Virus record (IMG/VR): IMGVR_UViG_3300047322_001237
Location: 214,989-278,988 of that record
Direction: 5' to 3' (one strand)
DNA: 64,000 nucleotides
Part shown: positions 1 through 64,000 of the stretch, piece by piece
How positions within the stretch are numbered: the first letter of the stretch is position 1
Layout of the letters: each line of letters starts with the position of its first letter
Program-made: the position numbers and the translations under genes
The notes under the pieces: model-generated
Database searches by the model: none
Seen by the model: only the letters and a program-made list of their open reading frames with translations
Told to the model about the DNA's origin: nothing

Positions 1-371
1 AGGATTTCGGCGAGCAGCTCTTCCGGGTGCAGATCCATCGCGCAGTGCTGCAGGATGATGCGCGGATCCTGATACGACTCGATCGCGTGAAGTCCGGTGA
101 GCAGCGTGGTCAGGTGACTGACCCGCGCGTCTTCGCTCGGCTCGACACCCATTGCCTTGAGCAAGGTGACGAGAATCTCCCGTGTCGTGTCGTAGATGTG
201 CTGGACGGTCTGACCTTGATCGGTCCCGTCGTCCGTCATCAGGATCTCAACGAAGTCATCTGAATAGTCCGGCAACTGCAGCGCATCGAGTGCCGCGTGT
301 GCTTCTTCAATTGTTTGGGTGAATTCGGGCGAGGCGGCTCCCGCCAGATAGTCCCGCAGAATGTCAATCAT
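1..371 (-). CDS. hypothetical phage protein, partial (runs off the window start)
   Basis: Read manually: ATG at 371 opens MIDILRDYLAGAASPEFTQTIEEAH... with no stop before base 1. Absent from the ORF track because it is truncated. Confidence 0.7.
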   Translation of the reverse strand, partial: MIDILRDYLAGAASPEFTQTIEEAHAALDALQLPDYSDDFVEILMTDDGTDQGQTVQHIYDTTREILVTLLKAMGVEPSEDARVSHLTTLLTGLHAIESYQDPRIILQHCAMDLHPEELLAEI

Positions 372-533
372 AGATGGCGAGTCCCGCAATAAGAAAATAC
401 CGACGGTATTAATGCTGTAGCGAAAACCATCGACGCCAACCCGATCTCTTTTTGATCGAGCCAGGGAATTTGGAAACGGTCAAATAATGGATCGCAGAAA
501 CAGTACAACTAACTTTCTCAGGATGTTTCACTC

Positions 534-1313
534 ATGACCAAGAAGAGCCAAGCGCGCATTCAGCGCGACATCGCAGAAGGCAAGCGCAAGCCGGCCATGC
601 GTTCGGTAAACATGGCAATGAACCAGCCGATCAAGCCGACGCAGAAGGCTGATGGCTCGTTCTCGATGTCCGCAGCAGATCGCATTCTCGCCGAATGCCG
701 GACCGGCGCTAACACCAACAAGGAAGCGAACACCTGCTGGAACGACCTGATCGGCGTCTATCAGCAGATGTCGGGCATGCTGCTTCGTCACACCGACATC
801 TCGTTGGTCTTGAACGACGCCGACCTGATGTCCTTCATCGAAGACAAGGACACGTTCAAGACCAACGTCCGTCAGTTCGCGAGCGACCTGCGCCAGTTGA
901 GCGACGAGCTGCAACAGCTGCGCGCGCTGCACAACGGCAAGACGGGCGGCAGCGATGATCCGGAAGAAGTGCTGCACTCGATCCACATCTTCGAGCAGTA
1001 CAACCTGTGGATGACGAAGCACGACGGCGTGCTCATGCCGACGGTCTACCACATCCTTGAAGCGACGAATCAGGCTGAACTCGCTCGCGGTCGGGCTCGC
1101 GCCGCAGACGGTCAACTCAACGGCGATGCACCGGAACTCGCAGTCGATCCCGCTGTGCTCGACGTGAACCAGATCACCGACGTCACCTTCAACGACGACA
1201 ACGTGGGCCAAGTCGTCGGCGTGCCGGATACGAAGGGACTCGTCGAAGCAGCGGTCGAATCTGGTCTCGCAGCCGAGAAGGCCGGTCGCGAAGGCAACTT
1301 CGAAATCGTCTAA
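534..1313 (+). CDS. hypothetical jumbo-phage protein (helical, acidic C-terminus)
   Basis: 259-aa ORF with phage-core codon style; first gene of a + strand operon running to 3801. Confidence 0.75.
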   Translation: MTKKSQARIQRDIAEGKRKPAMRSVNMAMNQPIKPTQKADGSFSMSAADRILAECRTGANTNKEANTCWNDLIGVYQQMSGMLLRHTDISLVLNDADLMSFIEDKDTFKTNVRQFASDLRQLSDELQQLRALHNGKTGGSDDPEEVLHSIHIFEQYNLWMTKHDGVLMPTVYHILEATNQAELARGRARAADGQLNGDAPELAVDPAVLDVNQITDVTFNDDNVGQVVGVPDTKGLVEAAVESGLAAEKAGREGNFEIV

Positions 1314-1340
1314 GTCTCCATTCAAGAAAGAGAGGTTGTT

Positions 1341-2930
1341 GTGAGTGGTCACAAAGAACATCCGGTGAACGCGTCGTTCACTCAGCATCTGGAAGCGCAG
1401 CAAGGTTCGGACGTCGTTCCGCCGGTCGAGACCCAAAGCGCGCCCGTCCTCGGCATGGACACGATCGAGACCGAATATCAGGAACCGGCAGGCTCGCTCG
1501 CTGAATCGAAACCGGAAGAGCCGGAAATCGCCGGCATCGGTCATTTGCCCGAGTCGACAACCGCCCAGCAGGACGCTGAAGTGTTCTTCCCGCTCGACGG
1601 CGAATGGGACACCAACGGCACGTTCCTGATCGGCCAGGCCGACACGCAAGATCGTGCATCCCGCGCCATTGCCGCCATGCCGAATCTGGATCTGACAGAT
1701 ACGGAAAGCGGTCGCGAGTGGGTGGACTACATGCGTGAAAGCATGGTCAGCGCACCCAACAAGGATCAGTGGCGTGCCACGGTCGATCGTGAAGCCAGCG
1801 AATGGCGTCAGGGCGTGAAGTCCGAGCGCGGCAATATCGCGATGGGTGCGATGTCGTTCAAGAACGTCGGTGGCGAACTTCTCACTGGCGAGAAGGCAGT
1901 GTTGCAAGTCCGTGCGCTATTGGGCCTGGGAAGTACCATCCAGGTTCCGCTGTGGCACTCAGGCTTCCACATCACCGTCAAGGCGCCGTCGGAAATCGCG
2001 CTGCTCGAACTCAACCGTCGCTTGATGGACGAGAAGATCGTCATGGGTCGCACGACCAACGGTCTGGCTTTCGCGAATACGTCGTCTTATCTCAGCGGCG
2101 GGTTGCTCGACTTCGCCATGGAACACGTGTACGACACGTCGCTCCAGGAGAAGGACATGAATCGCATCAAGTCGATGATCGAAACACCCGATTTGCCCTT
2201 GCTGTTCTGGGGTCTCGCCTGCGCCATCTGGCCGCGCGGTTTCCAATACGCTCGTCCGTACCTCGATCCGATCACGAACGAGGAAAAGATGCTGCGCGAG
2301 AAGCTCGCGGTTGGCAAGCTGCTCTGGGTCGACACCAAGGCACTCACGCCGTGGCAGATCGCGCACATGGCCCATCGCGGCAGCGGCACGATGACTGCGG
2401 ACGCGGTTAAGCGCTACAAGACCGAGTTCACGCTCGGTCAGGCGCGTCGCGTCCAGTTGTCGGAGCATATCGCGGTGACGCTCAAGGTGCCGGCGGCCAA
2501 CGACTACGTGCTCTCGGGTTATAAGTGGATCAGCGAGATCACGCGCGTGGTCGATGAAGCGTTCCAATTGCCTCCGGAAGATCAGCGTCGCACCAACTTC
2601 ATCATCCAGCACGGCAAGGCCACCAACATGCGCCAGTACATCCACTGGGTTGCTGAGGTTCATCCGGGTGCCGCCACGATCACGGATCGCGAAACCATCG
2701 AGAAGATCATCGATGACCTGTCGAGCAACGACGAGGTGCGTCGCAAGTACTTCGACGAGGTCAAGAAATACATCGATGATTCGACGATGGCCGTCATCGC
2801 AACGCCGACGGCGAACACGAAGGAAGAGAAGGAGCTGCCGCGCTTCCCGCATCTGTTGCCGATGAATGTCGAGCAGACTTTTTTTACCCTGCTCGAACAG
2901 AAAATCAGCCAGATCTCCCTCCGGAACTAA
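1341..2930 (+). CDS. conserved phiKZ-like protein, possibly tail/baseplate assembly related
   Basis: 529-aa ORF with GTG start after AGAGG. Acidic disordered N-terminus, then QVPLWHSGFHITVKAP, a segment I recall from phiKZ-like phages. The function is a guess. Confidence 0.6.
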   Translation: MSGHKEHPVNASFTQHLEAQQGSDVVPPVETQSAPVLGMDTIETEYQEPAGSLAESKPEEPEIAGIGHLPESTTAQQDAEVFFPLDGEWDTNGTFLIGQADTQDRASRAIAAMPNLDLTDTESGREWVDYMRESMVSAPNKDQWRATVDREASEWRQGVKSERGNIAMGAMSFKNVGGELLTGEKAVLQVRALLGLGSTIQVPLWHSGFHITVKAPSEIALLELNRRLMDEKIVMGRTTNGLAFANTSSYLSGGLLDFAMEHVYDTSLQEKDMNRIKSMIETPDLPLLFWGLACAIWPRGFQYARPYLDPITNEEKMLREKLAVGKLLWVDTKALTPWQIAHMAHRGSGTMTADAVKRYKTEFTLGQARRVQLSEHIAVTLKVPAANDYVLSGYKWISEITRVVDEAFQLPPEDQRRTNFIIQHGKATNMRQYIHWVAEVHPGAATITDRETIEKIIDDLSSNDEVRRKYFDEVKKYIDDSTMAVIATPTANTKEEKELPRFPHLLPMNVEQTFFTLLEQKISQISLRN

Positions 2931-2998
2931 GACCGCGGCACGTCGCGCAGCCGGACTTTGGCGAGCACGTCAAGGACGAGAATCCACTGAAGGCCGCA

Positions 2999-3358
2999 AT
3001 GGAGCGCGGTCCCGTAGTGCTCAACTCCTCCGACGTGCAGCTGGCGCTGCGCGACTGCTACGAAACCGCGTACCACATCTACGACCATTCGCGATCCGGG
3101 CCGAACGACACGCTCGCGCTGGTCGCAATGCGGGATGCGGAAGATAGTTCGTCGGGTGGTCTTCTGTACGAGCAGATTCGGCGATTCGAAGAGCGGCAAG
3201 TCTACAAGCACTTCGGTCTGAACCTGGTCCAGTTCCTTGAGCTGCCGTCAGACATCGTGCGGTTCGTTCTGGAAATGTCGCTCAAGCGTCAGCAGAACAC
3301 CGCGAAGACGCAGGAAGACGTGGTGGATGAAATCCAGCGTATGGCGGAGGGACAATGA
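2999..3358 (+). CDS. small phage protein, possible tail-assembly-chaperone-like
   Basis: 119 aa. YKHFGLNLVQFLELP resembles the short helical chaperone-type partners that follow hub-like genes. Stop overlaps the next start (ATGA). Confidence 0.5.
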   Translation: MERGPVVLNSSDVQLALRDCYETAYHIYDHSRSGPNDTLALVAMRDAEDSSSGGLLYEQIRRFEERQVYKHFGLNLVQFLELPSDIVRFVLEMSLKRQQNTAKTQEDVVDEIQRMAEGQ

Positions 3359-3801
3359 TCGAGCAGGTTGCAGTGCAAGACATTTTCACTTCTGCCTGTC
3401 AGGCGCTGATTGTGCCGGTGAACGTAGTGGGTACAATGGGCAAGGGTTTGGCGAAAGCCTTCGCTCAGCGGTATCCAGGACTCGAAGCAGCGTATCGAGA
3501 TGCGTGTCGCCGGCGAGTGTTTTCAAACCACGGGCTGTTTGTCTGGGAAGCAGGGGACGGGAAACTGATCGTCTGCTTTCCCACCAAGCGTCACTGGGCT
3601 AACCCATCTCGACTTCCATGGATCGACGAAGGTCTAAAACGACTGGCGCGCGACTTCGAAAAGTATCAGATCCGGTCTATCGCGATGCCGATGATCGGAT
3701 GCGGTGAGGGTGGTCTACGTTGGGATGACGTCTATCCCTTGATCGTGGAATGGCTCGAACCGGTGGAACTGCGAGTGCGAGTATGTCTATCGCCGCGGTG
3801 A
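3355..3801 (+). CDS. macrodomain ADP-ribosylhydrolase (DarG-macro-like)
   Basis: Motifs PVNVVGTMGKGLA, CFPTKRHW and SIAMPMIGCGEGGLRW match DarG-type macrodomains. Confidence 0.88.
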   Translation: MIEQVAVQDIFTSACQALIVPVNVVGTMGKGLAKAFAQRYPGLEAAYRDACRRRVFSNHGLFVWEAGDGKLIVCFPTKRHWANPSRLPWIDEGLKRLARDFEKYQIRSIAMPMIGCGEGGLRWDDVYPLIVEWLEPVELRVRVCLSPR

Positions 3802-3827
3802 AACCAAAAAAGAAGGAAGGTCATATC

Positions 3828-3856
3828 GGGAGGGCACGAGCCCTCCCTTTATGCCG
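3828..3856 (+). terminator. hairpin GGGAGGGC-ACGA-GCCCTCCC followed by TTTATGCCG
   Basis: Perfect 8-bp stem just after the macrodomain operon, with a T-rich run further downstream. Confidence 0.7.
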
Positions 3857-4140
3857 TCTTCTCTTTTTCATTACTTCATTGCCACGACTGCACGCTGCGA
3901 TGCCATGTCGTGACCGACGTGGTCCGCAACCACGAGGCTAAGGCCACCGAGGATGAAGAACATCGTGATCAGGAAGGCGCGCTTCGTCGCACCCTTGTTT
4001 GCTTTGCCCGAGTGGTAGTTGTTGTTTGCAAAGTCGATCATGATTCGCTCCGAATAGATTGGTTTTGCAATCTCACCTGTGGATTGCGTTCGGGCGAGTC
4101 ATATGTGTCTGAGAATTTCTGGAATCCTCGATTGACGGCT

Positions 4141-4149
4141 TGCTACAAT
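4141..4149 (+). promoter_or_regulatory. putative host sigma70 extended -10 promoter for the H-NS-like gene
   Basis: TGcTACAAT 24 bp upstream of the ATG at 4174, with an AGGAG RBS at 4162-4166. No good -35 element. Confidence 0.5.
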
Positions 4150-4173
4150 TTCTCTTTCCTCAGGAGTTTTGTA

Positions 4174-4500
4174 ATGGCAAGGCAACCTCGCGCGACACTC
4201 GAACAACTACGCGAACGACTGGCGACGGTGCAGGAACAAATCGCCAAGGAAGAGGAGAAGCGGCGCACGACGGCGCTTGAGGAGATTCATTCGCTGATGT
4301 TTCAGCACGGACTCACGCCGACTGACATCGAAGCGAAAGGGAAACGAGGGCCGGCGAAGAAGCAATCGAAAGCTGCTTCAAAGACGACGGTCGCGCCGAA
4401 GTATCAGGATCCGAAGACGGGCGCGACGTGGAGCGGTCGCGGTCGCGAACCGCTGTGGATCAAGGGCAAAAAGCGCGAAAAGTTTTTGATCGCGAAGTAA
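4174..4500 (+). CDS. hns: H-NS family nucleoid-associated protein (Burkholderia type)
   Basis: N-terminal coiled coil, then C-terminal PKYQDPKTGATWSGRGREPLWI (H-NS TWxGxGRxP signature). Start set at the ATG after AGGAG; the ORF track extension to 3910 is probably spurious. Confidence 0.93.
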   Translation: MARQPRATLEQLRERLATVQEQIAKEEEKRRTTALEEIHSLMFQHGLTPTDIEAKGKRGPAKKQSKAASKTTVAPKYQDPKTGATWSGRGREPLWIKGKKREKFLIAK

Positions 4501-4523
4501 GCGAGCATCTTAGTGATCGCCCG

Positions 4524-5297
4524 TTACGCTGCGGGGTCCGGTTCGTCGTCAGGCGCCGGATCGTTCTTCTCCGTTTGATCCTTAATGTTCGACCCTTTCC
4601 TGCTTCTTGGTTTTGACTTCGCTTTTGATTCAGGTGCACTAGAGGACCTTTCGGAAGCGCCTGCTGACGTGCTCTCGTTCCGTGGCAGTTTCGGGACGAA
4701 ACCAAGGTAGTCGCCAATCCGCTGGCGGATACTTTCCTCCAAACCGTGGGAGAGCCCACTGGCGATTCCACAAATCACCATCCCCAATGGCACGGAAATG
4801 AGCAAGAGCATCGTGTCCTTGCCAACGATAAAGCCAGCATACGCGCCAATTGCCGAACCGGAGGCACGCACTAAATTTTCTAATGAGATGCTGCTAAGTG
4901 GGGAGCTTTCGAATGGAACAATGCTCTCGTAAGACAAGTAATTCACAAACTCCATGGCATGTCCGTAGTTGACCTCTCGAAGAGATCTAGACTCATGTAT
5001 GACATCCCTTAATGCTTTCCTTGGGTCGAGTCCCTTCAAGGGTTGGTCAGCATTAGGATTTGTGATCTCTTTGAAATAGTCGAAACGCCCAATTAGGGCT
5101 CTTTTTTGCCAGTCGAGGCGGTACCGCTTCAGCTCCACGTTTTCATCCCGAATCGGTCGGACGAAACCCTCAGGAAAGCACCGCTGCGGAACGCTGAACA
5201 AATGCGCAGACAGACCACTTTCTTCGTCGTAGATCGTGGTCTCGTAAAACTGAGGCTTCCGATAAAACTTGGGCGTGCCCGGTTGTTCATCAGTCAT
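4524..5297 (-). CDS. hypothetical membrane-associated protein (AT-richer cargo)
   Basis: 257 aa, with a hydrophobic Gly-rich stretch (GSAIGAYAGFIVG...LLLISVPLGMVICGIASGL) and a charged disordered tail. Confidence 0.6.
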   Translation of the reverse strand: MTDEQPGTPKFYRKPQFYETTIYDEESGLSAHLFSVPQRCFPEGFVRPIRDENVELKRYRLDWQKRALIGRFDYFKEITNPNADQPLKGLDPRKALRDVIHESRSLREVNYGHAMEFVNYLSYESIVPFESSPLSSISLENLVRASGSAIGAYAGFIVGKDTMLLLISVPLGMVICGIASGLSHGLEESIRQRIGDYLGFVPKLPRNESTSAGASERSSSAPESKAKSKPRSRKGSNIKDQTEKNDPAPDDEPDPAA

Positions 5298-5339
5298 GGC
5301 GACGAATCCCCCTAGGTAATCGACTTCACATAAATGAAA

Positions 5340-5642
5340 TCAACTCTCTCCAAACGATCTCGCGAGCTTTTCCCATCGCCGCTGCAACAGGTCGATCACT
5401 TTTTGGTTACGCTCTCGCCCGACCGTTGCCATCTCGAAATACTCTTCGATCGATGCTTCCACCTTGGCCGGATCGTCCCCAACGATCTGATGCCAGGGGC
5501 CGACGTAGGCCACGATCAGGCTGTCATGGAAGATGCAGCGCCCGATCGCCGCGCCAGCGGACATTACGAAGCCTTCATAATGACACCCCTTGAGAGGCCG
5601 TCCGTCGGCGGGCAGGTTTCGAAAATGCAGTTCCACCTTCAT
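5340..5642 (-). CDS. hypothetical protein
   Basis: 100-aa ORF of globular composition; no recognisable family. Confidence 0.5.
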   Translation of the reverse strand: MKVELHFRNLPADGRPLKGCHYEGFVMSAGAAIGRCIFHDSLIVAYVGPWHQIVGDDPAKVEASIEEYFEMATVGRERNQKVIDLLQRRWEKLARSFGES

Positions 5643-5830
5643 CGTGCTTTGGGGCTCCGTGTCGAGGGTCGATCCGCCAAGACCTGACTACGGACAGCAA
5701 AATGCGTACATGCGGGGTTGTGCCCCTAACTTTTTACCGGTTTCACGCCGTCGACGCGCCGTCAACTGCGCTCAAATAACCCTCGGCACCTTCGACACTC
5801 GTACAACTCAGAGTCGGTCGTCGCAGGCTC

Positions 5831-6079
5831 CTATTTGCTTAGCGACGAGTTCCGGAACCATCGCGTTTGCGAATCTTGCCGTTGTTTCGAAATTCGTTCG
5901 TCCAAAGCTAGCTGCAGGTCGTCGATGTGCTTTGTGGCGACCGCAAGCGCGGAGGCTGCGGAGCGGTCGGTATTGAAGAGCCGTTTAAGTGTCTCCACAC
6001 GCTGCTCGCGCGGGACGGCCCGCGTGTCGGGGTACAGCACGGCGAGGATGTCGATAAACTGCTCAAGGTGATTTGACAT
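5831..6079 (-). CDS. hypothetical protein (coiled-coil C-terminus)
   Basis: 82-aa ORF preceded by an AT-rich upstream region. Confidence 0.5.
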   Translation of the reverse strand: MSNHLEQFIDILAVLYPDTRAVPREQRVETLKRLFNTDRSAASALAVATKHIDDLQLALDERISKQRQDSQTRWFRNSSLSK

Positions 6080-6182
6080 AACTGTTTTTAGCGAACTTTT
6101 ACGGATTACTTACATAAACTTGGCACGTGCAATGCTGAAACGACACGGCGTGACCATGTCACGCGTGGTCTCCTCGTATTGG

Positions 6183-6220
6183 GCCCGTCGCCAGTCCCCA
6201 GCGTGACGGGCATTTTTTTT
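6183..6220 (+). terminator. intrinsic terminator on + strand with no annotated + strand gene upstream
   Basis: GCCCGTCGC...GCGTGACGGGC stem followed by A and eight Ts. Confidence 0.6.
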
Positions 6221-6234
6221 AACGAGCAAGACCG

Positions 6235-6471
6235 CTACACGCGGTAGCCATGGGAGGCTAGCAGTTCCCCGATATTCGCCCCTTCCCACGAGCCGGGCCG
6301 ACTGTGCACCATGGCGGCGTCTTCCGCGAGCATGACGAGCAACGCCTTAGCGTCCAGTGGTCCGTGGGTAGTCGCGCCGTCGCGCTGCTTGTTCACAACG
6401 CTGCATGCTTCGGCGACCATGACCAAGCCGCGGTAGACGTCGTCTCTAAGCTCCATCTCGATCTTGACCAT
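6235..6471 (-). CDS. hypothetical protein
   Basis: 78-aa ORF with GAGG upstream. Confidence 0.55.
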   Translation of the reverse strand: MVKIEMELRDDVYRGLVMVAEACSVVNKQRDGATTHGPLDAKALLVMLAEDAAMVHSRPGSWEGANIGELLASHGYRV

Positions 6472-6530
6472 CGGTGCCTCCGCTGCGGGTATCGGCTTTG
6501 CTGCGGGCAGATTATCAGAGGGAGGTCGTC

Positions 6531-7028
6531 ATGTGCTACGGAAAACCAGAAGAGCTACTTGCTCAGCTTTTGCAAGCGCGGCCATTGAAGCCAAACCAGT
6601 ACGGCCATACCGCGCTGGAAGACTTCGAGCATTTCTGTGCTTACTCGGGGTGCGACCCGAATAACACTTGGGCTAAGCTAGCCTTCGTAACAGCGAGTCT
6701 TCCACCATCAACCCCGAAGGGCCATGCCATGAGCGAAGAACTCGAAAAACAGTGCGCTGACATTAGCATGCTCCTGCGCGATCATCCGCCCGGAACAACG
6801 GCCGACATCGCGGAGTTTTGTATCGTTTATTGGGACGGCGACAGACTCGTCGGTGCGCATCTGTCCGCGGATCACCCGGGCCAACCAGACGAGCCATTTG
6901 ACGTCGACGAGGTGTTGTCAGAGATTCCGGAATGCGTCGACGAATGGCTGAAGGCACCGAAGTACTCCTTCAGGCCGACAATCGTCGAATGGATGAAGGA
7001 CTCGCCGCCGCGTGAATCGGGGGCGTGA
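6531..7028 (+). CDS. hypothetical protein
   Basis: ATG at 6531 after GGAGG. A second in-frame ATG near 6729 suggests a possible two-domain or fused ORF. Confidence 0.55.
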   Translation: MCYGKPEELLAQLLQARPLKPNQYGHTALEDFEHFCAYSGCDPNNTWAKLAFVTASLPPSTPKGHAMSEELEKQCADISMLLRDHPPGTTADIAEFCIVYWDGDRLVGAHLSADHPGQPDEPFDVDEVLSEIPECVDEWLKAPKYSFRPTIVEWMKDSPPRESGA

Positions 7029-7034
7029 GCTTCC

Positions 7035-7676
7035 GTGAGCCTGCCGATAATCGAGCCGGGCGACATGATGCACGGCGTGCGAGTACGCGCGCCCTTCTCT
7101 CGCGATGGCTGGATCTTTGAGATCAAATACGACGGGTATCGCGCCTTTATCCGCAAGCAAGCTGACCGCGTCGAACTTCTATCTCGCCACGGCACGGTCA
7201 TGAATGCAGTCTTTCCGGACATCATCGAGGCCGTTAGCGCGGTGCCCGGAAACTTCATTTGGGACGCCGAGCTCACGGTCGACGAGAGTAACGGACGTTC
7301 TTCGTTCGAGGGCCTTCAACAGCGAGGGCGCTTACGCGTTCCGATGCGTGTCCGTGCAGCCGCGCGCGAGCGCCCTGCCCGTCTCTACGTCTTCGATATC
7401 CTCGCCTCCGAAGATGACGACCTACGACAACTCCCGCTCGACCAACGAAAGGAAATCCTCAGAGACACGTTCGATGACAACTCGGTGCTGATCTACGCAG
7501 GGGGAATCATCGGCGCCGGTGAATGGGTCTTCGAGCAGGCGCAGAAACTCGACCTCGAGGGCGTCATGGCGAAACGCCTCGACTCGCTCTACGTGGCGGG
7601 TCGCTCCCATGCATGGCAGAAGGTCAAGAACCTAGACTACAGCCGCCCTGCTGCTCTCGGTATCGGTCGCCGGTAA
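7035..7676 (+). CDS. ATP-dependent DNA ligase, adenylation domain only (LigD/LigC-like)
   Basis: Motif I EIKYDGYR, YVFDIL, EGVMAKR and WQKVK. Ends at 213 aa without an OB domain. Confidence 0.88.
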   Translation: MSLPIIEPGDMMHGVRVRAPFSRDGWIFEIKYDGYRAFIRKQADRVELLSRHGTVMNAVFPDIIEAVSAVPGNFIWDAELTVDESNGRSSFEGLQQRGRLRVPMRVRAAARERPARLYVFDILASEDDDLRQLPLDQRKEILRDTFDDNSVLIYAGGIIGAGEWVFEQAQKLDLEGVMAKRLDSLYVAGRSHAWQKVKNLDYSRPAALGIGRR

Positions 7677-7678
7677 CA

Positions 7679-8392
7679 CTACGCGCCGGTCGCCGCGAGG
7701 ATCGATTGCATCGCCGTTGGCGCAAGCGTCCTCGCAGGCTTGCTGGAACGTCCATAGGGACTGAGCAAGATCGGCGACGGCTTCAGTGCTAAATCGAAAG
7801 GCTCGACACCGATGGGACCTTTTCGCTTCACGATGTTGACCGAGACGCCGTCGGCTGCTGGCCGGATGGCGAGTCGCAGCGACGCGGGCGATGTGTCCTG
7901 CTGCACGGCAAGCGGACGGAAAACGAAAAACAGCATCTCCGACGACTGCGAGACCAGTAACAGACGCCGCAGCGATTCGGGACGCATGTGCTGCTGCCAC
8001 AGTAAGACCGCCCCGCATGTATTCGCCTTCAGTATCTGCTCAGTCGACCAGAGCACGTCCGCCGTCTTTTCGACCTCCAGCCGAATCAACTTCTCCGGCG
8101 GAACGCCGATATACGCGAGTCCCTGGACGTTCGGAACATGTGGCGGTTTGATTAATACAACAGGCCGTTTCGCCACCGTGGTCAGCGCCGGCTGCAACAT
8201 GCGCACTTCGCCGATCCCTGGCTGTTGGACTAGCAGTTCGACCAAGGTGCCAATCGGCCACCCCCCGCCAGGCAATTCCGCCGATAGCCGGTCGTAGCCG
8301 GTGTCGACCGTGCGCCCTGCCCTTCTTGCCAACTGGTTACCGCGCCAGAGGGACGGGTGGATTTCTTCAATGTCCTTGGGAAGTGCTGACAT
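7679..8392 (-). CDS. imuA: translesion synthesis-associated protein ImuA (RecA/SulA-like)
   Basis: HPSLWRG, TGYDRLSAELPGGGWPIGTLVELL and PASLRL are typical ImuA segments. Start set at ATG 8392, downstream of the SOS box. Confidence 0.88.
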   Translation of the reverse strand: MSALPKDIEEIHPSLWRGNQLARRAGRTVDTGYDRLSAELPGGGWPIGTLVELLVQQPGIGEVRMLQPALTTVAKRPVVLIKPPHVPNVQGLAYIGVPPEKLIRLEVEKTADVLWSTEQILKANTCGAVLLWQQHMRPESLRRLLLVSQSSEMLFFVFRPLAVQQDTSPASLRLAIRPAADGVSVNIVKRKGPIGVEPFDLALKPSPILLSPYGRSSKPARTLAPTAMQSILAATGA

Positions 8393-8407
8393 CGTCGCGC
8401 CTAAACA

Positions 8408-8423
8408 CTGTATAGATGTACAG
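8408..8423. promoter_or_regulatory. LexA (SOS) box
   Basis: CTGT-ATAGATGT-ACAG is an exact CTGT-N8-ACAG, 15 bp upstream of the imuA ATG. Confidence 0.9.
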
Positions 8424-8908
8424 TATCCTACACCCTTTTTCGCGGCGCATCGTCTACCACTTAGGGAACCGCTTGGAGAGACAGTTAGTTGCGTGGTGAA
8501 AACCACAAAAAACGTATCATTCATTACGTTTTGGCGCCGTGACTGTCTGCCAACCTCGGCCGACTTCCGGATCACGTCAAAGAACGCTTGCCAGCGGCCA
8601 CTTAGTTCTTTTTCCGTGAAACATTCCCCGCGAGCTGCCGCCGACGCCTTGATTTAGAACAAGTTGGCGCCTTCGAAAATTTGTCCCGAGTGTTTCACGG
8701 GACGTCATTCGAACTTAAGACTACTTCGAGGTTCCACGCCCTCTTCCCCGCCCTGCTTGACCGACAAAAAGTGACAGTACAGCGAAGTATACTTGCTCTG
8801 CCCTTGTTTACAAGCTAGAGTTCGACACAATTCGGTCGTGCGCCGCATTCTTCGGTCGAAGGTGATTTTTCGAAAAACCGAAGAATCCACAACAAAGGGG
8901 AACCTCTC

Positions 8909-10111
8909 GTGAATGCAAGCACTCTGCTCGCCAGCGGCCTGCCGCCGGCGCTTGACTACGCCGCGTCCATGGACACATTGGCTGATGTGTCCGCCCGTGC
9001 CTCGGGTGTTCTAAATCAGATCCGCGATCGGATGCTGGAACCATATCCGCGCAAACGCCCGCCCACGTTCACGAGCGCACAGGTGGCCGGCCTGTGCGGA
9101 CTTGAAAAAATGCGTTTCCAGTATCTGACTACGAAAGGCGATCTCCCCACCGGCACGTCGATTAAAAATGGCAAGAGCAAAGTCTTTACGTTGGAAGAGA
9201 CACTACGGTATATCCGGGCTGTCGGCAATCGCCCGCCGCGACCAGAGAACGCTCCCGGCAAAGTTGTGACGGTGGCCAACTTCAAAGGCGGTGTGGCTAA
9301 GACTACGACGGCCGTCTCGCTCGCTCAGGGACTCACCTTACGCGGTCGTAAGGTTCTCGTTATCGACTGTGATCCCCAAGGCACCGCTACGCAGTTATGC
9401 GGCTTCTCGCCCGAAACGGAAATAGGCGAGGAGATGACGCTCATGCCTTTGATCTACGGCGATGAAACGAGACTGGACTACGCAGTCCAACAAACCTACT
9501 GGCAGGACCTAGACCTGGTCCCGGCGTCTTCCGGTCTCTTTAGCGCTGAGTTTCATATTCCGGGCAAGCTGGCCACCGACCACAAGTTCGAATTCTGGAA
9601 CATCTTGAATCAGGGCCTCGAAGGCCTCAAAGACAAATACGACGCCATCGTCATCGACACTCCGCCATCTCTAAGTTATCTGACGATCAATGCGTTGATG
9701 GCGGCGAACGGACTATTGATGCCCTGCCCGCCCGAGGGGCTCGACTTTGCCAGCTCCACTCAGTTCTGGTTCCTCTTCACCGAAATGTCGAGGCACGTTC
9801 CAGCAATGCGTGAGACGAAAGACTTCGATTTCGTCAATGTCGTGCTCACGAAATCGAAGAGTGACGACCTTTCCGGCGTTGTACGGGGCTGGCTGCAAAA
9901 GGCCTACGGAGATCGAGTCCTTCCGTATGAGATTCCCGACTCCGTCGTCCCGAAGAGCGCATCTGCTCAACTCTCTACCGTCTACGACCTTACCAAGCCC
10001 GAGGGCAGCGTGGCAGCCTACACCCGCTTCAAGGATCCGATGGATCAGTTGGTGAGGCACATCGACTCCCAGTTTGTACAGGCTTGGGCGTCTTCCATGT
10101 TGGAGGTCTAA
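8909..10111 (+). CDS. parA: type Ia plasmid partition ATPase
   Basis: N-terminal HTH extension, deviant Walker A KGGVAKTTT, DCDPQG and IDTPPSL. The start may be the ATG at 8969. Confidence 0.95.
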   Translation: MNASTLLASGLPPALDYAASMDTLADVSARASGVLNQIRDRMLEPYPRKRPPTFTSAQVAGLCGLEKMRFQYLTTKGDLPTGTSIKNGKSKVFTLEETLRYIRAVGNRPPRPENAPGKVVTVANFKGGVAKTTTAVSLAQGLTLRGRKVLVIDCDPQGTATQLCGFSPETEIGEEMTLMPLIYGDETRLDYAVQQTYWQDLDLVPASSGLFSAEFHIPGKLATDHKFEFWNILNQGLEGLKDKYDAIVIDTPPSLSYLTINALMAANGLLMPCPPEGLDFASSTQFWFLFTEMSRHVPAMRETKDFDFVNVVLTKSKSDDLSGVVRGWLQKAYGDRVLPYEIPDSVVPKSASAQLSTVYDLTKPEGSVAAYTRFKDPMDQLVRHIDSQFVQAWASSMLEV

Positions 10112-11106
10112 TGCGCGCCGCTCAAAGACTTAGTGAAAAGATTGGTGACATCGACATCCCAGAACCCGGTCAATCGCCGGCGGCCGGTGATCCGTTTCGT
10201 CCAAGGACGGCACCAGGTGGAGCGCTCGCCTTTCAGCATGCAATGCGCGAGAAGCAGGCCGAGCTCGACGCGATGTCCGCACAGCTGGCCGAACTGCAAG
10301 CTCAGAAGCAGACGAACTCGCCCAGCGGCGTCGAGATTCCCCTCGACCAACTGCATGAAGTCGCAGGTCGCAGACGCTACATGCCGCCGGAAAAGTACAA
10401 TGAATTGCGGGAAAACCTGCGGAACAACAAGCTGATTCAGCTGCCCGTCATTCTGCCACGTGCAGAAGGTGGCTTCGAAATACAGTCGGGACATCACCGG
10501 ATCGACGCTTATCGGGAACTCGGGCGTTCGACCATTCGCTGTGTTCTGGGTGACGCGACGGGCGATGAAGCTGACGACGGCGCGTTCTGGGCCAATCTGA
10601 TGCAGTCGGACCTGACTGACTATGAGAAGTACGTTGGACTGACGCGCGTACATTCGAAACATCCGGAATTGGGCCAAGTCGAGCTAGGCGAGCTCGTCGG
10701 CATTAGCACTTCCCACCTCAACGCCCTGCTCTCTTTCGGTCGTTTGCCTGAGCAGGCCCGCGCGATTCTCGATACCAATAAGGCGATCATGGGCGCGAAC
10801 GCGGCCGCGGCTTTTGCGGCTATCGCGGAGGCCGGCAAGGCGGAGCGGGTTGTGGAAGCGGTACGACGTCTCTCCGAGCGGGAGCTAGATCAGGCGCAGG
10901 CGGTGAAGTTTGCAAAAGCCGTTGAGACGCCCAAGGCAACGAAGCCGGCTGCTGAGTCGTACAAGGTGAAGACCGGAAAGAGTACGTGGTGCGATGTGCG
11001 CAAGACGAAAAACATCATGCGCATCGAGTTCCAGTCCGAAGAGGTGGCCAATGCCGTCCAAGAAGCCATCAAGCAAACCCTCGAGGCGCTCGCCGCAAAG
11101 TCCTAA
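10111..11106 (+). CDS. parB: ParB/Spo0J partition protein
   Basis: GHHR (GxxR CTPase motif) and a central HTH. TAATG overlap with the parA stop. Confidence 0.92.
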   Translation: MRAAQRLSEKIGDIDIPEPGQSPAAGDPFRPRTAPGGALAFQHAMREKQAELDAMSAQLAELQAQKQTNSPSGVEIPLDQLHEVAGRRRYMPPEKYNELRENLRNNKLIQLPVILPRAEGGFEIQSGHHRIDAYRELGRSTIRCVLGDATGDEADDGAFWANLMQSDLTDYEKYVGLTRVHSKHPELGQVELGELVGISTSHLNALLSFGRLPEQARAILDTNKAIMGANAAAAFAAIAEAGKAERVVEAVRRLSERELDQAQAVKFAKAVETPKATKPAAESYKVKTGKSTWCDVRKTKNIMRIEFQSEEVANAVQEAIKQTLEALAAKS

Positions 11107-11180
11107 ACGCTAAGTGCTTGATTCTTTTGATTTCCTTAGTACGGAAAAAGGAGACGGCAGTGAAATAGCTGCTAGAAACA

Positions 11181-11298
11181 CGAAGGCCCCCAGCTGGAAA
11201 CTGAGGGCCTTCGCATAAGTGGGCTTGGCTGGAAACCGTCGCTCACTACACTCCCAAGCTGGAAACTTGGAAGGGTACTTCGTCAACCCCGAGTGTAG
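11181..11298 (+). ncRNA. putative structured repA leader / copy-number control RNA
   Basis: Three contiguous hairpins (11181-11213, 11218-11247, 11247-11277), each with a CTGGAAA loop. Alternative pairing of CTACACTC (11246-11253) with GAGTGTAG (11291-11298). Confidence 0.55.
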
Positions 11299-11357
11299 CG
11301 AATAGCGATCGACAGTCAAGCAAATTCAATCCATTTTTGAGAAATGGACCGCTCGAC

Positions 11358-12446
11358 ATGTCTATCGCGCAACAGCTCGTTGCTGGCGAGGGTGAAACAC
11401 ACCCCGACGATTCAGCAGCCCTCACCGCTTTCCGGTGTGACTCGACAAACCTGCCTTGGGTCATCTTCCGGGCTGCGTTCCGTGCAGCACACATTGAGGA
11501 GATCCCTCCTCGCGCACGTGCGGTTCTTTCCGCCCTCGCCCGCACCGTCGACGCCGCCAAGCCGTTCGCCGCGATCTTCGCTCGTCGTGAACTGCTCACA
11601 GGACGCGCACTGCAATCCATGCGCACCTTCTACCGCAGCCTCGATGACTTGGAGTCCGCCGGTCTAATCGATCGCCGCGCTCAATCCCGCTACGTTGAAG
11701 CCGGTCTCTTCGGTCGTGCCTACATCCACCTCACCGCGCGAGCAGCCGAGCTTCTAGGGCTCGTTGAGTCGATGCAACCGCCCTCACCTGAGCCCGTCGA
11801 ATCTTCGCTTCCGCATCCGTCTGCCAACTTGGCAGACGGTGGAATATATAAGGATCTAAGCCCTTCTGTTTTTCAAAAGAGACAACCGGGGCAAGTGCCT
11901 GAGGATCTCCAGCGTCTGCGGTCCCTGGGTTTTTTTGATTTCTTGATTTTCAAACTCATGCGGGAAGCGCGTGAGCATGGCAAACGTCTCTCGGATGTCG
12001 TGGAAGCAACATGGGACCACCTGAAGCTCGCCAAAGCCCCAATCAACTACCTGCGGAGTCTGCTGCGGGGAACGGTTGATTTCGCTCACCAACTGCGCGC
12101 CAGGATTAACGTCAAAGCCGAGGAGCAGGCTCGGGTGAAGCGCACCTTGGAAGCCGATCAGGTAGCCCGTCAAAGCGCCGGCAAAACGTTCCTAGACGCC
12201 TCGGGGGCACGCAAGTACGTGATCGATGCCGACGGCGAGAACATGGTCGTCTACAACCGTGACGAAGGCATTGGTCGACAAGCCGCGGGTTGGAAAGAAG
12301 GTTTTGCTGCAGCGCTCGCTCGAGGTCAGATCCGTGCGGCGAGCAGCTACGTGCAGCCGGAGCAGGGCAGGGAACGTCCGCCAGTTACAGCACAGGTTCG
12401 GGAACACATCGCGGGACTGCGCAGCCTGCTGGGAGCTCGTCGCTAG
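11358..12446 (+). CDS. repA: plasmid replication initiator (Burkholderiaceae RepA-type, winged HTH)
   Basis: Directly downstream of parAB. HTH-like segment RTFYRSLDDLESAGLIDRR. Internal AT-rich patches near 11841-11960. Confidence 0.8.
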   Translation: MSIAQQLVAGEGETHPDDSAALTAFRCDSTNLPWVIFRAAFRAAHIEEIPPRARAVLSALARTVDAAKPFAAIFARRELLTGRALQSMRTFYRSLDDLESAGLIDRRAQSRYVEAGLFGRAYIHLTARAAELLGLVESMQPPSPEPVESSLPHPSANLADGGIYKDLSPSVFQKRQPGQVPEDLQRLRSLGFFDFLIFKLMREAREHGKRLSDVVEATWDHLKLAKAPINYLRSLLRGTVDFAHQLRARINVKAEEQARVKRTLEADQVARQSAGKTFLDASGARKYVIDADGENMVVYNRDEGIGRQAAGWKEGFAAALARGQIRAASSYVQPEQGRERPPVTAQVREHIAGLRSLLGARR

Positions 12447-12469
12447 TCAGGACTGCTTAGTTTTTGAGC

Positions 12470-12499
12470 AAAAAAAAAAGACGGGTCCGAAGACCCGTC
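12470..12499 (-). terminator. intrinsic terminator with C(UUCG)G loop
   Basis: Minus strand reads GACGGGTC-TTCG-GACCCGTC followed by about ten Ts; it ends the lipoprotein transcript. Confidence 0.9.
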
Positions 12500-12504
12500 A
12501 AAAG

Positions 12505-13263
12505 TCAGTTGGCGAGCTGCCAGCCGTTATCCGTCAACAGCATGTAATACGTTGCCGTGTAACTGTAGCGCACGTCGTCGCTGTATTGACTCGGTTTAAG
12601 GTCAGTTGCCAGCATTGTACTAACCAGATTCGGACTGACATTCGGACATTCGGCGACAATATTTCGAGAAAACACGGATCGGATATTCTGTGCTTCTACC
12701 ACTTTGTCGTGATACGCCGTTGTCGTATCCCATGCCTTCAGCGCAGCGGCCTCAACGTCAGGATGCTGCTTGAGGTACATGTCCGAGTAGACATTGAGGG
12801 GATAGCTCACGGCGGCAGCGAGTCGGTCGTCACCTGGCTGCGACTCGCGAATCTGCGTGTTATAGGCGGCCTGCTGATCCTCAGAGAGGGACGCCCGAAG
12901 CGCATCGACCCCATCTGACACGTCTTTTGCGTATTTCTGCAGCGACGCATCCGCCTCGTCCCGTGCCTCTTTATGCGATTTAAGATACTCATCCAAGTCG
13001 GTCAAGTATCGGACGTTGGCACGTGCGGGTTTCATCACCACTTCGGCAGCCATCTGCATTTCGTAATGTCTGTCGTCGACCTTCACGCCATTGACCTTGT
13101 CGAACTTGGTTATCTTGAAGAGATCACAGTCGGCTATATGGAGATTCTGCTCGACGCCCTTGCGTACATCCGACTCGGACGGGGACTGAGAACAAGCAGC
13201 CAAGGTGGCAACCACTGAGGCGCACAGAGCCAGCCGGCCCACGCCGGTGCGCTGAATAAACAT
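12505..13263 (-). CDS. predicted lipoprotein
   Basis: Signal peptide with LAAC lipobox (MFIQRTGVGRLALCASVVATLAAC). Start set at ATG 13263. Confidence 0.8.
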   Translation of the reverse strand: MFIQRTGVGRLALCASVVATLAACSQSPSESDVRKGVEQNLHIADCDLFKITKFDKVNGVKVDDRHYEMQMAAEVVMKPARANVRYLTDLDEYLKSHKEARDEADASLQKYAKDVSDGVDALRASLSEDQQAAYNTQIRESQPGDDRLAAAVSYPLNVYSDMYLKQHPDVEAAALKAWDTTTAYHDKVVEAQNIRSVFSRNIVAECPNVSPNLVSTMLATDLKPSQYSDDVRYSYTATYYMLLTDNGWQLAN

Positions 13264-13355
13264 GATTCTTTTCCTTTCTAATTGAAAACGTTTGCCCAGA
13301 CGGGCAGGGGAGACGGGAGTCGGAAGCCGCCGCATCTTAGACGAATATCGGCAGC

Positions 13356-13363
13356 GTGATATA
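13356..13363 (-). promoter_or_regulatory. putative phage early promoter motif TATATCAC
   Basis: About 93 bp upstream of the lipoprotein start; same motif as upstream of the core early-type genes. Confidence 0.45.
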
Positions 13364-13380
13364 ACTCTTTAGGAAAAAGA

Positions 13381-13421
13381 CAAAAGAAAAACGGCCTGGG
13401 AAAACCCAGGCCGCTATGCCC
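13381..13421. terminator. hairpin CGGCCTGGG-AAAA-CCCAGGCCG with A-run on the left and CTATGCCC on the right
   Basis: Perfect 9-bp stem. The minus strand gives a T-rich tail after the 13438-13968 gene. Confidence 0.75.
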
Positions 13422-13437
13422 TCAAGAGGGAAGGGGA

Positions 13438-13968
13438 TCAGTCGAAGCTATAACGCACGACTTCCTTGAGCGGGAGAATGCCGATCATCTTGCCGGACCC
13501 GCAACCCGCTACCTCGCGAAAGAGGCGCACGTAGTTGGTGTCGATGTCCTCTTCCTCGCACCATGCGAAAAAGGAGATTGGATCGATCAGGCCAACGTTG
13601 CGCTCAGACGTCCGCCATTCGCTCAGATCGCGACGGACACGATGAGCGAGCGTACTGCCGATCGAGATCTTGCGACCGTCGAACGTGGTGAGTTCATCCA
13701 TAGCGTCCAGACTGCCTTCCACAGGAAGCACGCCATTGATCAAGCAGCAAGCCATGAGGCCCGACCAGACTTTTAGCTTTAAGTAGCGAGCGACCAACAG
13801 AATTTGATCGGCTGCAGATTGCACGTTATCAATACGCGCAACTGAAACGGACGGAACGAGTACGACACCTTTTGCGTCCGTCGTTTTTTCTGCAAGGTAT
13901 TCGCGAAGTTCGACGAACGCCCGTTGGTTTGCGGCGAGGCTGTCCTCGCCAAATGAAGAATGGCCCAT
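13438..13968 (-). CDS. hypothetical protein
   Basis: 176-aa ORF, co-oriented with 13981-14301. Confidence 0.6.
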   Translation of the reverse strand: MGHSSFGEDSLAANQRAFVELREYLAEKTTDAKGVVLVPSVSVARIDNVQSAADQILLVARYLKLKVWSGLMACCLINGVLPVEGSLDAMDELTTFDGRKISIGSTLAHRVRRDLSEWRTSERNVGLIDPISFFAWCEEEDIDTNYVRLFREVAGCGSGKMIGILPLKEVVRYSFD

Positions 13969-13980
13969 GGTATCTGTACC

Positions 13981-14301
13981 TTATTTGATCTCATCGCCCA
14001 TGCAGGCAACGAGCGATGGATGGATGAATGCGAGCTGTGTCGTGGTGAAAAGAATGTCGCGTTGGTCGTGTTTGCCGCTTTGCGTGGCCGTTGAGATCAA
14101 AGACTCCGAAAGGTCCTCCACGAGCACGAGATCCTTTTCAGACCAGACAAGCTTGTAGACTTCTGTTTGTTCCTTGATGTAATTGGTGAGTACCGACAGA
14201 TACTCGGCCGCAGCTTTGATCTCAGCCGCGCAGGTCGGCGGATCCAGAAGCAGCATATTCAACACGGTGCGCTGTGTAGCGCTGAACCGCTTTTCACGCA
14301 T
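13981..14301 (-). CDS. hypothetical protein
   Basis: 106-aa ORF with GAGAG upstream. Confidence 0.55.
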   Translation of the reverse strand: MREKRFSATQRTVLNMLLLDPPTCAAEIKAAAEYLSVLTNYIKEQTEVYKLVWSEKDLVLVEDLSESLISTATQSGKHDQRDILFTTTQLAFIHPSLVACMGDEIK

Positions 14302-14405
14302 GATTTTACTCTCTCAGGTTGAGCCGTTCTCGGGATGCTACTAATGGTCGATGCCACCGACCCCTCAAGCAAGCGGGACTTCAATACTCCGCGTTGCTCA
14401 AGGGC

Positions 14406-14413
14406 GTGATATA
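14406..14413 (-). promoter_or_regulatory. putative phage early promoter motif TATATCAC
   Basis: About 105 bp upstream of the 14301 start. Confidence 0.45.
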
Positions 14414-14437
14414 AGGCTGAAACTTTTTAGGATCGGC

Positions 14438-14485
14438 AAAAAAAAAAACTAAACGGCATAACTGCCAGAGGTTTCCCCCTGGCAG
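14438..14485 (-). terminator. GAAA-loop hairpin + TTATGCCG + T-run
   Basis: Minus strand: CTGCCAGGGG-GAAA-CCTCTGGCAG, then TTATGCCG and TTTAG followed by a long T-run. Confidence 0.85.
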
Positions 14486-14499
14486 CGACAACCACGGCG

Positions 14500-14940
14500 C
14501 TACGCCGCTTTCTGCACCAGCTCCGGCGCGCGGTGGGTACCGCGGTTCGGCAGCTTTTCTTCGACCAGGAACGTCTGGATGTCCTGGCATGCTTGATACA
14601 GTTCCGACAACTCGTACTCGTATCCGGTCAGGAATTCGAGTCCGTCTTCGAGGCACTGGTGGTGCTTGAAGAGGTCGGTCGTTTGCTCATAGTCCGTCAA
14701 AAAGACACTGAACACATTGCGATCCGTCTCGCAGATCCAGGCATTGCGGCAGCCGAAATGACGGCCTCCCGGATGCTTCTCGACGAACATCTTTAAACGC
14801 GTGACGCGCATGGTCCGCTCAGTGTGCTGAGTGATATGCGTGTTGCCACGGGGGGACCCCTGATGTTGGAACATCAGATACAGCATTTCAACGATAGCGG
14901 TCCCGACGGGGGTGATGCGATTAACGACAACGCGATTCAT
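14500..14940 (-). CDS. hypothetical protein
   Basis: ORF downstream of the helicase; GAGGA RBS spacing favours the ATG at 14940. Confidence 0.55.
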   Translation of the reverse strand: MNRVVVNRITPVGTAIVEMLYLMFQHQGSPRGNTHITQHTERTMRVTRLKMFVEKHPGGRHFGCRNAWICETDRNVFSVFLTDYEQTTDLFKHHQCLEDGLEFLTGYEYELSELYQACQDIQTFLVEEKLPNRGTHRAPELVQKAA

Positions 14941-15113
14941 GCTTGACATTCCTCGTTATAATTTTGTTGTTTAGCTGCTGTTCAAGTGAAACTCGTAAGA
15001 AAAGCTACTATCGATCGAGTGCGAGCGACCCGACCCCGTATGGCCTTTATTGTTTTTTTGGTTGTTGCCGGTTTTTGATTCGTTTGCTACCTATCCTTGA
15101 TTAACCTCCTCGC

Positions 15114-16643
15114 TTACATTGCATTGGGGATAACGACTGACGAGTACGCCAGTGCGCGAGTTCTAAGCAATTCCTGATTCTTTTGCTGATACGCCATGTG
15201 CTTCTCGACGTCGGCGCAGTAAAAGGAAATGCATTCAGGCGTCTTTCCCGTCTTCAGCTTTCGAGTCCGGCCAAACATCTGCAGGATCTGCTGCTGACTG
15301 GAGATCGCCACGGACATGATGTTCGTGGTGAGGTTCGGGATGTCGACCGCGGTGCCTGCCGAGATCGGTGTCGTGACGCGGATGTCCGCTTCGATACAGT
15401 TCTCGAACGGGTCCTCTTCCACGTAACGACGCACGTCCAGGTTCGGATACTGCTTCTGCAGGAACTCCGTCACGAGCGTGCAGAATTCGATCGACGCGCA
15501 GAAAATGATCGCCTTCTCAGTCGGCTGATACGTCCTCAGGTACTTCGCCTTAAGCACCTGGTCAATCAGGTTGAGGTAGTTCTTCAGGACAGGCGGGTTC
15601 TTCATCAGGTACTTCTCGAACACATGGTTCGAGTAGTTACCTTGCATGTCCTTGGTGCGGATGGCGTCAGGCCGCGCAATGCGGTAGAACAGGGCGGTCG
15701 CATTGGTGTAGCGGTCGTATGCCGGACCCTTATGGCGGTCAGGGGACGGATACGCGATCTCATACATCCGCTGGATGAACGCATCTTCCTTGTCGAGCGT
15801 TGCGGACAACGACAGCGACTTATGGCAGTGCGTGTAGAGATCCACCAGGAAGTTCAGGTGAAAATCCTGGTGCACTTCGTCGATGAGGCGGAACCCCGAT
15901 CGCAGCGTTTGCATCAACTCCGATGGACGACATGCATAGCCCATCTCAAGCGTCTGGTCGCCGTACTCCTTGTAGAGTTTGAACCAGTTCTGGATCGTCT
16001 TGTTACTGATCAGGACGATCTTGCTCGTAAGCCGACCTTCGAGCGCCATCTCCAGAAGCGCCATCAGATGATCGCTTCCGCGGATGATCATCAGGTCTTC
16101 AATCGCGATGTCGAACACTTCGCGGATTTCGTCACGCCACTTCTCCAGATACATCGGCTTCACGATGATCACCGGAGCAAGGCGCGTCTTCGCCACAGCA
16201 AAGAGCGACGTTACGCCTTTACCTTTACCCGTCTGAAACTCGATCAGCTTCGAGACCGAACCGTCCTCCTTGAGGACGTAGTCGACGCCTTCATCCTGAT
16301 AGTCGTGCAGGTTCCAGCTGTCGAAGATCTTGAAGTCAACTTCTCGAACCGGCGGCAACTCGACCTGCTCGATGTCGACGAGCGAATCCTTCAGGTTGTG
16401 AAACGCGAGGTATTCCTTGAATTTCTTCAGGACGTTGATGTGATAGCGATACTCACCAGTGTCAGCACAATGCGTCGCATAGACCGGAGGCTTCGGAGGC
16501 GGCTTTGTCGAATAAGGACTCGGCTTGGCGCGAAGGGGCTGCACGAACTGCTTGGTGAATCCGAGCACCGCGGGCATGGCGCGCGGCGTCACCTTGCTGA
16601 CGACGAAGTGATGCGAATGAAGACGAATCAGAAGTTCAGCCAT
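15114..16643 (-). CDS. SF2 (UvsW-like) helicase, phiKZ gp75-like
   Basis: Walker A QTGKGKG, DEVH box, SAT motif III and QMFGRTRK motif VI. Follows the beta' gene as in phiKZ. Confidence 0.9.
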   Translation of the reverse strand: MAELLIRLHSHHFVVSKVTPRAMPAVLGFTKQFVQPLRAKPSPYSTKPPPKPPVYATHCADTGEYRYHINVLKKFKEYLAFHNLKDSLVDIEQVELPPVREVDFKIFDSWNLHDYQDEGVDYVLKEDGSVSKLIEFQTGKGKGVTSLFAVAKTRLAPVIIVKPMYLEKWRDEIREVFDIAIEDLMIIRGSDHLMALLEMALEGRLTSKIVLISNKTIQNWFKLYKEYGDQTLEMGYACRPSELMQTLRSGFRLIDEVHQDFHLNFLVDLYTHCHKSLSLSATLDKEDAFIQRMYEIAYPSPDRHKGPAYDRYTNATALFYRIARPDAIRTKDMQGNYSNHVFEKYLMKNPPVLKNYLNLIDQVLKAKYLRTYQPTEKAIIFCASIEFCTLVTEFLQKQYPNLDVRRYVEEDPFENCIEADIRVTTPISAGTAVDIPNLTTNIMSVAISSQQQILQMFGRTRKLKTGKTPECISFYCADVEKHMAYQQKNQELLRTRALAYSSVVIPNAM

Positions 16644-16709
16644 AATGAACCTGCATAGAACGGAGGAAGGGGATTGCGCGGACGGTTGCAATCCCCCGCA
16701 CTACGATGC

Positions 16710-18701
16710 TTATGCGCCGTTACGTTCCAGATGCTCGAAGACCTCGCGCGGACAGAGCGCGACGTCAAACGGGTGATCCATCCGGTTGGTACTGATGAAG
16801 CTGATCGGGTCGGTGATGGCTTCGCGGTGATCCTCGAAAGCCATCGTCGCGGAAAGCGAACGCGACAACATCGAAAGCGACATCACACCGAGACCTTCAT
16901 CGGTCCAAGGCTTCGGCAAGCTGTAGTCGCCGTCCTCCGCCGAAACAATCATCGCTTCGTAGAGAACGACATCAAGCACTGTGAGGTTCACGTCAAGCTT
17001 GCTGTTGACCAGGTCGTACAGTTCGATCAGGGCGTCATCCGGCCTGACGTTCTTGTCCCGGTCTTGCATCATCTTGACGCTCGACTCCAACATCTTCGCG
17101 ATGTCACGCGAATGGTCCGACATGTTGAAGTGCTTGAGGGGAAGCGCCAGAATCGGCAGCGACCAGTCCCAATCCCTCATATCGATGACGTAATTCCCGG
17201 TTTCCGTATCGAGATCCCAGCCGACGCGCCGAATGTGATGCAAGAGCGAATGCGTCATCGAAGCTTTCCGACCGCTCACCGCCGTCAGGATGTCGACGCC
17301 TTCCGCCTTCCCGTATTCGCCGACCAACAGCCCCACGTACTCGAGCTCCGAGAAGCGCGCGATGTTGAGATTGTCGGGATCGTCGATCTCGTTCACGTCG
17401 TTCAAATTCGGTGCAGACTCCGCCGCGATCACCAGCTTCACCGGCAAGTCCTTCAACCGATCCGCCATGAGATACGAGTTGTCGTCCGACCCCACCTTCA
17501 GGTACAGCTTGTCCGCATCCCGCAAGACGATGGCCTCGATCGATGCCGAGCTGTCCAAGTGCTTAACCGACAGCACGGACTGCGACGACTTCTCGGTCAG
17601 CAACATGCAACACATGTGACCGATGTTCGTGAAATCCGGCACCGAGTTGGCGAGTTCGCCGAAGCACGTCGAGCACACGCCGACAGGATCGGGATGTGCG
17701 CATCGCATGACCGAGCGAACCCGAACCGTCTTACCGACCAGATGCTCGTCCCCCTTGCGGAGGATCTTGAGCTTGTTCTCCTTTTCGTCCAGATAGAACT
17801 TGCCGGCGAGACGCCCCAGGTCCTTCTTGCGCATCGGCCACTTCACGTACTTGGTCGTACCGCAATCCCCCTTATGCAGGTTCTGCACGTTCATGGACAT
17901 GAGCTGCAGACGACGCGAGAAGTACTCGGCCTGCTGCAACGGCGCCTTCGAGAAGATCAGCGATTTCGCGGCCGAACGGGATTCGACCAGCGAGTCGCGG
18001 AAGTTCCGATAGCCTTCGGTATAGCTGCGCAGAATCGGCAGCTCGAAGACGTTCGAGTCGATCTCGGTGACGCGACCGCGAGCGGACACGCACTGGAGCA
18101 ACTGATCGAACTTCACCGTACCCGCACGCGCGGCAAGCGCGAGCGGATTCTTCTTCAGATCGACGCCGCCCTTGATCACTGCGCCGACGGCCTGATAGCT
18201 GTCCTCGAGCATCTTGTCCGTGACCTTCTCCAAGGGCACCGAGAACAACGGCTTCTTCGCCTCAATGATCTTCGGATGGTCGAGCATCTCGATGAAGTCA
18301 GTGATGTCGAGCGACACCACGTATTCTTCGAGTCGGTACGAGAGCTCGTTGTACATCTCGTTCGTGATCTCGTACGTGCGCTTGGCCAGTCGGTCGAGCG
18401 TGACTGCCGGATCGCCGTGATAGGCGTCAAACGTATCCCACACCACGCTGGCGAGCAGATCCAGGTGCGTGTTGGAGCCGAGGCGCTTGTCACCCAGCAC
18501 CGAGAGAACGTGATGCTTCTTCAACACCGGCGTCTGGGGAAACTCGCGGTGGAACTGCCAAACGTATGAGCTGTAGATGGTCGAGCGGAAGTCGACCTCC
18601 ATTTCCCCGTCGTCGAACACACAGATGAACGACCCCCAGAGCGAATTCCACAGATCCTCTGTGCTCATTCCGATGAGAGTGCGCGCGCTGATGCGTCTCA
18701 T
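16710..18701 (-). CDS. non-virion RNA polymerase beta' C-terminal subunit (phiKZ gp74-like)
   Basis: Bridge-helix-like AEYFSRRLQL, DCGT, Zn-binding C..CSTCFG and NIGH; position next to the beta subunit. Confidence 0.88.
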   Translation of the reverse strand: MRRISARTLIGMSTEDLWNSLWGSFICVFDDGEMEVDFRSTIYSSYVWQFHREFPQTPVLKKHHVLSVLGDKRLGSNTHLDLLASVVWDTFDAYHGDPAVTLDRLAKRTYEITNEMYNELSYRLEEYVVSLDITDFIEMLDHPKIIEAKKPLFSVPLEKVTDKMLEDSYQAVGAVIKGGVDLKKNPLALAARAGTVKFDQLLQCVSARGRVTEIDSNVFELPILRSYTEGYRNFRDSLVESRSAAKSLIFSKAPLQQAEYFSRRLQLMSMNVQNLHKGDCGTTKYVKWPMRKKDLGRLAGKFYLDEKENKLKILRKGDEHLVGKTVRVRSVMRCAHPDPVGVCSTCFGELANSVPDFTNIGHMCCMLLTEKSSQSVLSVKHLDSSASIEAIVLRDADKLYLKVGSDDNSYLMADRLKDLPVKLVIAAESAPNLNDVNEIDDPDNLNIARFSELEYVGLLVGEYGKAEGVDILTAVSGRKASMTHSLLHHIRRVGWDLDTETGNYVIDMRDWDWSLPILALPLKHFNMSDHSRDIAKMLESSVKMMQDRDKNVRPDDALIELYDLVNSKLDVNLTVLDVVLYEAMIVSAEDGDYSLPKPWTDEGLGVMSLSMLSRSLSATMAFEDHREAITDPISFISTNRMDHPFDVALCPREVFEHLERNGA

Positions 18702-18752
18702 TTGTTTTCCTTGTTAAGCGGCCCGGCCGATGAGCTGGCCGGGCGGTCGTCT

Positions 18753-21002
18753 TCAATGAGTGAGTGCTGCTTGCTGTTTTGCCAGGTTGCCGCTACGGCC
18801 TTTCCAAGACGGCGAGTAGGGTCGATAGACGAACTGGACGCCAGCGCACGCGAGGATGTGCTTGACCAACTGCAACGGACGCGAGTTGCCGTACGGGATG
18901 ACCGAACGATCAACGGCGTTGTGGATATTGGTCGGCTCGTCTGCATCGAGAATCGCGTTACAGACCATCTCGTGCGTTTGCGGATTGTTGTTGCGATCCA
19001 TGACCTCGGCCGATGCCCGCGGTCCAACGTACGATGCCAAGATCCGCTTTTCCGCCTCGCCCCATGCACGAATCGACTGTGCACGGTAGGGCAGGGCGTA
19101 CTTGTCGGCGTTGGTCACCTGAGACAGGACACCGTAGTGCTGAACCTTGCCCGACGACACGGCCGTCCAGTCGTCCGCGATCTTTTCCAGCAGGATGATG
19201 TACACGCTGCCAATCCGCACCGGGACCTTGGTCGTCACGCGTCGACCAGAGTTGCCGACGTAAGTCACGGGACCGTACGTCGACGGATAGTTGGCTTCGA
19301 GCATCCGAACGATGTCACTCGACTCGCGCGGGTTGTTCGTCGGCAGATGCAGATAGATGCCGTTGCGAATCACCTGAGCCAGGTGTTCCGCACGCGTCTT
19401 CAGATACGCACCACCTTCAAACCACGAGTGCATGACAGGTGCCACGATTTCGTAGTAACCCATCAGGTAGTTCCACGCGTGATCGAACACCGGCTTGTTG
19501 CTCGCCTCGAGTTCCTGCGCCTTCGCCAATGCCTGACGATCGTTCTCCGCGATGCCGAACCATGCACGAATCTGCTTGGCCACGTCACGCGAATGTGCGT
19601 TGATGTAGATCTCGTACTTGCGGCCGAGATTCATCCGCGACACCGTCGAGTTCGGGTCCATCACGATGTCTGCACGATTGCCATCCGCGTCGACCGGCAT
19701 GTGATCCGCGGGCACGACGTTACAGATCACGCCCTTACCACCGTGCGTGTCGGTCAGCTTGAAGCCGATCGTCGGCGTGACGTCGTACTCGATCGTGAAC
19801 TCGATGCGCCAGTCATCCAGCGGAGCCTTGCGATACAGCTTGTAGATGCGCTCCTTGGATTCCTGGACCACGGACAGGGCTTCGACCACGAGACGATGGA
19901 ACTCCGGCGTCAGACGCAGGGACTCCTTGCGCTCGCGCTCAAGGCGTCGCCATTCGTAAACGATGTCCGAGTAAAACTGACGACGCGCCCGATCGTAACG
20001 ATCAGCCTGAGCATCCATGCCGATCGGCGTCGGCGAGTTGTTCGCCTGCGTATCGTGATGAACACGGATGTCGATCACCCGGCCGCCTGCACCGTCTGCG
20101 TAGATCATCTTGTCAAAAACGTGATCGATCTCCATCAGGTCGTACGTGCCTTGCTCGACGATCGCCAACTCGCGGTCGTAGCTTTTCGGATCCTTGTCGT
20201 GCGGACGCAGTGCCATCAGCACGCCGTCTTCACGAACGAATTCACCGATGTCCGGGAACGCCTTGAAGTTGTCCTCGTCACCGTACAGATTCAGCGGGTA
20301 GGCCTTGGCGCCAAATTCGACGACACGCGTCTCGTACTTCTTGAAGCCGAATTCTTTGAGCACCTCCGCGCTGATCATGATGCCGTCCTCAGAGGTGGCC
20401 GGATGACTCATGTACGCGATGTTGCATTCACGCCCGTACTTGTAGCCGCCCGTATCCGTCACAGAGGGAGAATCCGTGAGGATCGTGTCCGCCTTCAGAT
20501 AGCTGCCCACGCGGATGTCGGAAAGCGAAGGCTTGATCGCGTTCCGGAACCCGAAGTAGCTGTGATACGACGTGTGCGTCGTGATGTTGATGCAGCCGAT
20601 CTCCTTCGTGTGCACGTTCTCGTAAATGAGCACGCTGTGCGGGTTGTCCTGGCGGCGCTTGAGCACCGTGTCCTGTCCGAACGTTTCGCGATAGCGGTCG
20701 ATCACCTTGATCACTTCGCAGTCGACCGGCACCTTCGTCGAGAAGGTGTACTTGCCGAATTCACGTTCCGTGCCGCTCTGGCAGCGGCGCTCGGTCGAGC
20801 CCTTGATCACGAGACATTGACCGACGTGCGACGAAAACATCTGTTTGCGGGCAGCCGAGTTATGGCCGTCCCACGGGTTCAACCCGCAAACGTTCATGAG
20901 CTCCGGGTCCAGCTCATTCGGTTCTTCCAGCAGAACACCCGAGCGACGAATCGCGGATGTCATGGGCTTGATGCTCGCAGTCAGACTGGCGGTGTCCATC
21001 AT
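18753..21002 (-). CDS. non-virion RNA polymerase beta subunit (phiKZ gp71-73-like)
   Basis: RpoB-like motifs SEDGIMIS, GFKLTDTHGGKGVI and DIVMDPNSTVSRMNLG. Confidence 0.92.
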   Translation of the reverse strand: MMDTASLTASIKPMTSAIRRSGVLLEEPNELDPELMNVCGLNPWDGHNSAARKQMFSSHVGQCLVIKGSTERRCQSGTEREFGKYTFSTKVPVDCEVIKVIDRYRETFGQDTVLKRRQDNPHSVLIYENVHTKEIGCINITTHTSYHSYFGFRNAIKPSLSDIRVGSYLKADTILTDSPSVTDTGGYKYGRECNIAYMSHPATSEDGIMISAEVLKEFGFKKYETRVVEFGAKAYPLNLYGDEDNFKAFPDIGEFVREDGVLMALRPHDKDPKSYDRELAIVEQGTYDLMEIDHVFDKMIYADGAGGRVIDIRVHHDTQANNSPTPIGMDAQADRYDRARRQFYSDIVYEWRRLERERKESLRLTPEFHRLVVEALSVVQESKERIYKLYRKAPLDDWRIEFTIEYDVTPTIGFKLTDTHGGKGVICNVVPADHMPVDADGNRADIVMDPNSTVSRMNLGRKYEIYINAHSRDVAKQIRAWFGIAENDRQALAKAQELEASNKPVFDHAWNYLMGYYEIVAPVMHSWFEGGAYLKTRAEHLAQVIRNGIYLHLPTNNPRESSDIVRMLEANYPSTYGPVTYVGNSGRRVTTKVPVRIGSVYIILLEKIADDWTAVSSGKVQHYGVLSQVTNADKYALPYRAQSIRAWGEAEKRILASYVGPRASAEVMDRNNNPQTHEMVCNAILDADEPTNIHNAVDRSVIPYGNSRPLQLVKHILACAGVQFVYRPYSPSWKGRSGNLAKQQAALTH

Positions 21003-21080
21003 GCGTATTCCTTGTGAAGATGCTTGAATTTGTTATCAGTGTTTTCCACTCTGATAAAGCAGCTGCGCCGCTTCAGAGTA

Positions 21081-21088
21081 GTGATATG
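21081..21088 (-). promoter_or_regulatory. putative early promoter motif CATATCAC
   Basis: 78 bp upstream of the nvRNAP beta start. Confidence 0.55.
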
Positions 21089-21121
21089 TAACCGTGATTC
21101 TTTTGAGACGGATTTCTAACA

Positions 21122-21490
21122 ATGGCCTCAACTTCCAGCACATCCAGCAACGCGATTAATGCCCTCATGTTCGATCCGGGACCGACCGTCTTTTACACAG
21201 ACGGCTTTCGCCAGGTGCTCGAAGACCACATGACGTACCTGCGCCAACATCAGTCGACGCAGCTCATGTCCGTGAGTCCTCAGGCTGCCTGGGAAAACGA
21301 TCAGGATCTGTTTGGGTTCTTGCAGGTGGTCAACTTGGCGCCGCAATACCACTGGGTGACCATGCGGATGAACAACTTCTCATCACCAGCGGAATTCGGC
21401 ACAGGCGTCACGCAACTACTTATCCCTTCAAGCGTTGTCCTCGAACAACTGCGTTCCGCCTACATGACCAGTAATGTCTTGACGGCGTAA
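21122..21490 (+). CDS. small conserved phiKZ-like protein on the opposite strand
   Basis: 122-aa ORF ending at a bidirectional terminator. Confidence 0.7.
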   Translation: MASTSSTSSNAINALMFDPGPTVFYTDGFRQVLEDHMTYLRQHQSTQLMSVSPQAAWENDQDLFGFLQVVNLAPQYHWVTMRMNNFSSPAEFGTGVTQLLIPSSVVLEQLRSAYMTSNVLTA

Positions 21491-21492
21491 TG

Positions 21493-21548
21493 CAAAAAAA
21501 GAAAGAGTCGGAGAAGAGGGCGTGAGCTCTCTTCTCCGGCTTATGCCG
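21493..21548. terminator. bidirectional terminator-like hairpin + TTATGCCG
   Basis: AGTCGGAGAAGAG...CTCTTCTCCGGCT stem with an A-run on the left, between convergent genes. Confidence 0.85.
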
Positions 21549-21559
21549 CTAGGTCTGGT

Positions 21560-23074
21560 TTAGACCAAGCGGCCACCCGCGGGCGGGTAGTAGCCACCTT
21601 GCGGCTGCTGGAACCCTTGCTGCGGATACATCGGTTGCTGCTGCGGATACATCGGCTGGCTCTGCTGATTCGCCCAACGCGATCCTTGCTGCTGCACCGG
21701 CGCTTGTTGCTGTGCCGGATAGCCACCAGTTGCGTAGACAACCGACGGGTTGGTCGCCATCACCGAGTTGAAGTCCAGCCCACGACCCGTGTGCACGAGA
21801 TGCGGCGCTTGTTGCTGCGGCGCCGGTGCGTTCGGGTAGAAACCACCCGTCACCTGCGGCTGCTGGTACACCGGCTGATGATGCTGAACGGGTTGGTGCG
21901 GTTGAACCGGCTGATGAGGACGATGGGTTGCCGACATCCACGCTTGCTGGTGCTGCTGATGCATGGCGCGTTCTGCTTCACGTGCCGCCAGGAAACCGTC
22001 GAGAGGCTGACGATTTGCCGGAGCCGTCGAGACCGGTGCTGCCGCGACAGGTGCCGGAGCTGCCACCGGAGTCGGGGCCGCCAGCACGACCGGAGCCGGT
22101 GCCACGGGCGGCGTCGGTTGCGGATACGACGAGGGCAATGCAGTTGCAGCAGGTTGGGTCGCGACCGGCGGTTCACCGGACGAGCCTTCGTTGCCAGCCT
22201 GCATCGGAACCTTGCGGATTTCCGACAGCATGACGCCGAGGTTGTCGAAGGTGCGTTCCCATTCGCAGTCGATCACGAGATCGGACGCCGGATTCGTCTC
22301 GTCGCCGAGCTGGTTCTCGAACGTGCTGGTCAGATCGTTGAGCGGTGCGATCACGGCAAGCGATGCCTGCATCAATGCATCCAGATTCGGCGCGACGTCG
22401 GAGTCGGAACCGCGGTGATACGACCCCTCCACGTCGATCTGAGGGAACATGAATTCCATCAGCGAGATCAACGTTTCCTTGTCCTTCACGCGGCACTTGA
22501 TGCCGTAGATGTCGTTGCCATCTTTCTTCAGTTCCTGATACAGCGGGAACGTCACGACACCGACGCGCTTGTGGCGTTTTCCGCCGACCGATCCGGTCTT
22601 CTTCAGAAAGATCGTGATGATGCGGCGCGCGGTCTGATCCGATGGCATTGCAGCCAGCACCTTCTTGAACAGATCGTAGGTCTTGTCATCGGCGTTTTTC
22701 ACCTTCGACAGGAACTCAGACTGGTCCGGCGCGAGCTGTGCATGCAGGTCGGTCGAGATCGCGATCGAGATCAGCTGCAGCATCAGTTCGGCTGCGACTA
22801 GGTTGAAGCGCACCATCAGGACCGAGCGGAACTTCTCCAGCACTTCCGATTCGCCGCGCGTGATCGATTCCGCGAGTGGATGGAACAGCACGATCTGGCT
22901 CTTGTCCGGATTCGCGAGATGCTCAGGCGTCGGCAGTGCGAGTCGCTTGCCCTTGATCAGCACCGGCATCGTCTGCTTCATGAGCTTTCCGGAAACCAGG
23001 TTGTCGCTCGTGACGACTAGGTTCGCGGTCTTCATGAGCGACTTATACAGCTCGATCAGATTGGGAGTTGTCAT
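21560..23074 (-). CDS. conserved core protein (phiKZ gp70-like) with Pro/Gln-rich low-complexity C-terminus
   Basis: KRLALPT and FHPLAESITRGESEVL segments; position between the PicA-like and beta genes. Confidence 0.7.
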   Translation of the reverse strand: MTTPNLIELYKSLMKTANLVVTSDNLVSGKLMKQTMPVLIKGKRLALPTPEHLANPDKSQIVLFHPLAESITRGESEVLEKFRSVLMVRFNLVAAELMLQLISIAISTDLHAQLAPDQSEFLSKVKNADDKTYDLFKKVLAAMPSDQTARRIITIFLKKTGSVGGKRHKRVGVVTFPLYQELKKDGNDIYGIKCRVKDKETLISLMEFMFPQIDVEGSYHRGSDSDVAPNLDALMQASLAVIAPLNDLTSTFENQLGDETNPASDLVIDCEWERTFDNLGVMLSEIRKVPMQAGNEGSSGEPPVATQPAATALPSSYPQPTPPVAPAPVVLAAPTPVAAPAPVAAAPVSTAPANRQPLDGFLAAREAERAMHQQHQQAWMSATHRPHQPVQPHQPVQHHQPVYQQPQVTGGFYPNAPAPQQQAPHLVHTGRGLDFNSVMATNPSVVYATGGYPAQQQAPVQQQGSRWANQQSQPMYPQQQPMYPQQGFQQPQGGYYPPAGGRLV

Positions 23075-23110
23075 GTTTTCTTCGGGACTCGCTTCCGAGT
23101 CCGCTCCTTG

Positions 23111-24619
23111 TTAGATGAGACCGAACTGCGGCGTGGCAAGTCCTTCCGGGGTGCCGGGCATGCCCGTGTGGTCGTTCAGGTGATGGAACACCTGCTCGAA
23201 GTCGCGCGAGAGTTGCATGTTCAGGTTCTCGTTGTTCGTGATAACGGGCACCATCAAGGCGTCCGCGAAGCTCGGTGTCACGTACGTGATCAGCGGACCG
23301 CCATCGAGCGAGATCTGCATCCACGTTTCGCCCAAGAGGTCAGCGCGCATTTCGATATAGAAGTCGACCGCGTTCTTGAACGAGATGTCGTTCAGGACCA
23401 TGTGCTCGAGCTTCACGATGAAATGCTGCAAGTACGGACCAAGGTCGTTCGAGCTGAAGCCTTCGGCGTTGGCGATCGCCGTGCTGACCGGCGAAGTGGA
23501 ATCGAGCGACAGACCCGGATGCATCGCACCCGACAGAACCCGGCGGTTCGTCGTCGTGAACGCCAGCTGCGTCAGCGTGAGTTCCATCATCAGAGCCGGA
23601 ACCGACTGGCTGAGAATGGTCGCCACTTGCGTAAGACGATCGGAACCGCCCCAGTCTTGCGACATGCCCGAGCCTGCGCTGTGCACATCGCCCATCGTCG
23701 GTGCCGCGTGATTCGTTTGGCCGAGTGCCGCCACAACCGTGACATGGTCGACGTTCGGATCGAAGCGCTGCAGATCGTGCCATGTGAAGAAGTTCGAGAC
23801 GACGCCGTCGCGGAACTTGGTCATCGCCGAGAAGAACGAGTTGTATCCGATCGGCTGCTCCTGCGCGTAACCGCGCGCCGTTTCCAGCACATCGGTTTCC
23901 TGTTGCACACCGAACGCGTTGTCAACCGTCGCCTTCTTGTAGTTGTCGAGCAGATTCGCTGCGTAATCCGCAGCAAGGTTGTTACCCCGCCGCGATGCAA
24001 CCGGCGTCTGCGACAACACCGTGCGGCAATCGACCACATCGCCGAGGCCCTGCAGATGGCTCAGCTGCATCGTCGAGTACACATCTTCCGGACGCATGCG
24101 GTGAGTCCGGTTCGGCGTGTAAGCGTCGATGAATGCGGGGTCGACGAGCACGTGCGCGTTTTCCGCGACGTTCGTGTAGGCCTGGTTGCCGAATGGCGTG
24201 TGTTCGACCGTGGTTCGAACGGTCACGATCGAGTTCACGAAGAATTCCATCTTCGGGTCGATGTAGTTCGAGTGGAAGATGACGCCGGGATAGTTCGTGT
24301 AGCCCAGGACGATGCTCGTGGACGTGCCACCCGCCATGTATTTGGTTTCCACTTCCATCATGAAGCGCATGCGACGCTCGTTCCAGCCATTCACGATGCC
24401 GGCCGCCTGTTCCGCGGTGGCCGACGGCGCGATCAGCTGATTCGCCACACCTGCCAACAAAGACGGCGTGTACTTCTGCGTGCCGTGCAGCGCATCGGCG
24501 AGATGGTTGAGCGTCGGACCTTGGACGTTCGTTTCGTAGGGACGGCGATACTGCGTGTTGTAGGTGCCAGTTTCCATCAGGAACAGGCGCTTGACCTGCA
24601 TGCGGGCGGCTTGATTCAT
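23111..24619 (-). CDS. picA: phage-nucleus import factor PicA/Imp1-like (phiKZ gp69-like)
   Basis: About 502 aa with N-terminal LMETGTYNTQYRRPY; immediately downstream of the gp68-like gene. Assignment rests mainly on synteny. Confidence 0.7.
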   Translation of the reverse strand: MNQAARMQVKRLFLMETGTYNTQYRRPYETNVQGPTLNHLADALHGTQKYTPSLLAGVANQLIAPSATAEQAAGIVNGWNERRMRFMMEVETKYMAGGTSTSIVLGYTNYPGVIFHSNYIDPKMEFFVNSIVTVRTTVEHTPFGNQAYTNVAENAHVLVDPAFIDAYTPNRTHRMRPEDVYSTMQLSHLQGLGDVVDCRTVLSQTPVASRRGNNLAADYAANLLDNYKKATVDNAFGVQQETDVLETARGYAQEQPIGYNSFFSAMTKFRDGVVSNFFTWHDLQRFDPNVDHVTVVAALGQTNHAAPTMGDVHSAGSGMSQDWGGSDRLTQVATILSQSVPALMMELTLTQLAFTTTNRRVLSGAMHPGLSLDSTSPVSTAIANAEGFSSNDLGPYLQHFIVKLEHMVLNDISFKNAVDFYIEMRADLLGETWMQISLDGGPLITYVTPSFADALMVPVITNNENLNMQLSRDFEQVFHHLNDHTGMPGTPEGLATPQFGLI

Positions 24620-24621
24620 TA

Positions 24622-26184
24622 TTAGAAGCTCCTTGATGCCAGCGCAATGGAGAGTTGCGCCAGTTTGATTTTGATGTTGCCGGGCACGGCGTAGTAGCGG
24701 TCGTGCTGATTCCCAGTGAGTTGTCCAACCCACTCGGCGGGCAGCGTGAGACGCCAGTCGTGCTCGCTTAACTGCTTAGAAATGAGATCGATCGCAACTT
24801 CGGCCGAGGTCGGGAGTCGCGGAGCTTTCTGCTTACCGGGTTGACGACGGGGATGCTTGTACAGCGCTGAGAGCTGGTCGATCATCGGCGCGGGGATCTT
24901 CGCCTTCGAATCGCTACTCGTCAGGTGCATTACGTCCTCGTTCGATCGTGCGATTGCACTCACGAGGCCGGCGAGCTCGGGATAGCCCTTGTGCCAATAA
25001 ATGGCTTGCGCAGCTGCGATGGCCTGAAGCTTGGAAGAGATCTTCAGGTGATGGATACCACGCGGCTGCAACTGCCGATGACTCTTCAGCGCAAACATCA
25101 CGAGAAGCGTCTGCGGCTTGTAATGGATCTCGTTCTCGAGCGCCTTCACGGTCTCGAAGGACATGTCCAGAAATTCCGAGGGCATGTCCGGCGCGATCTG
25201 CTGCGCAATGTGACGCATGTCGCGCGCGTACATCCGGATAGGCGCGATCTTGCCTTCCGCAACGGGCAGCTTGACCTTGCAGCTTTCGAGCTTGGACTGC
25301 TGGTTCTCGGTGTCCTGGTTCTGACCCTCGACTTTCTTTTCCTTCACGATTCCGCTGAAACCGCTATCGGAACCGCCGCGCGTCTTGTACTTGATGAAGT
25401 TGAAGATGCGGCTCACCAAGTGCGAGTTCGGATCGACACCGCGCACGTCGCCAAAGGCGAGCTTGCGAACAAGCACCTGACCCATGATCAACGCAGGAAA
25501 GTCTTCGACGCTGATGCCCTTGAAAATGTGCGCGCTATTGGCGACGTCCATCTTCTTCGGGTCACTCGGAATCATCGATTCCACGTACGTGCGCAGTCGC
25601 TCCATGTGCACCGATTGCGCCATGCGAGTTTGCGACAGCAGCTGATACGCGTGGAACTCTTTCCAATTGGTGCCGCATTCTTCCTTCACCTGCGCGATGA
25701 ACTCGCCCCAGATCGGGAAAATGACGCGCAATGCGACGGAGATCGCGATGAGCCAACCATAATCTTCGCGCAGATACGTTCCTTCACGCGTGCCCGGCAT
25801 CTCGTGCATGACGAAATGCTCCTTGAGGTCTGCCGGGTAGTAGATGTTCGCGTGAAAGTCGATCCAGTGCTTGATGTCTTCGAGCTCATGCAGCTGGTAA
25901 AGCTTGGCCACCAATTCGTACAGAAAGAGGGTCAGTTGGTTCGTGTCGTAGTACATCCCGAACACGTCCTTGACCTGACGGAAGATCGAGAAAATTTCGT
26001 TCTGCCGCTCCATCGGCAGATGTTTCCAGAACGCGTTGATCTGCTCGAAGATGTCGTATTCGAGGTCCTTAATTATGCCTTTGAACTCGGAGATATTCCA
26101 TTCAATACTCTGCCCCTGATGCGAAAGCGTCACTTCGGTACGACTGTTGTCAACCAGCCCGATTTTGCTGATCTGCAGTTCCAA
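24622..26184 (-). CDS. non-virion RNAP specificity subunit (phiKZ gp68-like)
   Basis: About 520 aa at the gp68 position. Probable TTG start 7 nt after AAGGAG (the ORF track start is 26205). Confidence 0.72.
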   Translation of the reverse strand: MELQISKIGLVDNSRTEVTLSHQGQSIEWNISEFKGIIKDLEYDIFEQINAFWKHLPMERQNEIFSIFRQVKDVFGMYYDTNQLTLFLYELVAKLYQLHELEDIKHWIDFHANIYYPADLKEHFVMHEMPGTREGTYLREDYGWLIAISVALRVIFPIWGEFIAQVKEECGTNWKEFHAYQLLSQTRMAQSVHMERLRTYVESMIPSDPKKMDVANSAHIFKGISVEDFPALIMGQVLVRKLAFGDVRGVDPNSHLVSRIFNFIKYKTRGGSDSGFSGIVKEKKVEGQNQDTENQQSKLESCKVKLPVAEGKIAPIRMYARDMRHIAQQIAPDMPSEFLDMSFETVKALENEIHYKPQTLLVMFALKSHRQLQPRGIHHLKISSKLQAIAAAQAIYWHKGYPELAGLVSAIARSNEDVMHLTSSDSKAKIPAPMIDQLSALYKHPRRQPGKQKAPRLPTSAEVAIDLISKQLSEHDWRLTLPAEWVGQLTGNQHDRYYAVPGNIKIKLAQLSIALASRSF

Positions 26185-26225
26185 AACTGATCTCCTTAGG
26201 AACATTAACTACGGAACTTCAGGGA

Positions 26226-26239
26226 GGTGATATATCACC
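26226..26239. promoter_or_regulatory. perfect 14-bp palindrome GGTGATATATCACC (early promoter motif / possible operator)
   Basis: Self-complementary; lies about 40 bp upstream of the gp68-like start. Confidence 0.6.
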
Positions 26240-26338
26240 GAAGCTAGTTTCAATGCGATCTGGGGTCAAAGAACCGGTCAAGCCCCACAGCCTGACCGGT
26301 TCCTCAACTAACTCAGCATTTCAACTGCCTTAACCTGC

Positions 26339-27067
26339 TTACCAGGGGATGTCGTCCGACACTTCTTCGGTCGAACCGCCGCCACCGCCGCCACCGTAGC
26401 TGTTGCCACGATTGCCGCCGCCGCCACCGTTGTTACGGTTGTAGCCACCACCGCCACCGTTGCGGTTACCGCCGCCGTTGTCCTTCTTCTCCGGCTCGAC
26501 GTACTCGGTCACGAGGAGGTGCGCCAACATGTTTTCCATGAGGCGGACCCAACCACGTGCGAAGAGCGCCGACTGCTCGCCGTTGCTGTACTGCTCGCCG
26601 GTCTTGTGGAAGAGCGTGTGGAAGTCACTCTTACCGAACGGGAACTTGATGCGGGGCCGATCACGTGCGGTTACCGAAACCCACACGACGCCTTCCGCAT
26701 CCTTGCCGAAGTGCAGTTCCGACTGCACGACCGGCGATTCGCTGCGCTTGCCGCCCGGGAAGATGAAGTTCTTGTTCTCGATCTTCACCTTGTCTTCCTG
26801 ACCTGCCGGGCCGTCGATGATCTTCGCCAGCGCGCCGAGGAAAACCATGAACACTTGCGCGTCGAGGTTCGCGGTGATCTTGCCGTACTGCTTCGACTCG
26901 CCCTGATCGTCCGGGTCGTTCGTGTAAACCGTAATGCGGGGATTGTTCGAGAAGAGGTTGACTTGCAGGCTCGAGTACTTGCCCTTAGCCGTGGGGCAGG
27001 GAGTCGACAGATGCAGCTTGCGGTTGTCGAATGCAATCTTCTTTCGTTCTTTGCGGAAGTCGCTCAT
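26339..27067 (-). CDS. ChmC-like nucleic-acid-binding protein
   Basis: About 242 aa directly upstream of the gp68-like gene. Folded N-domain, then a Gly/Asn-rich tail ending EEVSDDIPW (SSB-like acidic tip). Confidence 0.68.
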   Translation of the reverse strand: MSDFRKERKKIAFDNRKLHLSTPCPTAKGKYSSLQVNLFSNNPRITVYTNDPDDQGESKQYGKITANLDAQVFMVFLGALAKIIDGPAGQEDKVKIENKNFIFPGGKRSESPVVQSELHFGKDAEGVVWVSVTARDRPRIKFPFGKSDFHTLFHKTGEQYSNGEQSALFARGWVRLMENMLAHLLVTEYVEPEKKDNGGGNRNGGGGGYNRNNGGGGGNRGNSYGGGGGGGSTEEVSDDIPW

Positions 27068-27153
27068 TTTCTTTGTAATCCGATGTTCTGTGGGGTGACA
27101 AACGATACCCACGATGAATAAAAAATCCCCAGTCGAATCGTGTTTCCCCGCAC

Positions 27154-28017
27154 CTATTGACTGGTTACGATGCTCTTCAAGATTTCCCGCGTGAAGGGAT
27201 CCTGGATGAATTCGAGTCCCAAGCGCACCTTGTCGGTGGTGGTAACGCTCGTCCAGTGAAAACGGTTGGCGATCTCGATAACCTCCTTTCGAACTTTGAT
27301 CGGCATCGGGACGAACGTCTCGTTATCGCCGAAGACCTGCATGAGGTCCTCGCGAAACGGCAGCATGACCAGGTCACGCCCGTTGGCGTACTTCGTGTAC
27401 CAGAGCGCTTTGTCCTTGAGTCGTCCCGTGTGCGATTCCAGCAGCGTGACGCTGCGAAAGTATTTGGCCGAGAGCAGGTCGTACGCGACGTGCGTCAACA
27501 ACAGAATCTTCGGCGTGACTTCCTGAGGCGGGTTGAGCAGGCGATCGAAAGTCAAGATCGGCAGAGGCCGCGTCTTGTTTTCAGCCAGCATGAGCGCGAG
27601 CGTCTTCTTCAGAATGGCCGTGTACTCCATCTGCTTAGGCGTGTTGTCCTTGCGCAGGGTGGCATAGCGATAGCGCGTGACGAGATTCGTCATGTTGTTC
27701 ACGTAGAACACGACCTTGCAGCGACCGCTGCTGCTCTCGGCGACGATCTGGCTGATCTGCTCCATCTCGTCGTCGAGGTTTGCTGCGATCTCTTCCGGTA
27801 CCACGCTTCCAGCCGTGACCTTGTCCAGCGCACCAAGAAAGTTGCGGAACAAGGTCTTCACGTTGACCCACAGCTCCTCGTACTTCAGGATGGGCGGAGA
27901 GTCGACGGGGATTTCCGGGTGAATTCCGTTGGCGCTCTCGATCGCCAGCGACGTGGCGACGGAGAGGGGGTACTGACCCACGGCACGCTCGGCAATGCCA
28001 GCATTCATCAGCTGCAT
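27154..28017 (-). CDS. conserved phiKZ-like protein, possible nuclease/PIN-like fold
   Basis: 287 aa between the SbcD-like and ChmC-like genes. The fold guess is unverified. Confidence 0.55.
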   Translation of the reverse strand: MQLMNAGIAERAVGQYPLSVATSLAIESANGIHPEIPVDSPPILKYEELWVNVKTLFRNFLGALDKVTAGSVVPEEIAANLDDEMEQISQIVAESSSGRCKVVFYVNNMTNLVTRYRYATLRKDNTPKQMEYTAILKKTLALMLAENKTRPLPILTFDRLLNPPQEVTPKILLLTHVAYDLLSAKYFRSVTLLESHTGRLKDKALWYTKYANGRDLVMLPFREDLMQVFGDNETFVPMPIKVRKEVIEIANRFHWTSVTTTDKVRLGLEFIQDPFTREILKSIVTSQ

Positions 28018-28021
28018 TACA

Positions 28022-29140
28022 TCACCTCACTTCGTTGATTTTCTGTTGTGCAATGGCGATCATGTCCGCCGAGACACCCATGGCCTGCAGGCGCTCGGAG
28101 AGCAGTTCGACAATGTTTTCGCGTGTGATCGTGATAGGCACGAACTCCACCGTTCCTTCTTCCAGCGCGGGCGCCTCCACTTCATCCGCGTCCTTCGGGT
28201 TCTTGCTCCAGACGAACTGGGGATAGATCCGCATCAACGCATCCATATCTGCAAACAGCGGATGGTCGTAGTTCGCCTCCAGGCGGACCGCCGAGTTATC
28301 GGGCAAATGCTTCACACGACGCTCGATCTCAAGCAGCGAGTCCTCGACCGACATGTGCATGCAGTACACCGTGATGAACTTGCGCGCGCCCGTGTTCTCG
28401 ACGAAAACGACATCGCGATCGCCGTTCGGACGAAACGTTGCGCGGAAGTGACCCTTCGGTTCTTCTTCGCCGTGGCCGAGACGATCGAAGGAGCCTTGGG
28501 CGTAGATCCACTTGTAGGTCGACTGGATATGAACGTGTCCGATGAAAACGCCCATGCGCGTGATCCGGAGATACGCTTCCGAGTCATGCTTCTGTGCTTT
28601 CACGTGGGGCGGGAGCTGATACTCGAATTGCCCGTGCATGAACATCAGATCTACCTGTTCGAGTCCTTTCGCTCGGAGCAGGTCGTAGATTTGGCTAAGA
28701 GTTTGGTCTGTTGTCGGCGCACTCTCATCGGGTACGAACCCAACCCAGATGTCCAGGGAGGGTTCGTACTCGACGGAAATGTCTTTAACATATTTGAGAT
28801 TAGCGCCAATGCCTGCGATCTCATTGATAGAGACGAACCGCTCCGACTGTCGCCAATCGTGACTCGGCGTCCCCTCGAGGACGTAGAGCACGATGTCGTG
28901 CTTTTTGCACAGGCGCAGCAGGTGAGCGATCCAGAAATCGATCTCTACCAAATCTTCGTCATTCAACGACAACAACGTATCGAACACGTCGCCCACGAGG
29001 CAGATCATGTCGAGTTCGGCCGTCTCCGCGTTATCCGGGAAGGCGGCCTTCAGGTTCTTGATGATGTCACGCGTCGGTGTGCGCTTTGCACCCAGATGGA
29101 TGTCGCTCACCGTCGCGATCTTGAGGTCAGAAGTCCTCAT
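28022..29140 (-). CDS. SbcD/Mre11-like metallophosphoesterase nuclease
   Basis: SDIHLG, GDVFD, GTPSHD, MHG and GHVH calcineurin-like motifs. Confidence 0.9.
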   Translation of the reverse strand: MRTSDLKIATVSDIHLGAKRTPTRDIIKNLKAAFPDNAETAELDMICLVGDVFDTLLSLNDEDLVEIDFWIAHLLRLCKKHDIVLYVLEGTPSHDWRQSERFVSINEIAGIGANLKYVKDISVEYEPSLDIWVGFVPDESAPTTDQTLSQIYDLLRAKGLEQVDLMFMHGQFEYQLPPHVKAQKHDSEAYLRITRMGVFIGHVHIQSTYKWIYAQGSFDRLGHGEEEPKGHFRATFRPNGDRDVVFVENTGARKFITVYCMHMSVEDSLLEIERRVKHLPDNSAVRLEANYDHPLFADMDALMRIYPQFVWSKNPKDADEVEAPALEEGTVEFVPITITRENIVELLSERLQAMGVSADMIAIAQQKINEVR

Positions 29141-29756
29141 ACTCGGGCTCGTCTCCCTGTGTCGATGCCGGTCCCGTCGCTTGCGCGGGAGCAGCGGCCG
29201 CTGCTTGTTCCGCCGCGAAAAGAGGAGGGCGACCGTACCGCGTCAGGATCTCGTTCCACACCACAGCATGTTTGTGGAGCTTGTCGCTCGTGTTCATGAT
29301 CGACGCGCGCTGACCCAAAACGTTGCGCAAATAATTCACACCCGCCATTGGGTGCAGATGCGAGTACTGATCCGCCAGCTTCACGACATCCTGAATCGGC
29401 GTTTGCCGCCGGTCCGCTGGATCGCGGACCGGGTTCACCCCCTGGTAGTCAAACAGGGGAGGTACCCGGAACAGCACTTTGTCGGTGCCCGGTTCGAACA
29501 CGTCGACGGATTTGTACGGTGTGCCGGCAATCGAGATCCAGTCAGCAACCGTGACCTTGTGCGGAAGTTCCTCGTCGCCGGCGAGGAGGGGCAGGAAGAC
29601 TTTCGAGAAGATGTCTTCCGGCAGACGCGCAACATCTTGCGATGCGATGACGTTGAGGCTGGCCGCGATCGTGTTGATGAAGTTCGCCTGGCCCTCGTCA
29701 CGACCGTACGTCGCGCGAGCGCGCGCTGCCTGAAACTTGTTCGCGGGCTGGTTCAT
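29127..29756 (-). CDS. conserved phiKZ-like hypothetical protein
   Basis: 209-aa ORF overlapping the nuclease start; phage-core codon style. Confidence 0.7.
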   Translation of the reverse strand: MNQPANKFQAARARATYGRDEGQANFINTIAASLNVIASQDVARLPEDIFSKVFLPLLAGDEELPHKVTVADWISIAGTPYKSVDVFEPGTDKVLFRVPPLFDYQGVNPVRDPADRRQTPIQDVVKLADQYSHLHPMAGVNYLRNVLGQRASIMNTSDKLHKHAVVWNEILTRYGRPPLFAAEQAAAAAPAQATGPASTQGDEPEYEDF

Positions 29757-29767
29757 GCGCGGACTCC

Positions 29768-30370
29768 TTAGTCAGCTGCGGGCGTCGGACCGTCAGAGAT
29801 ACCGGCCGCTTTGGGTTGCGACTTGGCGTAGCCGTTAGGATCTTCGAAAGCCTCGACGACGTTCGGCCTGAGAACGGTGAAGTACAGGAACTGCATGTTG
29901 CGCAACTGCAGCGCATGAGCTTGTCGCTTGAGCTCGGCTGCGATGGCAGGCGACGGCGTCTGCGGGATGTTCTCGTACGCGAAGCGGCCGCGTTCCTGAT
30001 AACAGAAGAGCTTGAAGTCGACGACAGCAACATCGTCGGGCTGCTGACCCATCATGGCGTCGTCGCCGTTCTCGAAGATCGGCGTGTAGACGATCACGAA
30101 GCAGTTATCTACCGCAATCGGGAACACCGTCTGAACGATGATCGAGCCGTCCTGCATCAGGTGCGGCTTGGTCAGCACTTCACTGGGTTTCAGTGCATGC
30201 GGCAGCTTGCGAAAGTCGAGGTACTCGTGTTGTTCGAAGTGGACGACGTCGAGGATCGACTTGTTGATTCGGCGGAACAGGCTTTCGAGCCATGCCGGTG
30301 CTTGGTTCGGGGTGGGCACCTCTTCGAACGCGGGACCCGGGGACGTGATGGGTTTGATGTCGGAGATCAT
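29768..30370 (-). CDS. hypothetical protein
   Basis: 200-aa ORF; start overlaps the upstream stop (ATGA). Confidence 0.7.
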   Translation of the reverse strand: MISDIKPITSPGPAFEEVPTPNQAPAWLESLFRRINKSILDVVHFEQHEYLDFRKLPHALKPSEVLTKPHLMQDGSIIVQTVFPIAVDNCFVIVYTPIFENGDDAMMGQQPDDVAVVDFKLFCYQERGRFAYENIPQTPSPAIAAELKRQAHALQLRNMQFLYFTVLRPNVVEAFEDPNGYAKSQPKAAGISDGPTPAAD

Positions 30371-30801
30371 GATGCTTGTTGGATGACGTTGGCTGCTACC
30401 GACTGTCCGGTGTTGTTCAAATTTACGGCTTTGATGAACTTGGAATTACTTGCCTGGATGAGTCCCGAATACGGGTACGTCACGCCGTCCTCAGTGACCT
30501 GCGCGTAAACCATCAAAGTCACGAGGCTCGTACCGTCGCTGTTGTCGCTTGCCACCTGAACGGTCGCGGCGTCGTAATAGCGATTGAGGTACGTTTCCAT
30601 CGCGACCTGAATGGCCTGACAGGTTCCCGGGATGTCACCAGCGTTCTGCTCAATCACTTTCTGAATGCTGGTGATGTTCCCTGGGTACGTGTACGTCTGG
30701 TTGCTCATCGACTCGTAGATGTGCGCCATCAACAAGTCGGCTTTCTGCTGCGGCGAAACAACCCAACCTGCAGTAGAAAGAGACGGCACGGGAGTTGGCA
30801 T
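30367..30801 (-). CDS. conserved phiKZ-like protein, possibly gp25-like baseplate fold
   Basis: 144 aa, VPSLSTAGWV...YLNRYYD. The fold assignment is inference. Confidence 0.55.
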   Translation of the reverse strand: MPTPVPSLSTAGWVVSPQQKADLLMAHIYESMSNQTYTYPGNITSIQKVIEQNAGDIPGTCQAIQVAMETYLNRYYDAATVQVASDNSDGTSLVTLMVYAQVTEDGVTYPYSGLIQASNSKFIKAVNLNNTGQSVAANVIQQAS

Positions 30802-30922
30802 GATTGGGGCTCACAGTATCAAAGGAAGACATAAAATCTGCCCATCGATACCGTCGACCAAGCAAAAAATAAAGGAGTACGAAGGCACGCCCGGAAGACT
30901 TTCATCTCCCGGACTTACCTTC

Positions 30923-31543
30923 TTACAGCCTTTCGTTCCACTTCGAAGTCGGATCGTCCTGACCAATCTCGACATACGCGCGGATCACGTCGTGAGTGTT
31001 GAGGATGTCTGCCTTCTCCTCGAACTCCAGCTCGCGATCGCCTTCGTGAATCTCGTCAAGATAGTGATGAACGACCCAGCCACCGTCTTCCGTATCCTCC
31101 ACCACGCCGTGATGAATCCTGCGCCAATCGTAATGCTCCACACCACGACGACCCGGCTCGACGTCGAAGTACGTCTGCGAGTAACCATCGCATCGCTGCT
31201 GGTGATAGAGCGTACGCACATCTTCCTGCGCCATAATCCAGCGCTGCATCGTGAGCGGGGCATGCTGCAACCGACCCAGATCCCAGATGCTCTGGATCCT
31301 GTCGCTCATGAACAAGCTATCGAACTTACGCGTCGCTGCTCGCGCAATCCGCATTGCTTCCGAACTGTTGAAGCTGTCGTACAGATGCTTCGCCGAGTTG
31401 AAGAACGCCTGACCGAACTCCGTCAACGCTCCGCTGAACTGCTGCACCTGGTTCTCCAGAAACGCGAGGGTGCCCGGATGCTTCTGGGCGCCATACACGA
31501 GACTGTTGAACGTCTGGGTATTACCCTGAACGATCATTACCAT
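30923..31543 (-). CDS. conserved phiKZ-like hypothetical protein
   Basis: 206-aa ORF directly downstream of the beta' N-terminal subunit. Confidence 0.7.
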   Translation of the reverse strand: MVMIVQGNTQTFNSLVYGAQKHPGTLAFLENQVQQFSGALTEFGQAFFNSAKHLYDSFNSSEAMRIARAATRKFDSLFMSDRIQSIWDLGRLQHAPLTMQRWIMAQEDVRTLYHQQRCDGYSQTYFDVEPGRRGVEHYDWRRIHHGVVEDTEDGGWVVHHYLDEIHEGDRELEFEEKADILNTHDVIRAYVEIGQDDPTSKWNERL

Positions 31544-31556
31544 TTCTCACCTCGCG

Positions 31557-33086
31557 TTAATGAATAGCCGGAACCGGTTCCGCAGCCGGCGGCGCTTCGG
31601 GAATCGCTGCCATGCGACGCAGAACTTCCGGATCGGCTTGTTCCGGTTCGTCCCAGTGAATCCAGTTGCTGATCGTCGCGATCACGGTCTTGGGCATCGA
31701 CAGATTGCGCGACACGGTACGCGGTGCGTTCATGTCGAACACGCTCTGATGCGGTGCCAGTCGATACAGCTCTTCGGCCGTCACGAAGTCGAGCGACAAC
31801 GTTGCGTTGAGCTGGTCGCCGTCGAAGTCCGCGTTGAAGCCGACCACCGACAGAATGCTCATCGAGATCGTCGGGATCGCCGGTTCGCTCTTCACCTTCG
31901 TGATGAACATGGCCTGCGCCGATGAACGCGCCAGCGACGGATTGCGTTGCAGCACGATCGGGACGCCCTTGTACGGGGAACGCTCGATGAAGTCGTGGAA
32001 CATCTGGTCGAGCATCGGACAGTACTTCGCCGCGTGGTCGAGCAGGTACGCATCCGCTTCCGACGGCGTCATGCCTTGACGCATCATGCGGTTCTTCAGA
32101 TGCAACTCGAACACGGCAATGCCGATGCCCCACGGGATGTGAACTTCGTCGTAGTCGTGGCGATCCGTGAGCGAACTGATCACCGCACGGAAGCTGAAAT
32201 GTGCCCGCGTACCATAGACGTGCTTGCGGAAGATGCCTTCCTTCTTCGCCAGCACCGTGCGCATCGTCTCGTCGTAATACTGCGACGTCTGGATGATCAT
32301 CTTGATCGTGCGGTTCTCTTTCACTCGTTCGGAGTGGACGGAGAGCGGCGCGTCAATGCCGACCATCATCAGAATCGCGTCCACAGCAACAGGAGCGGTC
32401 GCGTCCGTGTACGAGCCGTGATTCGTGTCTTCCAACACGAGCAGTGAACGGTTCGGCAGCGGCAGGTATTTCGAGAAGACGCAATCGCGCTGTTCTTGCA
32501 GCAGCTGCTTGAGCGGAGCGAGCTTCTTCTTGCTGTAGAACTTCAGATTGAACATGAAGTCCATGATCTGATCGAAGTTCTCGACGAAGTTGTTGTAGCC
32601 GCGCGGGATGTTCGCCTTGCGGATGTAGTCCATCACAGGCGGCTCTTTCACGGTCGCCTTGTAATTGACGTCGACGATCCAGCGCATCACGTCGAAGTTG
32701 CTCTTCTCGAAGCGCTCCGCGATCATCGTCCAGACCGTCGGATTGATCAGGGCCGTGACACCCTTCGGTGCGCGCAGCCAAATCAGCGGTTCGAGATCGC
32801 GCTGATGCGGTGCCGTCACTTCGGTGTGGCAGTCCGGGCATTCCACGGCCTTGATGTACTTCCCGTCACCGAGCTTATCGACGCCGACCGTGTTGCCGCA
32901 GTCACACGAGGGGATGTTCGAGAGCAGATCCGAGTTGATCAGATCGTACTTCGTGAAAATCAGGTTGTAGATGTGTTCTTTTTCCTCTTCGGAAGTATCC
33001 GAGAGGTCGTTGATGATGATCGGTTCCTTGGACGAGAAGTGATTGAACACTTCGTCTTGGTTCACGAGTTGGAGGAATACGCCCAC
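31557..33086 (-). CDS. non-virion RNA polymerase beta' N-terminal/catalytic subunit (phiKZ gp55-like)
   Basis: Catalytic NADFDGD motif, Zn-finger CDCG...CPDC and QRNPSL; immediately downstream of chimallin. Confidence 0.95.
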   Translation of the reverse strand: MGVFLQLVNQDEVFNHFSSKEPIIINDLSDTSEEEKEHIYNLIFTKYDLINSDLLSNIPSCDCGNTVGVDKLGDGKYIKAVECPDCHTEVTAPHQRDLEPLIWLRAPKGVTALINPTVWTMIAERFEKSNFDVMRWIVDVNYKATVKEPPVMDYIRKANIPRGYNNFVENFDQIMDFMFNLKFYSKKKLAPLKQLLQEQRDCVFSKYLPLPNRSLLVLEDTNHGSYTDATAPVAVDAILMMVGIDAPLSVHSERVKENRTIKMIIQTSQYYDETMRTVLAKKEGIFRKHVYGTRAHFSFRAVISSLTDRHDYDEVHIPWGIGIAVFELHLKNRMMRQGMTPSEADAYLLDHAAKYCPMLDQMFHDFIERSPYKGVPIVLQRNPSLARSSAQAMFITKVKSEPAIPTISMSILSVVGFNADFDGDQLNATLSLDFVTAEELYRLAPHQSVFDMNAPRTVSRNLSMPKTVIATISNWIHWDEPEQADPEVLRRMAAIPEAPPAAEPVPAIH

Positions 33087-33193
33087 CGTGTTCTCCTTGC
33101 TTGGTGCAACTGCTTGATTGGGGATCGTGTTGCTACGTTGCTGCTTACGATTGCTGGGGGAAATAAAATTCGCCTTGCAATCTATTCACGGTA

Positions 33194-33201
33194 GTGATAT
33201 A
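33194..33201 (-). promoter_or_regulatory. putative early promoter motif TATATCAC
   Basis: 107 bp upstream of the beta' N-terminal start; context AGTGATATATCGCC. Confidence 0.55.
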
Positions 33202-33431
33202 TCGCCAAGTTTCGTTTCAACCGTCTGGAAACCGGCGTCATCTGCGATGCTTAAGGCTGCACCGACTTCTCCTCCTCAGGCGTCTCATCGAGGAGCGCGA
33301 CGTTCGAGGAGGTGCCGCGAAGGAGCCAAGCAATCGTGATTGCCAACACCAACCAACCTGCACCAAACAACATCCAAGCGTTCATCTTGTTTCTCTTATT
33401 GCTCGCGGTGGTCTATCCGCGTTGCATGAAC

Positions 33432-33481
33432 CAAAAAAAAAATACGGCATAAAGAGAGGGGAGAGGGCTTTCGCCCCCTCC
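33432..33481 (-). terminator. chimallin terminator: GAAA-loop hairpin + TTATGCCG + T10
   Basis: Minus strand: GGAGGGGGC-GAAA-GCCCTCTCC ... TTTATGCCGTA followed by ten Ts. Confidence 0.85.
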
Positions 33482-33524
33482 GCTCAAACTGCACCTCGCA
33501 TGAGCGAGGCGCAGGCACTACTGC

Positions 33525-35492
33525 TTACTGGTTGGACCAGCGGCTGAAGCCAGCGCGGGCGCCGTACTGCTGTTGTTGCGGGTGCGCGAAGCCGCGGTTG
33601 AACACCGAGCCGTTCATCGAGCCCGTATCCAGACCAGCCGACACTGCGTACGGGTTCACCGCGCGCTCGTACTGGTTCAGATCCGTCATCGGGGCGATGG
33701 TGCGCACCGACAGACCCGTGTCCTTGCATGCGTTCAGCAGCGCGACGATGAACGCCGGCTCGAAAGTCACGCGGCGTGCGAAGCCGGTGAACTCGACGTT
33801 GTTCTTGCCGAGGATGCCTTCGATGATGTGCTTGCGCTTCGCCAGACGAACTTGCAGGTCCAGGTTCGTGCGTGCGAACGTATCCGACCATTCGCGTGCA
33901 ACTTCCGGATCGCGATCGCCGACCATGTTGAGCACGGCCAGGTAGTCGATCTCGCGGAGGTCGCGCTTCACGCCGTGACGGTCGACGTACCAACCCAGGT
34001 GGATGCGGTTGAATTCGTCGGACGCCACGCGGCCGCCGGCCTGGAAGTAACGGCTGAAGTTGCCGTGCGTGAGCACGTTCGCCGCGCGGATGATGATTTC
34101 ATTCGCTTTCTGCCAGTTGTTGCCGCTCAGCTCAGCAGCTGCTGCGAAGATGCCGTTGAACCAGGTCTGCGGACCGCACTCGGGCACGTCCAGCGAGAGG
34201 ATGAGCTTCGGCGTGATGACCGAGCCAACCAGACGCAGGAGGTGGTCGCTCGTCTGACCTTGACCGCGCTGGAACGCATCCGACTTCGTGTCGACGCGCG
34301 AGCCGAAGCCGTTCGGGTTCTTCTCGAAGTTCGCTTCGATGCCGATGGCGCCGATGTCCTTCCAGTCGATTTCCGCGCTGTTGCTCATCGGTGCCGGACG
34401 GAATGCCTCGACCCATGCGTGGTTGTCGGCCAGCGTGAACGCCGTCACGAGCGCCAGCAGCTGCGCCGGAATCGTGAGCAGCTTGACCGACTCGAGATCG
34501 GTCATCACGAAACGCGGACGGTAGCGCTTGAACTCGTCCGGCGACGACGGCTGAGCCGTCTGCTGGACCCACGGGTCGAAGCGTTGCGTCTGCTGTTCGG
34601 TCGGCGCCCACACGAGGTCCATGTAGCCGCTGATGCGCGAGATCTGCGACACACGCTGGGTCACGCCTTGCTGGCCCGGGATTTCCTGCCCGCCTGCGCG
34701 GAAGTCGATGACGATGTCCGAACGGATCGGTGCGCCGACCATGTCACGCGACTGGCCGTTGCCGAACGTCGGCTGAACGGTCAGCGAGTTCTCTTGCTCG
34801 ACGGTGCCCAGGTCCAGGTCCTGGAAGCCGCCCGGCTGACGCACTTCGAGTTCGGTCTGGCACGCCGTTGCAGCGTTCGCTGCCAGCTCGTGAACCAGCG
34901 TCACGTCGTCGACGTTGAAGTCACGCGGCACCACGCATGCGTCCACCGGCCAAATCGGCATGCCCGGGAACGTGCGCGACACGGCGGCGAGCACTTCGTC
35001 CGACAGCGTCTTGTTGTTGACGTCGCCGGTCACGCGCAGGATTTCCGTGTTCGTGTTGTTGATCATCTGGTACGCGACCTGCAGCGGCTCGCTCGAGCCT
35101 TCCAGAATCAGGGTGTGACATGCCACGCCCGTTTCCTTGTTCATCAGGTCACGCATCGCGACGACGATCACCGACTTCACGAGCGACTGCGTGTTGTTGT
35201 AGTCGATCGGGATGAGCGTGACTTCGTAGCTCTTGTCGACGCCGGCGAACACTTCGGTCAGTGCCTTCTCGAGTTTCGTGATGACTTCGCTCTGCGGATT
35301 GCGACCCATGGCGGCACGCGAGAGGCTGCCCAGGTCGGACAGGCGGGTGCGTTGCGTCGGGCGCTGCGCTGCGCTCGGGGCGGCTTGCTGCTGGGCTTGC
35401 GCCGACTGCTCCATCTGACGGCTGAATGCAGCGCCCATCGAGGTTTCTGCTGCTGCGCCTTGCTTGCTGCCGTTGGTGTTGTTCACTGCCAT
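33525..35492 (-). CDS. chmA: chimallin, phage nuclear shell protein
   Basis: 655 aa directly upstream of the NADFDGD subunit. Segments FVMTDLE, LSLDVPECGPQTW, IDYLAVLN and GFARRVTFEPAFIVAL match my recollection of ChmA; disordered termini. Confidence 0.85.
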   Translation of the reverse strand: MAVNNTNGSKQGAAAETSMGAAFSRQMEQSAQAQQQAAPSAAQRPTQRTRLSDLGSLSRAAMGRNPQSEVITKLEKALTEVFAGVDKSYEVTLIPIDYNNTQSLVKSVIVVAMRDLMNKETGVACHTLILEGSSEPLQVAYQMINNTNTEILRVTGDVNNKTLSDEVLAAVSRTFPGMPIWPVDACVVPRDFNVDDVTLVHELAANAATACQTELEVRQPGGFQDLDLGTVEQENSLTVQPTFGNGQSRDMVGAPIRSDIVIDFRAGGQEIPGQQGVTQRVSQISRISGYMDLVWAPTEQQTQRFDPWVQQTAQPSSPDEFKRYRPRFVMTDLESVKLLTIPAQLLALVTAFTLADNHAWVEAFRPAPMSNSAEIDWKDIGAIGIEANFEKNPNGFGSRVDTKSDAFQRGQGQTSDHLLRLVGSVITPKLILSLDVPECGPQTWFNGIFAAAAELSGNNWQKANEIIIRAANVLTHGNFSRYFQAGGRVASDEFNRIHLGWYVDRHGVKRDLREIDYLAVLNMVGDRDPEVAREWSDTFARTNLDLQVRLAKRKHIIEGILGKNNVEFTGFARRVTFEPAFIVALLNACKDTGLSVRTIAPMTDLNQYERAVNPYAVSAGLDTGSMNGSVFNRGFAHPQQQQYGARAGFSRWSNQ

Positions 35493-35567
35493 GGTAGTTT
35501 CCTTTTCTTTTCTAAATCAGGTTAATGATCGCGCGAACACTAATCTTTTCTGTCTAGTGTCAGGGTG

Positions 35568-35575
35568 GTGATATG
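35568..35575 (-). promoter_or_regulatory. putative early promoter motif CATATCAC
   Basis: 75 bp upstream of the chmA start. Confidence 0.55.
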
Positions 35576-36681
35576 TGCCTGAAACTATTTAGAATCAGCG
35601 TCGCCGAAGTCTTCTTGCGGACGTGTCTAAGCACTCCTCAACGAGGAGAAAAACTGTCAACGGGGATTACGGGGTTGCCGGAACGGCGGATGTCTCTCGA
35701 CAGGCCGTCGGGTCAGATTGGTTAGATCTTCTCCTACAACATATACCGAATGCCGTAAATTTTTACTGCTGTTGGGTCTTCAGTCTCGATTAACGTAGCG
35801 CGTGTGCGTGGTCGGTATGTTCGCGGTAAGTCGGTTGGTATTTTTGCAGTTGGGCAGTGCGCAGGGGGCGTTCGAATTTCTTTAGATGTGCAGCGAAAGC
35901 AGGGTCGACAGTTCAGCAGATAAGTAGTTGTAACATGGCGGTCAAAGTTACCTACGGGTTAACGCGTAGTGCACCGTGAACGAGCACGCACTTTACTCCT
36001 TATCTGAGACAAACTGTGTCACGAAATCAAAATATTTTATTGCTATCTTTGGCTCTAAAGAATCATAATGAAAGGTAGCTTTCGAATGTGACCCTTAGCC
36101 CGGCTGAGCATTCGTAAAACAAGGGGATCATCTGCTCGCGAAGCTTTCAGCCCATGTTTCAAGGGGGTTGCGTTGTTGCGCTGCTTGCACACTCTTAAAC
36201 GATCGTTGACAAAACTGCGATTTGTCCTACTTTTGAGTAGGTGTAATGCACGACTAAGAATCGGCGGTGCACGGATATAGTGCAGTGATTATTACGATTT
36301 CCCTACGTGCGCGCGATCGGAATCGCCGCGAAAAACTTGAGCGCCAAATGGTCGCTGTCAACAAGAAAAGTTACACGTAGCGGTAAAAGGTACCTTATCG
36401 GACACAGCAATTGATCGTGACGAACGTCCCGCTTTGAGCTATCTTGACGCCGCCTCGGGCTATCGCCTCAGCCCATTCCCGGTCTGTCATATTTGCGAAT
36501 AGCCCATATCGAATGTTCCGAATCAGTTCACCGTAAAACACCGGATGGGAGTATCGGTCGGATTGTTTTGGCCTGTCCGCATAATCGGCGCGATTATCCG
36601 AGATTCTGCTTATCGGCCTGCGCCGACTAACCGAATCGTTAATCCCGACTCGCCTCTCCCGTATCAAATTTCGTTTCGCCA

Positions 36682-37077
36682 CTATCGATGCTCCCACCAT
36701 TTTCGACCGCGGGCATTCTGGGACGCCTTCGCAGCTTCCCGTTTTTTGCGTGCGATTTTGTTCCTCTTTTTCGGATCTTGTTCGTCTAGGACTTCTGCGG
36801 GAACGGGCACGTTGTAGGTGTGATTCCAGAGGGCCACCTGGTCGAACGTAATGCGTCCCGTCATCTGCATACCTGCGGGGTTCATGCTGAACGCCGCCAC
36901 GCCAGTTCCGGTAGCCAATGCAGGAGGCAGATGATCATGCATGCGCTGACGCATTTCAGCCATGCTCATTTCTATCGGCACCCAGATGGGTGGCTGCTCT
37001 ATAGCGCGCAAAGTCTTCCAGACAAAGTCGTCCTTGTGCGGTGCGAGGATCACGATCATTTTCGTCGGTTCCACCAC
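36682..37077 (-). CDS. hypothetical protein
   Basis: 131-aa ORF with GAGAGG RBS and a basic C-terminus. Confidence 0.6.
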   Translation of the reverse strand: MVEPTKMIVILAPHKDDFVWKTLRAIEQPPIWVPIEMSMAEMRQRMHDHLPPALATGTGVAAFSMNPAGMQMTGRITFDQVALWNHTYNVPVPAEVLDEQDPKKRNKIARKKREAAKASQNARGRKWWEHR

Positions 37078-37191
37078 TGACCTCTCTTGTTCGATGTATC
37101 CCGTTGGCCGCGTCGCTCGGCGCGGTTGCTAAAGTTCGGTGGAGGAAGCAGCTGGCCGAAGCCGTCCCGGCCGTTCATGTCAATAAAGGTC

Positions 37192-37671
37192 TCATCCAAC
37201 CCGTATAACGTCGTCGCGCTGTTGTTCGCTGCGGCCGTGAGCAGGGTCAACGATCGTAGAGTTTGTAGATTCCGGTTGCGTCGCATACTCGTCTCGTATT
37301 CCGCTGAAGTGTTCGTTGAAGAAGGGCACTGTGAAATGCGCTACCGTGAGGCGGTCGATGAACCACTCGCGCTCCGGTTCCTCTTCCTTCGCTGCTTTCT
37401 TCGCGAATAGGGAGAACGTCTCCGCCTCCACGTCGATTTCCAGATCGATGTAGTAGCGGCGACGGGCCCACCAATAGAAGCCGATCTTTCCGGTATTACT
37501 GATCATCGGACCTGGCAGCGGGAACCCTTCTGGAATTGTTCGCAGGAACTCGCAAGCAAGCAAGACAGCACGTGTAGAAGGCGGCTTGCTATCCACCGTT
37601 CCGGCCCAACCCGGTTTCAAGAAGTTGTAGCTCAGCACTTCGCGCATGAGCTCATCGAGCGTCTTCATCGC
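37192..37671 (-). CDS. hypothetical protein
   Basis: Probable start MKTLDELMREV, overlapping the upstream stop; no recognisable family. Confidence 0.55.
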   Translation of the reverse strand, partial: AMKTLDELMREVLSYNFLKPGWAGTVDSKPPSTRAVLLACEFLRTIPEGFPLPGPMISNTGKIGFYWWARRRYYIDLEIDVEAETFSLFAKKAAKEEEPEREWFIDRLTVAHFTVPFFNEHFSGIRDEYATQPESTNSTIVDPAHGRSEQQRDDVIRVG

Positions 37672-37922
37672 CTGCGATCCCATTTCGATTGTTCCCACCA
37701 ACGGCGACCGGCGGCATTGTGTGTCTTCTTGTTTCCGAGGGCGCGGGCGCGGGCGCGGAGTTCATCCGGCGTCTCCGGTTCTGCACATTCGAGGAGATCG
37801 AGGTAGCTGTCGCGACTCATAGGGGCGAGATCGCCAAAGGTCATCTGCTGGATGACCTCGGCGCCTGACAGACGAACGGTCACCTTCTGACCGCGGCGCA
37901 GCTCGGGCTGCATCGCTCGGGG
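37665..37922 (-). CDS. hypothetical protein
   Basis: Small ORF (start uncertain); its C-terminus GRRWWEQ resembles GRKWWEH of the 36682-37077 product. Confidence 0.5.
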   Translation of the reverse strand, partial: PRAMQPELRRGQKVTVRLSGAEVIQQMTFGDLAPMSRDSYLDLLECAEPETPDELRARARALGNKKTHNAAGRRWWEQSKWDRRR

Positions 37923-37993
37923 TGGATAGATCTTGTTCACGGATTGCGTTCTCAATTTTATGAACCTTCAAATTTCCAACTGGATGCGGCGCT

Positions 37994-39121
37994 ATGCACA
38001 CGCTTTTCAATCTGGTGCCTCGGGCGCTCCAAGGCATCCAAGTTCCGCCCTTATGGCCGTATGTTCGGGAAGGCCTCACGCGCAACATCGCGCAGGTGAT
38101 CGGCTACTACCGGAACGCGCCGATGGCCGTGAAGGGCAATCACATCCTGGTGAAGCTCATCCAAACGGTGAACGTGCCGCTGTCGCACAATCTCGAGCGC
38201 TACTACGCGAACGTCGATGCCGTTTCATTAAATCGGGCGACGGCGTTAAAAATGACTTCGTCCATCAATCCGGGACGACTGTTCGACGGTGACTTCTACG
38301 GACCTGGGCACGACGAGATCGTGATCGCGCACACCGAGCCGTTCGACTTCGATCGAGCCGACCGGGACTGGAAGAATGTGACGCCGGTGCGTGTGCTTCG
38401 GCACCCGAGAAGCGATCTCTATCTGAACTTGCCGAACGGCCATATGACTGGCACCGAGACGGGGATCGTCGTCATTGCGATCAACATCCCGATGCTCATG
38501 GTTCAGTACCGGGCGTTCCGGCGCGAGCAGGACCAGATCACGGGCGGACTGGACAGCGAGAAGTCCACGATGATGTTCGTGCACATGTACCTTCTGCCGA
38601 ACATGCTCTTCAGTCACATCGACCAAGCCCTGTTTAATCGGGTTCGCAAGCTGCGTTCAGGCGAAGAGATCGGACAATCGATCAAACGCCATCCCTTTGC
38701 GCTCATCGACTACACAGCCAAGGTGGACAGCTGCTACGACATCGTTCTCGATAACCTGACGAAGACAGGCAAGAACTTCGTGGGTGTGCTCCAGAGCGTG
38801 CCGGCTGTCGTGAAGGAGAACATGGAGCTGGCGATGCACGTCCCGGAAATGGCACCGACTCGACAAGTGATGTGGGGTCTCGCGATCTCGCGACTTCCCG
38901 CACTGGACTTCGTGCTGACGATGGCGAAGGACACGCCAGAGACTCGCAATCAGGCGGACCTCAACCTGGTCAACCGGACGTTCCTCGGATGGTCTCAAGA
39001 ACGGCTGTTTGAGGGCGTCATGGATCCGCTGGTCCAGCAAGACGTCATAGAGGAGCTAAATGGAATCCTCGCGAAGGCGAACCCTTCGAGGACTCCATCC
39101 AGCTCAGCGGCGTCGATGTGA
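37994..39121 (+). CDS. conserved phiKZ-like protein (gp52-like position, probable virion protein)
   Basis: 375 aa on the opposite strand, between DNA polymerase and chimallin. Confidence 0.7.
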   Translation: MHTLFNLVPRALQGIQVPPLWPYVREGLTRNIAQVIGYYRNAPMAVKGNHILVKLIQTVNVPLSHNLERYYANVDAVSLNRATALKMTSSINPGRLFDGDFYGPGHDEIVIAHTEPFDFDRADRDWKNVTPVRVLRHPRSDLYLNLPNGHMTGTETGIVVIAINIPMLMVQYRAFRREQDQITGGLDSEKSTMMFVHMYLLPNMLFSHIDQALFNRVRKLRSGEEIGQSIKRHPFALIDYTAKVDSCYDIVLDNLTKTGKNFVGVLQSVPAVVKENMELAMHVPEMAPTRQVMWGLAISRLPALDFVLTMAKDTPETRNQADLNLVNRTFLGWSQERLFEGVMDPLVQQDVIEELNGILAKANPSRTPSSSAASM

Positions 39122-39301
39122 CGAACGCTTCTTTGAGTTGCGGCAGAACAAGTGCAGCACACAGGTGACACACCACGCGATCTGTCCGACGGTCATGCCA
39201 TCGTCTGCGCTGAAGCCGAGTCGACGACCCAGCTCCATGCCGGCGACGCTGGCCACGACGAAAGAGCCGAAGAAGATGAGTGTTGCCTTATCCTCCCGCA
39301 T
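39104..39301 (-). CDS. small two-TM membrane protein
   Basis: 65 aa with two hydrophobic segments and a basic tail; overlaps its neighbours. Confidence 0.4.
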   Translation of the reverse strand: MREDKATLIFFGSFVVASVAGMELGRRLGFSADDGMTVGQIAWCVTCVLHLFCRNSKKRSSHRRR

Positions 39302-39719
39302 GCTCGCTCTCTGGCGTGCAGGTCGCGCAATCCGGGTCTGCGGCGTATCCGCAGGAGCCGCATTCCTCCGGCTGCTGTGATTTCCACAGATTGTTCAGGA
39401 AGTTCCGGTCGGCTTGCCGTTTGGCGATAGCTTCCGCCAGCGAGGGTGCATCGACCAGTTGCTTGTAGAGCTCGCGGCCTGCATATGTGGCCACGTTCCC
39501 TGCTTCCTTCTGATTGACGATCACCCTTGCAGCGAAACCGCGCGACACCAGTTCATCGCGAGCCGCCTTGCTCGGAATGTCACCGTCGTCGACGGGGCCC
39601 CGTTCGATCAATGCGATGATGGTTTCGGCCCAACCACCACGAAGGACATCCGTTTCGAAAGGGCGATCTTCCCAAGGGGCGCGCTCGCGCATCGAGTACG
39701 CAGTCTTGATCTTGCTCAT
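39288..39719 (-). CDS. phage hypothetical protein
   Basis: GPVDDGDIPSKAARDELV segment; ATGA coupling to the upstream 62-aa ORF. Confidence 0.65.
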   Translation of the reverse strand: MSKIKTAYSMRERAPWEDRPFETDVLRGGWAETIIALIERGPVDDGDIPSKAARDELVSRGFAARVIVNQKEAGNVATYAGRELYKQLVDAPSLAEAIAKRQADRNFLNNLWKSQQPEECGSCGYAADPDCATCTPESEHAGG

Positions 39720-39904
39720 GATGCTTCCTTCTTGATCTTGTCCATACGGGTCTGCAACTCTTCCCGCGGCACGTAGACGAGGAGTTGTTGCCATGCTTCA
39801 GTCCGCACGGCTTTCGTTTCGAGCGGGTGGTTACCCATGAACTCCACGAGATGACTCATATCGGTTTCGATTGCATGGGTCATGATCGGGCTTGGTCGCT
39901 TCAT
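39716..39904 (-). CDS. small hypothetical protein
   Basis: 62 aa with GGAG RBS. Confidence 0.5.
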   Translation of the reverse strand: MKRPSPIMTHAIETDMSHLVEFMGNHPLETKAVRTEAWQQLLVYVPREELQTRMDKIKKEAS

Positions 39905-40092
39905 TGCTTGCTTACTCCTAGAGCCTGTCCTACGGGGCGGGCTTTATGACGTGTCGTTGGTCTACCTGCGCCTACGCGCTAAGCGCATCTGTTCCTTCTG
40001 CTGACATCGCACACAAACAGGTTGCGTCTTCGGCGTGATCTTGGGGCAGCGGAGGCATTTCATCTGCCAGTCACTGAAGAATCCGAAGAAGC

Positions 40093-40287
40093 TCATGGCT
40101 GCTCCTGGTCGACGCCGGTTGCGGCAGCAGTCGCACGGGACAGCAGCTCGCGCAAATCCGAATTGTCGATTCGGGAATCCGACTCATTTTCCGAGCCGGG
40201 TTTCGATACACGACTCCAGTCCCAGCGCGATGCAAACAAGGCCAGCAGCGCAATCCAAATCAATACGGCCCAAAGCCATGTAGGCAT
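40093..40287 (-). CDS. small single-TM protein
   Basis: N-terminal TM segment (WLWAVLIWIALLALFA) and GAGG RBS. Confidence 0.6.
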   Translation of the reverse strand: MPTWLWAVLIWIALLALFASRWDWSRVSKPGSENESDSRIDNSDLRELLSRATAAATGVDQEQP

Positions 40288-40354
40288 GTCTCACCTCTGA
40301 CCAAAAAAAGAAAGCCCACACGAGGCGGGCAGTGTTGTCGATCGAGACGCTCCT

Positions 40355-42523
40355 TTAGGCGGCTTCCGGCTGTTTCACTGGTGCAGCCATGTGGTCACTG
40401 ACCAGGCGCGTCATCTGTTTGTTTTGCATATAGATCCCGAGCGATTCAAGTATGATGTAAAACACAGTCACGGTATCCGTGATGAGCTTACGGATCGCGA
40501 TCTCGCTTTTGATCTCCTTCGGGATGCCCTTCGACTGGATGATCTGCTCAGGCACGTGGAAGGTGCTGATCGCCTTCTTTCCGCTCTTGGCCAGCCAGTT
40601 CTCCAGCTTCGCCGCCAAATCACGGTCTTCCATCTTGGCGAGCCACGCCTTGATCTTCACCGGGGACTTGAGGTCCACGGAGATCTTCACCGAGTTGTAC
40701 GGCGGCTCCTGCACTTCGCCGTACTTCGTGCCGAACGTTGCATTCCAGAAGGTGTAGTGCGCAAAATTGCTTTGCTCGGGAGGGAGCGTGTACGAAGCCG
40801 CAGGTTTAATCTGACCCATGCGGAAGTATTCGTAGCTCGAACGCTCCATAATCGAGTCACGGATGTCGTGCTCCAAACCCGCGATCTCGCCCATGATGTC
40901 CTTCAGCTTCACGGGCTCTTCGCGCATCACTGTGTCCATGATCCGGATCATCATCTCTTTCGCCTTCTTCATCACCGCAGGCGGTGCGTTTGACGACTTC
41001 AAGTGCACGCCCTTGATCTCCGGCTCCTGTGCCTTGTAGAGGTTGCCTTCCTGACAACCGATCGAGGCGTAGTAGTGCTTGGCCACCTGCGTGGGAACGA
41101 ACACGTCGAACTTGTACTCGTTCTTCATCGCCACCTGGAAGATGCGGCTTTCCTCGATGCCGAAGTTGGCGGACATACGCGCGAGCACGTGCGTGATGGT
41201 CTGCGCAGCCAAAAAGATCATCGTGGCGGCCACACCCGACGAGCGGTCGTCGTAACCGAGGCGGCCGTCGTTGTACCAGACCACCCAGTCCTGGACTGTA
41301 AAGATGGTCGAGTCTGTATCTCCCATCAACGCCGAGCGGCGGATGCTGTCCGGGAAGTGCGCGAGGGAGGCCGGGACGTTCTTCGTCACCCAGAACGCCT
41401 TGATCAGGTTCTTGTACTCGGTGATGACCTGACCGATGTGCGCAACAGTCGATGCGAGGATGCCGTACGCGTCGGAACCGACCACGTCCTTCACCTTCTT
41501 GCCCTTCATCTCTTTCGGACAGAGTTGCGAGGCGAGGGCGATGTGATCCTCGTGCGCGTTCTTGATGATACTGTCCGGATCCGGATGTACCTCACCGACG
41601 CGGGACGACAGCTCATGCACAAACCGGTAGACGATCTCCCGGTTGAACTTCATCAGGTGGTACAGATCGCCCGTGTAGACGAATGCGCTGCGCTGGATGT
41701 CGGTGAGCTTGCTGACATACTGCTCGATCAGGCGATGCGCTGCTTCGTCACGGAAGTAGAGCTGGGTGGAGTAACGAATGCACTCCATCGTCTCTTCGAC
41801 GCTCGGATGACGAATCCCGAACTCGTTCATCGCCAGCTGGATCGACTCGTAGTCCGTGTTGGTGACGATCGAGACGATGTTGTTCTTGACGATGTCCGGC
41901 GACCAGTAATGACGGTTGCCGTTCAGAAACTTCTCGTTGTTGGCAGAGCCATAGCCCGCCGTCGACCGGCAGTTCGAGGTCAGGGTCGAGTGTGCAGTCT
42001 TGTTGAACAGTGGCGTCGACGCACTGACGTGAGCACCCGAACACGCGTTGTTCGAGAGCTTCATGTTCGTCTGCTCATTGTCTTTCAGAATCTCGAGGAT
42101 CTTGTTGCCGTCCATGCGAGCCTGGAACATGGCCTTCTTCGCCACGCCGCGACGCTTCACGTTCGCGTCAATGAACCCTGCCAGCAACGACTTCTTCACC
42201 GTCGGGTGATAGTAGGTCGTGAGGGTCGGAGCAATGAGCTGATGCTCTTTGATCGACTCCGAAAGGTAAGCGCCGAGCGTGCCTTCCACCTGCTCGCGAT
42301 CGCCGTGCTCGTTGCGACGCAGGAACATCACCGCCGGATCCTTGAACGCGAACTTGCCGTCCGGGCGCAAGTTGTTTTTCACGAACGCCAAACACTGCTC
42401 GCGCGGTGCACCGGTCATTGTGGAGAGGTACTCGACGCTCTGATCGATGTAATGCTTGAAGACATCCAGATCGCGCCTGTACTCGTTGGCGGGCAGGACG
42501 AAGGGATTGTCGAACGTGGACAT
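40355..42523 (-). CDS. family B DNA polymerase, catalytic subunit (phiKZ gp50-like)
   Basis: KLSNNACSG (motif B-like), MGDTDS (motif C) and EIKGVHL; 722 aa with no exonuclease domain, as in split phiKZ-type polymerases. Confidence 0.9.
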   Translation of the reverse strand: MSTFDNPFVLPANEYRRDLDVFKHYIDQSVEYLSTMTGAPREQCLAFVKNNLRPDGKFAFKDPAVMFLRRNEHGDREQVEGTLGAYLSESIKEHQLIAPTLTTYYHPTVKKSLLAGFIDANVKRRGVAKKAMFQARMDGNKILEILKDNEQTNMKLSNNACSGAHVSASTPLFNKTAHSTLTSNCRSTAGYGSANNEKFLNGNRHYWSPDIVKNNIVSIVTNTDYESIQLAMNEFGIRHPSVEETMECIRYSTQLYFRDEAAHRLIEQYVSKLTDIQRSAFVYTGDLYHLMKFNREIVYRFVHELSSRVGEVHPDPDSIIKNAHEDHIALASQLCPKEMKGKKVKDVVGSDAYGILASTVAHIGQVITEYKNLIKAFWVTKNVPASLAHFPDSIRRSALMGDTDSTIFTVQDWVVWYNDGRLGYDDRSSGVAATMIFLAAQTITHVLARMSANFGIEESRIFQVAMKNEYKFDVFVPTQVAKHYYASIGCQEGNLYKAQEPEIKGVHLKSSNAPPAVMKKAKEMMIRIMDTVMREEPVKLKDIMGEIAGLEHDIRDSIMERSSYEYFRMGQIKPAASYTLPPEQSNFAHYTFWNATFGTKYGEVQEPPYNSVKISVDLKSPVKIKAWLAKMEDRDLAAKLENWLAKSGKKAISTFHVPEQIIQSKGIPKEIKSEIAIRKLITDTVTVFYIILESLGIYMQNKQMTRLVSDHMAAPVKQPEAA

Positions 42524-42679
42524 GACTGTTCCTTTGTTTCTCGTACACGATTCGGACGGGGAATAAAAAAACGATCGGACGTGACAATTGCGGCTTGAGA
42601 CGCCGCGCGAATTAAAAGCTTGCTTCGGTTTAAAACCGTCCTAACCTACTAATTGGAAAAAGATCGAAAGGAACAAGAA

Positions 42680-43090
42680 ATGAGCAAGAAAGCCATATGT
42701 ATCAGCGTGCTCGCGCTATTTTGCGCAGTGCCGACGGCCACAACTGCTCAAGTCCCCGGCATGGGTGGAATCCCGATGGTAGGGGGGCAATCAACAGGCG
42801 CCTTGGGCGGTATCCTGCAAGAGGAGAAGGAAAAGATATGTACCCTGGAGGGGATTCCGAGAGTTGATTCGGGTGACGGCTATGCACCTGTCGACAGGGA
42901 AGACCGCGCTCTCTTATACGCGCGCTGTGAGGTGACGAAGGAGATCGTGCCCGGGAGGCCGTTGAGCGGCCGAAGCTGCTGCGAACATCTAACCAAGGCC
43001 GACTCTCACGCTTTCAACGTTTGCAAGGACGGACCGATAGGCGGCGCTGCGAAGATCTGGTTGAAGAAGACGGTGAAGTGCAAAGGCTAG
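42680..43090 (+). CDS. small secreted Cys-rich protein
   Basis: Signal peptide MSKKAICISVLALFCAVPTATTA and six Cys in the mature part. Followed by an A-run and a hairpin. Confidence 0.7.
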   Translation: MSKKAICISVLALFCAVPTATTAQVPGMGGIPMVGGQSTGALGGILQEEKEKICTLEGIPRVDSGDGYAPVDREDRALLYARCEVTKEIVPGRPLSGRSCCEHLTKADSHAFNVCKDGPIGGAAKIWLKKTVKCKG

Positions 43091-43425
43091 ACGGCAAAAA
43101 AAAAAAGGGAAGAGACCCGAAGGCCTCTTCCCAGAGCAAAGCCGAAGATGACGAGCTCAGGTGTGTCTCTGGATGCGGCCGCCGCTTCCTCCAAGGAAGT
43201 AAAGTCAGCGACGGCCGCGAGCCACACCGGCTGCGAATCGTCTTCGTTGACACCCCTCCGATCCCCATCAGAGTTCCCGCTATCGGCCAAGGCCACTCAG
43301 CAGGCAAACCGGACACTGTCATGCCCTTTTTACCACCCGCATGCTCGCGCATTAGGAACGTCAATTACACGAGTTGAACTGGCGCATCACTTCCAGTCAG
43401 ATCATGGAGCGATCTGGTAAATTTC

Positions 43426-43475
43426 TACAAAAAAAGAAATATAGGAAATAAAGCCTCTCCCCGAAGGGAGAGGCC
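43426..43475 (-). terminator. UUCG-loop terminator
   Basis: GCCTCTCCC-CGAA-GGGAGAGGC with an A-rich left flank, downstream of the 43588-47456 operon. Confidence 0.75.
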
Positions 43476-43587
43476 AATACCAAGCACAACACCAACAAAG
43501 GTCCTGCGTTCCTCGTACAACCCCCGTACCGCTTTGTTCTTCCCGTCTTGCGACGGCGCGTTTTCGCGCTCTGTCACAATATAGCGA

Positions 43588-44004
43588 TCAAGAACCGGGC
43601 ATTGCCGAGACAGTCACGGAGATGTTGGGGAACCCGTTGCTGATGAGCGCGTTCTGAACGGCCGGAATGTCGCTGGCCGTGACGCCAGTGATAACGGCGG
43701 TGATCGTCTGCGAGGTCCAGACCTTGATCGTGCTTTCGTTGATCCACGGCATCCCGAGCGCCGTGATCGCACCCGACTGCGTGCGCACCTTGATGTAGTT
43801 GTACTGACTCGCATCGTTGGGCGTGCCCTGCGGCTTCAGGTACGGATACATCTTGATGTGGTTGCCCACCGTGTCGATGATGCCGTTGGCGGTGGACTGG
43901 TCCATGATGGCCAGAACCGTCACATACTCGAAGCTGTTGCCGAGGATGGCTGCAGGGTAGACGTCAAAGCTGATGACTTGACCGATCTGATAGTTGTACG
44001 ACAT
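43588..44004 (-). CDS. conserved phiKZ-like beta-rich protein
   Basis: 138 aa, last gene of the operon upstream of the polymerase. Confidence 0.7.
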   Translation of the reverse strand: MSYNYQIGQVISFDVYPAAILGNSFEYVTVLAIMDQSTANGIIDTVGNHIKMYPYLKPQGTPNDASQYNYIKVRTQSGAITALGMPWINESTIKVWTSQTITAVITGVTASDIPAVQNALISNGFPNISVTVSAMPGS

Positions 44005-44026
44005 GGACTCTCACCGGAAGGAATCG

Positions 44027-44434
44027 CTAATAGGGAAAGTGAAAGAGGACGATGTCGTTGCCGAGAAAGCGGTCGAACGCGTAGTTGACGTTGACGTACG
44101 TGTCCTTGTTCAGGAATACGCCAGCCTGCGTCAACCGGCCAAACAACTCACAAGCGAACGTTTGAGTGGCGCTCGTCACCTTCTCATACACCGCCTGATA
44201 ATCGTCCCCTCTCAACTCTGGGATCTCTATACGATGAATTTGCGGGAGTTCTGCCAGCTGGCTCTCGTCTCCCGCCCAGTCCATGAAGACGTCGGTGCAC
44301 TGCCGGACGAGCTCTTCGAATCCGAATGGCGTGATGCTGAGACCGGTCAGGTCTTGTCGGTACTGCGCGACGAGGTCAGCGACCGGAATAACGATCCGGC
44401 TTGAGAATTTCACTTCTCGATCATGCTCCGGCAC
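44027..44434 (-). CDS. hypothetical protein, tandem paralog-like family
   Basis: 135 aa; RIVIP at the N-terminus and FLGNDIVL at the C-terminus. Confidence 0.7.
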   Translation of the reverse strand: MPEHDREVKFSSRIVIPVADLVAQYRQDLTGLSITPFGFEELVRQCTDVFMDWAGDESQLAELPQIHRIEIPELRGDDYQAVYEKVTSATQTFACELFGRLTQAGVFLNKDTYVNVNYAFDRFLGNDIVLFHFPY

Positions 44435-44449
44435 GCTGGGCCTCCTTGG

Positions 44450-44980
44450 TTAGCGACGACCCCTCCGGTGAACCTGGCTGCGTTCCCAGAGGTCTTCGTC
44501 GGTCAGATAGTCGATGGGGATCTTCGTCGTGAGCTTGGGCACCATCAGGCGATGCATCAGCATGTCGTTGCCGACCAGCTCGACGAACTGATAGTGGAGG
44601 TAGCCACCGCGATAAAGGCGCAGTGCCCGCAGCTGCTCCAGCAGATCTTCGCCGAACTTGTACATCTCGTTGGAATGCCGCGTCACCGTATCGATGCGCT
44701 CCTGGCGTTCTTCTTCCGGATCGAAACGCCCCAGACGAACGTGAGGTCCGGTCTTGGGCAACGGCATGTGCATCAAGTCGTCGACGAGCTCCGCGCACAT
44801 GAGGCTCAGCTGATCCTGCGCTTCCTTCTCGAATGCGAGACAGTCGAGGACGCGACCGATGAACTCGTCGGTGTCTTCCTTGAGATGGGGCAGCCGCCTG
44901 AAGAGCGGGCCCAACAGCATGCGTGTCTCCAGAATCACGCTGTCCGGCTCATGGCGCGGTCTGAGAAATGAATAGCCCAT
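44450..44980 (-). CDS. hypothetical protein, tandem paralog-like family
   Basis: SVILET ... LVGNDMLM; start set at ATG 44980. Confidence 0.7.
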   Translation of the reverse strand: MGYSFLRPRHEPDSVILETRMLLGPLFRRLPHLKEDTDEFIGRVLDCLAFEKEAQDQLSLMCAELVDDLMHMPLPKTGPHVRLGRFDPEEERQERIDTVTRHSNEMYKFGEDLLEQLRALRLYRGGYLHYQFVELVGNDMLMHRLMVPKLTTKIPIDYLTDEDLWERSQVHRRGRR

Positions 44981-44999
44981 ATTTTCTTCGTGTATGAAA

Positions 45000-45413
45000 T
45001 CAGCCCGCCCTTCGCTGGCGAGCAAGAAAGACCAACAGACCGTCCGATCTGAACTCAGAAAAGGCGTACGGGAAGAAACCGTCACTCTCGTACGCTCGCA
45101 TACGAAACAGGTAATCGACCGCCGCTTGGCCGGCGCTAATGATCTTAAGTGCCAGATCGTCGCGCTCCATCTGCGTCATGTCGTTGTGACCGTACAGCAT
45201 GTCACTGAAGGCCATGCGGTCAGCTACACCATACAGTTCCTGCTTCCAAGTATTTTCCTGATAGGTGCCGATCGCGTTAAAGATCTGCGAGTACAGCCAG
45301 TCGATGTCAACTGTCGGCATAGAAGGATTCGCCACCCAAGCCCGGAGAATCCGAAGCTCAGGGGGCGAATCCAGAACAAGCGTCTGCGGTTTCCGAGTCG
45401 CTCGGAAGTACAT
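45000..45413 (-). CDS. hypothetical protein, tandem paralog-like family
   Basis: TLVLDS ... FRSDGLLV; ATG at 45413 after GGAG. Confidence 0.7.
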   Translation of the reverse strand: MYFRATRKPQTLVLDSPPELRILRAWVANPSMPTVDIDWLYSQIFNAIGTYQENTWKQELYGVADRMAFSDMLYGHNDMTQMERDDLALKIISAGQAAVDYLFRMRAYESDGFFPYAFSEFRSDGLLVFLARQRRAG

Positions 45414-45415
45414 GA

Positions 45416-45886
45416 TCAATACTCCCTTGGGGTCAGAAAGCGAATGAAGACGAGCAGATCGGAGCCGACCCAACGTGGGCGCATCTGGTCTCCGCAGCTG
45501 TCCTGCGCGATCTCAAAGAGTTTCGTGCGCAAGTGCTGCTGAAGCAGCTTATCGGCTGCCTGCTCCATTTCTTCAGCGACAAATCGAATCACGCCGAGAT
45601 TGGACAGAGCGCGATCCTGATTCAGAATGTCCCGTAGACTTTGTTCCCCGTACAGATCGTGGTGACGATCGACCGCGTACTCGAAGTCTTCCATCACCTT
45701 TGCCGCGAGACCGCGAGCGTAGCGATGACCGTGGTGGTAGTTCGTCGTGTACGGACTGTTGAAGGAGCGGGTGAGGACAGCTTCGCGGACCAGGTCCTTC
45801 AGGCCGGAATCGTAGAACTCAAAGAACGGCGCGTACTCTTGGAAATCCCGGATCAGCGAGCGCGTATCAAGGACTATTGGTTTCAT
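45416..45886 (-). CDS. hypothetical protein, tandem paralog-like family
   Basis: PIVLDT ... VGSDLLV. Confidence 0.7.
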   Translation of the reverse strand: MKPIVLDTRSLIRDFQEYAPFFEFYDSGLKDLVREAVLTRSFNSPYTTNYHHGHRYARGLAAKVMEDFEYAVDRHHDLYGEQSLRDILNQDRALSNLGVIRFVAEEMEQAADKLLQQHLRTKLFEIAQDSCGDQMRPRWVGSDLLVFIRFLTPREY

Positions 45887-45908
45887 GGATTATACCCCTC
45901 GCCACCGC

Positions 45909-46367
45909 CTAGTACGGGCGGGTGACTAGCAAGTCGTATTCGGTCATCGCGAACGAGAAGCCTTCACGATTCTGGAAGGAGACTTCCGGCATGGTCTGGC
46001 CGACCGTCTCGACGAAAGCAGAGAAGGCCTCCTCTGCGAACTCGTGAGCGGTGCGTTCATCGATCCCCAATTTCTTCAGTTCACTCTCGCTTCGGGCGAG
46101 ATGTCCCATGTTCCTTACATCGCCTTCATGCTCGCCAAAGACTTCTTGAACGAGCACGTCGAAGAAAGGGCAGGCGTTGATGTCCATCGCACGAATCGGT
46201 TCGGCAAGGACGCCGTACTGCACGCGTTGGTGTTGAGCAAAGTAATCGCGAATCCTCAAGCGCAGCAGGCTCACCACGTGGCTCATGCCAATCCACGTAT
46301 GGCGTTTGGGCTGCCGCACCAGATGCGAGAGCGGCTGCCCGAGCACTGGCACTTTAGTCATACGCAC
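45909..46367 (-). CDS. hypothetical protein, tandem paralog-like family
   Basis: C-terminal TEYDLLV. Confidence 0.65.
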   Translation of the reverse strand: MRMTKVPVLGQPLSHLVRQPKRHTWIGMSHVVSLLRLRIRDYFAQHQRVQYGVLAEPIRAMDINACPFFDVLVQEVFGEHEGDVRNMGHLARSESELKKLGIDERTAHEFAEEAFSAFVETVGQTMPEVSFQNREGFSFAMTEYDLLVTRPY

Positions 46368-46992
46368 ATCCTTTTATCCGATGCCAGTCGACGATGCGGA
46401 AGTCGACGCTCTTCTCGACCATTAAACTTAAGCCGTCACGACGCAGAAAGTGAATGACCCAGCGGTTGACACCAGCGAAGTCACGCACCTGTCCGCGCAT
46501 CGGACTCACCATGCCGAGGATCTGGTTGGCGATTTCGACGTCCGTGCTGTAGTCGGGGTGGATCAGGCTGGCGACATGCGCGAAGTCATCCGACGATCGA
46601 AGGCTGCGATTGCGCTGGTCCCCGTAGATTGAGAGGGTTTCGGCCAGGAGGCGCTCGATGATCGCCATGCCCCGGGTAGGCAGGGTCGGTTCGTAAGAGA
46701 GCATCGGAATCTGGCTGGGGGTCACGACGACGTTTCCGTCCAAGTCTCTGACCTCGGTGCCGCGCTGAATGTCGACGATGTCACGGACGACAAAGTTACC
46801 GGTATCGCCGCGTTCGTTTCTGCCTTGCTGGTAGTAGACGCCGTCGGGTCGCATGACGGGATCAAACTTCCCCTTCGCATAGATACCCGGGGTGGGCTTC
46901 ACCAGGTAGTCGCCGACGACCGCTTCAATCATCGAAGCGACGGGGAACGGGTCCAGCCTGAGTGTTTGAATAATCGGGTAGTTCATGGCCAA
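46354..46992 (-). CDS. conserved phiKZ-like hypothetical protein
   Basis: About 210 aa, overlapping both neighbours. Confidence 0.7.
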   Translation of the reverse strand: MAMNYPIIQTLRLDPFPVASMIEAVVGDYLVKPTPGIYAKGKFDPVMRPDGVYYQQGRNERGDTGNFVVRDIVDIQRGTEVRDLDGNVVVTPSQIPMLSYEPTLPTRGMAIIERLLAETLSIYGDQRNRSLRSSDDFAHVASLIHPDYSTDVEIANQILGMVSPMRGQVRDFAGVNRWVIHFLRRDGLSLMVEKSVDFRIVDWHRIKGCAYD

Positions 46993-47456
46993 GTGAAGAG
47001 GAGGGCGGTGTCGATGTAATAGCCGATGTACAGATCAGAGCCGCGCAGTTGCACGCTCAAAGTCTGGTCGTCGTAAATCAACGGCACCTTTATTAGCTGT
47101 CGGACTAACAGGGATATGGGGTAAGGCAAGACGTTCGCGAGCTGATCGTGAAGCGCGCTGTAGACCGAACGCTCGCGGCTGTGTCCTTGCACGGACAGTC
47201 CATAGCAGTTTTCGATCTGATGCGCGATGGTCCACTCCACCGTATCTTCGACCGACGCGCCTGCGAGGCAGACGTTGTCTAGTTCGAATATTTCCAGCAA
47301 CGGCGGGACGATGGCCGCGACGAACTCGCGAACATCCTGAATGAGGGTGGCTTGTCGAAACACTTCTGGCTCCTGGTCTCTACACGATTTGACGTGGAGA
47401 TATAAACTTCCCAGCGCGAGCGCGTCCTGGGCGTTTCTGAGCCGTTCTAGAGGCAT
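46983..47456 (-). CDS. hypothetical protein, tandem paralog-like family
   Basis: C-terminal LRGSDLYI. Confidence 0.6.
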   Translation of the reverse strand: MPLERLRNAQDALALGSLYLHVKSCRDQEPEVFRQATLIQDVREFVAAIVPPLLEIFELDNVCLAGASVEDTVEWTIAHQIENCYGLSVQGHSRERSVYSALHDQLANVLPYPISLLVRQLIKVPLIYDDQTLSVQLRGSDLYIGYYIDTALLFTWP

Positions 47457-48332
47457 TCCGAAACCTAAGACCCGGCATGATACACGTTTGCACTGTGCTC
47501 CTCGGGTTACAGAAGGGGTGCGAAAGTAGGGGCACAGTTCAGGCCCGACGAATTGACGGCATAAAAGGAAATAAGGGCCAACTCCCTCCTCGCGTAATGC
47601 GATCCTGGGGAGCTGGCCCGTTGCTCTGCTGTAACCCGGCTGAGCAGTTCGGGGCAGACGCTCTATGCTTCTATCCCGCTGAGCAGTTGGGATGCCATCA
47701 CGACGACGTGCAGACAGTGAATCAGCAATTAGGCCAGCACTAGCCCGCGCGCTGCCTTGGTGACGCGAGTCGATGCTCGTGTCAGGCCCGCGCGGCCGCG
47801 TAGGTGGACGCTATATGTTCCAGACTGAATGCGGAATGTCTTACCACTCACTAGAGGGTCACTTGGATGGATGGCTTCAGTCAATCGGACTGGTAATGGA
47901 AGCGTGAGCTAAACCTATTTCTTCATGATGCCCTCGCAAATGTAATCGCAGATTTTGATCGGAATCCAGTCTCGGAATGGTCCCCGCGCGCGGCGTGCGC
48001 CAACACGCGCGTAGCGAGTAAGGAGACTGGGGCAAACGCATGGGTCGAAATCAGGTAATGAGCGCCTTGTCCAAACCACCACCCCTGGCAGCCTGAAGAA
48101 GTCAACCGCTAGATTGATCGAAACCTAAACTACTACAGCCTAAGTTTGTTGCACTGAATTCGTCCCATGCGACTACCGGCGCCAAGGTAGCGTGGGCATG
48201 ATGTCCAAACGCGGGCCTCACATTGTGTTAGCTCACCATCACGCCCAACGGGCAGCGGCGCGTCATTGCGCGCCAACGCCCTAATGCCGCAGCGCGGGTG
48301 CCAATACCCGCAAGCGGCGCGCGCCGGTTGAA

Positions 48333-48587
48333 TCAGATCGTGACCGTGGCGTTGGTCGCGACGTAGTCGACGATGTTCTGGATGGTCTTGAAGGCCTCCG
48401 CTTCCTCGTCGAGGATCTCGATACAGAATTCGTCTTCGATGGCCATTACCATCTCGACTTCATCGAGGGAGTCAGCGCCGAGGACTTCGACAATCGTGTC
48501 TTCGTTCTTGATGTCCTTGACCGGCACCTGAAGCTGAGCCGACACGATGGCTTTGACACGTTCTTCAATCTGCTGTTTATCGCTCAT
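48333..48587 (-). CDS. acpP: acyl carrier protein
   Basis: LGADSLD phosphopantetheine site; closely follows the AcpP pattern (ERVKAIV..QL...EDEF.IEI.DEEAE...TIQ..VDY). GGAG RBS. Confidence 0.92.
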
Positions 48588-49225
48588 GCTTGCTCCGTAG
48601 ATGTGGTGAACGACTGAGGATTTTCACCTCCGGCCCTTTTCCAGACTGCTGCTATGCCCAAACCGGTGAGGCGTGCTCGTCTAGCCCGGTACCGCGCGTA
48701 CCGGCTCGTGGTCGTTCGTAACTGTTGATGTTGGTTTGGAATACGCTCAAAACGAACGCATTCCAAACCCGCCGTACTCGGCGTGTTGGGATCGCCCCGT
48801 CCTCCGCGTTAGCGGATCCTGCGGGAACGACCGGTTGGTTCTCACTGAACCTCGATCGATGCGACAGTGCCTTGGACCTCATTCGGAACGCGCACCCCTT
48901 GATCACAGGGGAATGGGCGAACTCAAGTCTCGTGTCAGCTCACTTCGCGATGACCAGCTTCCTTATAAAGAAGCTCTTTGTTGTTCGATGTCAGGTGAGA
49001 AATCTGGCAGGCGGACTCGTCATGTCCCTGGGCAATCCCGCCAGAGCGTGGGGTCCATACGACCTCCTTTTGATCGCGGTATCCGGCTCTTTAGGGCGTG
49101 CAGTTAGCTTGGGGACGAACGCGCGCATGTGCACGTCATGCGCCGTCTTTGACGAGTATCCGAGATTGCGAAGGATCCAATGCGCAGGCGTGAACCAGAG
49201 CACGCGAACCAGATCCCGCCACCAG

Positions 49226-50224
49226 TTACAACACCAGGCCGGTATCGGTAGCCTGATCAGCACTGCTGGAGATGCCTCCCTTGCGCAGACGGGCAGCCGT
49301 CTGCTCGTTCATGTCGTCCAGCACTCGGTGCAGGTCGGCGGCGACGTCGGCGAATACGCCGTCCGACGTCACGAAGTGACACGGCGCCTCGAGGTCGAGT
49401 TGGTCGGAAGCACCGTCGAGGTAGCCGACGTATTGCACTTCCGGACGCAGCGACAGGTTCGGATCGACACCAGTGGTCGTAAGCGTCGCGATGCTGATGA
49501 GGTTGCCGATCTTGCCGAGATTCGTCGCGTTCAGATCTTCGATGAGCGTAAGTGCGGTGAGCATCGGCTTGTAGGATGTGACCTTCTGGTAATGCAGCCA
49601 GTGGTACAGATCCTTCGAGTCGAGCTCACGGTTGCGACGCGAGAACAGCAGGCAGAGGGCCGCGACGATATGCTGAATGCGCTTATCGACGACCGAGCGC
49701 GTCATTTCCGCGCTGTTCTGCAGGTACGTCACGACTACCGGCTCCTGACGCACCGACGCGATCTGATCGTACGACTTGAGCGTGTTCAGCGTGTTTTCGG
49801 TGTACTTCTTCGTGCTGTCGTCGCCGACGCAGATGACGACGGTCGGATAGTCCTTTGCGAGGAGTTCCGAGACGATCGACGGCGCGATCACAGAACCGGA
49901 ACCGCCACCGCCCGACGACAGGACGATGTTCAGGTCGACCGGCTTGAAGGTCTGCAGGATGTCGCGCACGCGCTCGCTGATGGCGCCGTGATTTTCGCGG
50001 CGCACTTGACCCGAGCCGTCGAGGCCGTCAATCAGATAGACGCTTTCCGCCTTGATGTCCGAATGAAGGTTCGACTTCGACGTGTCGATGTACACGACGT
50101 CCAGTTGCGCGAACGTTTCATCGCTGCTTTTCGCGACGTCCTCGACCTTGTGGCCCATGTTAATGCCAGCGCCGCCGCACGCGTAGAGTCGCACGCGACC
50201 GCGTTCACGTTCATGCGTAGTCAT
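49226..50224 (-). CDS. phuZ: phage tubulin PhuZ
   Basis: CGGAGIN, IDTS, tubulin signature GGGGSGS and a short acidic C-tail (DQATDTGLVL). About 332 aa; ATG at 50224 after AAGGA. Confidence 0.93.
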   Translation of the reverse strand: MTTHERERGRVRLYACGGAGINMGHKVEDVAKSSDETFAQLDVVYIDTSKSNLHSDIKAESVYLIDGLDGSGQVRRENHGAISERVRDILQTFKPVDLNIVLSSGGGGSGSVIAPSIVSELLAKDYPTVVICVGDDSTKKYTENTLNTLKSYDQIASVRQEPVVVTYLQNSAEMTRSVVDKRIQHIVAALCLLFSRRNRELDSKDLYHWLHYQKVTSYKPMLTALTLIEDLNATNLGKIGNLISIATLTTTGVDPNLSLRPEVQYVGYLDGASDQLDLEAPCHFVTSDGVFADVAADLHRVLDDMNEQTAARLRKGGISSSADQATDTGLVL

Positions 50225-50507
50225 GTTTCGTGTTCCTTGGGGTTGTGACTTGTGGTTGGTCATAACAAGTCTGAGGGGGATAAAAAATATCCGAGCGTCA
50301 GGGCGAGGGAACGTCGCGCGGTCCACATTCCGGACAAACGCAATTCTGCTTCGGAAGATCCGTTGTCTCGCACCGATCGATCAGTTCATGCCGATCGCTA
50401 CTTACTTCGGGTGGCGTGGTGACATCCACGAGAGCCTCACCGGTATATTGCGCCATCGTGCTTCTCCTTGAAGGAAATCATTTGATTAGTACGGCGTACC
50501 TCAAGTA

Positions 50508-50521
50508 GGTGATATATCGCC
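50508..50521 (-). promoter_or_regulatory. near-palindrome GGTGATATATCGCC containing the early promoter motif
   Basis: Between the divergent phuZ and 50554 genes. Confidence 0.55.
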
Positions 50522-50553
50522 GTAAATTCCTAAGATCCCTTCACGGAGCCTGC

Positions 50554-51357
50554 ATGAATCCCATTACCAAGGCCCTCGCAGACATCAAGTTCCGCATTCC
50601 GCCCGAGATCCTGCACACCGTTTTCGTTCAGCGCGTCGAGCGTTGGCGCGATACACCGAAGAGCATCGACGACCAGATCATGAATTTGGTCATGCGTCCT
50701 CGCGTTTTGATCGATTGCAACCTGGTGGGCGGCACCGAGATCTGGATTTGTCTAGATGGCTTGTGCGAGAGCGGTGGCAGCATCTACGAATCGGTCTATC
50801 GCATCCCGAAGAAGATGACCAACGGCCGGACGATCATGTCCGTGCTCAACGTCTCCTTCGCCGATCCGTCGCGTGTGTCGGCAGCTGGCATTGCAGCGAA
50901 CGGCCAGAACAACATGATGTTGCAGGCAGGACAGGCCGTGATGGATGCGATGGGGATGATTCCCCAGACGTCGACCGCTCGGCTAGAACTGATCGGCGAG
51001 AACGTGGTGCTGGTGCGAGATGTGATGACGATGCCCGCCAATGCGTACCTGCGCTGCACCGTGGCGAACGACGAGAATCTGAACAACATCCAATTGCGCA
51101 GCTATCTCGCCTTCGTGAAGCTCGTCGAGTATGCAGTCAAGTCCTACATCTACAACACCTACATCGTGCAGTTGGATATGGGTGAGCTGCGCGGCGGGCA
51201 AACGCTCGGAAAGATCAAGGAGATCGTCGAGAGTTACGCGGACGCGGAAGAATTGTACGAAACGTACTTGCGCGAGAAATGGAGAAAGGTTGCTTTCATG
51301 AACGACCAAGAGTCGTTTAACAGGTACCTTAGACTCATGATCGGCGGGAATCGATAA
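50554..51357 (+). CDS. conserved phiKZ-like virion protein (probable)
   Basis: 267 aa, MNPITKALADIKFRIPPEIL; divergent from phuZ. Confidence 0.7.
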   Translation: MNPITKALADIKFRIPPEILHTVFVQRVERWRDTPKSIDDQIMNLVMRPRVLIDCNLVGGTEIWICLDGLCESGGSIYESVYRIPKKMTNGRTIMSVLNVSFADPSRVSAAGIAANGQNNMMLQAGQAVMDAMGMIPQTSTARLELIGENVVLVRDVMTMPANAYLRCTVANDENLNNIQLRSYLAFVKLVEYAVKSYIYNTYIVQLDMGELRGGQTLGKIKEIVESYADAEELYETYLREKWRKVAFMNDQESFNRYLRLMIGGNR

Positions 51358-51405
51358 CAGCATAGAGGCCCGGGGATTCCCCGGGCCCTTATGACGCTTG
51401 GTCAG

Positions 51406-52053
51406 TTACGCAGCGGCTTCGCTCGTTGCGCGCACCGAACGGTTGAAGTCGTCGGGCAGCAAGAACGTGAAGACAGCGGCGCTGCGAGGGCACGCCTCGC
51501 TAGCAGTGGGTTCAACGAACAGATCGATCGTACCCAAGTCGCCGAACGTCCACGTGACCATGATCGAGTGCGAGTGGGCGAGCAGGGTGCGGCGAAGTTC
51601 GTAGAAGAGAGTAGCGAACTGAAGCGTCCGCTTTTCCCCGCCCTGGCCGTTGCCCAGCTGGTACTCGCCTTCGAAGACCGTGCTGCTGACCAGGTTGAGA
51701 GCCGACTCCAGTTCCTTGATCGCTTGAGACACGCTCTCGTAATAGCTGTGATCGTCGATACCTTGAGTCGACATATGCAGGGTCGCGAACGGCATTGCTT
51801 GATCGCCCAGCAGCGCGACGTGCTCGTTGACATCGGGCAGCAGGCCGCCTTTCTCGTTCGGCAGCACGTGCACACCGTAGGTCGCCGAGAAGCCCGGGTG
51901 CGACGACAGAATGCGCAGCGTCTCACGCCATTCGGCGAGGAACTTCTGCTCGGCTGTGTCGCCCATGTGCTGGTAGGCGATCGACTTCAGGAACGGACGA
52001 TCTTCCAGCGGGAAGGTGTAGCCGTGGAACAGTAGGCTATGTGCGTTTTTCAT
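51406..52053 (-). CDS. hypothetical protein
   Basis: 215 aa, downstream of the XRE gene. Confidence 0.65.
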   Translation of the reverse strand: MKNAHSLLFHGYTFPLEDRPFLKSIAYQHMGDTAEQKFLAEWRETLRILSSHPGFSATYGVHVLPNEKGGLLPDVNEHVALLGDQAMPFATLHMSTQGIDDHSYYESVSQAIKELESALNLVSSTVFEGEYQLGNGQGGEKRTLQFATLFYELRRTLLAHSHSIMVTWTFGDLGTIDLFVEPTASEACPRSAAVFTFLLPDDFNRSVRATSEAAA

Positions 52054-52063
52054 GTTCGTTCGC

Positions 52064-52696
52064 TTACTTGCTTGCCGTCGGGACCAGCTCGAGCGTGAGC
52101 GTGAAGCCCAGTGCGTCGACGAGTTGATAGAGGCGGTCAACCGTCAGTGCCTGACGCCCGGTCTCGATCTCGCTGATGGTCGACGGCGCCAGGGACGTCT
52201 TCGCAGCCAGTTGCGATTGCGTGAGGCGCGCCGTGACACGCAGTTCGCGCAGCGTGCGGCCGACGTCCTTGCAGCTCATCGAAATTTCACGGACCGCCGA
52301 CTTCACGACCTTCTTCTTTGCGAATGCATCCTTCGCGACCTTGCGACGCTTCACGTTCGCGCCGGCGACACCGCGCTTTGCAACCGCGTCAGCGATCTTG
52401 GCCGGCGTGTTCGCTTCCGGCACGGCTGGTGCGGCCGCGGCGGCGGTGGTTGCCGGCTTTGCGACGAGATCCTTGAACGCGGCGTTCGCATCGGCCGTCT
52501 TCTGGGAGAGCGACTGCTTCGCGGCGGGCTTCTTGGCTGTGACTGTCTTCGCGACCGGCTGCTTCACGGCGACGCTGGCTTTCGCCGGCTTCGCGACGGT
52601 CTTCTTCACAGGTGCCGTCACCGGAGCCGGTGCGGTCTTGACTGCTGCCGGTGCCTTCGCGACAACTGCGGTCTTCGTGGTTTTCTTCGTGGCCAT
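52064..52696 (-). CDS. histone-H1-like Lys/Ala-rich domain fused to an XRE/Cro-CI HTH
   Basis: About 135 aa of K/A/T/P/V-rich sequence, then LRELRVTARLTQSQLAAKTSLAPSTISEIETG (classic XRE HTH). Confidence 0.85.
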   Translation of the reverse strand: MATKKTTKTAVVAKAPAAVKTAPAPVTAPVKKTVAKPAKASVAVKQPVAKTVTAKKPAAKQSLSQKTADANAAFKDLVAKPATTAAAAAPAVPEANTPAKIADAVAKRGVAGANVKRRKVAKDAFAKKKVVKSAVREISMSCKDVGRTLRELRVTARLTQSQLAAKTSLAPSTISEIETGRQALTVDRLYQLVDALGFTLTLELVPTASK

Positions 52697-52733
52697 GTTC
52701 GTATTGTCTTTGGTTGAGGGTGTTGCTTCGGGG

Positions 52734-53645
52734 TTAGAAATGTGCTTCGGAATCTTTCGGATCGCTCGCTTGCCTGGGGCCGAGTTTGAGCGCACGGATG
52801 CCTGCAGCAAGCTTCGCCGCTTGCGCGATCGCGCCGCGGAAGACTGCCTTTTCGATGAACTCGTGTGGCAGGCAATGCGCGCTCTCTGCTTCGCTCTGCT
52901 CGACTGCCTGATCGCAGAGGAGGGCAGCGGCTTCGACTGCGTTATCGATCATCAGCGCGTTCTCAGCGTTGCTGTCCTGCGGCTGCTTCAGGACCGCGGA
53001 GAGGCTTTGGTGCACATGACCGAGTGCCTTGTTGTAGCCGCGTTCGTAGTCGCCGTAGATCTTCGAACACTCCTTCGGGAGCGCGGCCAGGAGAGTCTGG
53101 CGAGTGGCACGGATCGGATTGGCGTCGAGCGCCTTCGCGACGCGCTCGAGTCGGTTGGCAACGTTGTTGCGATTGTGATCGTCGCGGCCGTCCTGCTTCG
53201 TGTAGCCGAGCAGATCGATGAATGTGCTCAGGTCGATCTTGCCGAACATCGTGAGCTTGAGCAGGCCCGCCTCCCAGAAGACGGGTGACGCGTGCAGCTT
53301 GAAGCTCGGAATCGGCAGCTTGCCGTCAGCACGAACAGATTCGGGAACGTCGATGACATCATTCGACTCGTACATGGCGACCGTGCCGATGACCGTGCCG
53401 AGCATGATGGCGCGCTTGCCGTTCTTGAACGACCCGGTGGCGTAGGTGCCCGGGTCCAGGATGGGATCCCTTTCCGAGGGTTCGAGCTTCAGGCGATCGT
53501 TCTCGTCGAGCTCGAGTGGTGCAATCTTTTTGAGGTCGATCTCTTTGAACTTCTTGTCGAAGTATTCGAGATACGGCTCGATCTGGTCGCGCAGCTGCTG
53601 AGGCAGGTCAGCGAGAGCCGCCTTGGGTTTTGCGTATGGGATCAT
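52734..53645 (-). CDS. hypothetical protein
   Basis: About 303 aa from ATG 53645; the ORF track extension crosses homopolymer tracts and is probably non-coding. Confidence 0.7.
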   Translation of the reverse strand: MIPYAKPKAALADLPQQLRDQIEPYLEYFDKKFKEIDLKKIAPLELDENDRLKLEPSERDPILDPGTYATGSFKNGKRAIMLGTVIGTVAMYESNDVIDVPESVRADGKLPIPSFKLHASPVFWEAGLLKLTMFGKIDLSTFIDLLGYTKQDGRDDHNRNNVANRLERVAKALDANPIRATRQTLLAALPKECSKIYGDYERGYNKALGHVHQSLSAVLKQPQDSNAENALMIDNAVEAAALLCDQAVEQSEAESAHCLPHEFIEKAVFRGAIAQAAKLAAGIRALKLGPRQASDPKDSEAHF

Positions 53646-53790
53646 GAGGGTAGGGTGGGTGATGACACATACCCTACGGTCCCCCAGTATTTCTTCTCCG
53701 CAGACGGGCATAAGGACCAGTCCGCGGCCGGTCGAATTTTCGGTCCCCCCTCCCCCCAGAAAAAGCGGGGGTTTTTCCTGCAATAGATAG

Positions 53791-53818
53791 AGGAGAGGGG
53801 ACCTTCGTCCCCTCTCCT
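53791..53818. terminator. 12-bp perfect hairpin AGGAGAGGGGAC-CTTC-GTCCCCTCTCCT
   Basis: Lies in a hairpin- and homopolymer-rich intergenic region. Confidence 0.55.
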
Positions 53819-54164
53819 AGGATCGACGGCCCCCCTCCCCCAAAACCTATCTATTCTTTATAAATTGAAGGTCACTTTTTCTTGGTGTTGTTGTGTGTGA
53901 CTTTCGATGCAAAGGATGCGGATAGAACGGTATTTTTTTATTCAGTTGGTGGTATGTATTTAAGACGGTCCTCTCTGGGACCGTCAATTAGCGAGAGATG
54001 ACCAACTTTAGTTTTTTTAGATTTTTGCATCGAAAGAAGGCATAGACAGACAACACGAACAACAACAAGAACAGAATCAACGAAAAGGGCAAAGACTTAA
54101 AAGCAAAACCTCTAAAGGGGCGGCCGGGGCGCGGCGGCGGGATTGGCGATGCGCCAGCAAGACC

Positions 54165-54806
54165 TCATAACGCAGATGCAGCTTTGTTCACCGCTTTAGC
54201 CGGCTTTGCTGCAATTCGAGCGTCATACACGCCTTTCAGTGGCAACCAGGTGTTTGTGACCGAAAACTTCATGAAACTGGGGTGGGTGGCGACGATGTGT
54301 GTGTTCTTTTCTCCTGGCCAGATCCATCCCTCATTTGTTTCTTCGGCCCATTTACCGTACTTTGCTACCAGCGCTTTGAATAGTTCGCTCTCGTATGCAT
54401 AGCCAGTCAGGATATAAACGTCCATGACCTTGTCATCAAGCAACTCGATGTGTGCCTCGTAGGGAACGCCTAAGTCCGGCGGGTAGTTCATAACGGCGTT
54501 AGTTCGGCCAAGGTCAGTATCAGGAGACTTCTGAAGGGCGTAGCATTTATTACCGGGCTTCGTAGATTTGCAGTCCGGTAGCTGACCCACGAGCGGTTGT
54601 CCCAACTTTACGCCAAGGAACGTGTCGTGGTCTTTGGGAGGCTGTACCGCAATATCGTTTCCGCCTTGCTGTGGGGCTAACTTTAACCACGGTTCTATCT
54701 TTGATAAATCCGGACGCTCCGACTGCGCGAAGCAGAGTGTTGTGCCGGTCATGGCAAGGACCCCTACGATTCTCCACACGGCGTTCGCAATTTTCTGCTG
54801 CGACAT
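54165..54806 (-). CDS. secreted/periplasmic protein (AT-richer cargo)
   Basis: Signal peptide ending LCFA-Q; GAGG RBS. Confidence 0.7.
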   Translation of the reverse strand: MSQQKIANAVWRIVGVLAMTGTTLCFAQSERPDLSKIEPWLKLAPQQGGNDIAVQPPKDHDTFLGVKLGQPLVGQLPDCKSTKPGNKCYALQKSPDTDLGRTNAVMNYPPDLGVPYEAHIELLDDKVMDVYILTGYAYESELFKALVAKYGKWAEETNEGWIWPGEKNTHIVATHPSFMKFSVTNTWLPLKGVYDARIAAKPAKAVNKAASAL

Positions 54807-54990
54807 TGAGATACCTCCTCTGATATCCGAGGCCGGTGAGTGTTGCCGAACCTCCAGTCTAGTTCAAATTTTCTGAGCGGATATTTGCGGAAACGAACGT
54901 ACGATCGTTTCGTTCGAATTGACGGTGCATGCCTAATCGTGTGTTTGAGTGCAGTCGGTCTGCGCTCGCCCGAATATCCCCGGAGGAACT

Positions 54991-55779
54991 ATGTCCCTGC
55001 TCAAAGCTGCGCTGGAAGGCGAACTCGTCGGCCAGCAAGAGAATCCTGCGCCCCAGGCGTCGGAGAAAGAGATGCTGGAACTGAAAGGTCCGCTCTCGGA
55101 AGTCTTTTCACAAGCGCTTCAAAAGGCCTACGCCCGTCCCACGTCCAGCGACGCACCGGAAAGCGGAGTCGCAACCGAGTCGCAGGCGAATGACGCACTG
55201 GCAATCGCACAGCTCGTCAACGACATGGAAATGGCGAACGCAGCGACCCCGTCCGATGGCAACTCGACGACGGTGTACGGCGTGGCAGCCAACGATGTGA
55301 AGCCGGAAGACATCGTGGAAGTCAGCCAGGATCTGGCAGAGAGCGCCGACAACTTCGCGATCGTCATGGACGCGACCCAACCCTCCGTGAACGGCAGCGA
55401 CAGCAGCGCACCGAGCGAGCGTGTCGAGTATTTCGCCAAGGCACTGGAAGCACTCGCCGAAGCCTACGGCGTCAAGGTGTTCCCGAGCCTGGAAGCGTTC
55501 GCTGCTGATTGGGTCGCCAAGAAGCAGATCGCGACCGAAGCGAAGAAAGAACCCAGCGCTGAAGAACGCGCAGAGCAGAAAAAGTTCAACGCACTGTCGT
55601 TCAAGATCAGTGACCACGCTGTCGCGATTGCGAAGCGGATCGACAAGGCCTTGAAGGCTGGCTACAAGGTGCGCTTCGGCAGGGGACCTAAGGAGAGCGT
55701 CTGCGTGTACGTCTCCGGAAAGAATCCGGCCGGTGGCCCGGCCGTCGAGAATATGGCCGGCACCGAATACAACGACTAA
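54991..55779 (+). CDS. probable inner-head virion protein
   Basis: GGAGG RBS; acidic; several A/S-X-E sites (AALE, VATE, KALE, PSLE, IATE) like phiKZ-type prohead protease sites. Confidence 0.6.
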   Translation: MSLLKAALEGELVGQQENPAPQASEKEMLELKGPLSEVFSQALQKAYARPTSSDAPESGVATESQANDALAIAQLVNDMEMANAATPSDGNSTTVYGVAANDVKPEDIVEVSQDLAESADNFAIVMDATQPSVNGSDSSAPSERVEYFAKALEALAEAYGVKVFPSLEAFAADWVAKKQIATEAKKEPSAEERAEQKKFNALSFKISDHAVAIAKRIDKALKAGYKVRFGRGPKESVCVYVSGKNPAGGPAVENMAGTEYND

Positions 55780-55982
55780 CGGAGTGCATGATGGTCTTCC
55801 CACTCCAGTTCTTCATGTTGCAGCAGGTCATGGTCCGCTCGCAGATTGAGTTGATGATGACGCCGTGGTGGCTCTGGTAATCGCGTCAGAAGGCGTGGCG
55901 GGGATACCCGCCGCGCTTTATGCCGTCGCCAATCTTGTGATCCGGACGCTTTATGTCCGAGCAAATACTTGAGGAAGCGACA

Positions 55983-57212
55983 ATGTCTGGGACCATTCAA
56001 GGCGTCTTCGCCGAGGCCTGCCGGAGCCTGGTGTTCGATGCCGCATTCGCGAAGAAGCTGGCGATCTACCGCACGTCGTTCACGCACAAAAACGAGGACC
56101 ACATCAAGTTCTTCGGCGGCAATCTGCTGGGCGTCGAGGTGGTGCGATTCACCGATGCGGACCGCGATCAGTGGTTCGATGAAATTTTGAAGACGGACCA
56201 GAATAGTCTGACCGAAAGCCTCCTGGCCTTGCCGACGGTGAACCCGACGTTCAACGTCTCGAGCGACACCATGAACTTATCGTGCGCGTGGCTGATGCAT
56301 GCGCTGTTCGCCTCGCCCAAGCTGAACCCCCAACAGAAGCACGATGCGATGATGGACGTCGGCCTTGTGCTCCAGTACAAGTTCCTCACCTCGCGTCTCT
56401 ACCGTCACTTCCGTTATCCGGCTGACCGTGCAACAGCAGAGGCGACGTATGCCGCGCTTTCTGGCAAATACGCGATCAAACAGCTCGGGAGCTGGAACCG
56501 CGTGCTCGAGCAGCGCACCGAGGATCTGATCTCGCCCGAAGGCCTGCACTTCAAGGCGATCTCCAAGATGGACAACGATCTGGAGGTGATCTACCTGCTG
56601 AACGACACGCAGGGCCGTATCCGGGACATGTTGAAAAATATCTACGACGTGTTCCTGCAGATCCACCATCAGGGCATCAAGATCCAGTCCACGTCCTCGC
56701 TCATGGAGTACGACGGCGAAGTGTTCCTGAAGGACCGGAGCAAGAACCTGTTGGCGTACACTCGCTATCTGCACTCGCTCATCACGGACAAGGCGTCCTT
56801 CATGCGCGAAGAGCTGATGGGGGTCATCGAGAAGTTGATGCACACGACGCCGCCGCGGCTGTTCCGTGAAACGCTCACGTGGCTCTCGGACAACTACCGC
56901 CAGTCGGGCGCCGGCAAGATCGAGGAACTGCTTAACGAGGTCCTGATCCACAGCTTCGACTACCTCGCCGAAGAGCGCACCATGGTGCGCAACCATGTGG
57001 ATCTGCCAACCTTGCTCGCGCGACTGAAGGGCGTTTACACGTCCTCGCGCAGTATCGATCCCGCGCTGTTCTCCCTTCGTGAGAAAGCGGAGTGGTGCGT
57101 GAAGCAGGCGACGGGCAATCGCAATGACAGCGTCATCGCATCCGTCCGGACGTCGGTCCTGTTGTACTTGGTCGTTCGAACGATGACCATGCAGCACTAC
57201 ACGAACAAGTAG
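55983..57212 (+). CDS. conserved phiKZ-like virion structural protein (gp32-like position)
   Basis: KNEDHIKFFGGNLLGV segment; 409 aa. Confidence 0.72.
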   Translation: MSGTIQGVFAEACRSLVFDAAFAKKLAIYRTSFTHKNEDHIKFFGGNLLGVEVVRFTDADRDQWFDEILKTDQNSLTESLLALPTVNPTFNVSSDTMNLSCAWLMHALFASPKLNPQQKHDAMMDVGLVLQYKFLTSRLYRHFRYPADRATAEATYAALSGKYAIKQLGSWNRVLEQRTEDLISPEGLHFKAISKMDNDLEVIYLLNDTQGRIRDMLKNIYDVFLQIHHQGIKIQSTSSLMEYDGEVFLKDRSKNLLAYTRYLHSLITDKASFMREELMGVIEKLMHTTPPRLFRETLTWLSDNYRQSGAGKIEELLNEVLIHSFDYLAEERTMVRNHVDLPTLLARLKGVYTSSRSIDPALFSLREKAEWCVKQATGNRNDSVIASVRTSVLLYLVVRTMTMQHYTNK

Positions 57213-57246
57213 GTGCTGTTTTCTTTGTCTTCTCAGGATCGCCCTT

Positions 57247-57681
57247 ATGGCACTGCTAGTTGATTTCTGGGAATGGGGCCGGGCAATGGTGCAACGGGGA
57301 ATTGTACGATTGCAGGGTCCGAGCTGGGTGCAAGAGTCGACGAAGGGGGAGGTGAGCAGCCTCTCCATTCACACGGTGCACGGGTACGATCTCAGCATCT
57401 GCGTTGAGGCGACGTACTACGAACGCACGTATGAGCGCTTGTACATGCCGTCGCGTCTCATGGCGAGCTACCACGTCTATACGCTGGTGCCGCCGGAGGC
57501 ACCGGAGCGCCTGAGACTTATTGCTGGAACGTTCACTGCAGATCTGCCGCGGCAGTACGTGTGGGCAGACGAGATGATGCAGAAGCAAGGGGCCATAGAA
57601 GCCTACCTCGATCTGCTCATCAACCGACTCGATCGGCGCGGGACACCGCGCTGCACGAGCGGACTCATCTTAGACCGATAA
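57247..57681 (+). CDS. hypothetical protein
   Basis: 144 aa, co-transcribed with the upstream gene. Confidence 0.6.
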   Translation: MALLVDFWEWGRAMVQRGIVRLQGPSWVQESTKGEVSSLSIHTVHGYDLSICVEATYYERTYERLYMPSRLMASYHVYTLVPPEAPERLRLIAGTFTADLPRQYVWADEMMQKQGAIEAYLDLLINRLDRRGTPRCTSGLILDR

Positions 57682-57724
57682 CGTCATAGAGGCCAGAGCG
57701 GAATCCGCTCTGGCTCTTATGCCG
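57682..57724 (+). repeat. hairpin element copy 1 (GCCAGAGCGG-AAT-CCGCTCTGGC + TTATGCCG)
   Basis: Near-identical to 58827-58872. Confidence 0.85.
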
Positions 57725-57725
57725 T

Positions 57726-58754
57726 TCAGAGGCCGGACACCTTTCCCAAGAAGACACCTAATGCGAGGGTCCCGAAGCGATCGATGAAGGCGGCTGCCTT
57801 ATCGCTCTTAGATTTCGCAAGATACCCTTTCCACAGGAAGACGATCAAGACGACGAGAAGGAAGACGTAGAACCCTATAACCATCGGCACCCACACCGAA
57901 AGAGGCAAGTTTAGTGGCAGGGTAGAAGTTGATTTAATCGGGTTTGATGTTTGTGCGAAGGCTACCGAAATGGGACTCAGAGGGCTTCGGGAAATCGTAC
58001 TTACCAGTAAGAACAATGTGGTAAGGCATCCGACCAGCCCCGCTGCGAAACCGTCGATACCTCTGACAGCAATCGCTTCGCGGAAGCTGAGTAAGGAATA
58101 GTTGGCTTCGACAATTTCTTGCACGTTCGCACGCTTGGCCACTGAACGACGGTATCGATCAACACTCGTCGGAACTCGGTCCGTATGAGGAGCTTCCTCA
58201 GAAATCTCCCGCCTCAGTTCGTTCTGCTGTTGCGCATTTATGGCGCGCGTTTGAACAGCGCGAAACCCAACATAGTACGGATCTCGAGTTAGAGCGCGCG
58301 TCGACTTGCGGATGGCGTCGCCGGCATCGACGGGCAGCTGCGGCACCAGCTTAGACCAAAACGATTCGATTGCTTTAGCCAGCGAGATGTCTTCTGGATA
58401 ACCGGGAGTCATTGTCCTGTCAACAAATTCTTGGATCAAATTCTCCAACAACCCTCGTGGCGCGTAGGCAGAGCCATATCGCATCAGTTCGAGAAGGCGC
58501 GCAGGAAGGTGTAATGCCAGTATGCACTCGAAGGCGAGTCTTAACGATTGACGATCCAGATCCGTACGATTTTCCTCGAGAACCATGTCGACGGCCTGCC
58601 GTACCGGTATAGATTCCAGTACCTTGAGAGATGGAGGGAAGTCGTGAGGATAGAAGAACTCCAACGCGCGTAATACGCTGACTCGGAGGCGTTCTTCTCG
58701 ACTCAGAAGTAACCAATCCGCACTTAGTTTCGCTTCCGGATCAACTTCGACCAT
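57726..58754 (-). CDS. membrane-anchored accessory protein (AT-richer)
   Basis: 342 aa with two to three C-terminal hydrophobic helices; sits between the two repeat copies. Confidence 0.7.
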   Translation of the reverse strand: MVEVDPEAKLSADWLLLSREERLRVSVLRALEFFYPHDFPPSLKVLESIPVRQAVDMVLEENRTDLDRQSLRLAFECILALHLPARLLELMRYGSAYAPRGLLENLIQEFVDRTMTPGYPEDISLAKAIESFWSKLVPQLPVDAGDAIRKSTRALTRDPYYVGFRAVQTRAINAQQQNELRREISEEAPHTDRVPTSVDRYRRSVAKRANVQEIVEANYSLLSFREAIAVRGIDGFAAGLVGCLTTLFLLVSTISRSPLSPISVAFAQTSNPIKSTSTLPLNLPLSVWVPMVIGFYVFLLVVLIVFLWKGYLAKSKSDKAAAFIDRFGTLALGVFLGKVSGL

Positions 58755-58826
58755 TTGGAGCCTCGCGCGCTATTACTTTGGGGGGACTTAGAACGGACGA
58801 ACGTTTTTCGATTATAGGCGGCAGAA

Positions 58827-58880
58827 CGTCACAGTGGCCAGAGCGGAATACCCCGCTCTGGCCCTTATGCCCTTATGCCG
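58827..58880 (+). repeat. hairpin element copy 2 (GCCAGAGCGG-AATACC-CCGCTCTGGC + TTATGCCC TTATGCCG)
   Basis: Same stem as copy 1; overlaps the terminase stop codon. Confidence 0.85.
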
Positions 58881-61119
58881 CCCTGAGGAAGCGGCGCTCG
58901 TATGCATTCATCGACATCGTCGGTGGACTGTCGCTGAAATGCCCGTGCAGGTTGTTGTAGTGCATCGGCATGTTCCGCCTGTTCGAGACACCGTCACGCA
59001 TGCGCTCGCGCTTCTTCTCCCGTGCGTTGTTGAGGAGCGTATCCAAACTGAAGATCTCACCCTGTTCCAACACGAGCTTGCGATCCAGCATGCGCAGTTG
59101 ATGTTCGAGGCGTTGCGAAATCCACTCGTTCGACTCCTTCGACAGCTGCTCGTAGAGGATCTCGATCTGCTCGCGGACCTGCTGCTGTTCCTGACGCGTT
59201 TGACGATCGATGATCTGCTCTTCCGTCGCCCCGCCCAACGCTGCGCCGATACGACGCTGGTCAATGCCGTAGAACGACAGCATCTTGCCTTTCGTCAGCA
59301 GCCAGTTGCTCAGCAGCCAGCCGATGACCATGTCGTCGTGTCCTCCCGCCGGGTGGTCGATACGACCGTTCTTCGATACCAGCGAGGTGATCTGATCGAT
59401 AAGCGTCTTGTCGTAGACGGCATGACAGCCGCGCTTGGCTGCGAGCTGGAGCGATTCGGAGTAGAGCAAGGTGCGCGACGTTGCGCCCATGCCGCCCGAG
59501 GTCGTGAAGCCAAACATCTTCTTGTAACGCACGTAGATGTCTGCCGGACGACGGCCCATCGGAACCTGGATCTCCTTGAAGCGATCCGGCATCTCGTCAT
59601 AATCCTGAACGACCTTATTGAACAGGCGCTCGAACGGATCGACTCCCATGGTCGGCAGCATCAGCAACAGATAGTCGAGCACCGTCGCGCCTGTGCTTCG
59701 ACGCTCGATGTTCGCCGTGAAGTTCGGGAAGCGGACAAACCAGGTGCAGAGCCATTCGCAGAAGGTGATGATGTTCGTCTCATTGAACGTCCCGGCCGCC
59801 ACCGTTTCCAGTGTCTCGATGTCTTCGAGATAGAGCGAGATGTCGTCGCCACCCGACGCCTCGGACGTATCCATGCCCATCACGAAACGGCCTTCGGCCA
59901 TGCGCTGCTCGATCTCCTCTTCCTCGATGTACCAGCGCGTGACGTAACCTTGCGGACTGATCTCCGTGTGCTTCACATCCTGCACGCTAGCGGTGATCTG
60001 CTTGAGGATCGCCGTCGGCAGCGGGTTGGTCAGCGAGCCGGCTGTCCACATGTTGAAGTAGTCTCGGTTTGCGTCGTCGCCGCTAGCCGTCGATGCTTCC
60101 AGCTTTTCGCGCAGCCACGCATCCGTTTTACCGAGCTGGCGATGGTTGAGGGTGATGTTCACGCGGTAGACGCCACCGCCTTCGCCGCGCGATGCTTTAC
60201 GAACCATGGATTCCAGCTCTTCCTGGTCCCGTGCATCAAAGAACTTTTCCGTCCACACAGCCGCTGCTTGCAGCAGTCCGTAGATGAACGATCCGTCCTT
60301 GTCGTCGATCTTGCCGGCCGTCGTCGTGAAGATCGTGCCGTAGTCGCCACCGTTCGCCTTCACCTTATCCACTGCCGCACCGGTTGCAGCAAGCGCCGAA
60401 CCGACCGCGATCTTGACGTTGGGCTGGAAGGGCGACTCGTCGATGTGCATGATCGGCGAGGTCAGACCGCGGCCGAGCTTGTACGCACCTTTCTCAGACG
60501 CCTGCGGCACGTGCGTCTTGTAGATGTTACCCATCGAGTTGATGGTGATGGCTTCGGTGTTGTTCGTGTCGACCTTCGGGTTTCGCTGGATTAGGTATGG
60601 CGGCAGCTCATCGATACACTTCTTCAGACGGTCGATGTTGGTCTTGCGAAGGATTTCGTCCTTCGTCAACAAGTTGATTTCCGTGTTCTGGCAGCGGAAG
60701 TTCATCAGCAGCGTCATCAACAAGTCGGTCGAGAGCGACTTACCCGTCTGACGAATCTGAATCAGGAACGTCATGACGTGGTTGAAGAAACACCAGAACA
60801 GCGCCACGTTGCCGCGGTTTGCTTCGAAAGGCGTCGAGCCACCGCCACCGATCGGCGGGACCCGCGCGATTTCGCGCATGAAATACCAGCAGTTGTTCTT
60901 GATCTCGACTGCGATGGCAGCCATTTCCTCGATGGTCAGATCAGGAGCGAATGGATCAACGCCCTGGAGCGCCGGGTTCAGGAGCGCGAGGCAAAAGGCG
61001 TTGTTTTTGATGCCCATCTTCCGATAGACAGAGGCCAGTCGGACGTAGCTTTGATTGCTGGTTCTTGTATCGATGATGGCGTTTGGATATTTGAGCCAGT
61101 CTTGTTCGAAGAGAATCAT
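58873..61119 (-). CDS. terminase large subunit (phiKZ gp25-like)
   Basis: Walker A RQTGKS, Walker B HIDE, and RNase-H-like GMDTS...GGDD and HDDM. True start MILFEQDW at 61119 (748 aa). Confidence 0.92.
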   Translation of the reverse strand: MILFEQDWLKYPNAIIDTRTSNQSYVRLASVYRKMGIKNNAFCLALLNPALQGVDPFAPDLTIEEMAAIAVEIKNNCWYFMREIARVPPIGGGGSTPFEANRGNVALFWCFFNHVMTFLIQIRQTGKSLSTDLLMTLLMNFRCQNTEINLLTKDEILRKTNIDRLKKCIDELPPYLIQRNPKVDTNNTEAITINSMGNIYKTHVPQASEKGAYKLGRGLTSPIMHIDESPFQPNVKIAVGSALAATGAAVDKVKANGGDYGTIFTTTAGKIDDKDGSFIYGLLQAAAVWTEKFFDARDQEELESMVRKASRGEGGGVYRVNITLNHRQLGKTDAWLREKLEASTASGDDANRDYFNMWTAGSLTNPLPTAILKQITASVQDVKHTEISPQGYVTRWYIEEEEIEQRMAEGRFVMGMDTSEASGGDDISLYLEDIETLETVAAGTFNETNIITFCEWLCTWFVRFPNFTANIERRSTGATVLDYLLLMLPTMGVDPFERLFNKVVQDYDEMPDRFKEIQVPMGRRPADIYVRYKKMFGFTTSGGMGATSRTLLYSESLQLAAKRGCHAVYDKTLIDQITSLVSKNGRIDHPAGGHDDMVIGWLLSNWLLTKGKMLSFYGIDQRRIGAALGGATEEQIIDRQTRQEQQQVREQIEILYEQLSKESNEWISQRLEHQLRMLDRKLVLEQGEIFSLDTLLNNAREKKRERMRDGVSNRRNMPMHYNNLHGHFSDSPPTMSMNAYERRFLRAA

Positions 61120-61196
61120 TTTCTTTCTCGATGAACGACAACATGCCGTCCATCCCGCCCTCCCTTGTTTGGAAGGCGGGACAGACGACAGGTTGA

Positions 61197-62888
61197 TCAG
61201 TTCTGTTGTATTACGGGGATACCCGCGATGGAGAGTTGAAGGTCGTTTGCGCTGGTGCGCAGGAAGAACGTTACGAACAACGTGCTGTGGTTGGCGATCG
61301 GCACTGTGGACGTCTGAGACGAGTTCCACTGCGAGAGCAGACAGATGATCGGCGAGCTGCCGTCCGGCATCTGAATCGCGAAGTGCGTCGGCACCGGCAG
61401 GCTCGCTTCCTGGGCGAGATCGGTGAGCGGCAGGGTGTTGTAGTAGAACGCCTGCAACCAGTCCGCCTGCGATGCGTAGCCGCTCGTCAGGTTGATGGTG
61501 TAGTTGTTCGCTGCCAACATCGTGGTCGCTGCGAAGTTGCCCGGACCGAACGGCGGCTGCTGGCCCGGCTCGAACTGGACTTCCCACGGCGAGGTCTGCG
61601 TGCCCGGTGCGAGCAGCGTGATGGACACGGTCGAGGTGAACAGGTAGTTCGTGAAGCCCGCGTCGACCTTGTTCAACTGGACCTGACCTTCGATGTTCTG
61701 CTGGATGCCGTAGCCCAGCGGCTGGAAGGCAGGCGAGGCCGGCGAGAACGTAACCAGACTCGTGACATCCCACCAGCTGCTGCGATCGAGTTCGTACAGA
61801 TACCACTGCAGGCGGTAGCCGCTCACCGCGTCGATCCAGACCGGGAACGCGAAGAGCTTGAGCGTGTAGTCGCCGTCTTCGTTGATCGTGACCGCGCTGT
61901 ACTTGGACGTGATGAACTTGGAGTTGTTGACCGAGTTCGCGCCGTACACCGCCTCGTCCGAGGACAGGTTGTACTTGAGCACGAGGTCGAACTTCTCGCC
62001 CACCACCGTCGAGACGAAGCTGTCGAAGCCGAAGATTTGGAACTTGGTCCCGTCCACCGGCAGCGTCGCCGACGAGCCGTCGCTGTACTGCACCACGCCC
62101 ATCAGGTTCAGACCCGAGAGCAGGACGTTCACTGGGAACTGGATGAGCGTCGGATCGGACGTCGCCAAGAACGGGGAAAGCAGCTGGATGCCCGTCACGT
62201 ACTTCACGCCCGTGTCCGCCAGGCGGATGAACGAGGTGTTCTCGATCAGGAGTTGACGCTTCGAGACGACCATGCCGGAGCTCGAATACGCTACCGCAGT
62301 CACCGGGGTGCCGTCGGCAACCTGCACATTCGTGTAGCAGACGGGCACGGTCATCACCGAACCGGTCGAGCCGTCCGGGAAGGTTACGGTCTTGGGCGTC
62401 GTCGGGATCGCTTGATTGAGCAACTTGCCCGACTGATCGTAAAGCGCCGAGATGCAGTTGTTGTTGTCCGAGAAGTCCGAGCCCGTGAAGATCTTCACTG
62501 ACGCGGCTTCATCGCCCGGGAACCACAGACGTGCATCCACCGCCAGCGAATACGGAATCACGCTCGTGTCCAGATAGACGCGATAGGTATCAGCCTGGGT
62601 GCCCGGTCCGACACCCTGGAGCAGGTCGCCAGAGGTCATCACGGCATTGGGCGCCGTGGTGAGCGCCACCAGCGTCGGGATGTAGGTCACCGGATCGACG
62701 ATCGCCACGCGATACCAGTCGTTGGTCGTGTAGTCGCAGACGTAGTCATTGACCTTCGGGATATACATGTTGCTGCCGGACTGGCCCTGATAGACGGACT
62801 GAAGCGCCCAGATCTGCCACAGCCCATTCGGGTTGTAGATCGGGACGCCTCCGTCGGTGCCGGTCGGCAGGTTGACTGCGTCAGCCAT
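61197..62888 (-). CDS. virion structural protein (phiKZ gp26-like position)
   Basis: About 563 aa, beta-rich, T/S/V-rich; directly upstream of the terminase. Confidence 0.7.
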   Translation of the reverse strand: MADAVNLPTGTDGGVPIYNPNGLWQIWALQSVYQGQSGSNMYIPKVNDYVCDYTTNDWYRVAIVDPVTYIPTLVALTTAPNAVMTSGDLLQGVGPGTQADTYRVYLDTSVIPYSLAVDARLWFPGDEAASVKIFTGSDFSDNNNCISALYDQSGKLLNQAIPTTPKTVTFPDGSTGSVMTVPVCYTNVQVADGTPVTAVAYSSSGMVVSKRQLLIENTSFIRLADTGVKYVTGIQLLSPFLATSDPTLIQFPVNVLLSGLNLMGVVQYSDGSSATLPVDGTKFQIFGFDSFVSTVVGEKFDLVLKYNLSSDEAVYGANSVNNSKFITSKYSAVTINEDGDYTLKLFAFPVWIDAVSGYRLQWYLYELDRSSWWDVTSLVTFSPASPAFQPLGYGIQQNIEGQVQLNKVDAGFTNYLFTSTVSITLLAPGTQTSPWEVQFEPGQQPPFGPGNFAATTMLAANNYTINLTSGYASQADWLQAFYYNTLPLTDLAQEASLPVPTHFAIQMPDGSSPIICLLSQWNSSQTSTVPIANHSTLFVTFFLRTSANDLQLSIAGIPVIQQN

Positions 62889-62912
62889 TGACGACTCCAA
62901 AGAGGGAAAGAA

Positions 62913-64000
62913 TTAGCTGCTGCTGATCGCGCTGGCGCTGTTGATGCTGGCGATCGAGACGAAGTTGTTTAGCTGCACCAGACCGTTCAGGTAGATGCGG
63001 ATGACGTGATTCAGGAAGTTGTAGGCGTACAGGTCGAGCGAGATCGTGACCGTCAGGTTGTGCGGACGGATCGTGACGAAGTTCGAATCGGGTTGGTTCG
63101 CCGGTTGCGTCGGGTCGTACGCCAGCAAGTACTCGTACGGTGCGCAGACTTGCTTCACATACGCGTCGTTGTAGAACTGCTTCAACGGCGTTTCGTCGAT
63201 GATGCCGAGAAGAAGGTCGTAGATGATCTTGCAGCAGAACGGACTGAAAATCGGATACAGCGCCGTGATCGTGTCCGGCCCACTCGCCTTGGGGAGCGGA
63301 TAGTACAAGGTCATGTAATCTTCCACGGCCTTGTCGATAGCAACCGCCTTGTCCAAATACTCGTACGTGTCTTCGTTGGTCACGCCAAGCATCGGCACCA
63401 CCACCTTCTCGATTTGGTACGGCAGGCCGTTGATGGTTTGCGGTCCCAGCACATCCGCCGAGTTCTCTGCGAACTTAAGCGCGGTCTTCGGAAAGACACC
63501 ACCGCCCATGACGATCCGGGTTACGTCGTCGTCCCGGATGTTGTAGCGGTTGTTGTTCGAGAGTAGACCGTACTGCACCCAGCCCGTTTCGCGGTAGCTG
63601 CGTTGCGTCAGGTCGCTGTTGCAGAATCCGCTCCATCGGATCGTGATCTGCTGCTGCTTGTCCTGAGGGAAGTCAAGCGCCGTAAGGTTGTTGATCATGA
63701 TCGTCGGAAACTGCATGACGTAGTCGAGATCCTGAATCATCGACCGGCCATTCACGAACACGTCGAGCTGTCCCATCGGAATCTGCATTGCGAAGAGCTG
63801 CAACACGTAGTTCCGGATACCTTCCTGCTGGATCTGGATCGGCAGGTAGCCTTCCTGCGGCTGGATGTACAGGGTGTAGGCGAGCATCACCTTATTGCTT
63901 CGCACGCACGTGTAGACCTTCGTCGGGTCCGTCGACCAAGTGAGCAGCGTCCCCACGACCGAGTACTGACTGCTGTCGGTCACGTCTTCCCAGGCATAGG
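62913..64000 (-). CDS. large virion structural protein, C-terminal part (phiKZ gp27-like position)
   Basis: The frame is open to the window end, so the gene is partial. Confidence 0.7.
   Translation of the reverse strand, partial: YAWEDVTDSSQYSVVGTLLTWSTDPTKVYTCVRSNKVMLAYTLYIQPQEGYLPIQIQQEGIRNYVLQLFAMQIPMGQLDVFVNGRSMIQDLDYVMQFPTIMINNLTALDFPQDKQQQITIRWSGFCNSDLTQRSYRETGWVQYGLLSNNNRYNIRDDDVTRIVMGGGVFPKTALKFAENSADVLGPQTINGLPYQIEKVVVPMLGVTNEDTYEYLDKAVAIDKAVEDYMTLYYPLPKASGPDTITALYPIFSPFCCKIIYDLLLGIIDETPLKQFYNDAYVKQVCAPYEYLLAYDPTQPANQPDSNFVTIRPHNLTVTISLDLYAYNFLNHVIRIYLNGLVQLNNFVSIASINSASAISSS

Follow-up and report, generated by a model that had tools for sequence, protein, structure and literature searches.

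A plasmid-type partition and replication cassette conserved at one site in a sub-clade of chimallin-encoding jumbo phages

Phage-plasmids such as P1, N15, phiKO2 and the SSU5-like forms are temperate phages of 40-110 kb that combine a phage genome with ParA/ParB and a replication protein, possess defined repressors, rely on host RNA polymerase and exchange their maintenance genes with plasmids (Pfeifer & Rocha, PMC10879196). A jumbo-sized counterpart is pBtic235, a circular prophage-plasmid of Bacillus thuringiensis (PMC9700832). In contrast, all characterized chimalliviruses, the nucleus-forming jumbo phages, are treated as lytic, and a review of these phages does not discuss a temperate or plasmid state (PMC12908238). 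Chimallin-encoding jumbo phage genomes (Goslar-like, Seoulvirus) have nevertheless been found as contigs in assemblies of cultured isolates, and the authors describing these "persistent virulent" phages searched them for plasmid replication and partition genes but recovered none, only lone ParB hits (bioRxiv 10.1101/2024.12.31.630880; PMC12768965). Here we describe a chimallivirus genome in which a parA-parB-rep cassette of the type seen on Burkholderiaceae plasmids is embedded between conserved phage genes. We suggest that this phage lineage probably persists as a plasmid, a state that is not known for this phage family.

A complete chimallivirus genome

The window analyzed, 64,000 nucleotides in length, constitutes the last 64 kb (positions 214,989 to 278,988) of the 278,988-bp metagenome contig IMGVR_UViG_3300047322_001237. 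This contig closes on itself, as indicated by an exact 127-nt overlap of its ends and by a DUF7193 gene (PF23823; 62913..64000, minus strand), of which the C-terminal part (profile positions 510-845 of 847) lies in the window and whose frame stays open for 871 codons across the junction into the contig start. Such a circular assembly, however, is also expected for a terminally redundant, headful-packaged lytic phage. All the genes named in the initial annotation are present, and its underlying observation is real. Chimallin (ChmA), the phage nucleus shell protein, is encoded at 33525..35492 (minus strand; PF25677, E 3e-48, 165 bits against a cut-off of 27), and is 44% identical to its counterpart in Burkholderia phage FLC9 and 26-30% identical to proteins annotated as nuclear shell proteins in RSL2, RP12 and Goslar. 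A core operon (16710..33086, minus strand), collinear with FLC9 gp369-381, encodes on separate ORFs the β-like (18753..21002, minus strand; PF00562) and β'-like (31557..33086, minus strand; PF00623) subunits of split multisubunit phage RNA polymerases, the virion and non-virion sets not being distinguished. The window further encodes a phage DNA polymerase of the divDNApol family (40355..42523, minus strand; precomputed PF20286 assignment) and a PhuZ-like tubulin (49226..50326, minus strand), the latter recovered with PF00091 at 33.9 bits against a cut-off of 33 and with the phage tubulin C-terminal domain PF22334 at 26.0 bits, just under its cut-off of 27. No integrase was detected among the window ORFs that we scanned.

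To the left of the point at which the plasmid-type genes appear, three phage core genes encoding proteins of 259, 529 and 119 aa (534..3358, plus strand) are homologous to and syntenic with FLC9 gp359-361; the 529-aa protein is 44% identical to its FLC9 homolog, 91% identical in a sister phage and 70% identical in a phage of Paraburkholderia sp. BCC1886 (see below for both). They are followed by a stand-alone DarG-like macrodomain gene (3355..3801, plus strand; Pfam Macro E 5e-12, PADLOC DarG E 8e-47), which has two paralogs in FLC9, is present next to the 529-aa gene in many distant chimalliviruses, and is the last conserved phage gene on this side. The first conserved core gene on the right is a helicase (15114..16643, minus strand) with a weak ResIII match, 41% identity to FLC9 gp368 and homologs in 39 IMG/VR chimallivirus contigs.

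Gene content and cis elements of the island

Between the macrodomain and helicase genes lies an island of about 11 kb. Its left edge is marked by a GC-rich hairpin followed by TTTATGCC (3826..3853, plus strand), a phage-wide terminator/TATG promoter-like element. The initial annotation had placed elements of this type at 3828, 13392 and 14454; we recovered them at 3828 (plus strand), 13392 (plus strand) and, with one stem mismatch, 14454 (minus strand), and further copies occur at 51367, 57692 and 58836. The early-promoter motif that had also been invoked (TTATATCAC, on the minus strand at 13356 and 14406) is not more frequent than chance, with 8 matches against 3.8 expected and 6 of 100 shuffles reaching 8. 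The first island gene encodes an H-NS family protein of 108 aa (4174..4500, plus strand; PF00816, E 3.5e-13), its real start being 4174 rather than 3910, which is conserved in the sister phage (62%) and the BCC1886 phage (49%). Next is variable cargo (4524..5642, minus strand), comprising a 257-aa protein with a hydrophobic, possibly membrane-spanning stretch and a 100-aa protein; neither gave a family match and both are absent from the sister phage. A divergent pair of conserved genes (6235..7028), encoding proteins of 78 aa (minus strand) and 165-184 aa (plus strand), also gave no family match, but is 76-83% identical in the sister phage and 40% in BCC1886. An ATP-dependent DNA ligase of 213 aa (7035..7676, plus strand; PF01068, E 3e-30) is conserved in the island of all three phages.

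The adjacent, oppositely oriented gene encodes ImuA (237 aa; 7679..8392, minus strand; NF033429, E 8e-64, 215 bits against a cut-off of 150). It is preceded by a perfect LexA (SOS) box, CTGTATAGATGTACAG, at 8408..8423, 16 nt upstream of its start, which is the only CTGT-N8-ACAG match in the 64 kb and is conserved at the same position in relatives (loci L014, L057, L058 and L066). While the LexA box is as expected for an ImuA-ImuB-DnaE2 SOS mutagenesis cassette, neither imuB nor dnaE2 lies beside this imuA. Homologs occur on 378 Burkholderiaceae plasmid records, and in several of the listed hits the match also overlaps a Y-family polymerase gene (imuB-like).

The partition genes are type Ia-like. 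ParA (8909..10111, plus strand; PF13614, E 2e-37; PHROG ParA, E 7e-53) is a 400-aa protein with an N-terminal extension of ~115 aa, its Walker ATPase domain starting at residue ~118, and is 67% identical to the ParA of Caballeronia megaplasmids. ParB (331 aa; 10111..11106, plus strand) displays a ParB_N domain (PF02195/TIGR00180) and a GRRR arginine patch (AGRRR), and is 54-65% identical to plasmid ParBs. Upstream of parA (8614..8820) are conserved non-coding elements, namely the inverted pair CGTGAAACA ... TGTTTCACGG and GTTTAC repeats, with TGTTTCACG invariant across the phage and plasmid copies aligned; these are candidate operator, centromere or origin elements. The inverted pair is the only candidate for a parS centromere, but it is conserved even where ParB differs, and hence may not be parS. 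The parB-rep intergenic region (11173..11357, plus strand) is structured, with a 13-bp terminator-like hairpin (11181-11213) and further conserved stems in which 11 pairs show compensatory changes across 8 phage and plasmid copies. Three RGCTGGAAAC copies lie in or beside these stems, two of them in hairpin loops, and no Rfam family was matched.

The Rep protein (362 aa; 11358..12446, plus strand) belongs to the Burkholderiaceae plasmid "Replication protein O" family and has an N-terminal winged helix. It is 53-84% identical to the product of the gene following parAB on Burkholderiaceae plasmids, the 84% value being to the Rep next to parAB on Caballeronia conjugative plasmids, with 82-87% nucleotide identity over part of the gene. 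However, the "RepA" of the initial annotation matches no Pfam or NCBIfam Rep family, and we could find no experimentally characterized homolog. A fold search with its structural model returned only MarR-like, generic winged-helix regulators at E >= 0.014, and no iterons, DnaA-box cluster or other oriV element could be identified, which together argue against an iteron-type initiator of the Rep_3/RepA-RepE-pi kind. A bidirectional terminator hairpin (12480..12499) separates rep from the right-hand island and phage genes (12505..14949, minus strand), a hypervariable 276-aa gene that is 26% identical in the sister phage, followed by conserved genes of 176, 106 and 149 aa that are 67-91% identical; none of the four has a detectable FLC9 homolog.

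Distribution and evolution of the island

We searched for the island in related jumbo phages, as had been suggested beforehand. It lies at the same site in a sister phage from a second metagenome (IMGVR_UViG_3300046463_001154) and in a 286,074-bp contig of the cultured isolate Paraburkholderia sp. BCC1886. A third relative is present on a 143,740-bp contig of the Caballeronia arationis type strain LMG 29324, but this contig breaks before the island, and no link to a par-rep contig could be made. Among 36 + 16 more distant chimallivirus loci none has any island gene, and those whose flank reaches the macrodomain and 529-aa genes keep the helicase-macro-529-aa gene synteny. Further, Rep has no match in 50,697 phage records.

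In the three island-bearing phages the helicase and RNAP β proteins are 57-84% and 81-97% identical to each other, whereas ParA and ParB are only 44-48% identical between phages whose neighboring genes are 57-97% identical. Moreover, the three phage Reps each nest among different plasmid Reps. The cassette has therefore been replaced repeatedly with plasmid versions, yet always kept intact, and is under purifying selection (dN/dS about 0.1; 0.14 for ParA and 0.09-0.17 for Rep).

Interpretation and relation to known systems

We consider it most likely, with moderate confidence, that this is the complete, circularly closing ~278.9-kb genome of a chimallivirus, probably of a Caballeronia (Burkholderiaceae) host, which can enter a plasmid-like persistent state. 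In this view, after entry the genome would circularize and be maintained as a low-copy extrachromosomal replicon, with Rep initiating replication using host machinery and ParA/ParB segregating the copies at cell division; from this phage-plasmid or plasmid-like carrier state the normal chimallin/PhuZ/phage-RNAP lytic program would be launched at some rate or on a signal. The analysis directly establishes the gene identities, the completeness of the genome, the conservation of the island and its position, the repeated exchange of the cassette with plasmids under purifying selection and the presence of relatives in two cultured, subcultured isolates, C. arationis LMG 29324 and BCC1886 (PMC6706693), whereas actual replication and partition, stable inheritance, the silencing of lytic genes, induction and the formation of a nucleus are inferred. 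The initial interpretation of a temperate phage-plasmid, persisting as a low-copy plasmid prophage and building a nucleus only on induction, is thus supported in part: the chimallin/PhuZ/split-RNAP phage and its intact plasmid-type cassette stand, but no repressor or immunity switch, oriV or parS site was found in the window to indicate that the element is temperate, low-copy or inducible. Since chimalliviruses without any plasmid genes also turn up in isolate assemblies, presence in isolates alone is not proof of a plasmid state.

The principal alternative, which remains possible though less likely, is that the phage is obligately lytic and that the plasmid-derived island serves the infection itself, or a transient pseudolysogenic or persistent infection, without regulated plasmid lysogeny. 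Under this scenario the island might provide Rep-assisted early replication, Par-mediated positioning of phage DNA in still-dividing infected cells, interference with resident plasmids or SOS modulation through ImuA. It is consistent with the lytic character ascribed to characterized chimalliviruses, the persistence of such phages in isolates without plasmid genes, the lack of a detectable repressor in the window and the phage-type hairpin-TATG elements at the edges of the island, which suggest that part of it is read by the phage RNAP. Against it, a full partition system plus initiator with its plasmid cis elements is costly, and its repeated re-acquisition from or exchange with host-matched plasmid versions is the pattern that selection for vertical inheritance in dividing cells would produce; relatives without the island, namely FLC9 and the more distant loci that reach the junction, evidently replicate lytically without it. 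That the island is a decaying, functionally irrelevant passenger acquired from a host plasmid is unlikely: the GC3 of its genes (0.57-0.68) is lower than that of phage core genes (0.73-0.87), its rep is close to plasmid versions at the nucleotide level and its imuA is cut off from the usual partners, but all its genes are intact in three phages, the dN/dS values are low, and its position, SOS box and cis elements are conserved. An assembly chimera between a phage and a plasmid can be effectively excluded, because although the Logan contigs of SRR26076528, an independent assembly of another read set, break inside the 5' part of rep (~11370-11861), the stretch most similar to plasmids, each joins phage core genes to island genes (left flank through parB, and RNAP/helicase into rep), the same arrangement recurs in a second metagenome and an isolate assembly, and synteny with FLC9 is continuous on both sides.

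Among isolated phages the closest is FLC9 (LC667451, 321,833 bp), of an unclassified genus placed in a genome-based family with Chimalliviridae phages. Beyond the chimallin and helicase similarities noted above, its RNAP subunits are 52-56% identical, and its gene order is collinear on both sides of the island (534-3801 with gp359-362 and 15114-35492 with gp368-382), but it has only ~2.4 kb (gp363-367) where the present phage has 11.3 kb, no Rep, and no island gene in the loci compared. The cassette itself finds its counterparts in Caballeronia/Paraburkholderia plasmid replicons, such as Burkholderia sp. RPE67 p2 (AP014580) and the C. novacaledonica and C. arationis conjugative plasmids, which have the same parA-parB-[structured spacer]-rep order, the same upstream motifs and 53-84% protein identity; there it sits beside T4SS, relaxase or integrase genes, or at the record origin, whereas here it is embedded in a phage genome. 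The persistent virulent jumbo phages resemble the present lineage in occurring as contigs of cultured isolates, but differ in lacking the complete parA-parB-rep cassette conserved here, while pBtic235 is comparable in being a jumbo-sized phage maintained as a circular plasmid, but has a Gram-positive host and belongs to an unrelated phage lineage. With P1, N15, phiKO2 and the SSU5-like phage-plasmids this phage shares ParA/ParB and, as inferred from its plasmid homologs, a replication protein, with no integrase seen (here among the window ORFs scanned), and the nearest phage homologs of its ParA are those of N15, phiKO2 and POI1126; in contrast to them, it is a 279-kb chimallin/phage-RNAP/PhuZ phage from a family with no known temperate member.

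Genome closure and phage gene content

By exact-protein look-ups, the 64-kb window corresponds to positions 214,989-278,988 of contig Ga0495680_0000001 from the JGI metagenome 3300047322, the same record as IMGVR_UViG_3300047322_001237 (278,988 bp). The last 40 nt of the window recur at nt 88-127 of the contig start, and the first and last 127 nt of the contig are identical. Further, a DUF7193 gene (window 62913-64000, minus strand) stays open for 871 codons across this junction, which matches the 847-position profile of the family. Hence, the sequence is a complete, circularly closing genome of about 278.9 kb. As a circular map is expected both for a plasmid and for a terminally redundant phage, this closure points to completeness rather than to a particular lifestyle.

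Profile searches showed that this genome encodes chimallin (33525-35492, minus strand; Pfam PF25677, E 3e-48), RNAP beta-like and beta'-like fragments, a divergent DNA polymerase and a PhuZ-like tubulin. A search of phage records recovered none that is similar at the nucleotide level, and the nearest isolated phage is Burkholderia phage FLC9, with chimallin 44% identical. Window 534-3801 corresponds to FLC9 gp359-362 and window 15114-35492 to gp368-382, in the same order and with similar lengths, but FLC9 has about 2.4 kb between these two blocks where the window has 11.3 kb. The last conserved gene on the left, at 3355-3801 (plus strand), encodes a stand-alone DarG-like macrodomain (PADLOC DarG, E 8e-47) that is conserved in FLC9, as two paralogues, and in many distant chimalliviruses, and it is probably a counter-defense against DarT-type DNA ADP-ribosylation. 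A gene-free stretch of ~1.2 kb upstream of chimallin (35493-36681) has lower G+C (about 0.47-0.53) and no coding signature, and a search for repeats in it found none.

The initial annotation had described hairpin-TATG elements bracketing the plasmid-type module, and these do exist at 3828, 13392 and 14454 as well as elsewhere in phage intergenic regions, which fits an island embedded in the phage's own transcription layout. In contrast, the early-promoter motif that it had proposed could not be supported statistically. A WTATATCAC motif lies 20-110 nt upstream of several minus-strand gene starts (13356, 14406, 26227 and 33194, on the minus strand) and is a possible phage promoter element, but its count is not above chance. 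A scan for sigma-70 promoters was likewise at chance level.

A plasmid-type island with conserved non-coding elements

The island spans about 3.8-14.4 kb and contains, in order, an H-NS family protein (4174-4500), two variable ORFs, a conserved divergent pair of unknown genes, an ATP-dependent DNA ligase, ImuA (NF033429, E 8e-64), a 400-aa ParA with an N-terminal extension, a 331-aa ParB with ParB_N and an arginine patch, a structured spacer, and a 362-aa protein that we term Rep. Searches with PADLOC, PHROG, Pfam and NCBIfam returned nothing for the unknown ORFs of the island. The only CTGT-N8-ACAG box of the 64 kb lies 16 nt upstream of imuA (7679-8423 together with the box), and this perfect, conserved SOS box accompanies an imuA that stands alone, without imuB or dnaE2. 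The pairing of imuA and SOS box next to parA recurs in all three phages carrying the island and on two small contigs of Caballeronia arationis. The 276-aa gene next to rep (12505-13335, minus strand) is hypervariable, being 26% identical in the sister phage described below while its neighbors are 67-91% identical, and it shows weak similarity to TraP and Erp.

While gene prediction based on GC3 preferred opposite-strand ORFs in the Rep region, homology settles the matter in favor of Rep. It is 53% identical over its full length to the gene that follows parAB on a Caballeronia plasmid and on a B. pseudomallei plasmid, up to 67% identical to PLSDB plasmids, and 84% identical to proteins on Caballeronia contigs where parA-parB-rep lies beside T4SS genes. 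At the nucleotide level a megablast match of 82-87% identity covers window ~11175-12085, i.e. the rep gene and its leader. ParA is 67% identical to the ParA at the record origin of Caballeronia megaplasmids, whereas ParB is 54-65% identical to plasmid ParBs, with its best matches on RPE67 p2 and a Mycetohabitans plasmid. As these best matches are on different replicons, the par operon itself (8909-11106) looks mosaic. ImuA homologs sit on 378 Burkholderiaceae plasmid records, and in several of the listed hits the match also overlaps a Y-family polymerase gene. Every identifiable island gene is thus a plasmid-backbone gene of the predicted host family.

The non-coding parts are also plasmid-like. 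Upstream of parA there is a conserved inverted pair, CGTGAAACA ... TGTTTCACGG, together with GTTTAC repeats, and the parB-rep spacer (11173-11357, plus strand) folds into conserved hairpins, namely a 13-bp terminator-like hairpin plus further stems, with 11 pairs showing compensatory changes across 8 copies. Both features are shared by the phage and plasmid copies. The position of the spacer is analogous to the antisense-RNA region between repB and repC of repABC plasmids, but an Rfam search of the window and of the rep leader found no RNA family. Three copies of RGCTGGAAAC in this region at first resembled iterons; however, the alignment shows that they lie in or beside conserved hairpins, two of them in hairpin loops, one of which is a terminator-like stem, and the iteron reading was accordingly rejected. 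Searches for DnaA boxes, direct repeats and palindromes gave no origin or parS candidate above chance. Rep belongs to no curated initiator family, and a fold search with its AlphaFold model (pLDDT 78) showed a predicted N-terminal winged helix that resembles only MarR-type regulators. Its putative role as an initiator therefore rests on conserved context. Par-rep origins of Burkholderia secondary replicons have been described in general terms by Du et al. (PMC4948915), though this is a parallel rather than an established homology to those proteins.

Comparative genomics and evolution of the cassette

To ascertain if the island is genuinely linked to the phage we examined an independent assembly (Logan, run SRR26076528). 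One of its contigs runs from the left phage genes through macro, H-NS, ligase, ImuA, ParA and ParB, and another runs from the RNAP genes and helicase through the small genes into rep, such that each side of the island is independently tied to phage core genes. Both contigs stop inside the 5' part of rep (~11370-11861), the stretch with 82-87% nucleotide identity to plasmids, and the break hence looks like a repeat shared with co-resident plasmids, suggesting that related plasmids coexist in the sampled community.

A helicase search of IMG/VR recovered 39 chimallivirus contigs, and a Rep search exactly two. The sister phage IMGVR_UViG_3300046463_001154, from a different metagenome, has the whole island at the same place, with identities to the window of 92% for macro, 62% for H-NS, 74% for the ligase, 81% for ImuA, 78% for Rep, 82% for the 176-aa gene, 84% for the helicase and 97% for RNAP beta, but only 45% for ParA and 48% for ParB. 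A scan of GTDB species genomes with an RNAP-beta alignment found two bacterial isolates. In Caballeronia arationis LMG 29324 a 143,740-bp contig has core proteins 82-98% identical but ends just before the island. In Paraburkholderia sp. BCC1886 a 286,074-bp contig has RNAP beta 81% identical, and its region reads p529 (the 529-aa protein), macro, AAA protein, H-NS, TauE, ligase, ImuA (66% identical, with its SOS box), ParA, ParB, Rep (70%), the 176-aa gene and helicase. BCC1886 (reads in run ERR3299468) is a subcultured isolate from wood-decay fungi with a genome of 62.9% G+C, against about 57% for the phage, and its genome announcement mentions neither a phage nor a plasmid (PMC6706693).

We attempted to link the C. 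arationis phage contig to one of the three parA-parB-rep contigs of that isolate, but there is no end overlap and no phage gene on FCOG02000144 (ctg144) or FCOG02000201 (ctg201). These two short contigs carry further ligase-imuA-parA-parB-rep sets, one of which may be the island of the sister phage in this isolate or a second element. The Logan assembly of SRA run ERR1448093 carries one of the C. arationis par-rep contigs. Other Rep-bearing contigs of about 55-320 kb, which were inspected as potential further jumbo phages, proved to be conjugative plasmids.

Among more distant relatives we compared 36 IMG/VR and 16 metagenome loci with helicase 29-46% identical; those whose flank reaches that far keep the helicase-macro-p529 neighborhood, and none of the 52 contains H-NS, ligase, ImuA, ParA, ParB or Rep. 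The metagenome scan found only distant relatives, at most 55% identical. Rep matches nothing among 50,697 deposited phage genomes, and chimallin matches nothing on 72,556 plasmids (PLSDB).

In a tree of 121 Rep sequences the three phage Reps do not group together; instead, each nests among different plasmid Reps, with the BCC1886 Rep being sister to that of a conjugative plasmid. Together with the par swap, this means that the cassette has been replaced repeatedly by recombination with resident plasmids, while the locus has always kept an intact cassette. Pairwise dN/dS is 0.09-0.17 for Rep and 0.14 for ParA. This is the pattern expected if host-matched replication and partition functions are under selection.

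Lifestyle inferences and relation to known systems

The observation made in the initial annotation, of a plasmid-type cassette within a nucleus-forming jumbo phage genome, is borne out by these analyses. Its interpretation as a plasmid prophage that is induced to lytic growth is only partly supported. The best explanation, which we hold with moderate confidence, is that this sub-clade of chimalliviruses can persist as a plasmid. The gene identities, the closure of the genome, the conserved island and its position, the repeated exchange of an intact cassette and the presence of relatives in cultured isolates come directly from the sequence comparisons, whereas replication and partition by the cassette, silencing of lytic genes and induction are inferred. 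No repressor was found in the window, and on sequence evidence alone 'temperate' and 'inducible' remain hypotheses. The main rival, which appears less likely but possible, is a lytic phage that uses the island during infection or in an unregulated carrier state. Recent work shows that chimalliviruses without any plasmid genes also turn up in isolate assemblies, and its authors explicitly looked for Rep and Par genes and found none; this makes the present cassette stand out, but also shows that persistence does not strictly need one. Inert passenger DNA is hard to reconcile with the pattern of selection on the cassette. An assembly chimera is ruled out by the independent linkage of both sides of the island to phage core genes.

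A bolder reading, about as likely as not, is that members of this sub-clade would be the first chimalliviruses with a genuine plasmid-prophage lifestyle, whether temperate or stably carried, in which the genome is inherited as a Rep/ParABS-driven low-copy plasmid matched to the host's own plasmid families. Chimallivirus early genes are transcribed by a virion-delivered RNA polymerase, and we speculate that a resident copy lacking that enzyme might be silent by default, apart from the island genes that may carry host-type promoters. In this view lytic genes could stay silent largely for this reason, and H-NS and an SOS-linked gene would add host-coupled control.

Nucleus-forming jumbo phages are studied, and proposed for therapy and biocontrol, as strictly lytic viruses, and a lineage that can live as a plasmid would change that picture. 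It would give a concrete mechanism for the recently reported persistence of jumbo phages in bacterial isolates, and raise the question of how a phage that normally bypasses host transcription and hides its DNA in a protein shell can be kept silent and partitioned. It would also provide a natural ~280-kb shuttle between the phage and plasmid gene pools in plant- and fungus-associated Burkholderiaceae. As the two isolates that carry relatives are a type strain (LMG 29324) and a published, cultured strain (BCC1886), the hypothesis is testable at the bench if they can be obtained. Our search of the literature found no paper describing a chimallivirus with plasmid maintenance genes, or a temperate chimallivirus. 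Jumbo phage-plasmids as such are known, for example pBtic235; hence, what is new here is the occurrence of plasmid maintenance genes in a chimallivirus, rather than a new category of element.

What the first reader, a model, noticed from the sequence alone, without database searches (positions are those of the whole stretch)
8909..50224. Two parallel replication/segregation systems on one genome (RepA+ParAB versus PolB+PhuZ)
Seen: ParA/ParB/RepA plus a phage PolB, helicase and PhuZ. Established: PhuZ positions the phage nucleus during lytic growth, while type Ia ParAB segregates plasmids on the host nucleoid. Inference: a life-cycle switch from ParAB-tethered naked DNA to shell-enclosed, PhuZ-positioned DNA. 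ParB spreading might also need to be removed, or might help seed the nucleus.
Basis: inference. Interest (0 to 1): 0.65.

Follow-up and report, generated by a model that had tools for sequence, protein, structure and literature searches.

The report
Nucleus-forming jumbo phage with plasmid replicon
A complete 279-kb "phage-nucleus" jumbo phage of soil Caballeronia/Paraburkholderia carries an intact, host-type plasmid replication and partition cassette that is conserved in a whole clade of such phages, several found inside pure bacterial cultures, which suggests that this supposedly strictly lytic phage family has members that can also live as plasmids.

Summary
Observation confirmed. The window is the last 64 kb of a complete 278,988-bp Chimalliviridae-type genome from a rhizosphere metagenome. 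It encodes chimallin, PhuZ, a divergent PolB, a helicase and split RNA polymerases. It also carries a ~12-kb island with type Ia ParA, ParB and a Burkholderiaceae plasmid initiator. That initiator is named "Replication protein O" and is not a RepA family member.

The island is not a chimera or one-off. It sits at the same locus in seven distinct related phages, which form one clade in an RNAP tree (SH-aLRT 100). Four come from isolate assemblies: Caballeronia arationis LMG 29324, Paraburkholderia BCC1886 and HC6.4b, and an IMG isolate. The nearest cultured relative, FLC9, lacks it.

ParA and ParB are under strong purifying selection (dN/dS 0.05-0.08). Their alleles are shuffled against the core phylogeny, as plasmid incompatibility determinants are. 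Conserved cis elements are a sigma70-type parA promoter with an operator palindrome, three iterons, an AT-rich intragenic ori-like segment, and a LexA box before a solo imuA. The genome has no integrase.

Best reading (about 0.6): a phage-plasmid lineage within nucleus-forming phages. No expression or copy-number data exist, so the switch itself is inferred. I found no prior report. Novelty: a new variant of a known kind.

The parts
4174..4500 (+). H-NS-like nucleoid protein gene in the island. It is conserved in the BCC1886 phage (49%).
   Evidence: PF00816 1e-13 and PF22470 4e-5. The BCC1886 homolog lies in the same order.
7035..7676 (+). Short ATP-dependent DNA ligase (adenylation domain), an island gene.
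   Evidence: PF01068 3e-30, phrog_114 5e-27. Conserved in L004 (74%) and BCC1886 (54%).
7679..8392 (-). Solo imuA-like gene (SOS translesion-associated ImuA family), divergent from parA.
   Evidence: NF033429 8e-64, 215 bits against a cut-off of 150. Start ATG at 8392-8390. Conserved in L004 (79%) and BCC1886 (62%).
8405..8424 (-). LexA (SOS) box TACTGTACATCTATACAGT, about 13 nt upstream of the imuA ATG.
   Evidence: It is the only CTGT-N8-ACAG in the window and one of two in the 279-kb genome. The box is kept at the same distance from imuA in L004, BCC1886, and C. arationis C145 and C413, although the intergenic region is only 49% identical.
8611..8704 (.). Inverted half-sites CGTGAAACA (8614) and TGTTTCACG (8691), which are halves of the canonical parS palindrome. 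Candidate centromere or regulatory sites.
   Evidence: Conserved in the window, L042, L043, L004, C145 and C413. Their function is not established.
8793..8821 (+). Sigma70-type parA promoter: -35 TTGCTC, a 17-nt spacer, -10 TAGAGT.
   Evidence: Read from the sequence. Both hexamers align across five loci with different par alleles.
8847..8886 (.). Operator-like palindrome ATTCTTCGGT..TTTTTCGAAAAA..ACCGAAGAAT between the promoter and the parA RBS. Probable ParA/ParB autoregulation site.
   Evidence: Conserved in L042/L043, which share the same ParAB allele group.
8909..10111 (+). Type Ia ParA partition ATPase.
   Evidence: It is 67% identical to ParA at position ~1 of Caballeronia megaplasmids/chromids. 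dN/dS is 0.045-0.049 against L042/L043.
10111..11106 (+). ParB centromere-binding protein, translationally coupled to parA.
   Evidence: dN/dS 0.076.
11185..11275 (+). Three iteron-like direct repeats GCTGGAAAC (11193, 11228, 11258) upstream of rep.
   Evidence: The nt conservation peak is 0.84-0.91 over 11 loci. There is a depth peak in four metagenomes.
11358..12446 (+). Plasmid replication initiator of the Burkholderiaceae 'Replication protein O' family (no Pfam).
   Evidence: 488+ homologs, mostly on Caballeronia/Paraburkholderia plasmids. dN/dS 0.14-0.25.
11818..11982 (.). Hyper-conserved AT-rich segment inside rep: an 11-bp inverted repeat, then an AT-rich stretch, then TTGATTT repeats. 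Candidate intragenic origin.
   Evidence: 100% identity stretches against plasmid pBTHE68_p2, compared with ~80% in flanking coding sequence. Conservation is 0.88-0.94 after a 0.60 linker. AT is 56% against 40% for the gene. Depth peaks in X1-X4.
12480..12499 (.). GC hairpin with A/T runs on both sides: a bidirectional intrinsic terminator closing the rep unit.
15114..16643 (-). Phage helicase, the backbone gene bordering the island.
   Evidence: phrog_16 7e-30. 41% identical to FLC9 and 84% to L004.
16710..21002 (-). Two phage multisubunit RNA polymerase beta-type subunit genes (16710-18701 and 18753-21002).
   Evidence: phrog_3015 3e-188, phrog_3295 1e-228, PF00562.
31557..33086 (-). Phage RNA polymerase beta-prime-type subunit.
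   Evidence: phrog_2987 3e-145, PF00623.
33525..35492 (-). Chimallin (phage nuclear shell protein).
   Evidence: PF25677 3e-48, phrog_4795 6e-100. 44% identical to FLC9.
40355..42523 (-). Divergent family B DNA polymerase (lytic replicase). An AT-rich TTTTTTATT motif lies 47 nt upstream.
   Evidence: PF20286 1e-245. Motif.
49226..50224 (-). PhuZ phage tubulin. The same AT-rich motif lies 63 nt upstream.
   Evidence: phrog_4733 2e-92, Tubulin + TubZ_C_2, PDB 3zbp 3e-27.

Best explanation
The window belongs to a complete chimallivirus (nucleus-forming jumbo phage) of Caballeronia/Paraburkholderia that is most likely also a plasmid: a phage-plasmid.

Shown: between conserved backbone blocks the phage carries a host-type maintenance island. 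The island holds a LexA-box-controlled imuA, a sigma70-promoter parA-parB operon (type Ia), an iteron-preceded rep with an AT-rich ori-like segment inside the gene, an H-NS-like gene and a ligase.

Inferred mechanism:
- Carrier state: the circularised 279-kb genome lies unshielded in the cytoplasm. Rep and the host replisome replicate it at low copy, and ParA/ParB segregate it on the nucleoid.
- Silence of the lytic genes: they have their own phage-type intergenic motifs and are presumably read only by phage RNA polymerases, so they would stay silent by default.
- Trigger: a host signal, with the SOS response the best candidate because of the conserved LexA box, would start the lytic programme.
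- Lytic state: phage RNAPs and PolB then work inside a chimallin shell that PhuZ filaments position.
For: 1. The backbone is chimalliviral and complete: chimallin, PhuZ, divergent PolB, split RNAPs and TerL are present. The contig has 127-bp identical ends and CheckV rates it 100% complete.
2. The cassette is a real plasmid replicon. ParA is 67% identical to Caballeronia megaplasmid ParA. The parA-parB-rep order matches plasmid pBTHE68_p2. Rep is 82-84% nt identical to plasmid rep genes. Iterons and an intragenic AT-rich block are conserved above the level of the coding sequence.
3. The cassette sits at the same locus in seven distinct related phages, which form one clade (SH-aLRT 100). FLC9 and 30+ other chimallivirus loci lack it.
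4. Selection is purifying: dN/dS is 0.05 for ParA, 0.08 for ParB and 0.14-0.25 for Rep, at dS of about 1.
5. Par alleles are decoupled from the core phylogeny. Phages with 95-97% identical RNAP carry 45% identical ParA, while phages with 63% identical RNAP carry 90% identical ParA. This is expected for incompatibility determinants in use.
6. Four members are contigs in axenic isolate assemblies, including a type strain. The BCC1886 contig (286 kb) also has identical ends.
7. The genome has no integrase, serine recombinase or S24 repressor.
8. A host-type promoter and a LexA box are conserved while the surrounding intergenic DNA is only 49% identical.
9. Independent contigs of the source run join the island to the backbone.
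Against: There is no expression, copy-number or induction data; only metagenome contigs were available. Chimalliviruses without any par genes also occur in isolate assemblies as persistent infections (preprint 10.1101/2024.12.31.630880), so presence in isolates alone is not proof. No conserved CI-like repressor was found; the only HTH_3 protein (52064-52696) is unique to this genome. No unambiguous parS was found. No chimallin-encoding record exists among 72,556 PLSDB plasmids. How a phage that injects its own RNAP and builds an early vesicle would abort that programme to establish a plasmid state is unknown. The Rep fold could not be verified (AF2 pLDDT 58.8).
Confidence: 0.6

Rival explanations
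1. Carrier-state helper. The phage is not a silent prophage. It maintains a chronic or persistent (pseudolysogenic) infection, and Rep and ParAB merely help stalled or slowly replicating genomes be inherited by daughter cells while some lytic genes stay active.
For: Chimalliviruses lacking par genes are already known to persist in isolate cultures. No conserved repressor or immunity gene was found in the clade.
Against: A complete low-copy replicon with an autoregulatory operator, iterons and allele shuffling is the signature of regulated plasmid maintenance. Host-factor-dependent cis sites (sigma70, LexA) need naked DNA, not shell-enclosed DNA.
Confidence: 0.15
2. Selfish passenger. The imuA-parAB-rep unit is a mobile mini-replicon of Caballeronia plasmids that rides in a hypervariable phage locus in order to be transduced, with no role in the phage's own life cycle.
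For: C. arationis holds at least four such modules on separate small contigs. The locus carries unrelated cargo in other phages (L014 sulfotransferase). Island genes have a lower codon-usage score and lower GC3 than backbone genes.
Against: The position, gene order and neighbours (H-NS, ligase, imuA) are conserved over deep divergence of the phage, down to 46-64% core identity, in a single clade. There are no transposase or recombinase genes and no flanking repeats.
Confidence: 0.12
3. Lytic-cycle or warfare function. ParAB/Rep act during infection, for example by interfering with resident plasmids or chromids through incompatibility, by titrating host ParA/DnaA, or by organising phage DNA before or inside the nucleus.
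For: ParA is 65-67% identical to the host chromid ParA, so cross-talk is conceivable. The half-sites resemble chromosomal parS.
Against: The promoter is host-type and has no phage motif. The genome-wide phage intergenic motif flanks the island but is absent from it. An iteron replicon with autoregulation is unnecessary for interference.
Confidence: 0.1
4. Assembly chimera of a plasmid and a phage in a metagenome.
For: The source is a metagenome, and Logan contigs break inside rep, where related replicons share sequence.
Against: The same junctions occur in six other assemblies, including isolates. Logan contigs of 43 kb and 12.8 kb bridge the island to the backbone on both sides at uniform depth 15.
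Confidence: 0.01

Closest known systems
Phage-plasmid P1 (and P7)
   Same: It has type Ia ParA/ParB, an iteron-type plasmid initiator and a separate lytic replication system on one phage genome, with no integration. It is a LexA-linked, low-copy plasmid prophage (own knowledge; P1, N15 and SSU5 are named as phage-plasmids in PMC7969092).
   Different: P1 is about 94 kb and uses host RNAP and a C1 repressor. It has no nuclear shell, no tubulin and no phage RNAP. Here the lytic machinery is chimalliviral, and no C1/CI-like repressor was found.
Phage-plasmids N15 / phiKO2
   Same: Their SopA-like ParA proteins are the best phage matches to the window's ParA (31-33% identity). They are extrachromosomal prophages.
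   Different: They are linear plasmids with telomeres, 46-52 kb, lambdoid. They are not related in backbone.
Clostridium phage c-st and Bacillus pBtoxis TubZRC systems; jumbo plasmid-prophage pBtic235
   Same: In c-st and pBtoxis a tubulin relative (TubZ) acts on a plasmid or prophage (own knowledge). pBtic235 is a circular jumbo prophage kept as a plasmid (PMC9700832).
   Different: There the tubulin itself is the partition motor. Here PhuZ belongs to the lytic nucleus-positioning family, and partition is by a separate ParABS. pBtic235 is not a chimallivirus.
Burkholderia phage FLC9 and other Chimalliviridae (phiKZ, 201phi2-1, Goslar)
   Same: The backbone is collinear with FLC9 (141 of 289 genes shared). 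Chimallin is 44% identical, PolB 58% and PhuZ 42%.
   Different: FLC9 has about 3 kb of small genes where this phage has the 12-kb plasmid island. FLC9 has no ParA, Rep, imuA or LexA box.
'Persistent virulent' Goslar-like and Seoul-like chimalliviruses in Escherichia isolates (bioRxiv 10.1101/2024.12.31.630880)
   Same: They are chimallin-encoding jumbo phage genomes found in bacterial isolate assemblies.
   Different: Those genomes were screened and found to lack ParA and plasmid Rep. The present clade has a full replicon.
parA-parB-rep replicons of Caballeronia/Burkholderia plasmids (e.g. pBTHE68_p2)
   Same: They share the gene order, iterons and intragenic conserved block. Rep is 64% aa / 82% nt identical.
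   Different: Those replicons sit in conjugative plasmids (MOBF, MPF_T), without imuA or phage genes.

Membership tests
Chimalliviridae (nucleus-forming jumbo phages) | Chimallin shell protein | tested here: met
   PF25677 3e-48; phrog_4795 6e-100
Chimalliviridae (nucleus-forming jumbo phages) | Split multisubunit phage RNA polymerases and a divergent PolB | tested here: met
   phrog_3015, 3295, 2987; PF20286 1e-245
Chimalliviridae (nucleus-forming jumbo phages) | Genome over 200 kb, collinear with a cultured member | tested here: met
   278,988 bp with a 127-bp end overlap; synteny with FLC9
Chimalliviridae (nucleus-forming jumbo phages) | Actual formation of a shell-enclosed replication compartment | not testable with these tools
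   Needs microscopy.
PhuZ phage tubulin | Tubulin/FtsZ GTPase domain plus the phage-tubulin C-terminal domain, with similarity to solved PhuZ | tested here: met
   PF00091 4e-8, PF22334 1e-5 (just under its cut-off), phrog_4733 2e-92, 3zbp 3e-27 over residues 10-331
Type Ia ParABS partition system | Deviant Walker A ParA with a roughly 100-aa N-terminal regulatory extension | tested here: met
   KGGVAKT at residues 126-132; the ATPase domain starts at 118; SopA/RepA-type NCBIfam hits
Type Ia ParABS partition system | ParB with ParB_N and HTH, encoded directly after parA | tested here: met
   ParB_N is weak (5e-4) but phrog_4715 gives 1e-14 and TIGR00180 gives 8e-10; 1-nt overlap with parA
Type Ia ParABS partition system | Identified parS centromere | tested here: inconclusive
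   No repeated palindrome was found. Candidates are the half-sites at 8614/8691 and the palindrome at 8847-8886.
Iteron-type plasmid initiators (RepA/Rep_3, lambda O) | Sequence membership in a curated Rep family | tested here: not met
   No Pfam, NCBIfam or PHROG hit at E<=0.01, and no PDB hit. 'Replication protein O' is only a source name.
Iteron-type plasmid initiators (RepA/Rep_3, lambda O) | Iterons next to the gene, an AT-rich unwinding region, and a position after parAB in bona fide plasmids | tested here: met
   3x GCTGGAAAC; an AT-rich conserved block at 11818-11982; the same layout in pBTHE68_p2
Iteron-type plasmid initiators (RepA/Rep_3, lambda O) | Winged-helix fold | tested here: inconclusive
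   The AF2 model has mean pLDDT 58.8 and pTM 0.40. It was not searched.
Phage-plasmids | A complete phage gene set plus plasmid replication and partition genes on one replicon, with no integrase | tested here: met
   CheckV 100%
Phage-plasmids | Stable extrachromosomal carriage in host cells | tested here: inconclusive
   Relatives are contigs in four isolate assemblies, and one is circular by end overlap. No copy-number or passage data exist.
Phage-plasmids | Lysogeny repressor or immunity system | tested here: not met
   No S24 peptidase. The single HTH_3 protein is not conserved in the clade.
LexA (SOS) regulon | CTGT-N8-ACAG box overlapping the promoter or 5' UTR of the gene | tested here: met
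   The box lies 13 nt from the imuA ATG and is conserved in five loci. LexA binding itself was not tested.

The most novel reading that the evidence does not exclude
A clade of nucleus-forming jumbo phages is temperate without integration and without a classical repressor. The genome alternates between two physical and transcriptional regimes. In the first it is naked, nucleoid-tethered plasmid DNA read only by host factors: a sigma70 parAB promoter, LexA, an H-NS-like silencer, and Rep with the host replisome. In the second it is shell-enclosed DNA read only by phage RNA polymerases and copied by phage PolB. Lytic genes are silent by default in the plasmid state because no phage RNAP is present. 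SOS derepression of the island is the trigger that restarts the phage programme.
Probability: 0.3. Interest if true: 0.9.

Novelty: new variant of a known kind. Interest (0 to 1): 0.8.

Why it matters
Chimalliviridae are treated as obligately lytic. Two recent reviews of jumbo and nucleus-forming phages do not discuss lysogeny, temperate growth or phage-plasmids at all. That assumption underlies their use in therapy and biocontrol.

A clade that can be inherited as a plasmid would change that picture. It would explain jumbo-phage genomes found in pure cultures.

It would also pose a sharp mechanistic question. The phage injects its own RNA polymerase and hides its DNA from the first minute, so how does it instead expose that DNA to the host replication, partition and SOS machinery? 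And how does the genome move from nucleoid tethering to a tubulin-positioned protein shell?

The host strains (C. arationis LMG 29324, Paraburkholderia HC6.4b and BCC1886) exist in collections, so the question is directly testable.

Tried and rejected
- Megablast of 22 kb against phages gave no match. tblastn of Rep against phages gave none.
- I looked for parS as a repeated perfect palindrome of 12-20 nt across the genome. There was none near par. parS remains unassigned.
- The AlphaFold2 model of Rep from an 8-sequence alignment was poor (pLDDT 58.8), so I ran no fold search. A profile search against PDB gave nothing.
- A sigma70 consensus scan of the island was not enriched over shuffles (5 against 4.5). 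The parA promoter was found only through cross-locus conservation.
- There is no integrase, resolvase or S24 peptidase, no dif-like site within 9 mismatches, and no tRNA or Rfam family in the window.
- tblastn of chimallin against PLSDB plasmids gave no match, so no deposited 'plasmid' record is a chimallivirus.
- I considered the HTH_3 protein at 52064-52696 as the lysogeny repressor. I rejected it as a clade-wide regulator because it is absent from BCC1886 and FLC9.
- Absence of the phage intergenic motif from the island is not statistically meaningful on its own. The density is about 1 per 7 kb and the island is 10.6 kb.
- The look-up of sequencing runs returned only metagenome contig sets and no RNA, so expression and copy number could not be addressed.
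- The assembly-chimera explanation was rejected.

Full report
**What the window is.**
The 64-kb window is the last part of a single 278,988-bp contig whose first and last 127 bases are identical. IMG/VR classes the contig as having direct terminal repeats, and CheckV rates it 100% complete. It is therefore a complete genome that assembled as a circle.

It comes from a rhizosphere metagenome. Near-identical short contigs occur in other rhizosphere and root metagenomes. GC is 57-58%.

Gene calling by codon usage and family scans give a typical Chimalliviridae backbone:
- chimallin, 33525-35492(-): PF25677 3e-48, phrog_4795 6e-100
- PhuZ, 49226-50224(-): phrog_4733 2e-92, with a full-length match to the solved phiKZ PhuZ 3zbp
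- divergent family B DNA polymerase, 40355-42523(-): PF20286 1e-245
- three split RNA polymerase subunit genes
- a helicase, an SbcD-like nuclease, and the large terminase

The closest cultured phage is Burkholderia phage FLC9. Chimallin is 44% identical, and 141 of my 289 predicted genes are shared.

**The observation.**
- ParA (8909-10111) has a deviant Walker A (KGGVAKT) after a ~117-aa N-terminal extension. It hits SopA/RepA-type partition models, so it is type Ia.
- ParB (10111-11106) overlaps the parA stop by one base.
- A 362-aa protein (11358-12446) has no Pfam, PHROG, NCBIfam or PDB match.

The DNA of this third gene and its upstream spacer is 82-84% identical to Caballeronia/Burkholderia plasmid genes annotated 'Replication protein O'. 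In plasmid pBTHE68_p2 that gene follows parA-parB exactly as here. The family has at least 488 members, nearly all from Caballeronia, Paraburkholderia, Burkholderia and Cupriavidus. ParA is 67% identical to the ParA at coordinate ~1 of Caballeronia megaplasmids/chromids.

**Anatomy of the island.**
Synteny with FLC9 shows a collinear backbone. Window 3017-14940 (about 12 kb) replaces about 3 kb of unrelated small genes in FLC9. The island holds:
- a DarG-like macrodomain (3355-3801)
- an H-NS-like gene (4174-4500)
- a short ATP-dependent ligase (7035-7676)
- a solo imuA (7679-8392, minus strand; NF033429 8e-64)
- parA, parB and rep

**Conserved non-coding elements.**
- A near-consensus LexA box (TACTGTACATCTATACAGT) lies 13 nt before the imuA ATG. 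It is one of only two CTGT-N8-ACAG sites in the 279-kb genome. It is retained at the same distance from imuA in five loci whose intergenic DNA is otherwise 49% identical.
- A sigma70-type promoter (TTGCTC, 17 nt, TAGAGT) precedes parA. It is followed by a 40-bp palindrome just before the parA ribosome-binding site.
- Inverted half-sites CGTGAAACA and TGTTTCACG are present.
- Three GCTGGAAAC iterons precede rep.
- A 165-nt segment inside rep (11818-11982) is AT-enriched: 56% AT in its 11840-11960 core, against 40% for the gene. It is more conserved at the nucleotide level (0.88-0.94 over 11 loci) than the coding sequence around it. This is the pattern of an intragenic origin, as in lambda O. 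That reading is inference.
- In four metagenomes, contig depth peaks exactly at the iterons and at this segment. This fits cis elements shared by many replicons in the community.

**Not a one-off.**
Searches seeded with the helicase, the RNAP subunit, ParA and Rep found the same parA-parB-rep cassette next to the helicase in six further genomes:
- a metagenomic contig (L004)
- Paraburkholderia sp. BCC1886 (a 286,074-bp contig with ~125-bp identical ends)
- Paraburkholderia sp. HC6.4b (282,688 bp; L042 = L062)
- an IMG isolate genome (L043)
- a 275,198-bp metagenome contig (L063)
- Caballeronia arationis LMG 29324. Its 143,740-bp phage contig breaks inside the island. Contig C145 of the same assembly carries the matching imuA-parAB-rep piece.

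All of them encode chimallin.

In a quick maximum-likelihood tree of the RNAP subunit, these phages form one clade with SH-aLRT 100. FLC9, L014 and about 30 other chimallivirus loci fall outside and have no ParA within 10 kb. L014 carries a sulfotransferase and other cargo at the same locus. BCC1886 shares the whole island order: H-NS-like, ligase, imuA, parA, parB, rep.

**Signs of function.**
dN/dS is 0.045-0.049 for ParA, 0.076 for ParB and 0.14-0.25 for Rep, at dS of about 1.

Par alleles do not follow the phage tree:
- The window and L004 have 95-97% identical RNAP but only 45% identical ParA.
- The window and HC6.4b have 63% identical RNAP but 90% identical ParA.
- ParA and ParB can also be uncoupled from each other.

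C. arationis holds at least four such modules of different allele groups. This is what incompatibility-driven diversification of working centromere systems looks like.

The genome has no integrase, serine recombinase or S24-type repressor.

**Mechanism proposed.**
Shown: a complete plasmid-type replicon with host-type control sites sits inside a complete chimallivirus. It is conserved and under selection, and members occur in axenic cultures.

Inferred: these phages can persist as low-copy circular plasmids, replicated by Rep with the host replisome and segregated by ParABS.

A sigma70 promoter and a LexA operator can only work on DNA that host proteins can reach, so they imply a state in which the genome is not enclosed. 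Backbone genes instead carry phage-specific intergenic motifs:
- an AT-rich TTTTTTATT motif lies 22-86 nt before starts, including those of PolB and PhuZ
- a motif of the form CTGGGCnCTTATGCCGTC occurs about 40 times. Two copies flank the island and none lie inside it.

In the absence of phage RNA polymerase the lytic programme would be silent by default. The conserved SOS box suggests DNA damage as the trigger.

**Rivals.**
- A helper for persistent, non-silent infection (0.15). It is supported by the preprint showing that par-less chimalliviruses persist in isolates, and by the lack of a conserved repressor.
- A selfish mini-replicon passenger (0.12).
- A lytic-cycle or anti-plasmid role (0.10).
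- An assembly chimera (about 0.01, refuted).

**Comparison with the known, and novelty.**
Functionally this is the P1/N15 logic: a plasmid replicon and partition system plus a separate lytic replicon, with no integration. The ParA is distantly related to N15 and phiKO2 SopA.

The backbone differs. It is a nucleus-forming jumbo phage with its own RNAPs, a shell and a tubulin.

Full-text searches found no paper that combines chimallin or Chimalliviridae with phage-plasmid, temperate or lysogenic carriage. The one exception is the preprint, which explicitly excluded phage-plasmids. Two recent reviews do not discuss lysogeny. The library lacks most subscription journals, so prior description cannot be excluded.

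I rate it a new variant of a known kind, with interest 0.8 and confidence 0.6 in the phage-plasmid reading.

Read laying was given 6,000 bases. No alternative genetic code was used. No step needed referral.

Noticed in passing
window 3355-3801 (+): A stand-alone DarG-like macrodomain (PADLOC DarG 8e-47; Pfam Macro 5e-12). It is probably a counter-defence against DarT DNA ADP-ribosylation.
   Followed up: partly
genome-wide; window 3850(+), 14460(-), 21542, 33451, 47563, 55919, 57718: An intergenic motif of about 18 nt, CTGGGCnCTTATGCCGTC, often follows a GC hairpin. It occurs about 40 times in the 279-kb genome, almost always between genes. Two copies flank the plasmid island. It may be a phage promoter, terminator or processing site.
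   Followed up: partly
window 27125, 42570, 50287 (-), 53934 (+): An AT-rich motif TTTTTTATT lies 22-86 nt upstream of gene starts (11 of 12 genome-wide copies), including PolB and PhuZ. It is a candidate phage-RNAP promoter class.
   Followed up: partly
window 51406-53645 (-): A three-gene block holds the only HTH_3 protein of the genome (52064-52696, with the HTH at the C-terminus). The HTH protein and its neighbour 51406-52053 are absent from both BCC1886 and FLC9. The 303-aa neighbour 52734-53645 is shared with BCC1886 (37%). Function unknown.
   Followed up: partly
window 58873-61119 (-): The large terminase gene is inverted relative to its neighbours when compared with FLC9. The PHROG match comes in two stretches.
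   Followed up: no
G001 (C. arationis LMG 29324) contigs C145, C323, C413, C445: One bacterial genome holds at least four imuA-parA-parB-rep modules of different allele groups. Two of them (C145, C445) are next to homologs of phage-island genes. Whether these are plasmids or further phage-plasmids is open.
   Followed up: partly
L062 1-7500 (Paraburkholderia sp. HC6.4b); L063 2911-3774: In sister phages the island carries other plasmid-type cargo. HC6.4b has a PIN-domain toxin with a small upstream gene (VapBC-like), a TIR_2 protein, and a LexA box next to a CPPA-family gene. The metagenomic relative has a KfrA_N protein.
   Followed up: no
window 35493-36681, 42524-43587, 47364-48332: These are stretches of about 1 kb with no convincing ORF in my gene calling, and no tRNA or Rfam match.
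   Followed up: partly
L014 13324-14520: A related chimallivirus carries a TPR-sulfotransferase at the locus where this clade carries the plasmid island.
   Followed up: no
window 6729-7676 (+): The ligase has only the adenylation domain (213 aa) and is preceded by a conserved 99-aa ORF 6 nt upstream. It may be a two-part ligase. Both parts are conserved in L004 and BCC1886.
   Followed up: no

Follow-up and report, generated by a model that had tools for sequence, protein, structure and literature searches.

The window analyzed here is a 64,000-nt stretch (64 kb) of the IMG/VR virus record IMGVR_UViG_3300047322_001237 (positions 214,989 to 278,988), and it contains a plasmid-type partition and replication module. 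A gene for a RepA/SopA-like partition ATPase (parA; 8909 to 10111, plus strand, 400 aa) is followed by parB (10084 to 11106, plus strand, 340 aa), which overlaps the end of parA, and by a putative replication initiator gene (rep; 11358 to 12446, plus strand, 362 aa from the conserved ATG). ParA matched Pfam AAA_31 (E 2e-37), PHROG phrog_164 (ParA-like) and NCBIfam partition_RepA (E 2.8e-63), the last with 214 bits against a cut-off of 348. ParB matched only generic ParB models, including NCBIfam parB_part (E 8e-10) and PHROG ParB-like families (E 1e-14). No family was found for Rep in Pfam (no match even at E <= 10, including RepC and RepC_C), NCBIfam or PHROGs. A PDB sequence profile, Foldseek and VIA-align identified only a generic winged-helix domain, which the AlphaFold model places at residues 45-136 (matches at Z about 7). 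PGAP names the plasmid homologs 'Replication protein O' or HTH protein. The initiator function is therefore inferred from position and naming, and 'repA', as used in an earlier reading made from the sequence alone (hereinafter the sequence-only reading), is only a label. An ImuA-like translesion-synthesis protein (7679 to 8575, minus strand; NF033429, E 8e-64) is encoded divergently from parA.

The record is a virus of 278,988 bp with direct terminal repeats. Between 15114 and 42523, the window encodes an RNA-polymerase beta-like subunit (18753 to 21002, minus strand), a chimallin (33525 to 35492, minus strand; PF25677, E 3e-48) and the divergent family-B DNA polymerase of chimalliviruses (40355 to 42523, minus strand), showing that the record is a chimallin-encoding (nucleus-forming) jumbo phage. 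PHROG-matching phage genes lie on both sides of the module (7679 to 12446), and GC content is uniform. The nearest named phage is Burkholderia phage FLC9, whose chimallin is 44% identical.

The sequence-only reading had reported a repeated 9-mer, with an identical CTGGAAA loop in three hairpins, in the spacer between parB and rep, and this observation was confirmed. GCTGGAAAC was found at 11193-11201, 11228-11236 and 11258-11266, and the variant GCTAGAAAC at 11171-11179. In the whole window, 4 exact copies were present against 0.76 +/- 0.84 expected, and none of 100 shuffles reached 4; three of the four lie within 74 nt. Both strands of 11107-11360 folded far better than shuffles (z -4.1 for the plus strand and -5.8 for the minus strand). 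The first copy caps HP1 (11181-11213), with 13 stem positions and a 7-nt loop, including one C/A mismatch on the plus strand that is a G·U pair on the minus strand. The second lies at the apex of HP2 (11218-11247), which consists of an outer stem (11218-11224 with 11241-11247) and a 2-bp apical GG/CC stem. The third caps HP3 (11254-11270), with a 5-bp stem. The 8-bp helix formed by 11246-11253 and 11291-11298 (helix P), which had been read as an alternative fold, also exists and is conserved, but it closes a three-way junction (11246-11298) holding HP3 and a fourth hairpin, HP4 (11273-11289; 4-bp stem, 9-nt loop), and overlaps only the last 2 bp of HP2. The variant at 11171 is not a hairpin apex but part of an A-rich tract, described below.

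To examine conservation, homologous loci were collected. The parAB-rep block matched 132 PLSDB plasmids or chromids of Burkholderia, Paraburkholderia, Caballeronia and others, whereas the spacer alone matched 77, including Mycetohabitans, Cupriavidus and Pandoraea; no GenBank phage was found with the block by DNA search. We gathered 37 loci from genome contigs, 8 named plasmid loci, 5 IMG/VR loci and further hits from a covariance model searched in 151 genomes of the family, of which 19 had the element. One 9.4-Mb genome, of Caballeronia arationis, held five strong copies and one weak copy, indicating that several replicons of this family coexist.

Single-sequence folds of 44 homologs all gave HP1, HP2 and the junction of P, HP3 and HP4. 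On a MAFFT alignment of 43 spacers, 15 pairs changed on both sides, in 109 cells against 38.9 +/- 7.1 in shuffles and at most 20 when partners were slid. On a model-based alignment of 65 distinct sequences, from Burkholderiaceae plasmids and chromids and from five viral contigs, 20 of 32 pairs changed on both sides, in 184 cells against 60.4 +/- 7.4 in shuffles and at most 35 when slid, and 90% of cells were paired against at most 53% when slid. The latter alignment leans towards the structure, although the MAFFT result agrees with it, and phylogenetic relatedness of the sequences inflates the shuffle-based significance. In HP1, 95% of cells were paired and 7 of 13 pairs changed on both sides; in HP2, all 3 pairs of the core did so, and its apical GG..CC changed to GA..TC in 5 homologs, while a sixth, with GA..TA, kept only one of the two pairs. 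Helix P was 89% paired with 3 pairs changing on both sides, all 5 pairs of HP3 changed on both sides, and in HP4 2 of 3 modelled pairs did so with 83% of cells paired. The sequence-only reading had stated that conservation of the 9-mer without the pairing would count against an RNA structure; the reverse was found, the pairing being kept while the 9-mer varies.

A sigma-70-type promoter was identified on the minus strand, with a -35 box TTGACT (11319-11314), a 16-nt spacer and a -10 box TACACT (11297-11292). It was the only promoter-like site found in 10900-11500, against 0.1 expected, suggesting that rep is probably co-transcribed with parAB. Among 61 homologs, the -35 box was TTGACT in 59, the -10 box was TACACT in 53 and TAAACT in 8, and the spacer was 16 nt in all 61 although 44 different spacer sequences occurred, which is the signature of a functional promoter. 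A plus-strand promoter, TTGGCT-16-TACACT at 11225-11252, was considered and rejected, since its spacing varies from 13 to 26 nt among homologs, its -10 box is not conserved, and it would start the RNA inside HP3, contradicting the plus-strand selection seen on P and HP2.

HP1 followed by a U-tract (11172-11180, the A-rich tract on the plus strand that includes the variant motif) has the form of an intrinsic terminator on the minus strand. The 13 nt on the 5' side of HP1 held a mean of 8.1 A (read as U on the minus strand), whereas the plus-strand tail held 4.7 T. A weak alignment to the Rfam model ctRNA_pGA1 covered this hairpin and tail on the minus strand. Together, the promoter and terminator bound a predicted countertranscript (ctRNA) of about 110 nt that would start about 7 nt after the -10 box, near 11285, and end near 11172. 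It is predicted to fold into a 5' tail and three hairpins (HP3', HP2' and the HP1' terminator), each presenting UUUCCAG, at -50.8 kcal/mol (z -4.6). A search with 9000-12400 listed no RNA run holding this sequence, and the transcription, ends and strand of the ctRNA are all inferred.

Cells that pair as G·U on only one strand indicated the strand on which each helix was selected. Minus-only against plus-only cells numbered 22 to 3 in HP1 and 25 to 1 in HP3, but 13 to 40 in P and 3 to 13 in HP2. This places HP1 and HP3 in the antisense RNA and P and HP2 in the sense leader, as would be produced by an antisense RNA starting between HP4 and P and a sense leader containing P. The 3' arm of P overlaps the -10 box, and P therefore cannot form in the predicted ctRNA.

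Within each replicon, the loops and top base pairs of HP1 and HP3 were usually the same or one edit apart, whereas they differed between replicons (13 and 15 distinct loops, respectively). Over 25 unique combinations, the mean edit distance was 1.72, against 2.53 +/- 0.18 when permuted, and 1 of 20000 permutations was as low, although relatedness of the sequences is again a caveat. The sense loop in the window begins with CUGG, which fits the YUNR pattern, as the sequence-only reading had noted. One loop allele in relatives gives an antisense loop UUGGCG, the motif reported for IncI-alpha Inc RNA (Asano et al. 1998, cited in PMC10724649).

A leader mini-ORF was identified upstream of HP1 (11148-11168, plus strand), with an SD-like AAGGAG (11148-11153), GTG at 11160, one sense codon and TAG at 11166-11168, 12 nt before HP1. 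Under a strict SD rule, an SD, a start codon, 0-5 codons and a stop ending 5-20 nt upstream of HP1 were present in 42 of 63 homologs, against a mean of 6.8 and a maximum of 14 in shuffled sequences; most of the other homologs have the same arrangement with a weaker SD, and in several homologs the ORF is just ATG-stop. Between the antisense -35 box and the rep ATG lies HP5 (11330-11348), an inverted repeat with 7-nt arms and a 5-nt loop that was nearly invariant in 32 homologs with no covariation. Its 3' arm holds the only SD-like GGA, 10-12 nt before the rep ATG, and it is also terminator-like on the minus strand. HP5 could be an RNA hairpin that hides the SD or a DNA operator. RNAalifold also proposed a long-range helix between 11223-11231 and 11313-11321, but one side is invariant because it is the -35 box, and no two-sided covariation was seen.

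Just after the parB stop codon, within 11107-11147, an IHF-consensus-like site was found (WATCAANNNNTTR; 11111-11123, minus strand). In relatives (loci L039, L041, L043 and L045 of our collection, at about 2360-2470) it is paired once or twice with replicon-specific palindromes of 14-19 bp, suggesting a probable centromere region, likely of P1 style (parS plus IHF).

The same module was found in three other chimallin-encoding IMG/VR records (G154, G157 and G158) from two divergent lineages, all with parA, parB, the RNA element and rep on the same contig as chimallin and in similar position relative to it. G154 shares 91% identity with the window in chimallin, 45% in ParA, 48% in ParB and 78% in Rep, and an 81% identical copy of the ImuA-like protein is encoded beside its module. 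In G157 and G158, the chimallin is 37-38% identical, whereas ParA is 90%, ParB 84% and Rep about 60% identical. Relatives (compared at loci L084, L087, L088 and L001) thus share either the parAB side (ParA 90%, ParB 84%, Rep 60%) or the rep side (Rep 78-83%, ParA 45%), and the switch in identity falls inside the RNA element at about 11250-11300, near the antisense promoter, so the par and rep halves recombine within the element.

We consider a cis-antisense copy-number control system to be the best explanation of the parB-rep spacer, with a probability of about 0.68. In this view, the minus-strand promoter would be constitutive, and the ctRNA would run leftwards through HP3', HP2' and HP1'. 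The sense RNA, most likely continuing from parAB since no plus-strand promoter is seen in the spacer, would carry the complementary hairpins with CUGGAAA loops, of a YUNR U-turn type, folded as HP1, HP2 and the three-way junction (P, HP3, HP4), ahead of the SD-poor rep start. Loop-loop kissing followed by duplex formation would take apart the leader junction and lower rep expression, either by changing access to the start region around HP5 or by exposing the duplex to RNase, giving negative feedback on copy number and probably incompatibility. No plus-strand attenuator lies downstream of the target, so translational control or RNase-mediated decay is favored. Cis-antisense pairing alone does not require matched loops; because the HP1 and HP3 loops (and here HP2) are identical, any antisense loop could nucleate on any target loop, which we take as a way to raise the binding rate. 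The position of the mini-ORF stop suggests that ribosomes modulate HP1 folding in the sense RNA. What the analysis establishes is the structure with its conservation and covariation, the promoter and terminator signatures and the strand asymmetry, whereas it is by inference that the RNA is made, that it has the ends given, that it represses rep and sets copy number or incompatibility, and by which mechanism. Several points weigh against this reading: no plus-strand structure that would directly couple antisense binding to rep translation or termination was identified, the invariance of HP5 means that covariation cannot show it to be an RNA helix, and on inspection no loop-complementary sequence near the rep start covaries with the loops, ruling against an IncI-like pseudoknot. 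In addition, two replicons of the Caballeronia genome mentioned above share the same loop allele but have different stems, which is awkward if loops alone decide incompatibility. The interpretation given in the sequence-only reading is thus partly supported: its main inference, an antisense RNA and/or leader controlling the replication gene, fits the comparative evidence, but its alternatives of a GGA-loop protein array and of an alternative helix are not supported, and its suggestion that lytic induction uncouples plasmid control remains conjecture, although the record is a phage.

Among other explanations, a sense-only cis-regulatory leader is the least unlikely. HP1 would then simply be the parAB terminator or attenuator governed by the mini-ORF, and HP2, P, HP3 and HP4 a structured 5' UTR of rep, without a functional antisense RNA. 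The plus-strand selection on P and HP2, the conserved mini-ORF and, in many homologs, the A-tract and short U-tract flanking HP1 like a bidirectional terminator are in accordance with this. However, it does not explain the conserved minus-strand promoter with its variable spacer sequence, the longer U-tract on the minus strand or the mismatches in HP1 and HP3 that are G·U only on that strand, and the sense features fit just as well as the target half of an antisense system. Somewhat less likely is an array of identical RNA loops bound by a protein, either a Csr/Rsm-type GGA binder or a replicon-encoded loop-specific RNA-binding protein co-evolving with the loops, that would control rep in place of RNA-RNA pairing. 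The matched loops, which differ between replicons, and the GGA in the loops of the window favor it, and a loop-specific protein is the main rival as an explanation of the loop matching. However, many homologous replicons have loops without GGA, so CsrA/RsmA cannot be the general ligand, no candidate RNA-binding protein was found in the module, and the minus-strand promoter and terminator signals would remain unexplained. DNA-level sites (iterons or operators for Rep, parS for ParB, or a cruciform origin element) are improbable despite the three direct copies with 35- and 30-bp spacing next to par and rep genes and the possible operator HP5, since stems differ between the hairpins of one replicon yet stay complementary within each and covary across homologs, the 9-mer is not conserved across the family, the G·U pattern points to selection at the RNA level, the palindromes beside the IHF-like site are better centromere candidates, and no convincing iteron-like direct repeats were found in 8300-13600.

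A further possibility, which we regard as doubtful, is that the module is a working low-copy plasmid replicon of a nucleus-forming jumbo phage, that this 279-kb virus and its relatives persist as plasmid prophages (jumbo phage-plasmids), and that the antisense RNA with its matched loops gates the change between plasmid-mode and lytic replication. The phage genes flanking the module, the uniform GC content and the recurrence of the module in the three related records support this idea. Also in support, two of those records have identifiers of a form that would denote isolate genome projects in IMG numbering. No phage in the GenBank collection searched has this Rep; ParA-type genes there were at most 35% identical, and the rows shown were known phage-plasmids such as N15. 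A preprint on persistent chimallin phages in Escherichia isolates found no plasmid genes in its set (10.1101/2024.12.31.630880).

The element defines an uncatalogued structured RNA family, found in 19 of the 151 sampled genomes of the family, in 77 PLSDB plasmids or chromids of Burkholderia, Caballeronia, Paraburkholderia, Mycetohabitans, Cupriavidus and Pandoraea, and in six viral records. No description of it was found in literature searches covering reviews of secondary replicons and the B. cenocepacia replicon study, whose chromids are described as iteron-based. It gives a testable control mechanism for a widespread replicon type whose initiator has no family assignment. The matched loops, the mini-ORF and the coexistence of up to six such replicons in one genome make it a natural system for studying how antisense specificity and incompatibility evolve, and its presence in chimallin-encoding jumbo phages raises the possibility of plasmid-like carriage in a phage group that is regarded as strictly lytic.

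No Rfam family, including ctRNA_p42d, ctRNA_pGA1, ctRNA_pND324 and ctRNA_pT181, was matched at its gathering threshold in the window or in 12 homologous loci. The best sub-threshold hit, ctRNA_pGA1 (RF00236), reached 13.9 bits against a gathering score of 45 (E 5.5), which is at chance level; only HP1 with its U-tail aligned, the first hairpin of the model was missing, and the element is not a member. The closest analogues are the repABC ctRNA and the IncFII/IncI antisense systems. ColE1 RNA I is likewise a three-hairpin antisense RNA that kisses three complementary target loops (in RNA II), but its three loops differ from one another, it controls primer maturation and not an initiator gene, and there is no par linkage. 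In the antisense systems of IncFII (R1 CopA/CopT with the tap leader peptide) and IncI-alpha/IncB (Inc RNA with the repY leader peptide and pseudoknot), hairpin loops of the U-turn (YUNR) type nucleate kissing and a short leader ORF is part of the control region. The present element resembles them in loop chemistry and leader ORF, including the UUGGCG allele, but its mini-ORF lies upstream of the antisense target and is only 1-6 codons long, no pseudoknot partner covarying with the loops was found, several identical loops are present instead of one or two different ones, and there is no sequence similarity. The ctRNA of alphaproteobacterial repABC replicons (RepE of pTiR10, inc-alpha of p42d; Rfam ctRNA_p42d) is about 50 nt with one stem-loop, in contrast to the predicted RNA of about 110 nt with three hairpins and a three-way-junction target described here, Rep shows no RepC family match, and the hosts in the present case are Betaproteobacteria and a phage. 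The gene order is nevertheless the same, with a ParA-type gene, a ParB-type gene, an intergenic countertranscript (predicted in the present case) and then the initiator gene, and the antisense RNA, with a presumed role in negative control of the initiator and incompatibility, lies on the opposite strand with its intrinsic terminator next to the ParB gene (PMC6090056), suggesting that betaproteobacterial parAB-rep replicons arrived at the same layout as the alphaproteobacterial repABC operon.

What the first reader, a model, noticed from the sequence alone, without database searches (positions are those of the whole stretch)
13356..50521. Near-palindromic (T/C)ATATCAC motif upstream of early-type genes: early promoter and possible repressor operator
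Seen: GTGATAT(A/G) on the + strand at 13356, 14406, 21081, 26227, 33194, 35568 and 50509, each upstream of a minus-strand gene (lipoprotein, accessory ORF, nvRNAP beta, gp68-like, beta', chimallin, PhuZ). Established, from memory: the phiKZ early promoter consensus is TATATTAC, one base different. Unusual here: several copies are dyad-symmetric (GGTGATATATCACC perfect; GGTGATATATCGCC; AGTGATATATCGCC), and the half-site resembles the lambda operator half-site TATCACC. Inference: one dimeric repressor could shut the whole early programme, giving a lysogeny switch.
Basis: partly seen in the sequence, partly recalled or inferred. Interest (0 to 1): 0.7.

Follow-up and report, generated by a model that had tools for sequence, protein, structure and literature searches.

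The report
Early promoters of a nucleus-forming jumbo phage
The repeated (T/C)ATATCAC motif is the core of the early promoter that a soil jumbo phage's injected RNA polymerase most likely uses to switch on its first genes, as in phage phiKZ; the palindromic copies are explained by chance, so there is no sign of a repressor site or a lysogeny switch.

Summary
GTGATATR occurs 9 times in the window against 1.4 expected.

The 8-mer is the core of a roughly 50-bp element: GATTSWAA, then TCTCAGACA-YATAT(C/T/G)AC, then N5-TGA. The 279-kb genome, which IMG/VR and CheckV class as complete, has 20 clear copies and one weak copy. All lie in intergenic DNA, on the minus strand, upstream of minus-strand genes.

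The genome is an uncultivated chimallivirus from a rhizosphere metagenome. It carries two RNA polymerase gene sets matching the phiKZ virion and non-virion enzymes. The motif precedes chimallin, all four non-virion polymerase genes in the window, PhuZ and many small ORFs. It is absent before the capsid, sheath and virion-polymerase genes.

The geometry is core-(6N)-G, with G invariant in 20 of 20 copies. This matches the published phiKZ and AR9 early promoters. A model built only from these sites finds phiKZ's own TATATTAC promoters before PHIKZ054 and PHIKZ068, and 21 same-strand sites in Burkholderia phage FLC9.

The operator and lysogeny idea is not supported:
- Only 1 perfect and 2 near dyads occur among 21 sites, no more than column permutation gives (P=0.27).
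- The dyads are lost in more distant relatives.
- The XRE gene sits mid-operon and is absent from relatives that keep dyads.
- No integrase, resolvase or S24 peptidase was found.

Verdict: a new member of a known kind. No transcription start site data exist.

The parts
35554..35609 (-). Early promoter before chimallin. Core CATATCAC at 35568-35575; predicted +1 G at 35561; 5'UTR about 69 nt.
   Evidence: PWM 47.6 bits; R1 33.4 bits, E 2.4e-9. Orthologous sites in G001, G002, G003 and FLC9. phiKZ has TATATTAC 80 nt before PHIKZ054.
33180..33235 (-). Early promoter before the nvRNAP beta' N-terminal gene. Core TATATCAC at 33194-33201; predicted +1 G at 33187. Imperfect dyad GGCGATATATCACT.
   Evidence: The dyad's left arm is replaced in relative L003/G003 (AGCCATATATCACT) while the core is kept.
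26213..26268 (-). Early promoter before the gp68 orthologue. Core at 26227-26234; predicted +1 G at 26220. The only perfect 14-bp palindrome, GGTGATATATCACC, at 26226-26239.
   Evidence: Kept in G001 and G002; one mismatch in G003. phiKZ has TATATTAC 41 nt before PHIKZ068.
21067..21122 (-). Early promoter before the nvRNAP beta operon (beta, a beta'-like subunit, a helicase). Core CATATCAC at 21081-21088; predicted +1 G at 21074.
50495..50550 (-). Early promoter before a 52-aa ORF and PhuZ. Core at 50509-50516; predicted +1 G at 50502. Near-dyad GGCGATATATCACC.
   Evidence: The FLC9 site assigned to this promoter by downstream homology (projected offset 270 nt) has CCTATATTAC and no dyad.
14392..14447 (-). 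Early promoter before small ORFs (13981-14301 and onward). Core TATATCAC at 14406-14413; predicted +1 G at 14399. It follows a hairpin-TATGCCGT terminator.
4084..4139 (-). Core CATATGAC at 4098-4105; predicted +1 G at 4091. It precedes a 56-aa ORF (3871-4041).
   Evidence: PWM 37.9 bits; R1 27.7 bits.
13342..13397 (-). Atypical or weak copy before the lipoprotein gene. Core TATATCAC at 13356-13363 and a G at +14 (13349), but the upstream element is about 10 nt out of register.
   Evidence: PWM 16.7 bits; not found by R1 at E<=1; lipobox seen.
14831..14838 (-). Intragenic CATATCAC. Not a member of the promoter family.
   Evidence: Lies inside a called gene (14500-14940) and lacks the flanking elements.
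33525..35492 (-). Chimallin (nuclear shell protein) gene.
   Evidence: PF25677 E 3e-48; phrog_4795 E 6e-100; 44% identity to FLC9.
31557..33086 (-). nvRNAP beta' N-terminal subunit gene (gp55-like, next to chimallin as in phiKZ).
   Evidence: phrog_2987 E 3e-145; PF00623.
24622..26184 (-). nvRNAP fifth subunit gene, orthologue of PHIKZ068.
   Evidence: phrog_3209; tblastn to PHIKZ068, 99% coverage, E 1e-38.
16710..21002 (-). nvRNAP beta (18753-21002) and a second polymerase subunit (16710-18701), in one operon.
   Evidence: phrog_3295 E 1e-228 and PF00562; phrog_3015 E 2.5e-188.
49226..50224 (-). PhuZ tubulin gene.
   Evidence: phrog_4733 E 2e-92; PF00091 and PF22334.
52064..52696 (-). It has a Lys/Ala/Pro-rich N-terminal tail and a C-terminal HTH_3 domain. 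It is the third gene of a four-gene operon and has no early motif or dyad upstream.
   Evidence: Absent from FLC9 and G003.

Best explanation
The motif is the core of the early-gene promoter of an uncultivated nucleus-forming jumbo phage (a chimallivirus; nearest cultured relative Burkholderia phage FLC9).

The full element on the transcribed (minus) strand is GATTSWAA (about -35 to -27), then TCTCAG-ACA, then YATAT(C/T/G)AC (-14 to -7), then five variable bases, then T-G(+1)-A.

By analogy with phiKZ, AR9 and phiR1-37, the virion-packaged multisubunit RNA polymerase is injected with the DNA and recognises this element. It starts at the conserved G six bases after the core. It transcribes chimallin, the non-virion polymerase subunits, PhuZ and many small early ORFs without help from host polymerase or new protein synthesis.

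Shown here: the motif, its genome-wide distribution and orientation, the gene content downstream, the presence of both polymerase sets, and conservation across phages. Inferred: which polymerase recognises it, the start site, and early timing.

The palindromic copies are ordinary promoter variants. The consensus is already partly self-complementary (ATAT centre, A-1/T4, G-4/C7), so two substitutions make a perfect palindrome.
For: - The 8-mer is enriched: 9 observed against 1.4 expected.
- An iterated PWM finds 21 sites. All are on the minus strand, intergenic and upstream of minus-strand genes. No other position in the genome scores 5 bits or more, and shuffled genomes peak at 12.6 bits. Leave-one-out scores are 14.6-40.7 bits.
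- ATAT, the A at -15 and the G at +14 are invariant in 20 of 20 sites.
- The geometry equals the published AR9 consensus AAATATATATTAT-(6N)-G+1 and the 'TSS 6 nt downstream' reported for phiKZ and phiR1-37 (PMC5312081). Reviews state that each RNAP-encoding jumbo phage has its own AT-rich early motif centred near -10 (PMC7598289). They also state that vRNAP transcribes chmA and the nvRNAP genes (PMC12908238).
- Downstream genes are chimallin, four nvRNAP genes and PhuZ.
- The genes matching the phiKZ vRNAP set (assigned by PHROG family, size and adjacency), the major head gene and the sheath gene lack the motif.
- Model R1, built only from these sites, finds phiKZ early promoters before PHIKZ054 (E 1e-5) and PHIKZ068 (E 2e-4). 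It also finds 21 hits in FLC9 and 7, 9 and 14 in three IMG/VR relatives, all on one strand per genome.
- Orthologous promoters keep the core, the upstream element and TG while the spacers diverge.
- None of the sites meets sigma-70 criteria, and sigma-70-like sites are fewer than in shuffles.
- The phiKZ-type terminator motif is also present, which supports a phiKZ-like transcription system.
Against: - There is no transcript or start-site data. The genome comes from a rhizosphere metagenome, and no RNA run was listed.
- Recognition by the virion polymerase is by analogy only.
- The gene calls that define 'intergenic' come from my own simple caller.
- The 13356 copy does not fit the extended motif.
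Confidence: 0.88

Rival explanations
1. One reading: the dyad-symmetric copies are operators for a dimeric phage repressor (the XRE protein, perhaps with H-NS) that shuts the early programme and permits lysogeny.
For: - One perfect 14-bp palindrome and two near-palindromes overlap early promoters.
- The genome encodes one XRE-type HTH protein and an H-NS-like protein.
- The dyad at the gp68 promoter is kept in G001 and G002, and with one mismatch in G003.
- At least one perfect palindrome arises in only 7% of column permutations.
- IMG/VR labels relative G003 a 'provirus'.
Against: - Only 3 of 21 promoters are dyad-like, so a whole-programme switch is not possible through them.
- Total dyad content is 80 pairs against 77.8 +/- 2.7 in permutations, P=0.27.
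- The genome has 23 perfect 14-bp palindromes against 19.8 +/- 3.9 in shuffles.
- The dyad is lost at the beta' promoter in G003 and at the PhuZ promoter in FLC9.
- The XRE protein is absent from G003, which keeps dyads, and from FLC9. Its gene is mid-operon with no palindrome upstream. Its HTH is C-terminal with no recognisable dimerisation or S24 domain.
- No tyrosine integrase or serine recombinase was found in a genome rated 100% complete, nor any integrase in the relatives.
- The ends of G003 map inside the phage genome, and its unmatched 7.5 kb shows no clearly bacterial genes.
- The half-site orientation is the reverse of lambda operators (from memory).
Confidence: 0.04
2. The sites are strong host sigma-70 (or other host sigma) promoters, with TTGAAA as the -35 element and TATCAC or TATATC as the -10 element, used by host RNA polymerase for early genes.
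For: - Several copies have TTGAAA 15 bp upstream of TATCAC.
- The predicted start lies 6-7 nt after the core, as for sigma-70.
Against: - No site passes a sigma-70 scan that requires a 16-18 nt spacer, A at position 2 and T at position 6 of the -10 hexamer.
- The invariant final C, the AC at core positions 6-7 and the invariant +1 G are not sigma-70 features.
- Half of the sites have TCTAAA or TCCTAA in place of TTGAAA.
- The same extended motif occurs in phiKZ, whose development is host-polymerase independent (PMC7598289).
Confidence: 0.05
3. The motif is recognised by the non-virion polymerase, as a middle-class promoter, rather than by the virion polymerase.
For: No polymerase assignment can be made from sequence alone. 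In phiKZ some genes, such as PHIKZ054, carry both early and middle promoters (PMC8244752).
Against: - The motif precedes the nvRNAP genes themselves, which must be expressed before nvRNAP exists.
- It matches the phiKZ early consensus, not the middle (TACT plus A-rich) or late (TATG) consensus.
Confidence: 0.03

Closest known systems
phiKZ early (vRNAP) promoters, core TATATTAC with a TSS 6 nt downstream
   Same: - The core differs by one base (TATATCAC; CATATTAC also occurs at genome position 76504).
- Same upstream A/T-rich block and TTTCAGA/TTTGAGA stretch, and the same N5-TG start region.
- Same genes downstream (chimallin/PHIKZ054, gp68/PHIKZ068).
- A model built here detects the phiKZ sites.
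   Different: - The phage has 58% GC, so the motif stands out far more from its background.
- The dominant core has C rather than T at position 6.
- The upstream element is better defined (GATTSWAA).
- About 21 copies here against 32 reported in phiKZ.
- No experimental TSS here.
Bacillus phage AR9 early promoters, AAATATATATTAT-(6N)-G+1 (PMC5312081)
   Same: An AT-rich core followed by six bases and a conserved G start. Used by a virion-packaged multisubunit RNA polymerase.
   Different: AR9 is not a chimallivirus and has uracil-containing DNA. Its core is longer and entirely A/T.
Burkholderia phage FLC9 (cultured on B. glumae), predicted early promoters
   Same: Same extended motif, GATTSAAA...TTTCAGMCM-TATAT(T/A/C)(A/C)(C/T)-N5-TGA. 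There are 21 same-strand hits, including one before its chimallin gene.
   Different: FLC9 cores are more often TATATTAC, TATATAAC or TATATTCT. No GTGATATATCAC dyads were seen among the listed sites.
Lambda-type CI/Cro operators (half-site TATCACCGC)
   Same: The hexamer TATCAC(C) occurs.
   Different: - The half-sites abut and point outward from the centre, whereas in lambda TATCACC lies at the outer edge of a 17-bp site (from memory).
- There are no tandem operators and no divergent repressor/cro pair.
- There is no integrase and no S24 domain.

Membership tests
Early (virion RNA polymerase) promoters of phiKZ-like / RNAP-encoding jumbo phages | A highly conserved AT-rich core of about 8-10 nt, over-represented upstream of presumed early operons and co-oriented with them | tested here: met
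   21 of 21 sites are intergenic and co-oriented. The genome's next-best score is under 5 bits and shuffles peak at 12.6 bits. ATATCAC occurs in 12 upstream regions against 1.0 expected.
Early (virion RNA polymerase) promoters of phiKZ-like / RNAP-encoding jumbo phages | A conserved start nucleotide 6 nt downstream of the core, with the core centred near -10 | tested here: inconclusive
   G is invariant in 20 of 20 sites exactly 6 nt after the core, matching PMC5312081. The actual 5' ends could not be mapped, because no RNA run was listed.
Early (virion RNA polymerase) promoters of phiKZ-like / RNAP-encoding jumbo phages | The genome encodes both a virion and a non-virion multisubunit RNA polymerase | tested here: met
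   The second polymerase set (phrog_3148, 1452 aa, and phrog_2986, 541 aa) lies at genome 13243-19232. I assign it to vRNAP by family, size and adjacency. The nvRNAP set is in the window.
Early (virion RNA polymerase) promoters of phiKZ-like / RNAP-encoding jumbo phages | Drives chimallin and the nvRNAP genes, and is absent before virion structural genes | tested here: met
   Sites precede chimallin, beta, beta', the gp68-like gene and PhuZ. None precedes the major head, sheath or vRNAP genes.
Early (virion RNA polymerase) promoters of phiKZ-like / RNAP-encoding jumbo phages | Sequence relationship to experimentally mapped early promoters | tested here: met
   R1 finds the TATATTAC promoters before PHIKZ054 and PHIKZ068 and before the PHIKZ058.1 region, with E from 1e-5 to 3e-4, on the gene strand only.
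Early (virion RNA polymerase) promoters of phiKZ-like / RNAP-encoding jumbo phages | Transcription within minutes of infection, resistant to rifampicin and independent of new protein synthesis | not testable with these tools
   The phage is uncultivated and comes from a metagenome.
Temperate-phage repressor operators (lambda CI/Cro type) | Dyad symmetry beyond what the overlapping promoter consensus explains, present at the regulated promoters | tested here: not met
   3 of 21 sites are dyad-like. Column permutation gives P=0.27 for the total and 0.07 for at least one perfect palindrome. Palindromes are not enriched genome-wide.
Temperate-phage repressor operators (lambda CI/Cro type) | A cognate repressor gene next to the operators, usually divergent from a cro-like gene and autoregulated | tested here: not met
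   The only HTH_3 gene (52064-52696) is 1.5 kb from the nearest site. It is the third gene of a co-directional operon, with no dyad upstream.
Temperate-phage repressor operators (lambda CI/Cro type) | A lysogeny module (integrase or recombinase, or a repressor with an S24 autopeptidase) | tested here: not met
   PF00589, PF00239 and PF00717 give no match in a genome rated 100% complete, while the control genomes are positive. Plasmid-type partition genes were not searched.
Temperate-phage repressor operators (lambda CI/Cro type) | Operator conserved together with the repressor in relatives | tested here: not met
   G003 keeps dyad-like promoters but has no XRE homologue. FLC9 has neither. The dyad is lost at the orthologous beta' (G003) and PhuZ (FLC9) promoters.
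Bacterial sigma-70 promoters | TTGACA-like and TATAAT-like hexamers, with A at position 2 and T at position 6 of the -10 hexamer, and a 16-18 nt spacer | tested here: not met
   No motif site is called by the scan. Sigma-70-like sites number 2 and 4, against 7.2 and 6.1 in shuffles.

The most novel reading that the evidence does not exclude
A lineage-specific subclass of early promoters (GGYGATATATCACY, before the gp68-like gene, the beta' gene and PhuZ) might be bound by a phage-encoded DNA-binding protein. Candidates are the Lys/Ala-rich XRE protein and the H-NS-like protein. Such binding could tune or shut off non-virion polymerase and PhuZ expression after the early phase. This would be a temporal regulator inside a lytic chimallivirus, not a lysogeny switch.
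Probability: 0.05. Interest if true: 0.6.

Novelty: new member of a known kind. Interest (0 to 1): 0.25.

Why it matters
The result gives the early-promoter consensus and a map of 20-21 early transcription units for a previously uncharacterised, GC-rich soil clade of nucleus-forming phages that includes the cultured Burkholderia phage FLC9.

The whole promoter architecture is kept between phages whose chimallins share only about 25-45% identity and whose GC content differs by 20 points. That architecture comprises the upstream element, the core and the +1 G. The phiKZ-type terminator motif is kept as well. This argues that virion-polymerase promoter recognition is ancient and constrained.

It is useful for annotation, for predicting early genes, and for choosing templates for in vitro work. 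It does not open a new question, and it removes a tempting but unsupported claim of lysogeny in a chimallivirus.

Tried and rejected
- **RNA evidence.** Two run searches found only DNA metagenomes (rhizosphere, soil, plant) and listed no RNA run. No reads were laid, so start sites could not be mapped.
- **Megablast of the chimallin region against phages.** No match. Protein-level search was needed.
- **Pfam searches for the second polymerase set.** PF00562 and PF00623 found only the non-virion set. PHROGs found the second set.
- **A strict pattern in FLC9.** YATATCACNNNNNTG found only 2 sites. The profile model found 21, so FLC9 uses more varied cores.
- **PHROGs on first genes after promoters outside the window.** Ten of the 13 were searched, and most had no family, as expected for early accessory genes.
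- **The 'provirus' label on G003.** One end maps inside the phage genome. The last 7.5 kb has no homologue in G000, has phage-like GC, and contains only a ClpX-type zinc-finger protein and a weak, sub-threshold cupin match. No integrase was found. I treat it as a fragment and not as evidence of integration.
- **Hairpin-TATGCC as a late promoter.** Considered because it contains TATG. Rejected as the main reading. The sites sit 27-59 nt after stop codons, occur as bidirectional pairs between convergent genes, and match the published phiKZ terminator motif.
- **Complex prediction of XRE with the palindrome.** Not run.

Full report
**What the window is**

The window is the last 64 kb of a 278,988-bp single-contig virus record with 58% GC. 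IMG/VR classes the record as having direct terminal repeats, and CheckV rates it 100% complete. The two ends share an exact 127-bp repeat. The DNA is held by rhizosphere metagenome runs, and no RNA run was listed.

The window encodes the following genes:
- Chimallin: PF25677 and phrog_4795. Its best cultured relative is Burkholderia phage FLC9 at 44% identity.
- PhuZ.
- A non-virion RNA polymerase (nvRNAP) set. This comprises beta, a second large subunit, the beta' N-terminal part, and an orthologue of PHIKZ068.

A second polymerase set, matching the phiKZ virion enzyme (vRNAP), lies at genome 13243-19232: phrog_3148 (1452 aa) and phrog_2986. I assign it to vRNAP by PHROG family, protein size and adjacency. 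So this is an uncultivated chimallivirus with the two-polymerase system of phiKZ.

**Checking the observation**

GTGATATR has 9 matches in the window against 1.41 expected, and no shuffle reaches 9. All seven listed positions are correct, lie between genes, and precede minus-strand genes.

Aligning the copies on the minus strand shows that the 8-mer is only a core. Starting from the exact matches, an iterated weight matrix converged on 21 sites in the whole genome. Every site is on the minus strand, intergenic, and upstream of a minus-strand gene. Twenty score 30 bits or more. No other position in the genome reaches 5 bits, and shuffled genomes peak at 12.6 bits. Leave-one-out scores are 14.6-40.7 bits. 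An unseeded 7-mer scan of upstream regions also ranks ATATCAC among the most enriched words.

The element reads GATTSWAA, about five A-rich bases, TCTCAG-ACA, YATAT(C/T/G)AC, five variable bases, then TGA. ATAT, one upstream A and the G of TGA are invariant in 20 of 20 copies.

Within the window:
- There are seven canonical copies.
- The copy at 13356 has the core and the G, but its upstream element is displaced. It scores 16.7 bits and is not found by the profile model.
- The copy at 14831 is intragenic and unrelated.

**What it is**

Published work states three relevant things:
- Every RNAP-encoding jumbo phage has its own AT-rich early motif centred near -10 (PMC7598289).
- AR9 early promoters read AAATATATATTAT-(6N)-G+1, and phiKZ and phiR1-37 start 6 nt after their consensus (PMC5312081).
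- vRNAP transcribes chmA and the nvRNAP genes (PMC12908238).

The element here has exactly that geometry, core-(6N)-G. It sits before exactly those genes: chimallin, all four nvRNAP genes in the window via three promoters, and PhuZ. It also precedes many small ORFs without known families. It is absent before the vRNAP, major head and tail sheath genes.

In phiKZ itself, TATATTAC lies 80 nt before PHIKZ054 and 41 nt before PHIKZ068. The flanks are the same there: A-run, TTTGAGAT, core, N5, TG.

A sequence-only profile built solely from the 20 sites here gives these results:
- It recovers those phiKZ promoters with E from 1e-5 to 3e-4, on the gene strand only.
- It finds 21 hits in FLC9, all on one strand.
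- It finds 7, 9 and 14 hits in three IMG/VR relatives, again on one strand each.

Orthologous promoters keep the upstream element, the core and TG, while the spacers diverge.

None of the sites qualifies as a sigma-70 promoter, and sigma-70-like sites are rarer than in shuffles.

The genome also uses the phiKZ-type terminator, a GC hairpin followed by YTTATGCCGT. There are 39 intergenic copies, mostly 27-59 nt after a stop codon. Several sit just upstream of an early promoter. This matches the motif reported for phiKZ (PMC10914365).

Taken together, the early-promoter reading is well supported. The polymerase assignment, the start site and the timing remain inferences.

**The operator and lysogeny idea**

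The palindrome centre lies between core positions 1 and 2. The promoter consensus already supplies four of the seven complementary pairs: A1/T2, T0/A3, A-1/T4 and G-4/C7. Only positions -2, -3 and -5 must change to give GGTGATATATCACC.

- Across the 21 sites the number of complementary pairs is 80. Permuting columns independently gives 77.8 +/- 2.7 (P=0.27). At least one perfect palindrome arises in 7% of permutations, and two or more sites with at least 6 of 7 pairs in 24%.
- The genome has 23 perfect 14-bp palindromes against 19.8 +/- 3.9 in shuffles.
- Only three promoters are dyad-like, so a single repressor could not shut the whole programme through them.
- In relatives, the dyad at the gp68 promoter persists in G001 and G002, with one mismatch in G003. 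It is lost at the beta' promoter in G003 and at the PhuZ promoter in FLC9. A different promoter (beta) gains TTGATATATCAC in G003. This is the behaviour of freely varying spacer positions.
- The XRE protein has a Lys/Ala/Pro-rich tail and a C-terminal HTH_3 domain, with no other recognisable domain. Its gene is third in a four-gene operon, without a dyad or early motif upstream. It has homologues in G001 and G002 but not in G003 or FLC9.
- No tyrosine integrase, serine recombinase or S24 peptidase is found in the complete genome, and no integrase in the relatives.
- From memory, lambda operators carry TATCACC at the outer edge of a 17-bp site, reading inward. Here the two half-sites abut and read outward, so the resemblance is superficial.
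- The IMG/VR 'provirus' label on G003 is not backed by anything I could see.

**Novelty and score**

This is a new member of a known kind, the early-promoter consensus of a GC-rich soil clade of chimalliviruses. The modest point of interest is how completely the phiKZ promoter and terminator grammar is conserved at 58% GC. I put the early-promoter reading at 0.88, the repressor-operator and lysogeny reading at about 0.04, and overall interest at 0.25.

Noticed in passing
Genome-wide. Window examples (position of the TATGCC start): 3850 (+), 13415 (+), 14460 (-), 21542 (+), 33451 (-), 47563 (-), 55919 (+): A GC-rich hairpin immediately followed by YT-TATGCCGT. There are 39 intergenic copies with a stem of at least 6 bp. 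Most lie 27-59 nt after a same-strand stop codon. Some form bidirectional pairs around one hairpin between convergent genes. Several sit just upstream of an early promoter. This matches the conserved phiKZ terminator motif ...GGBYTTATKYYGT (PMC10914365).
   Followed up: partly
window 4174-4500 (+): A 108-aa protein with an H-NS C-terminal DNA-binding domain (PF00816, E 1e-14; phrog_10171). It is divergent from the early promoter at 4098-4105. An H-NS-like protein in a nucleus-forming phage may act on host or phage DNA.
   Followed up: partly
window 52064-52696 (-): An XRE-type protein of unusual build: about 140 residues of Lys/Ala/Pro-rich, histone-H1-like tail followed by a C-terminal HTH_3 domain. 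Its homologues in relatives G001 and G002 are about 65% identical where they align, far below the 96-97% of the polymerase subunit. It is absent from G003 and FLC9.
   Followed up: partly
genome 107285 and 182889 (outside the window; L017:8264-8319 and L024:6868-6923): Two early promoters are nearly identical over about 40 nt (core TATATTCC, then CGGCGTGAATC). They precede small ORFs of 143 and 85 aa. This suggests a recent duplication of a promoter-gene cassette.
   Followed up: no
contig ends (genome 1-127 and 278862-278988; window 63874-64000): The terminal repeat is exactly 127 bp, a common maximum assembler k-mer. It probably marks a circular assembly rather than the true physical terminal repeat.
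   Followed up: no
L059:7400-15000 (relative G003, IMGVR_UViG_2902759955_000002): IMG/VR labels this 172-kb relative a 'provirus'. Its last 7.5 kb has no homologue in this genome. That stretch encodes a ClpX-type zinc-finger protein, a protein with a weak cupin match below Pfam's cut-off, and several hypothetical proteins. No integrase was found, and the other end maps inside the phage genome.
   Followed up: partly
window 50299-50457 (-): A 52-aa ORF with a strong ribosome-binding site (AAGGAG) lies between the PhuZ promoter and the PhuZ gene. PhuZ is therefore the second gene of its early transcript.
   Followed up: no
window 13000-52999: Sigma-70-like promoter matches are fewer than in shuffled sequence (2 against 7.2, and 4 against 6.1). 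This is consistent with a genome that does not rely on host RNA polymerase.
   Followed up: no
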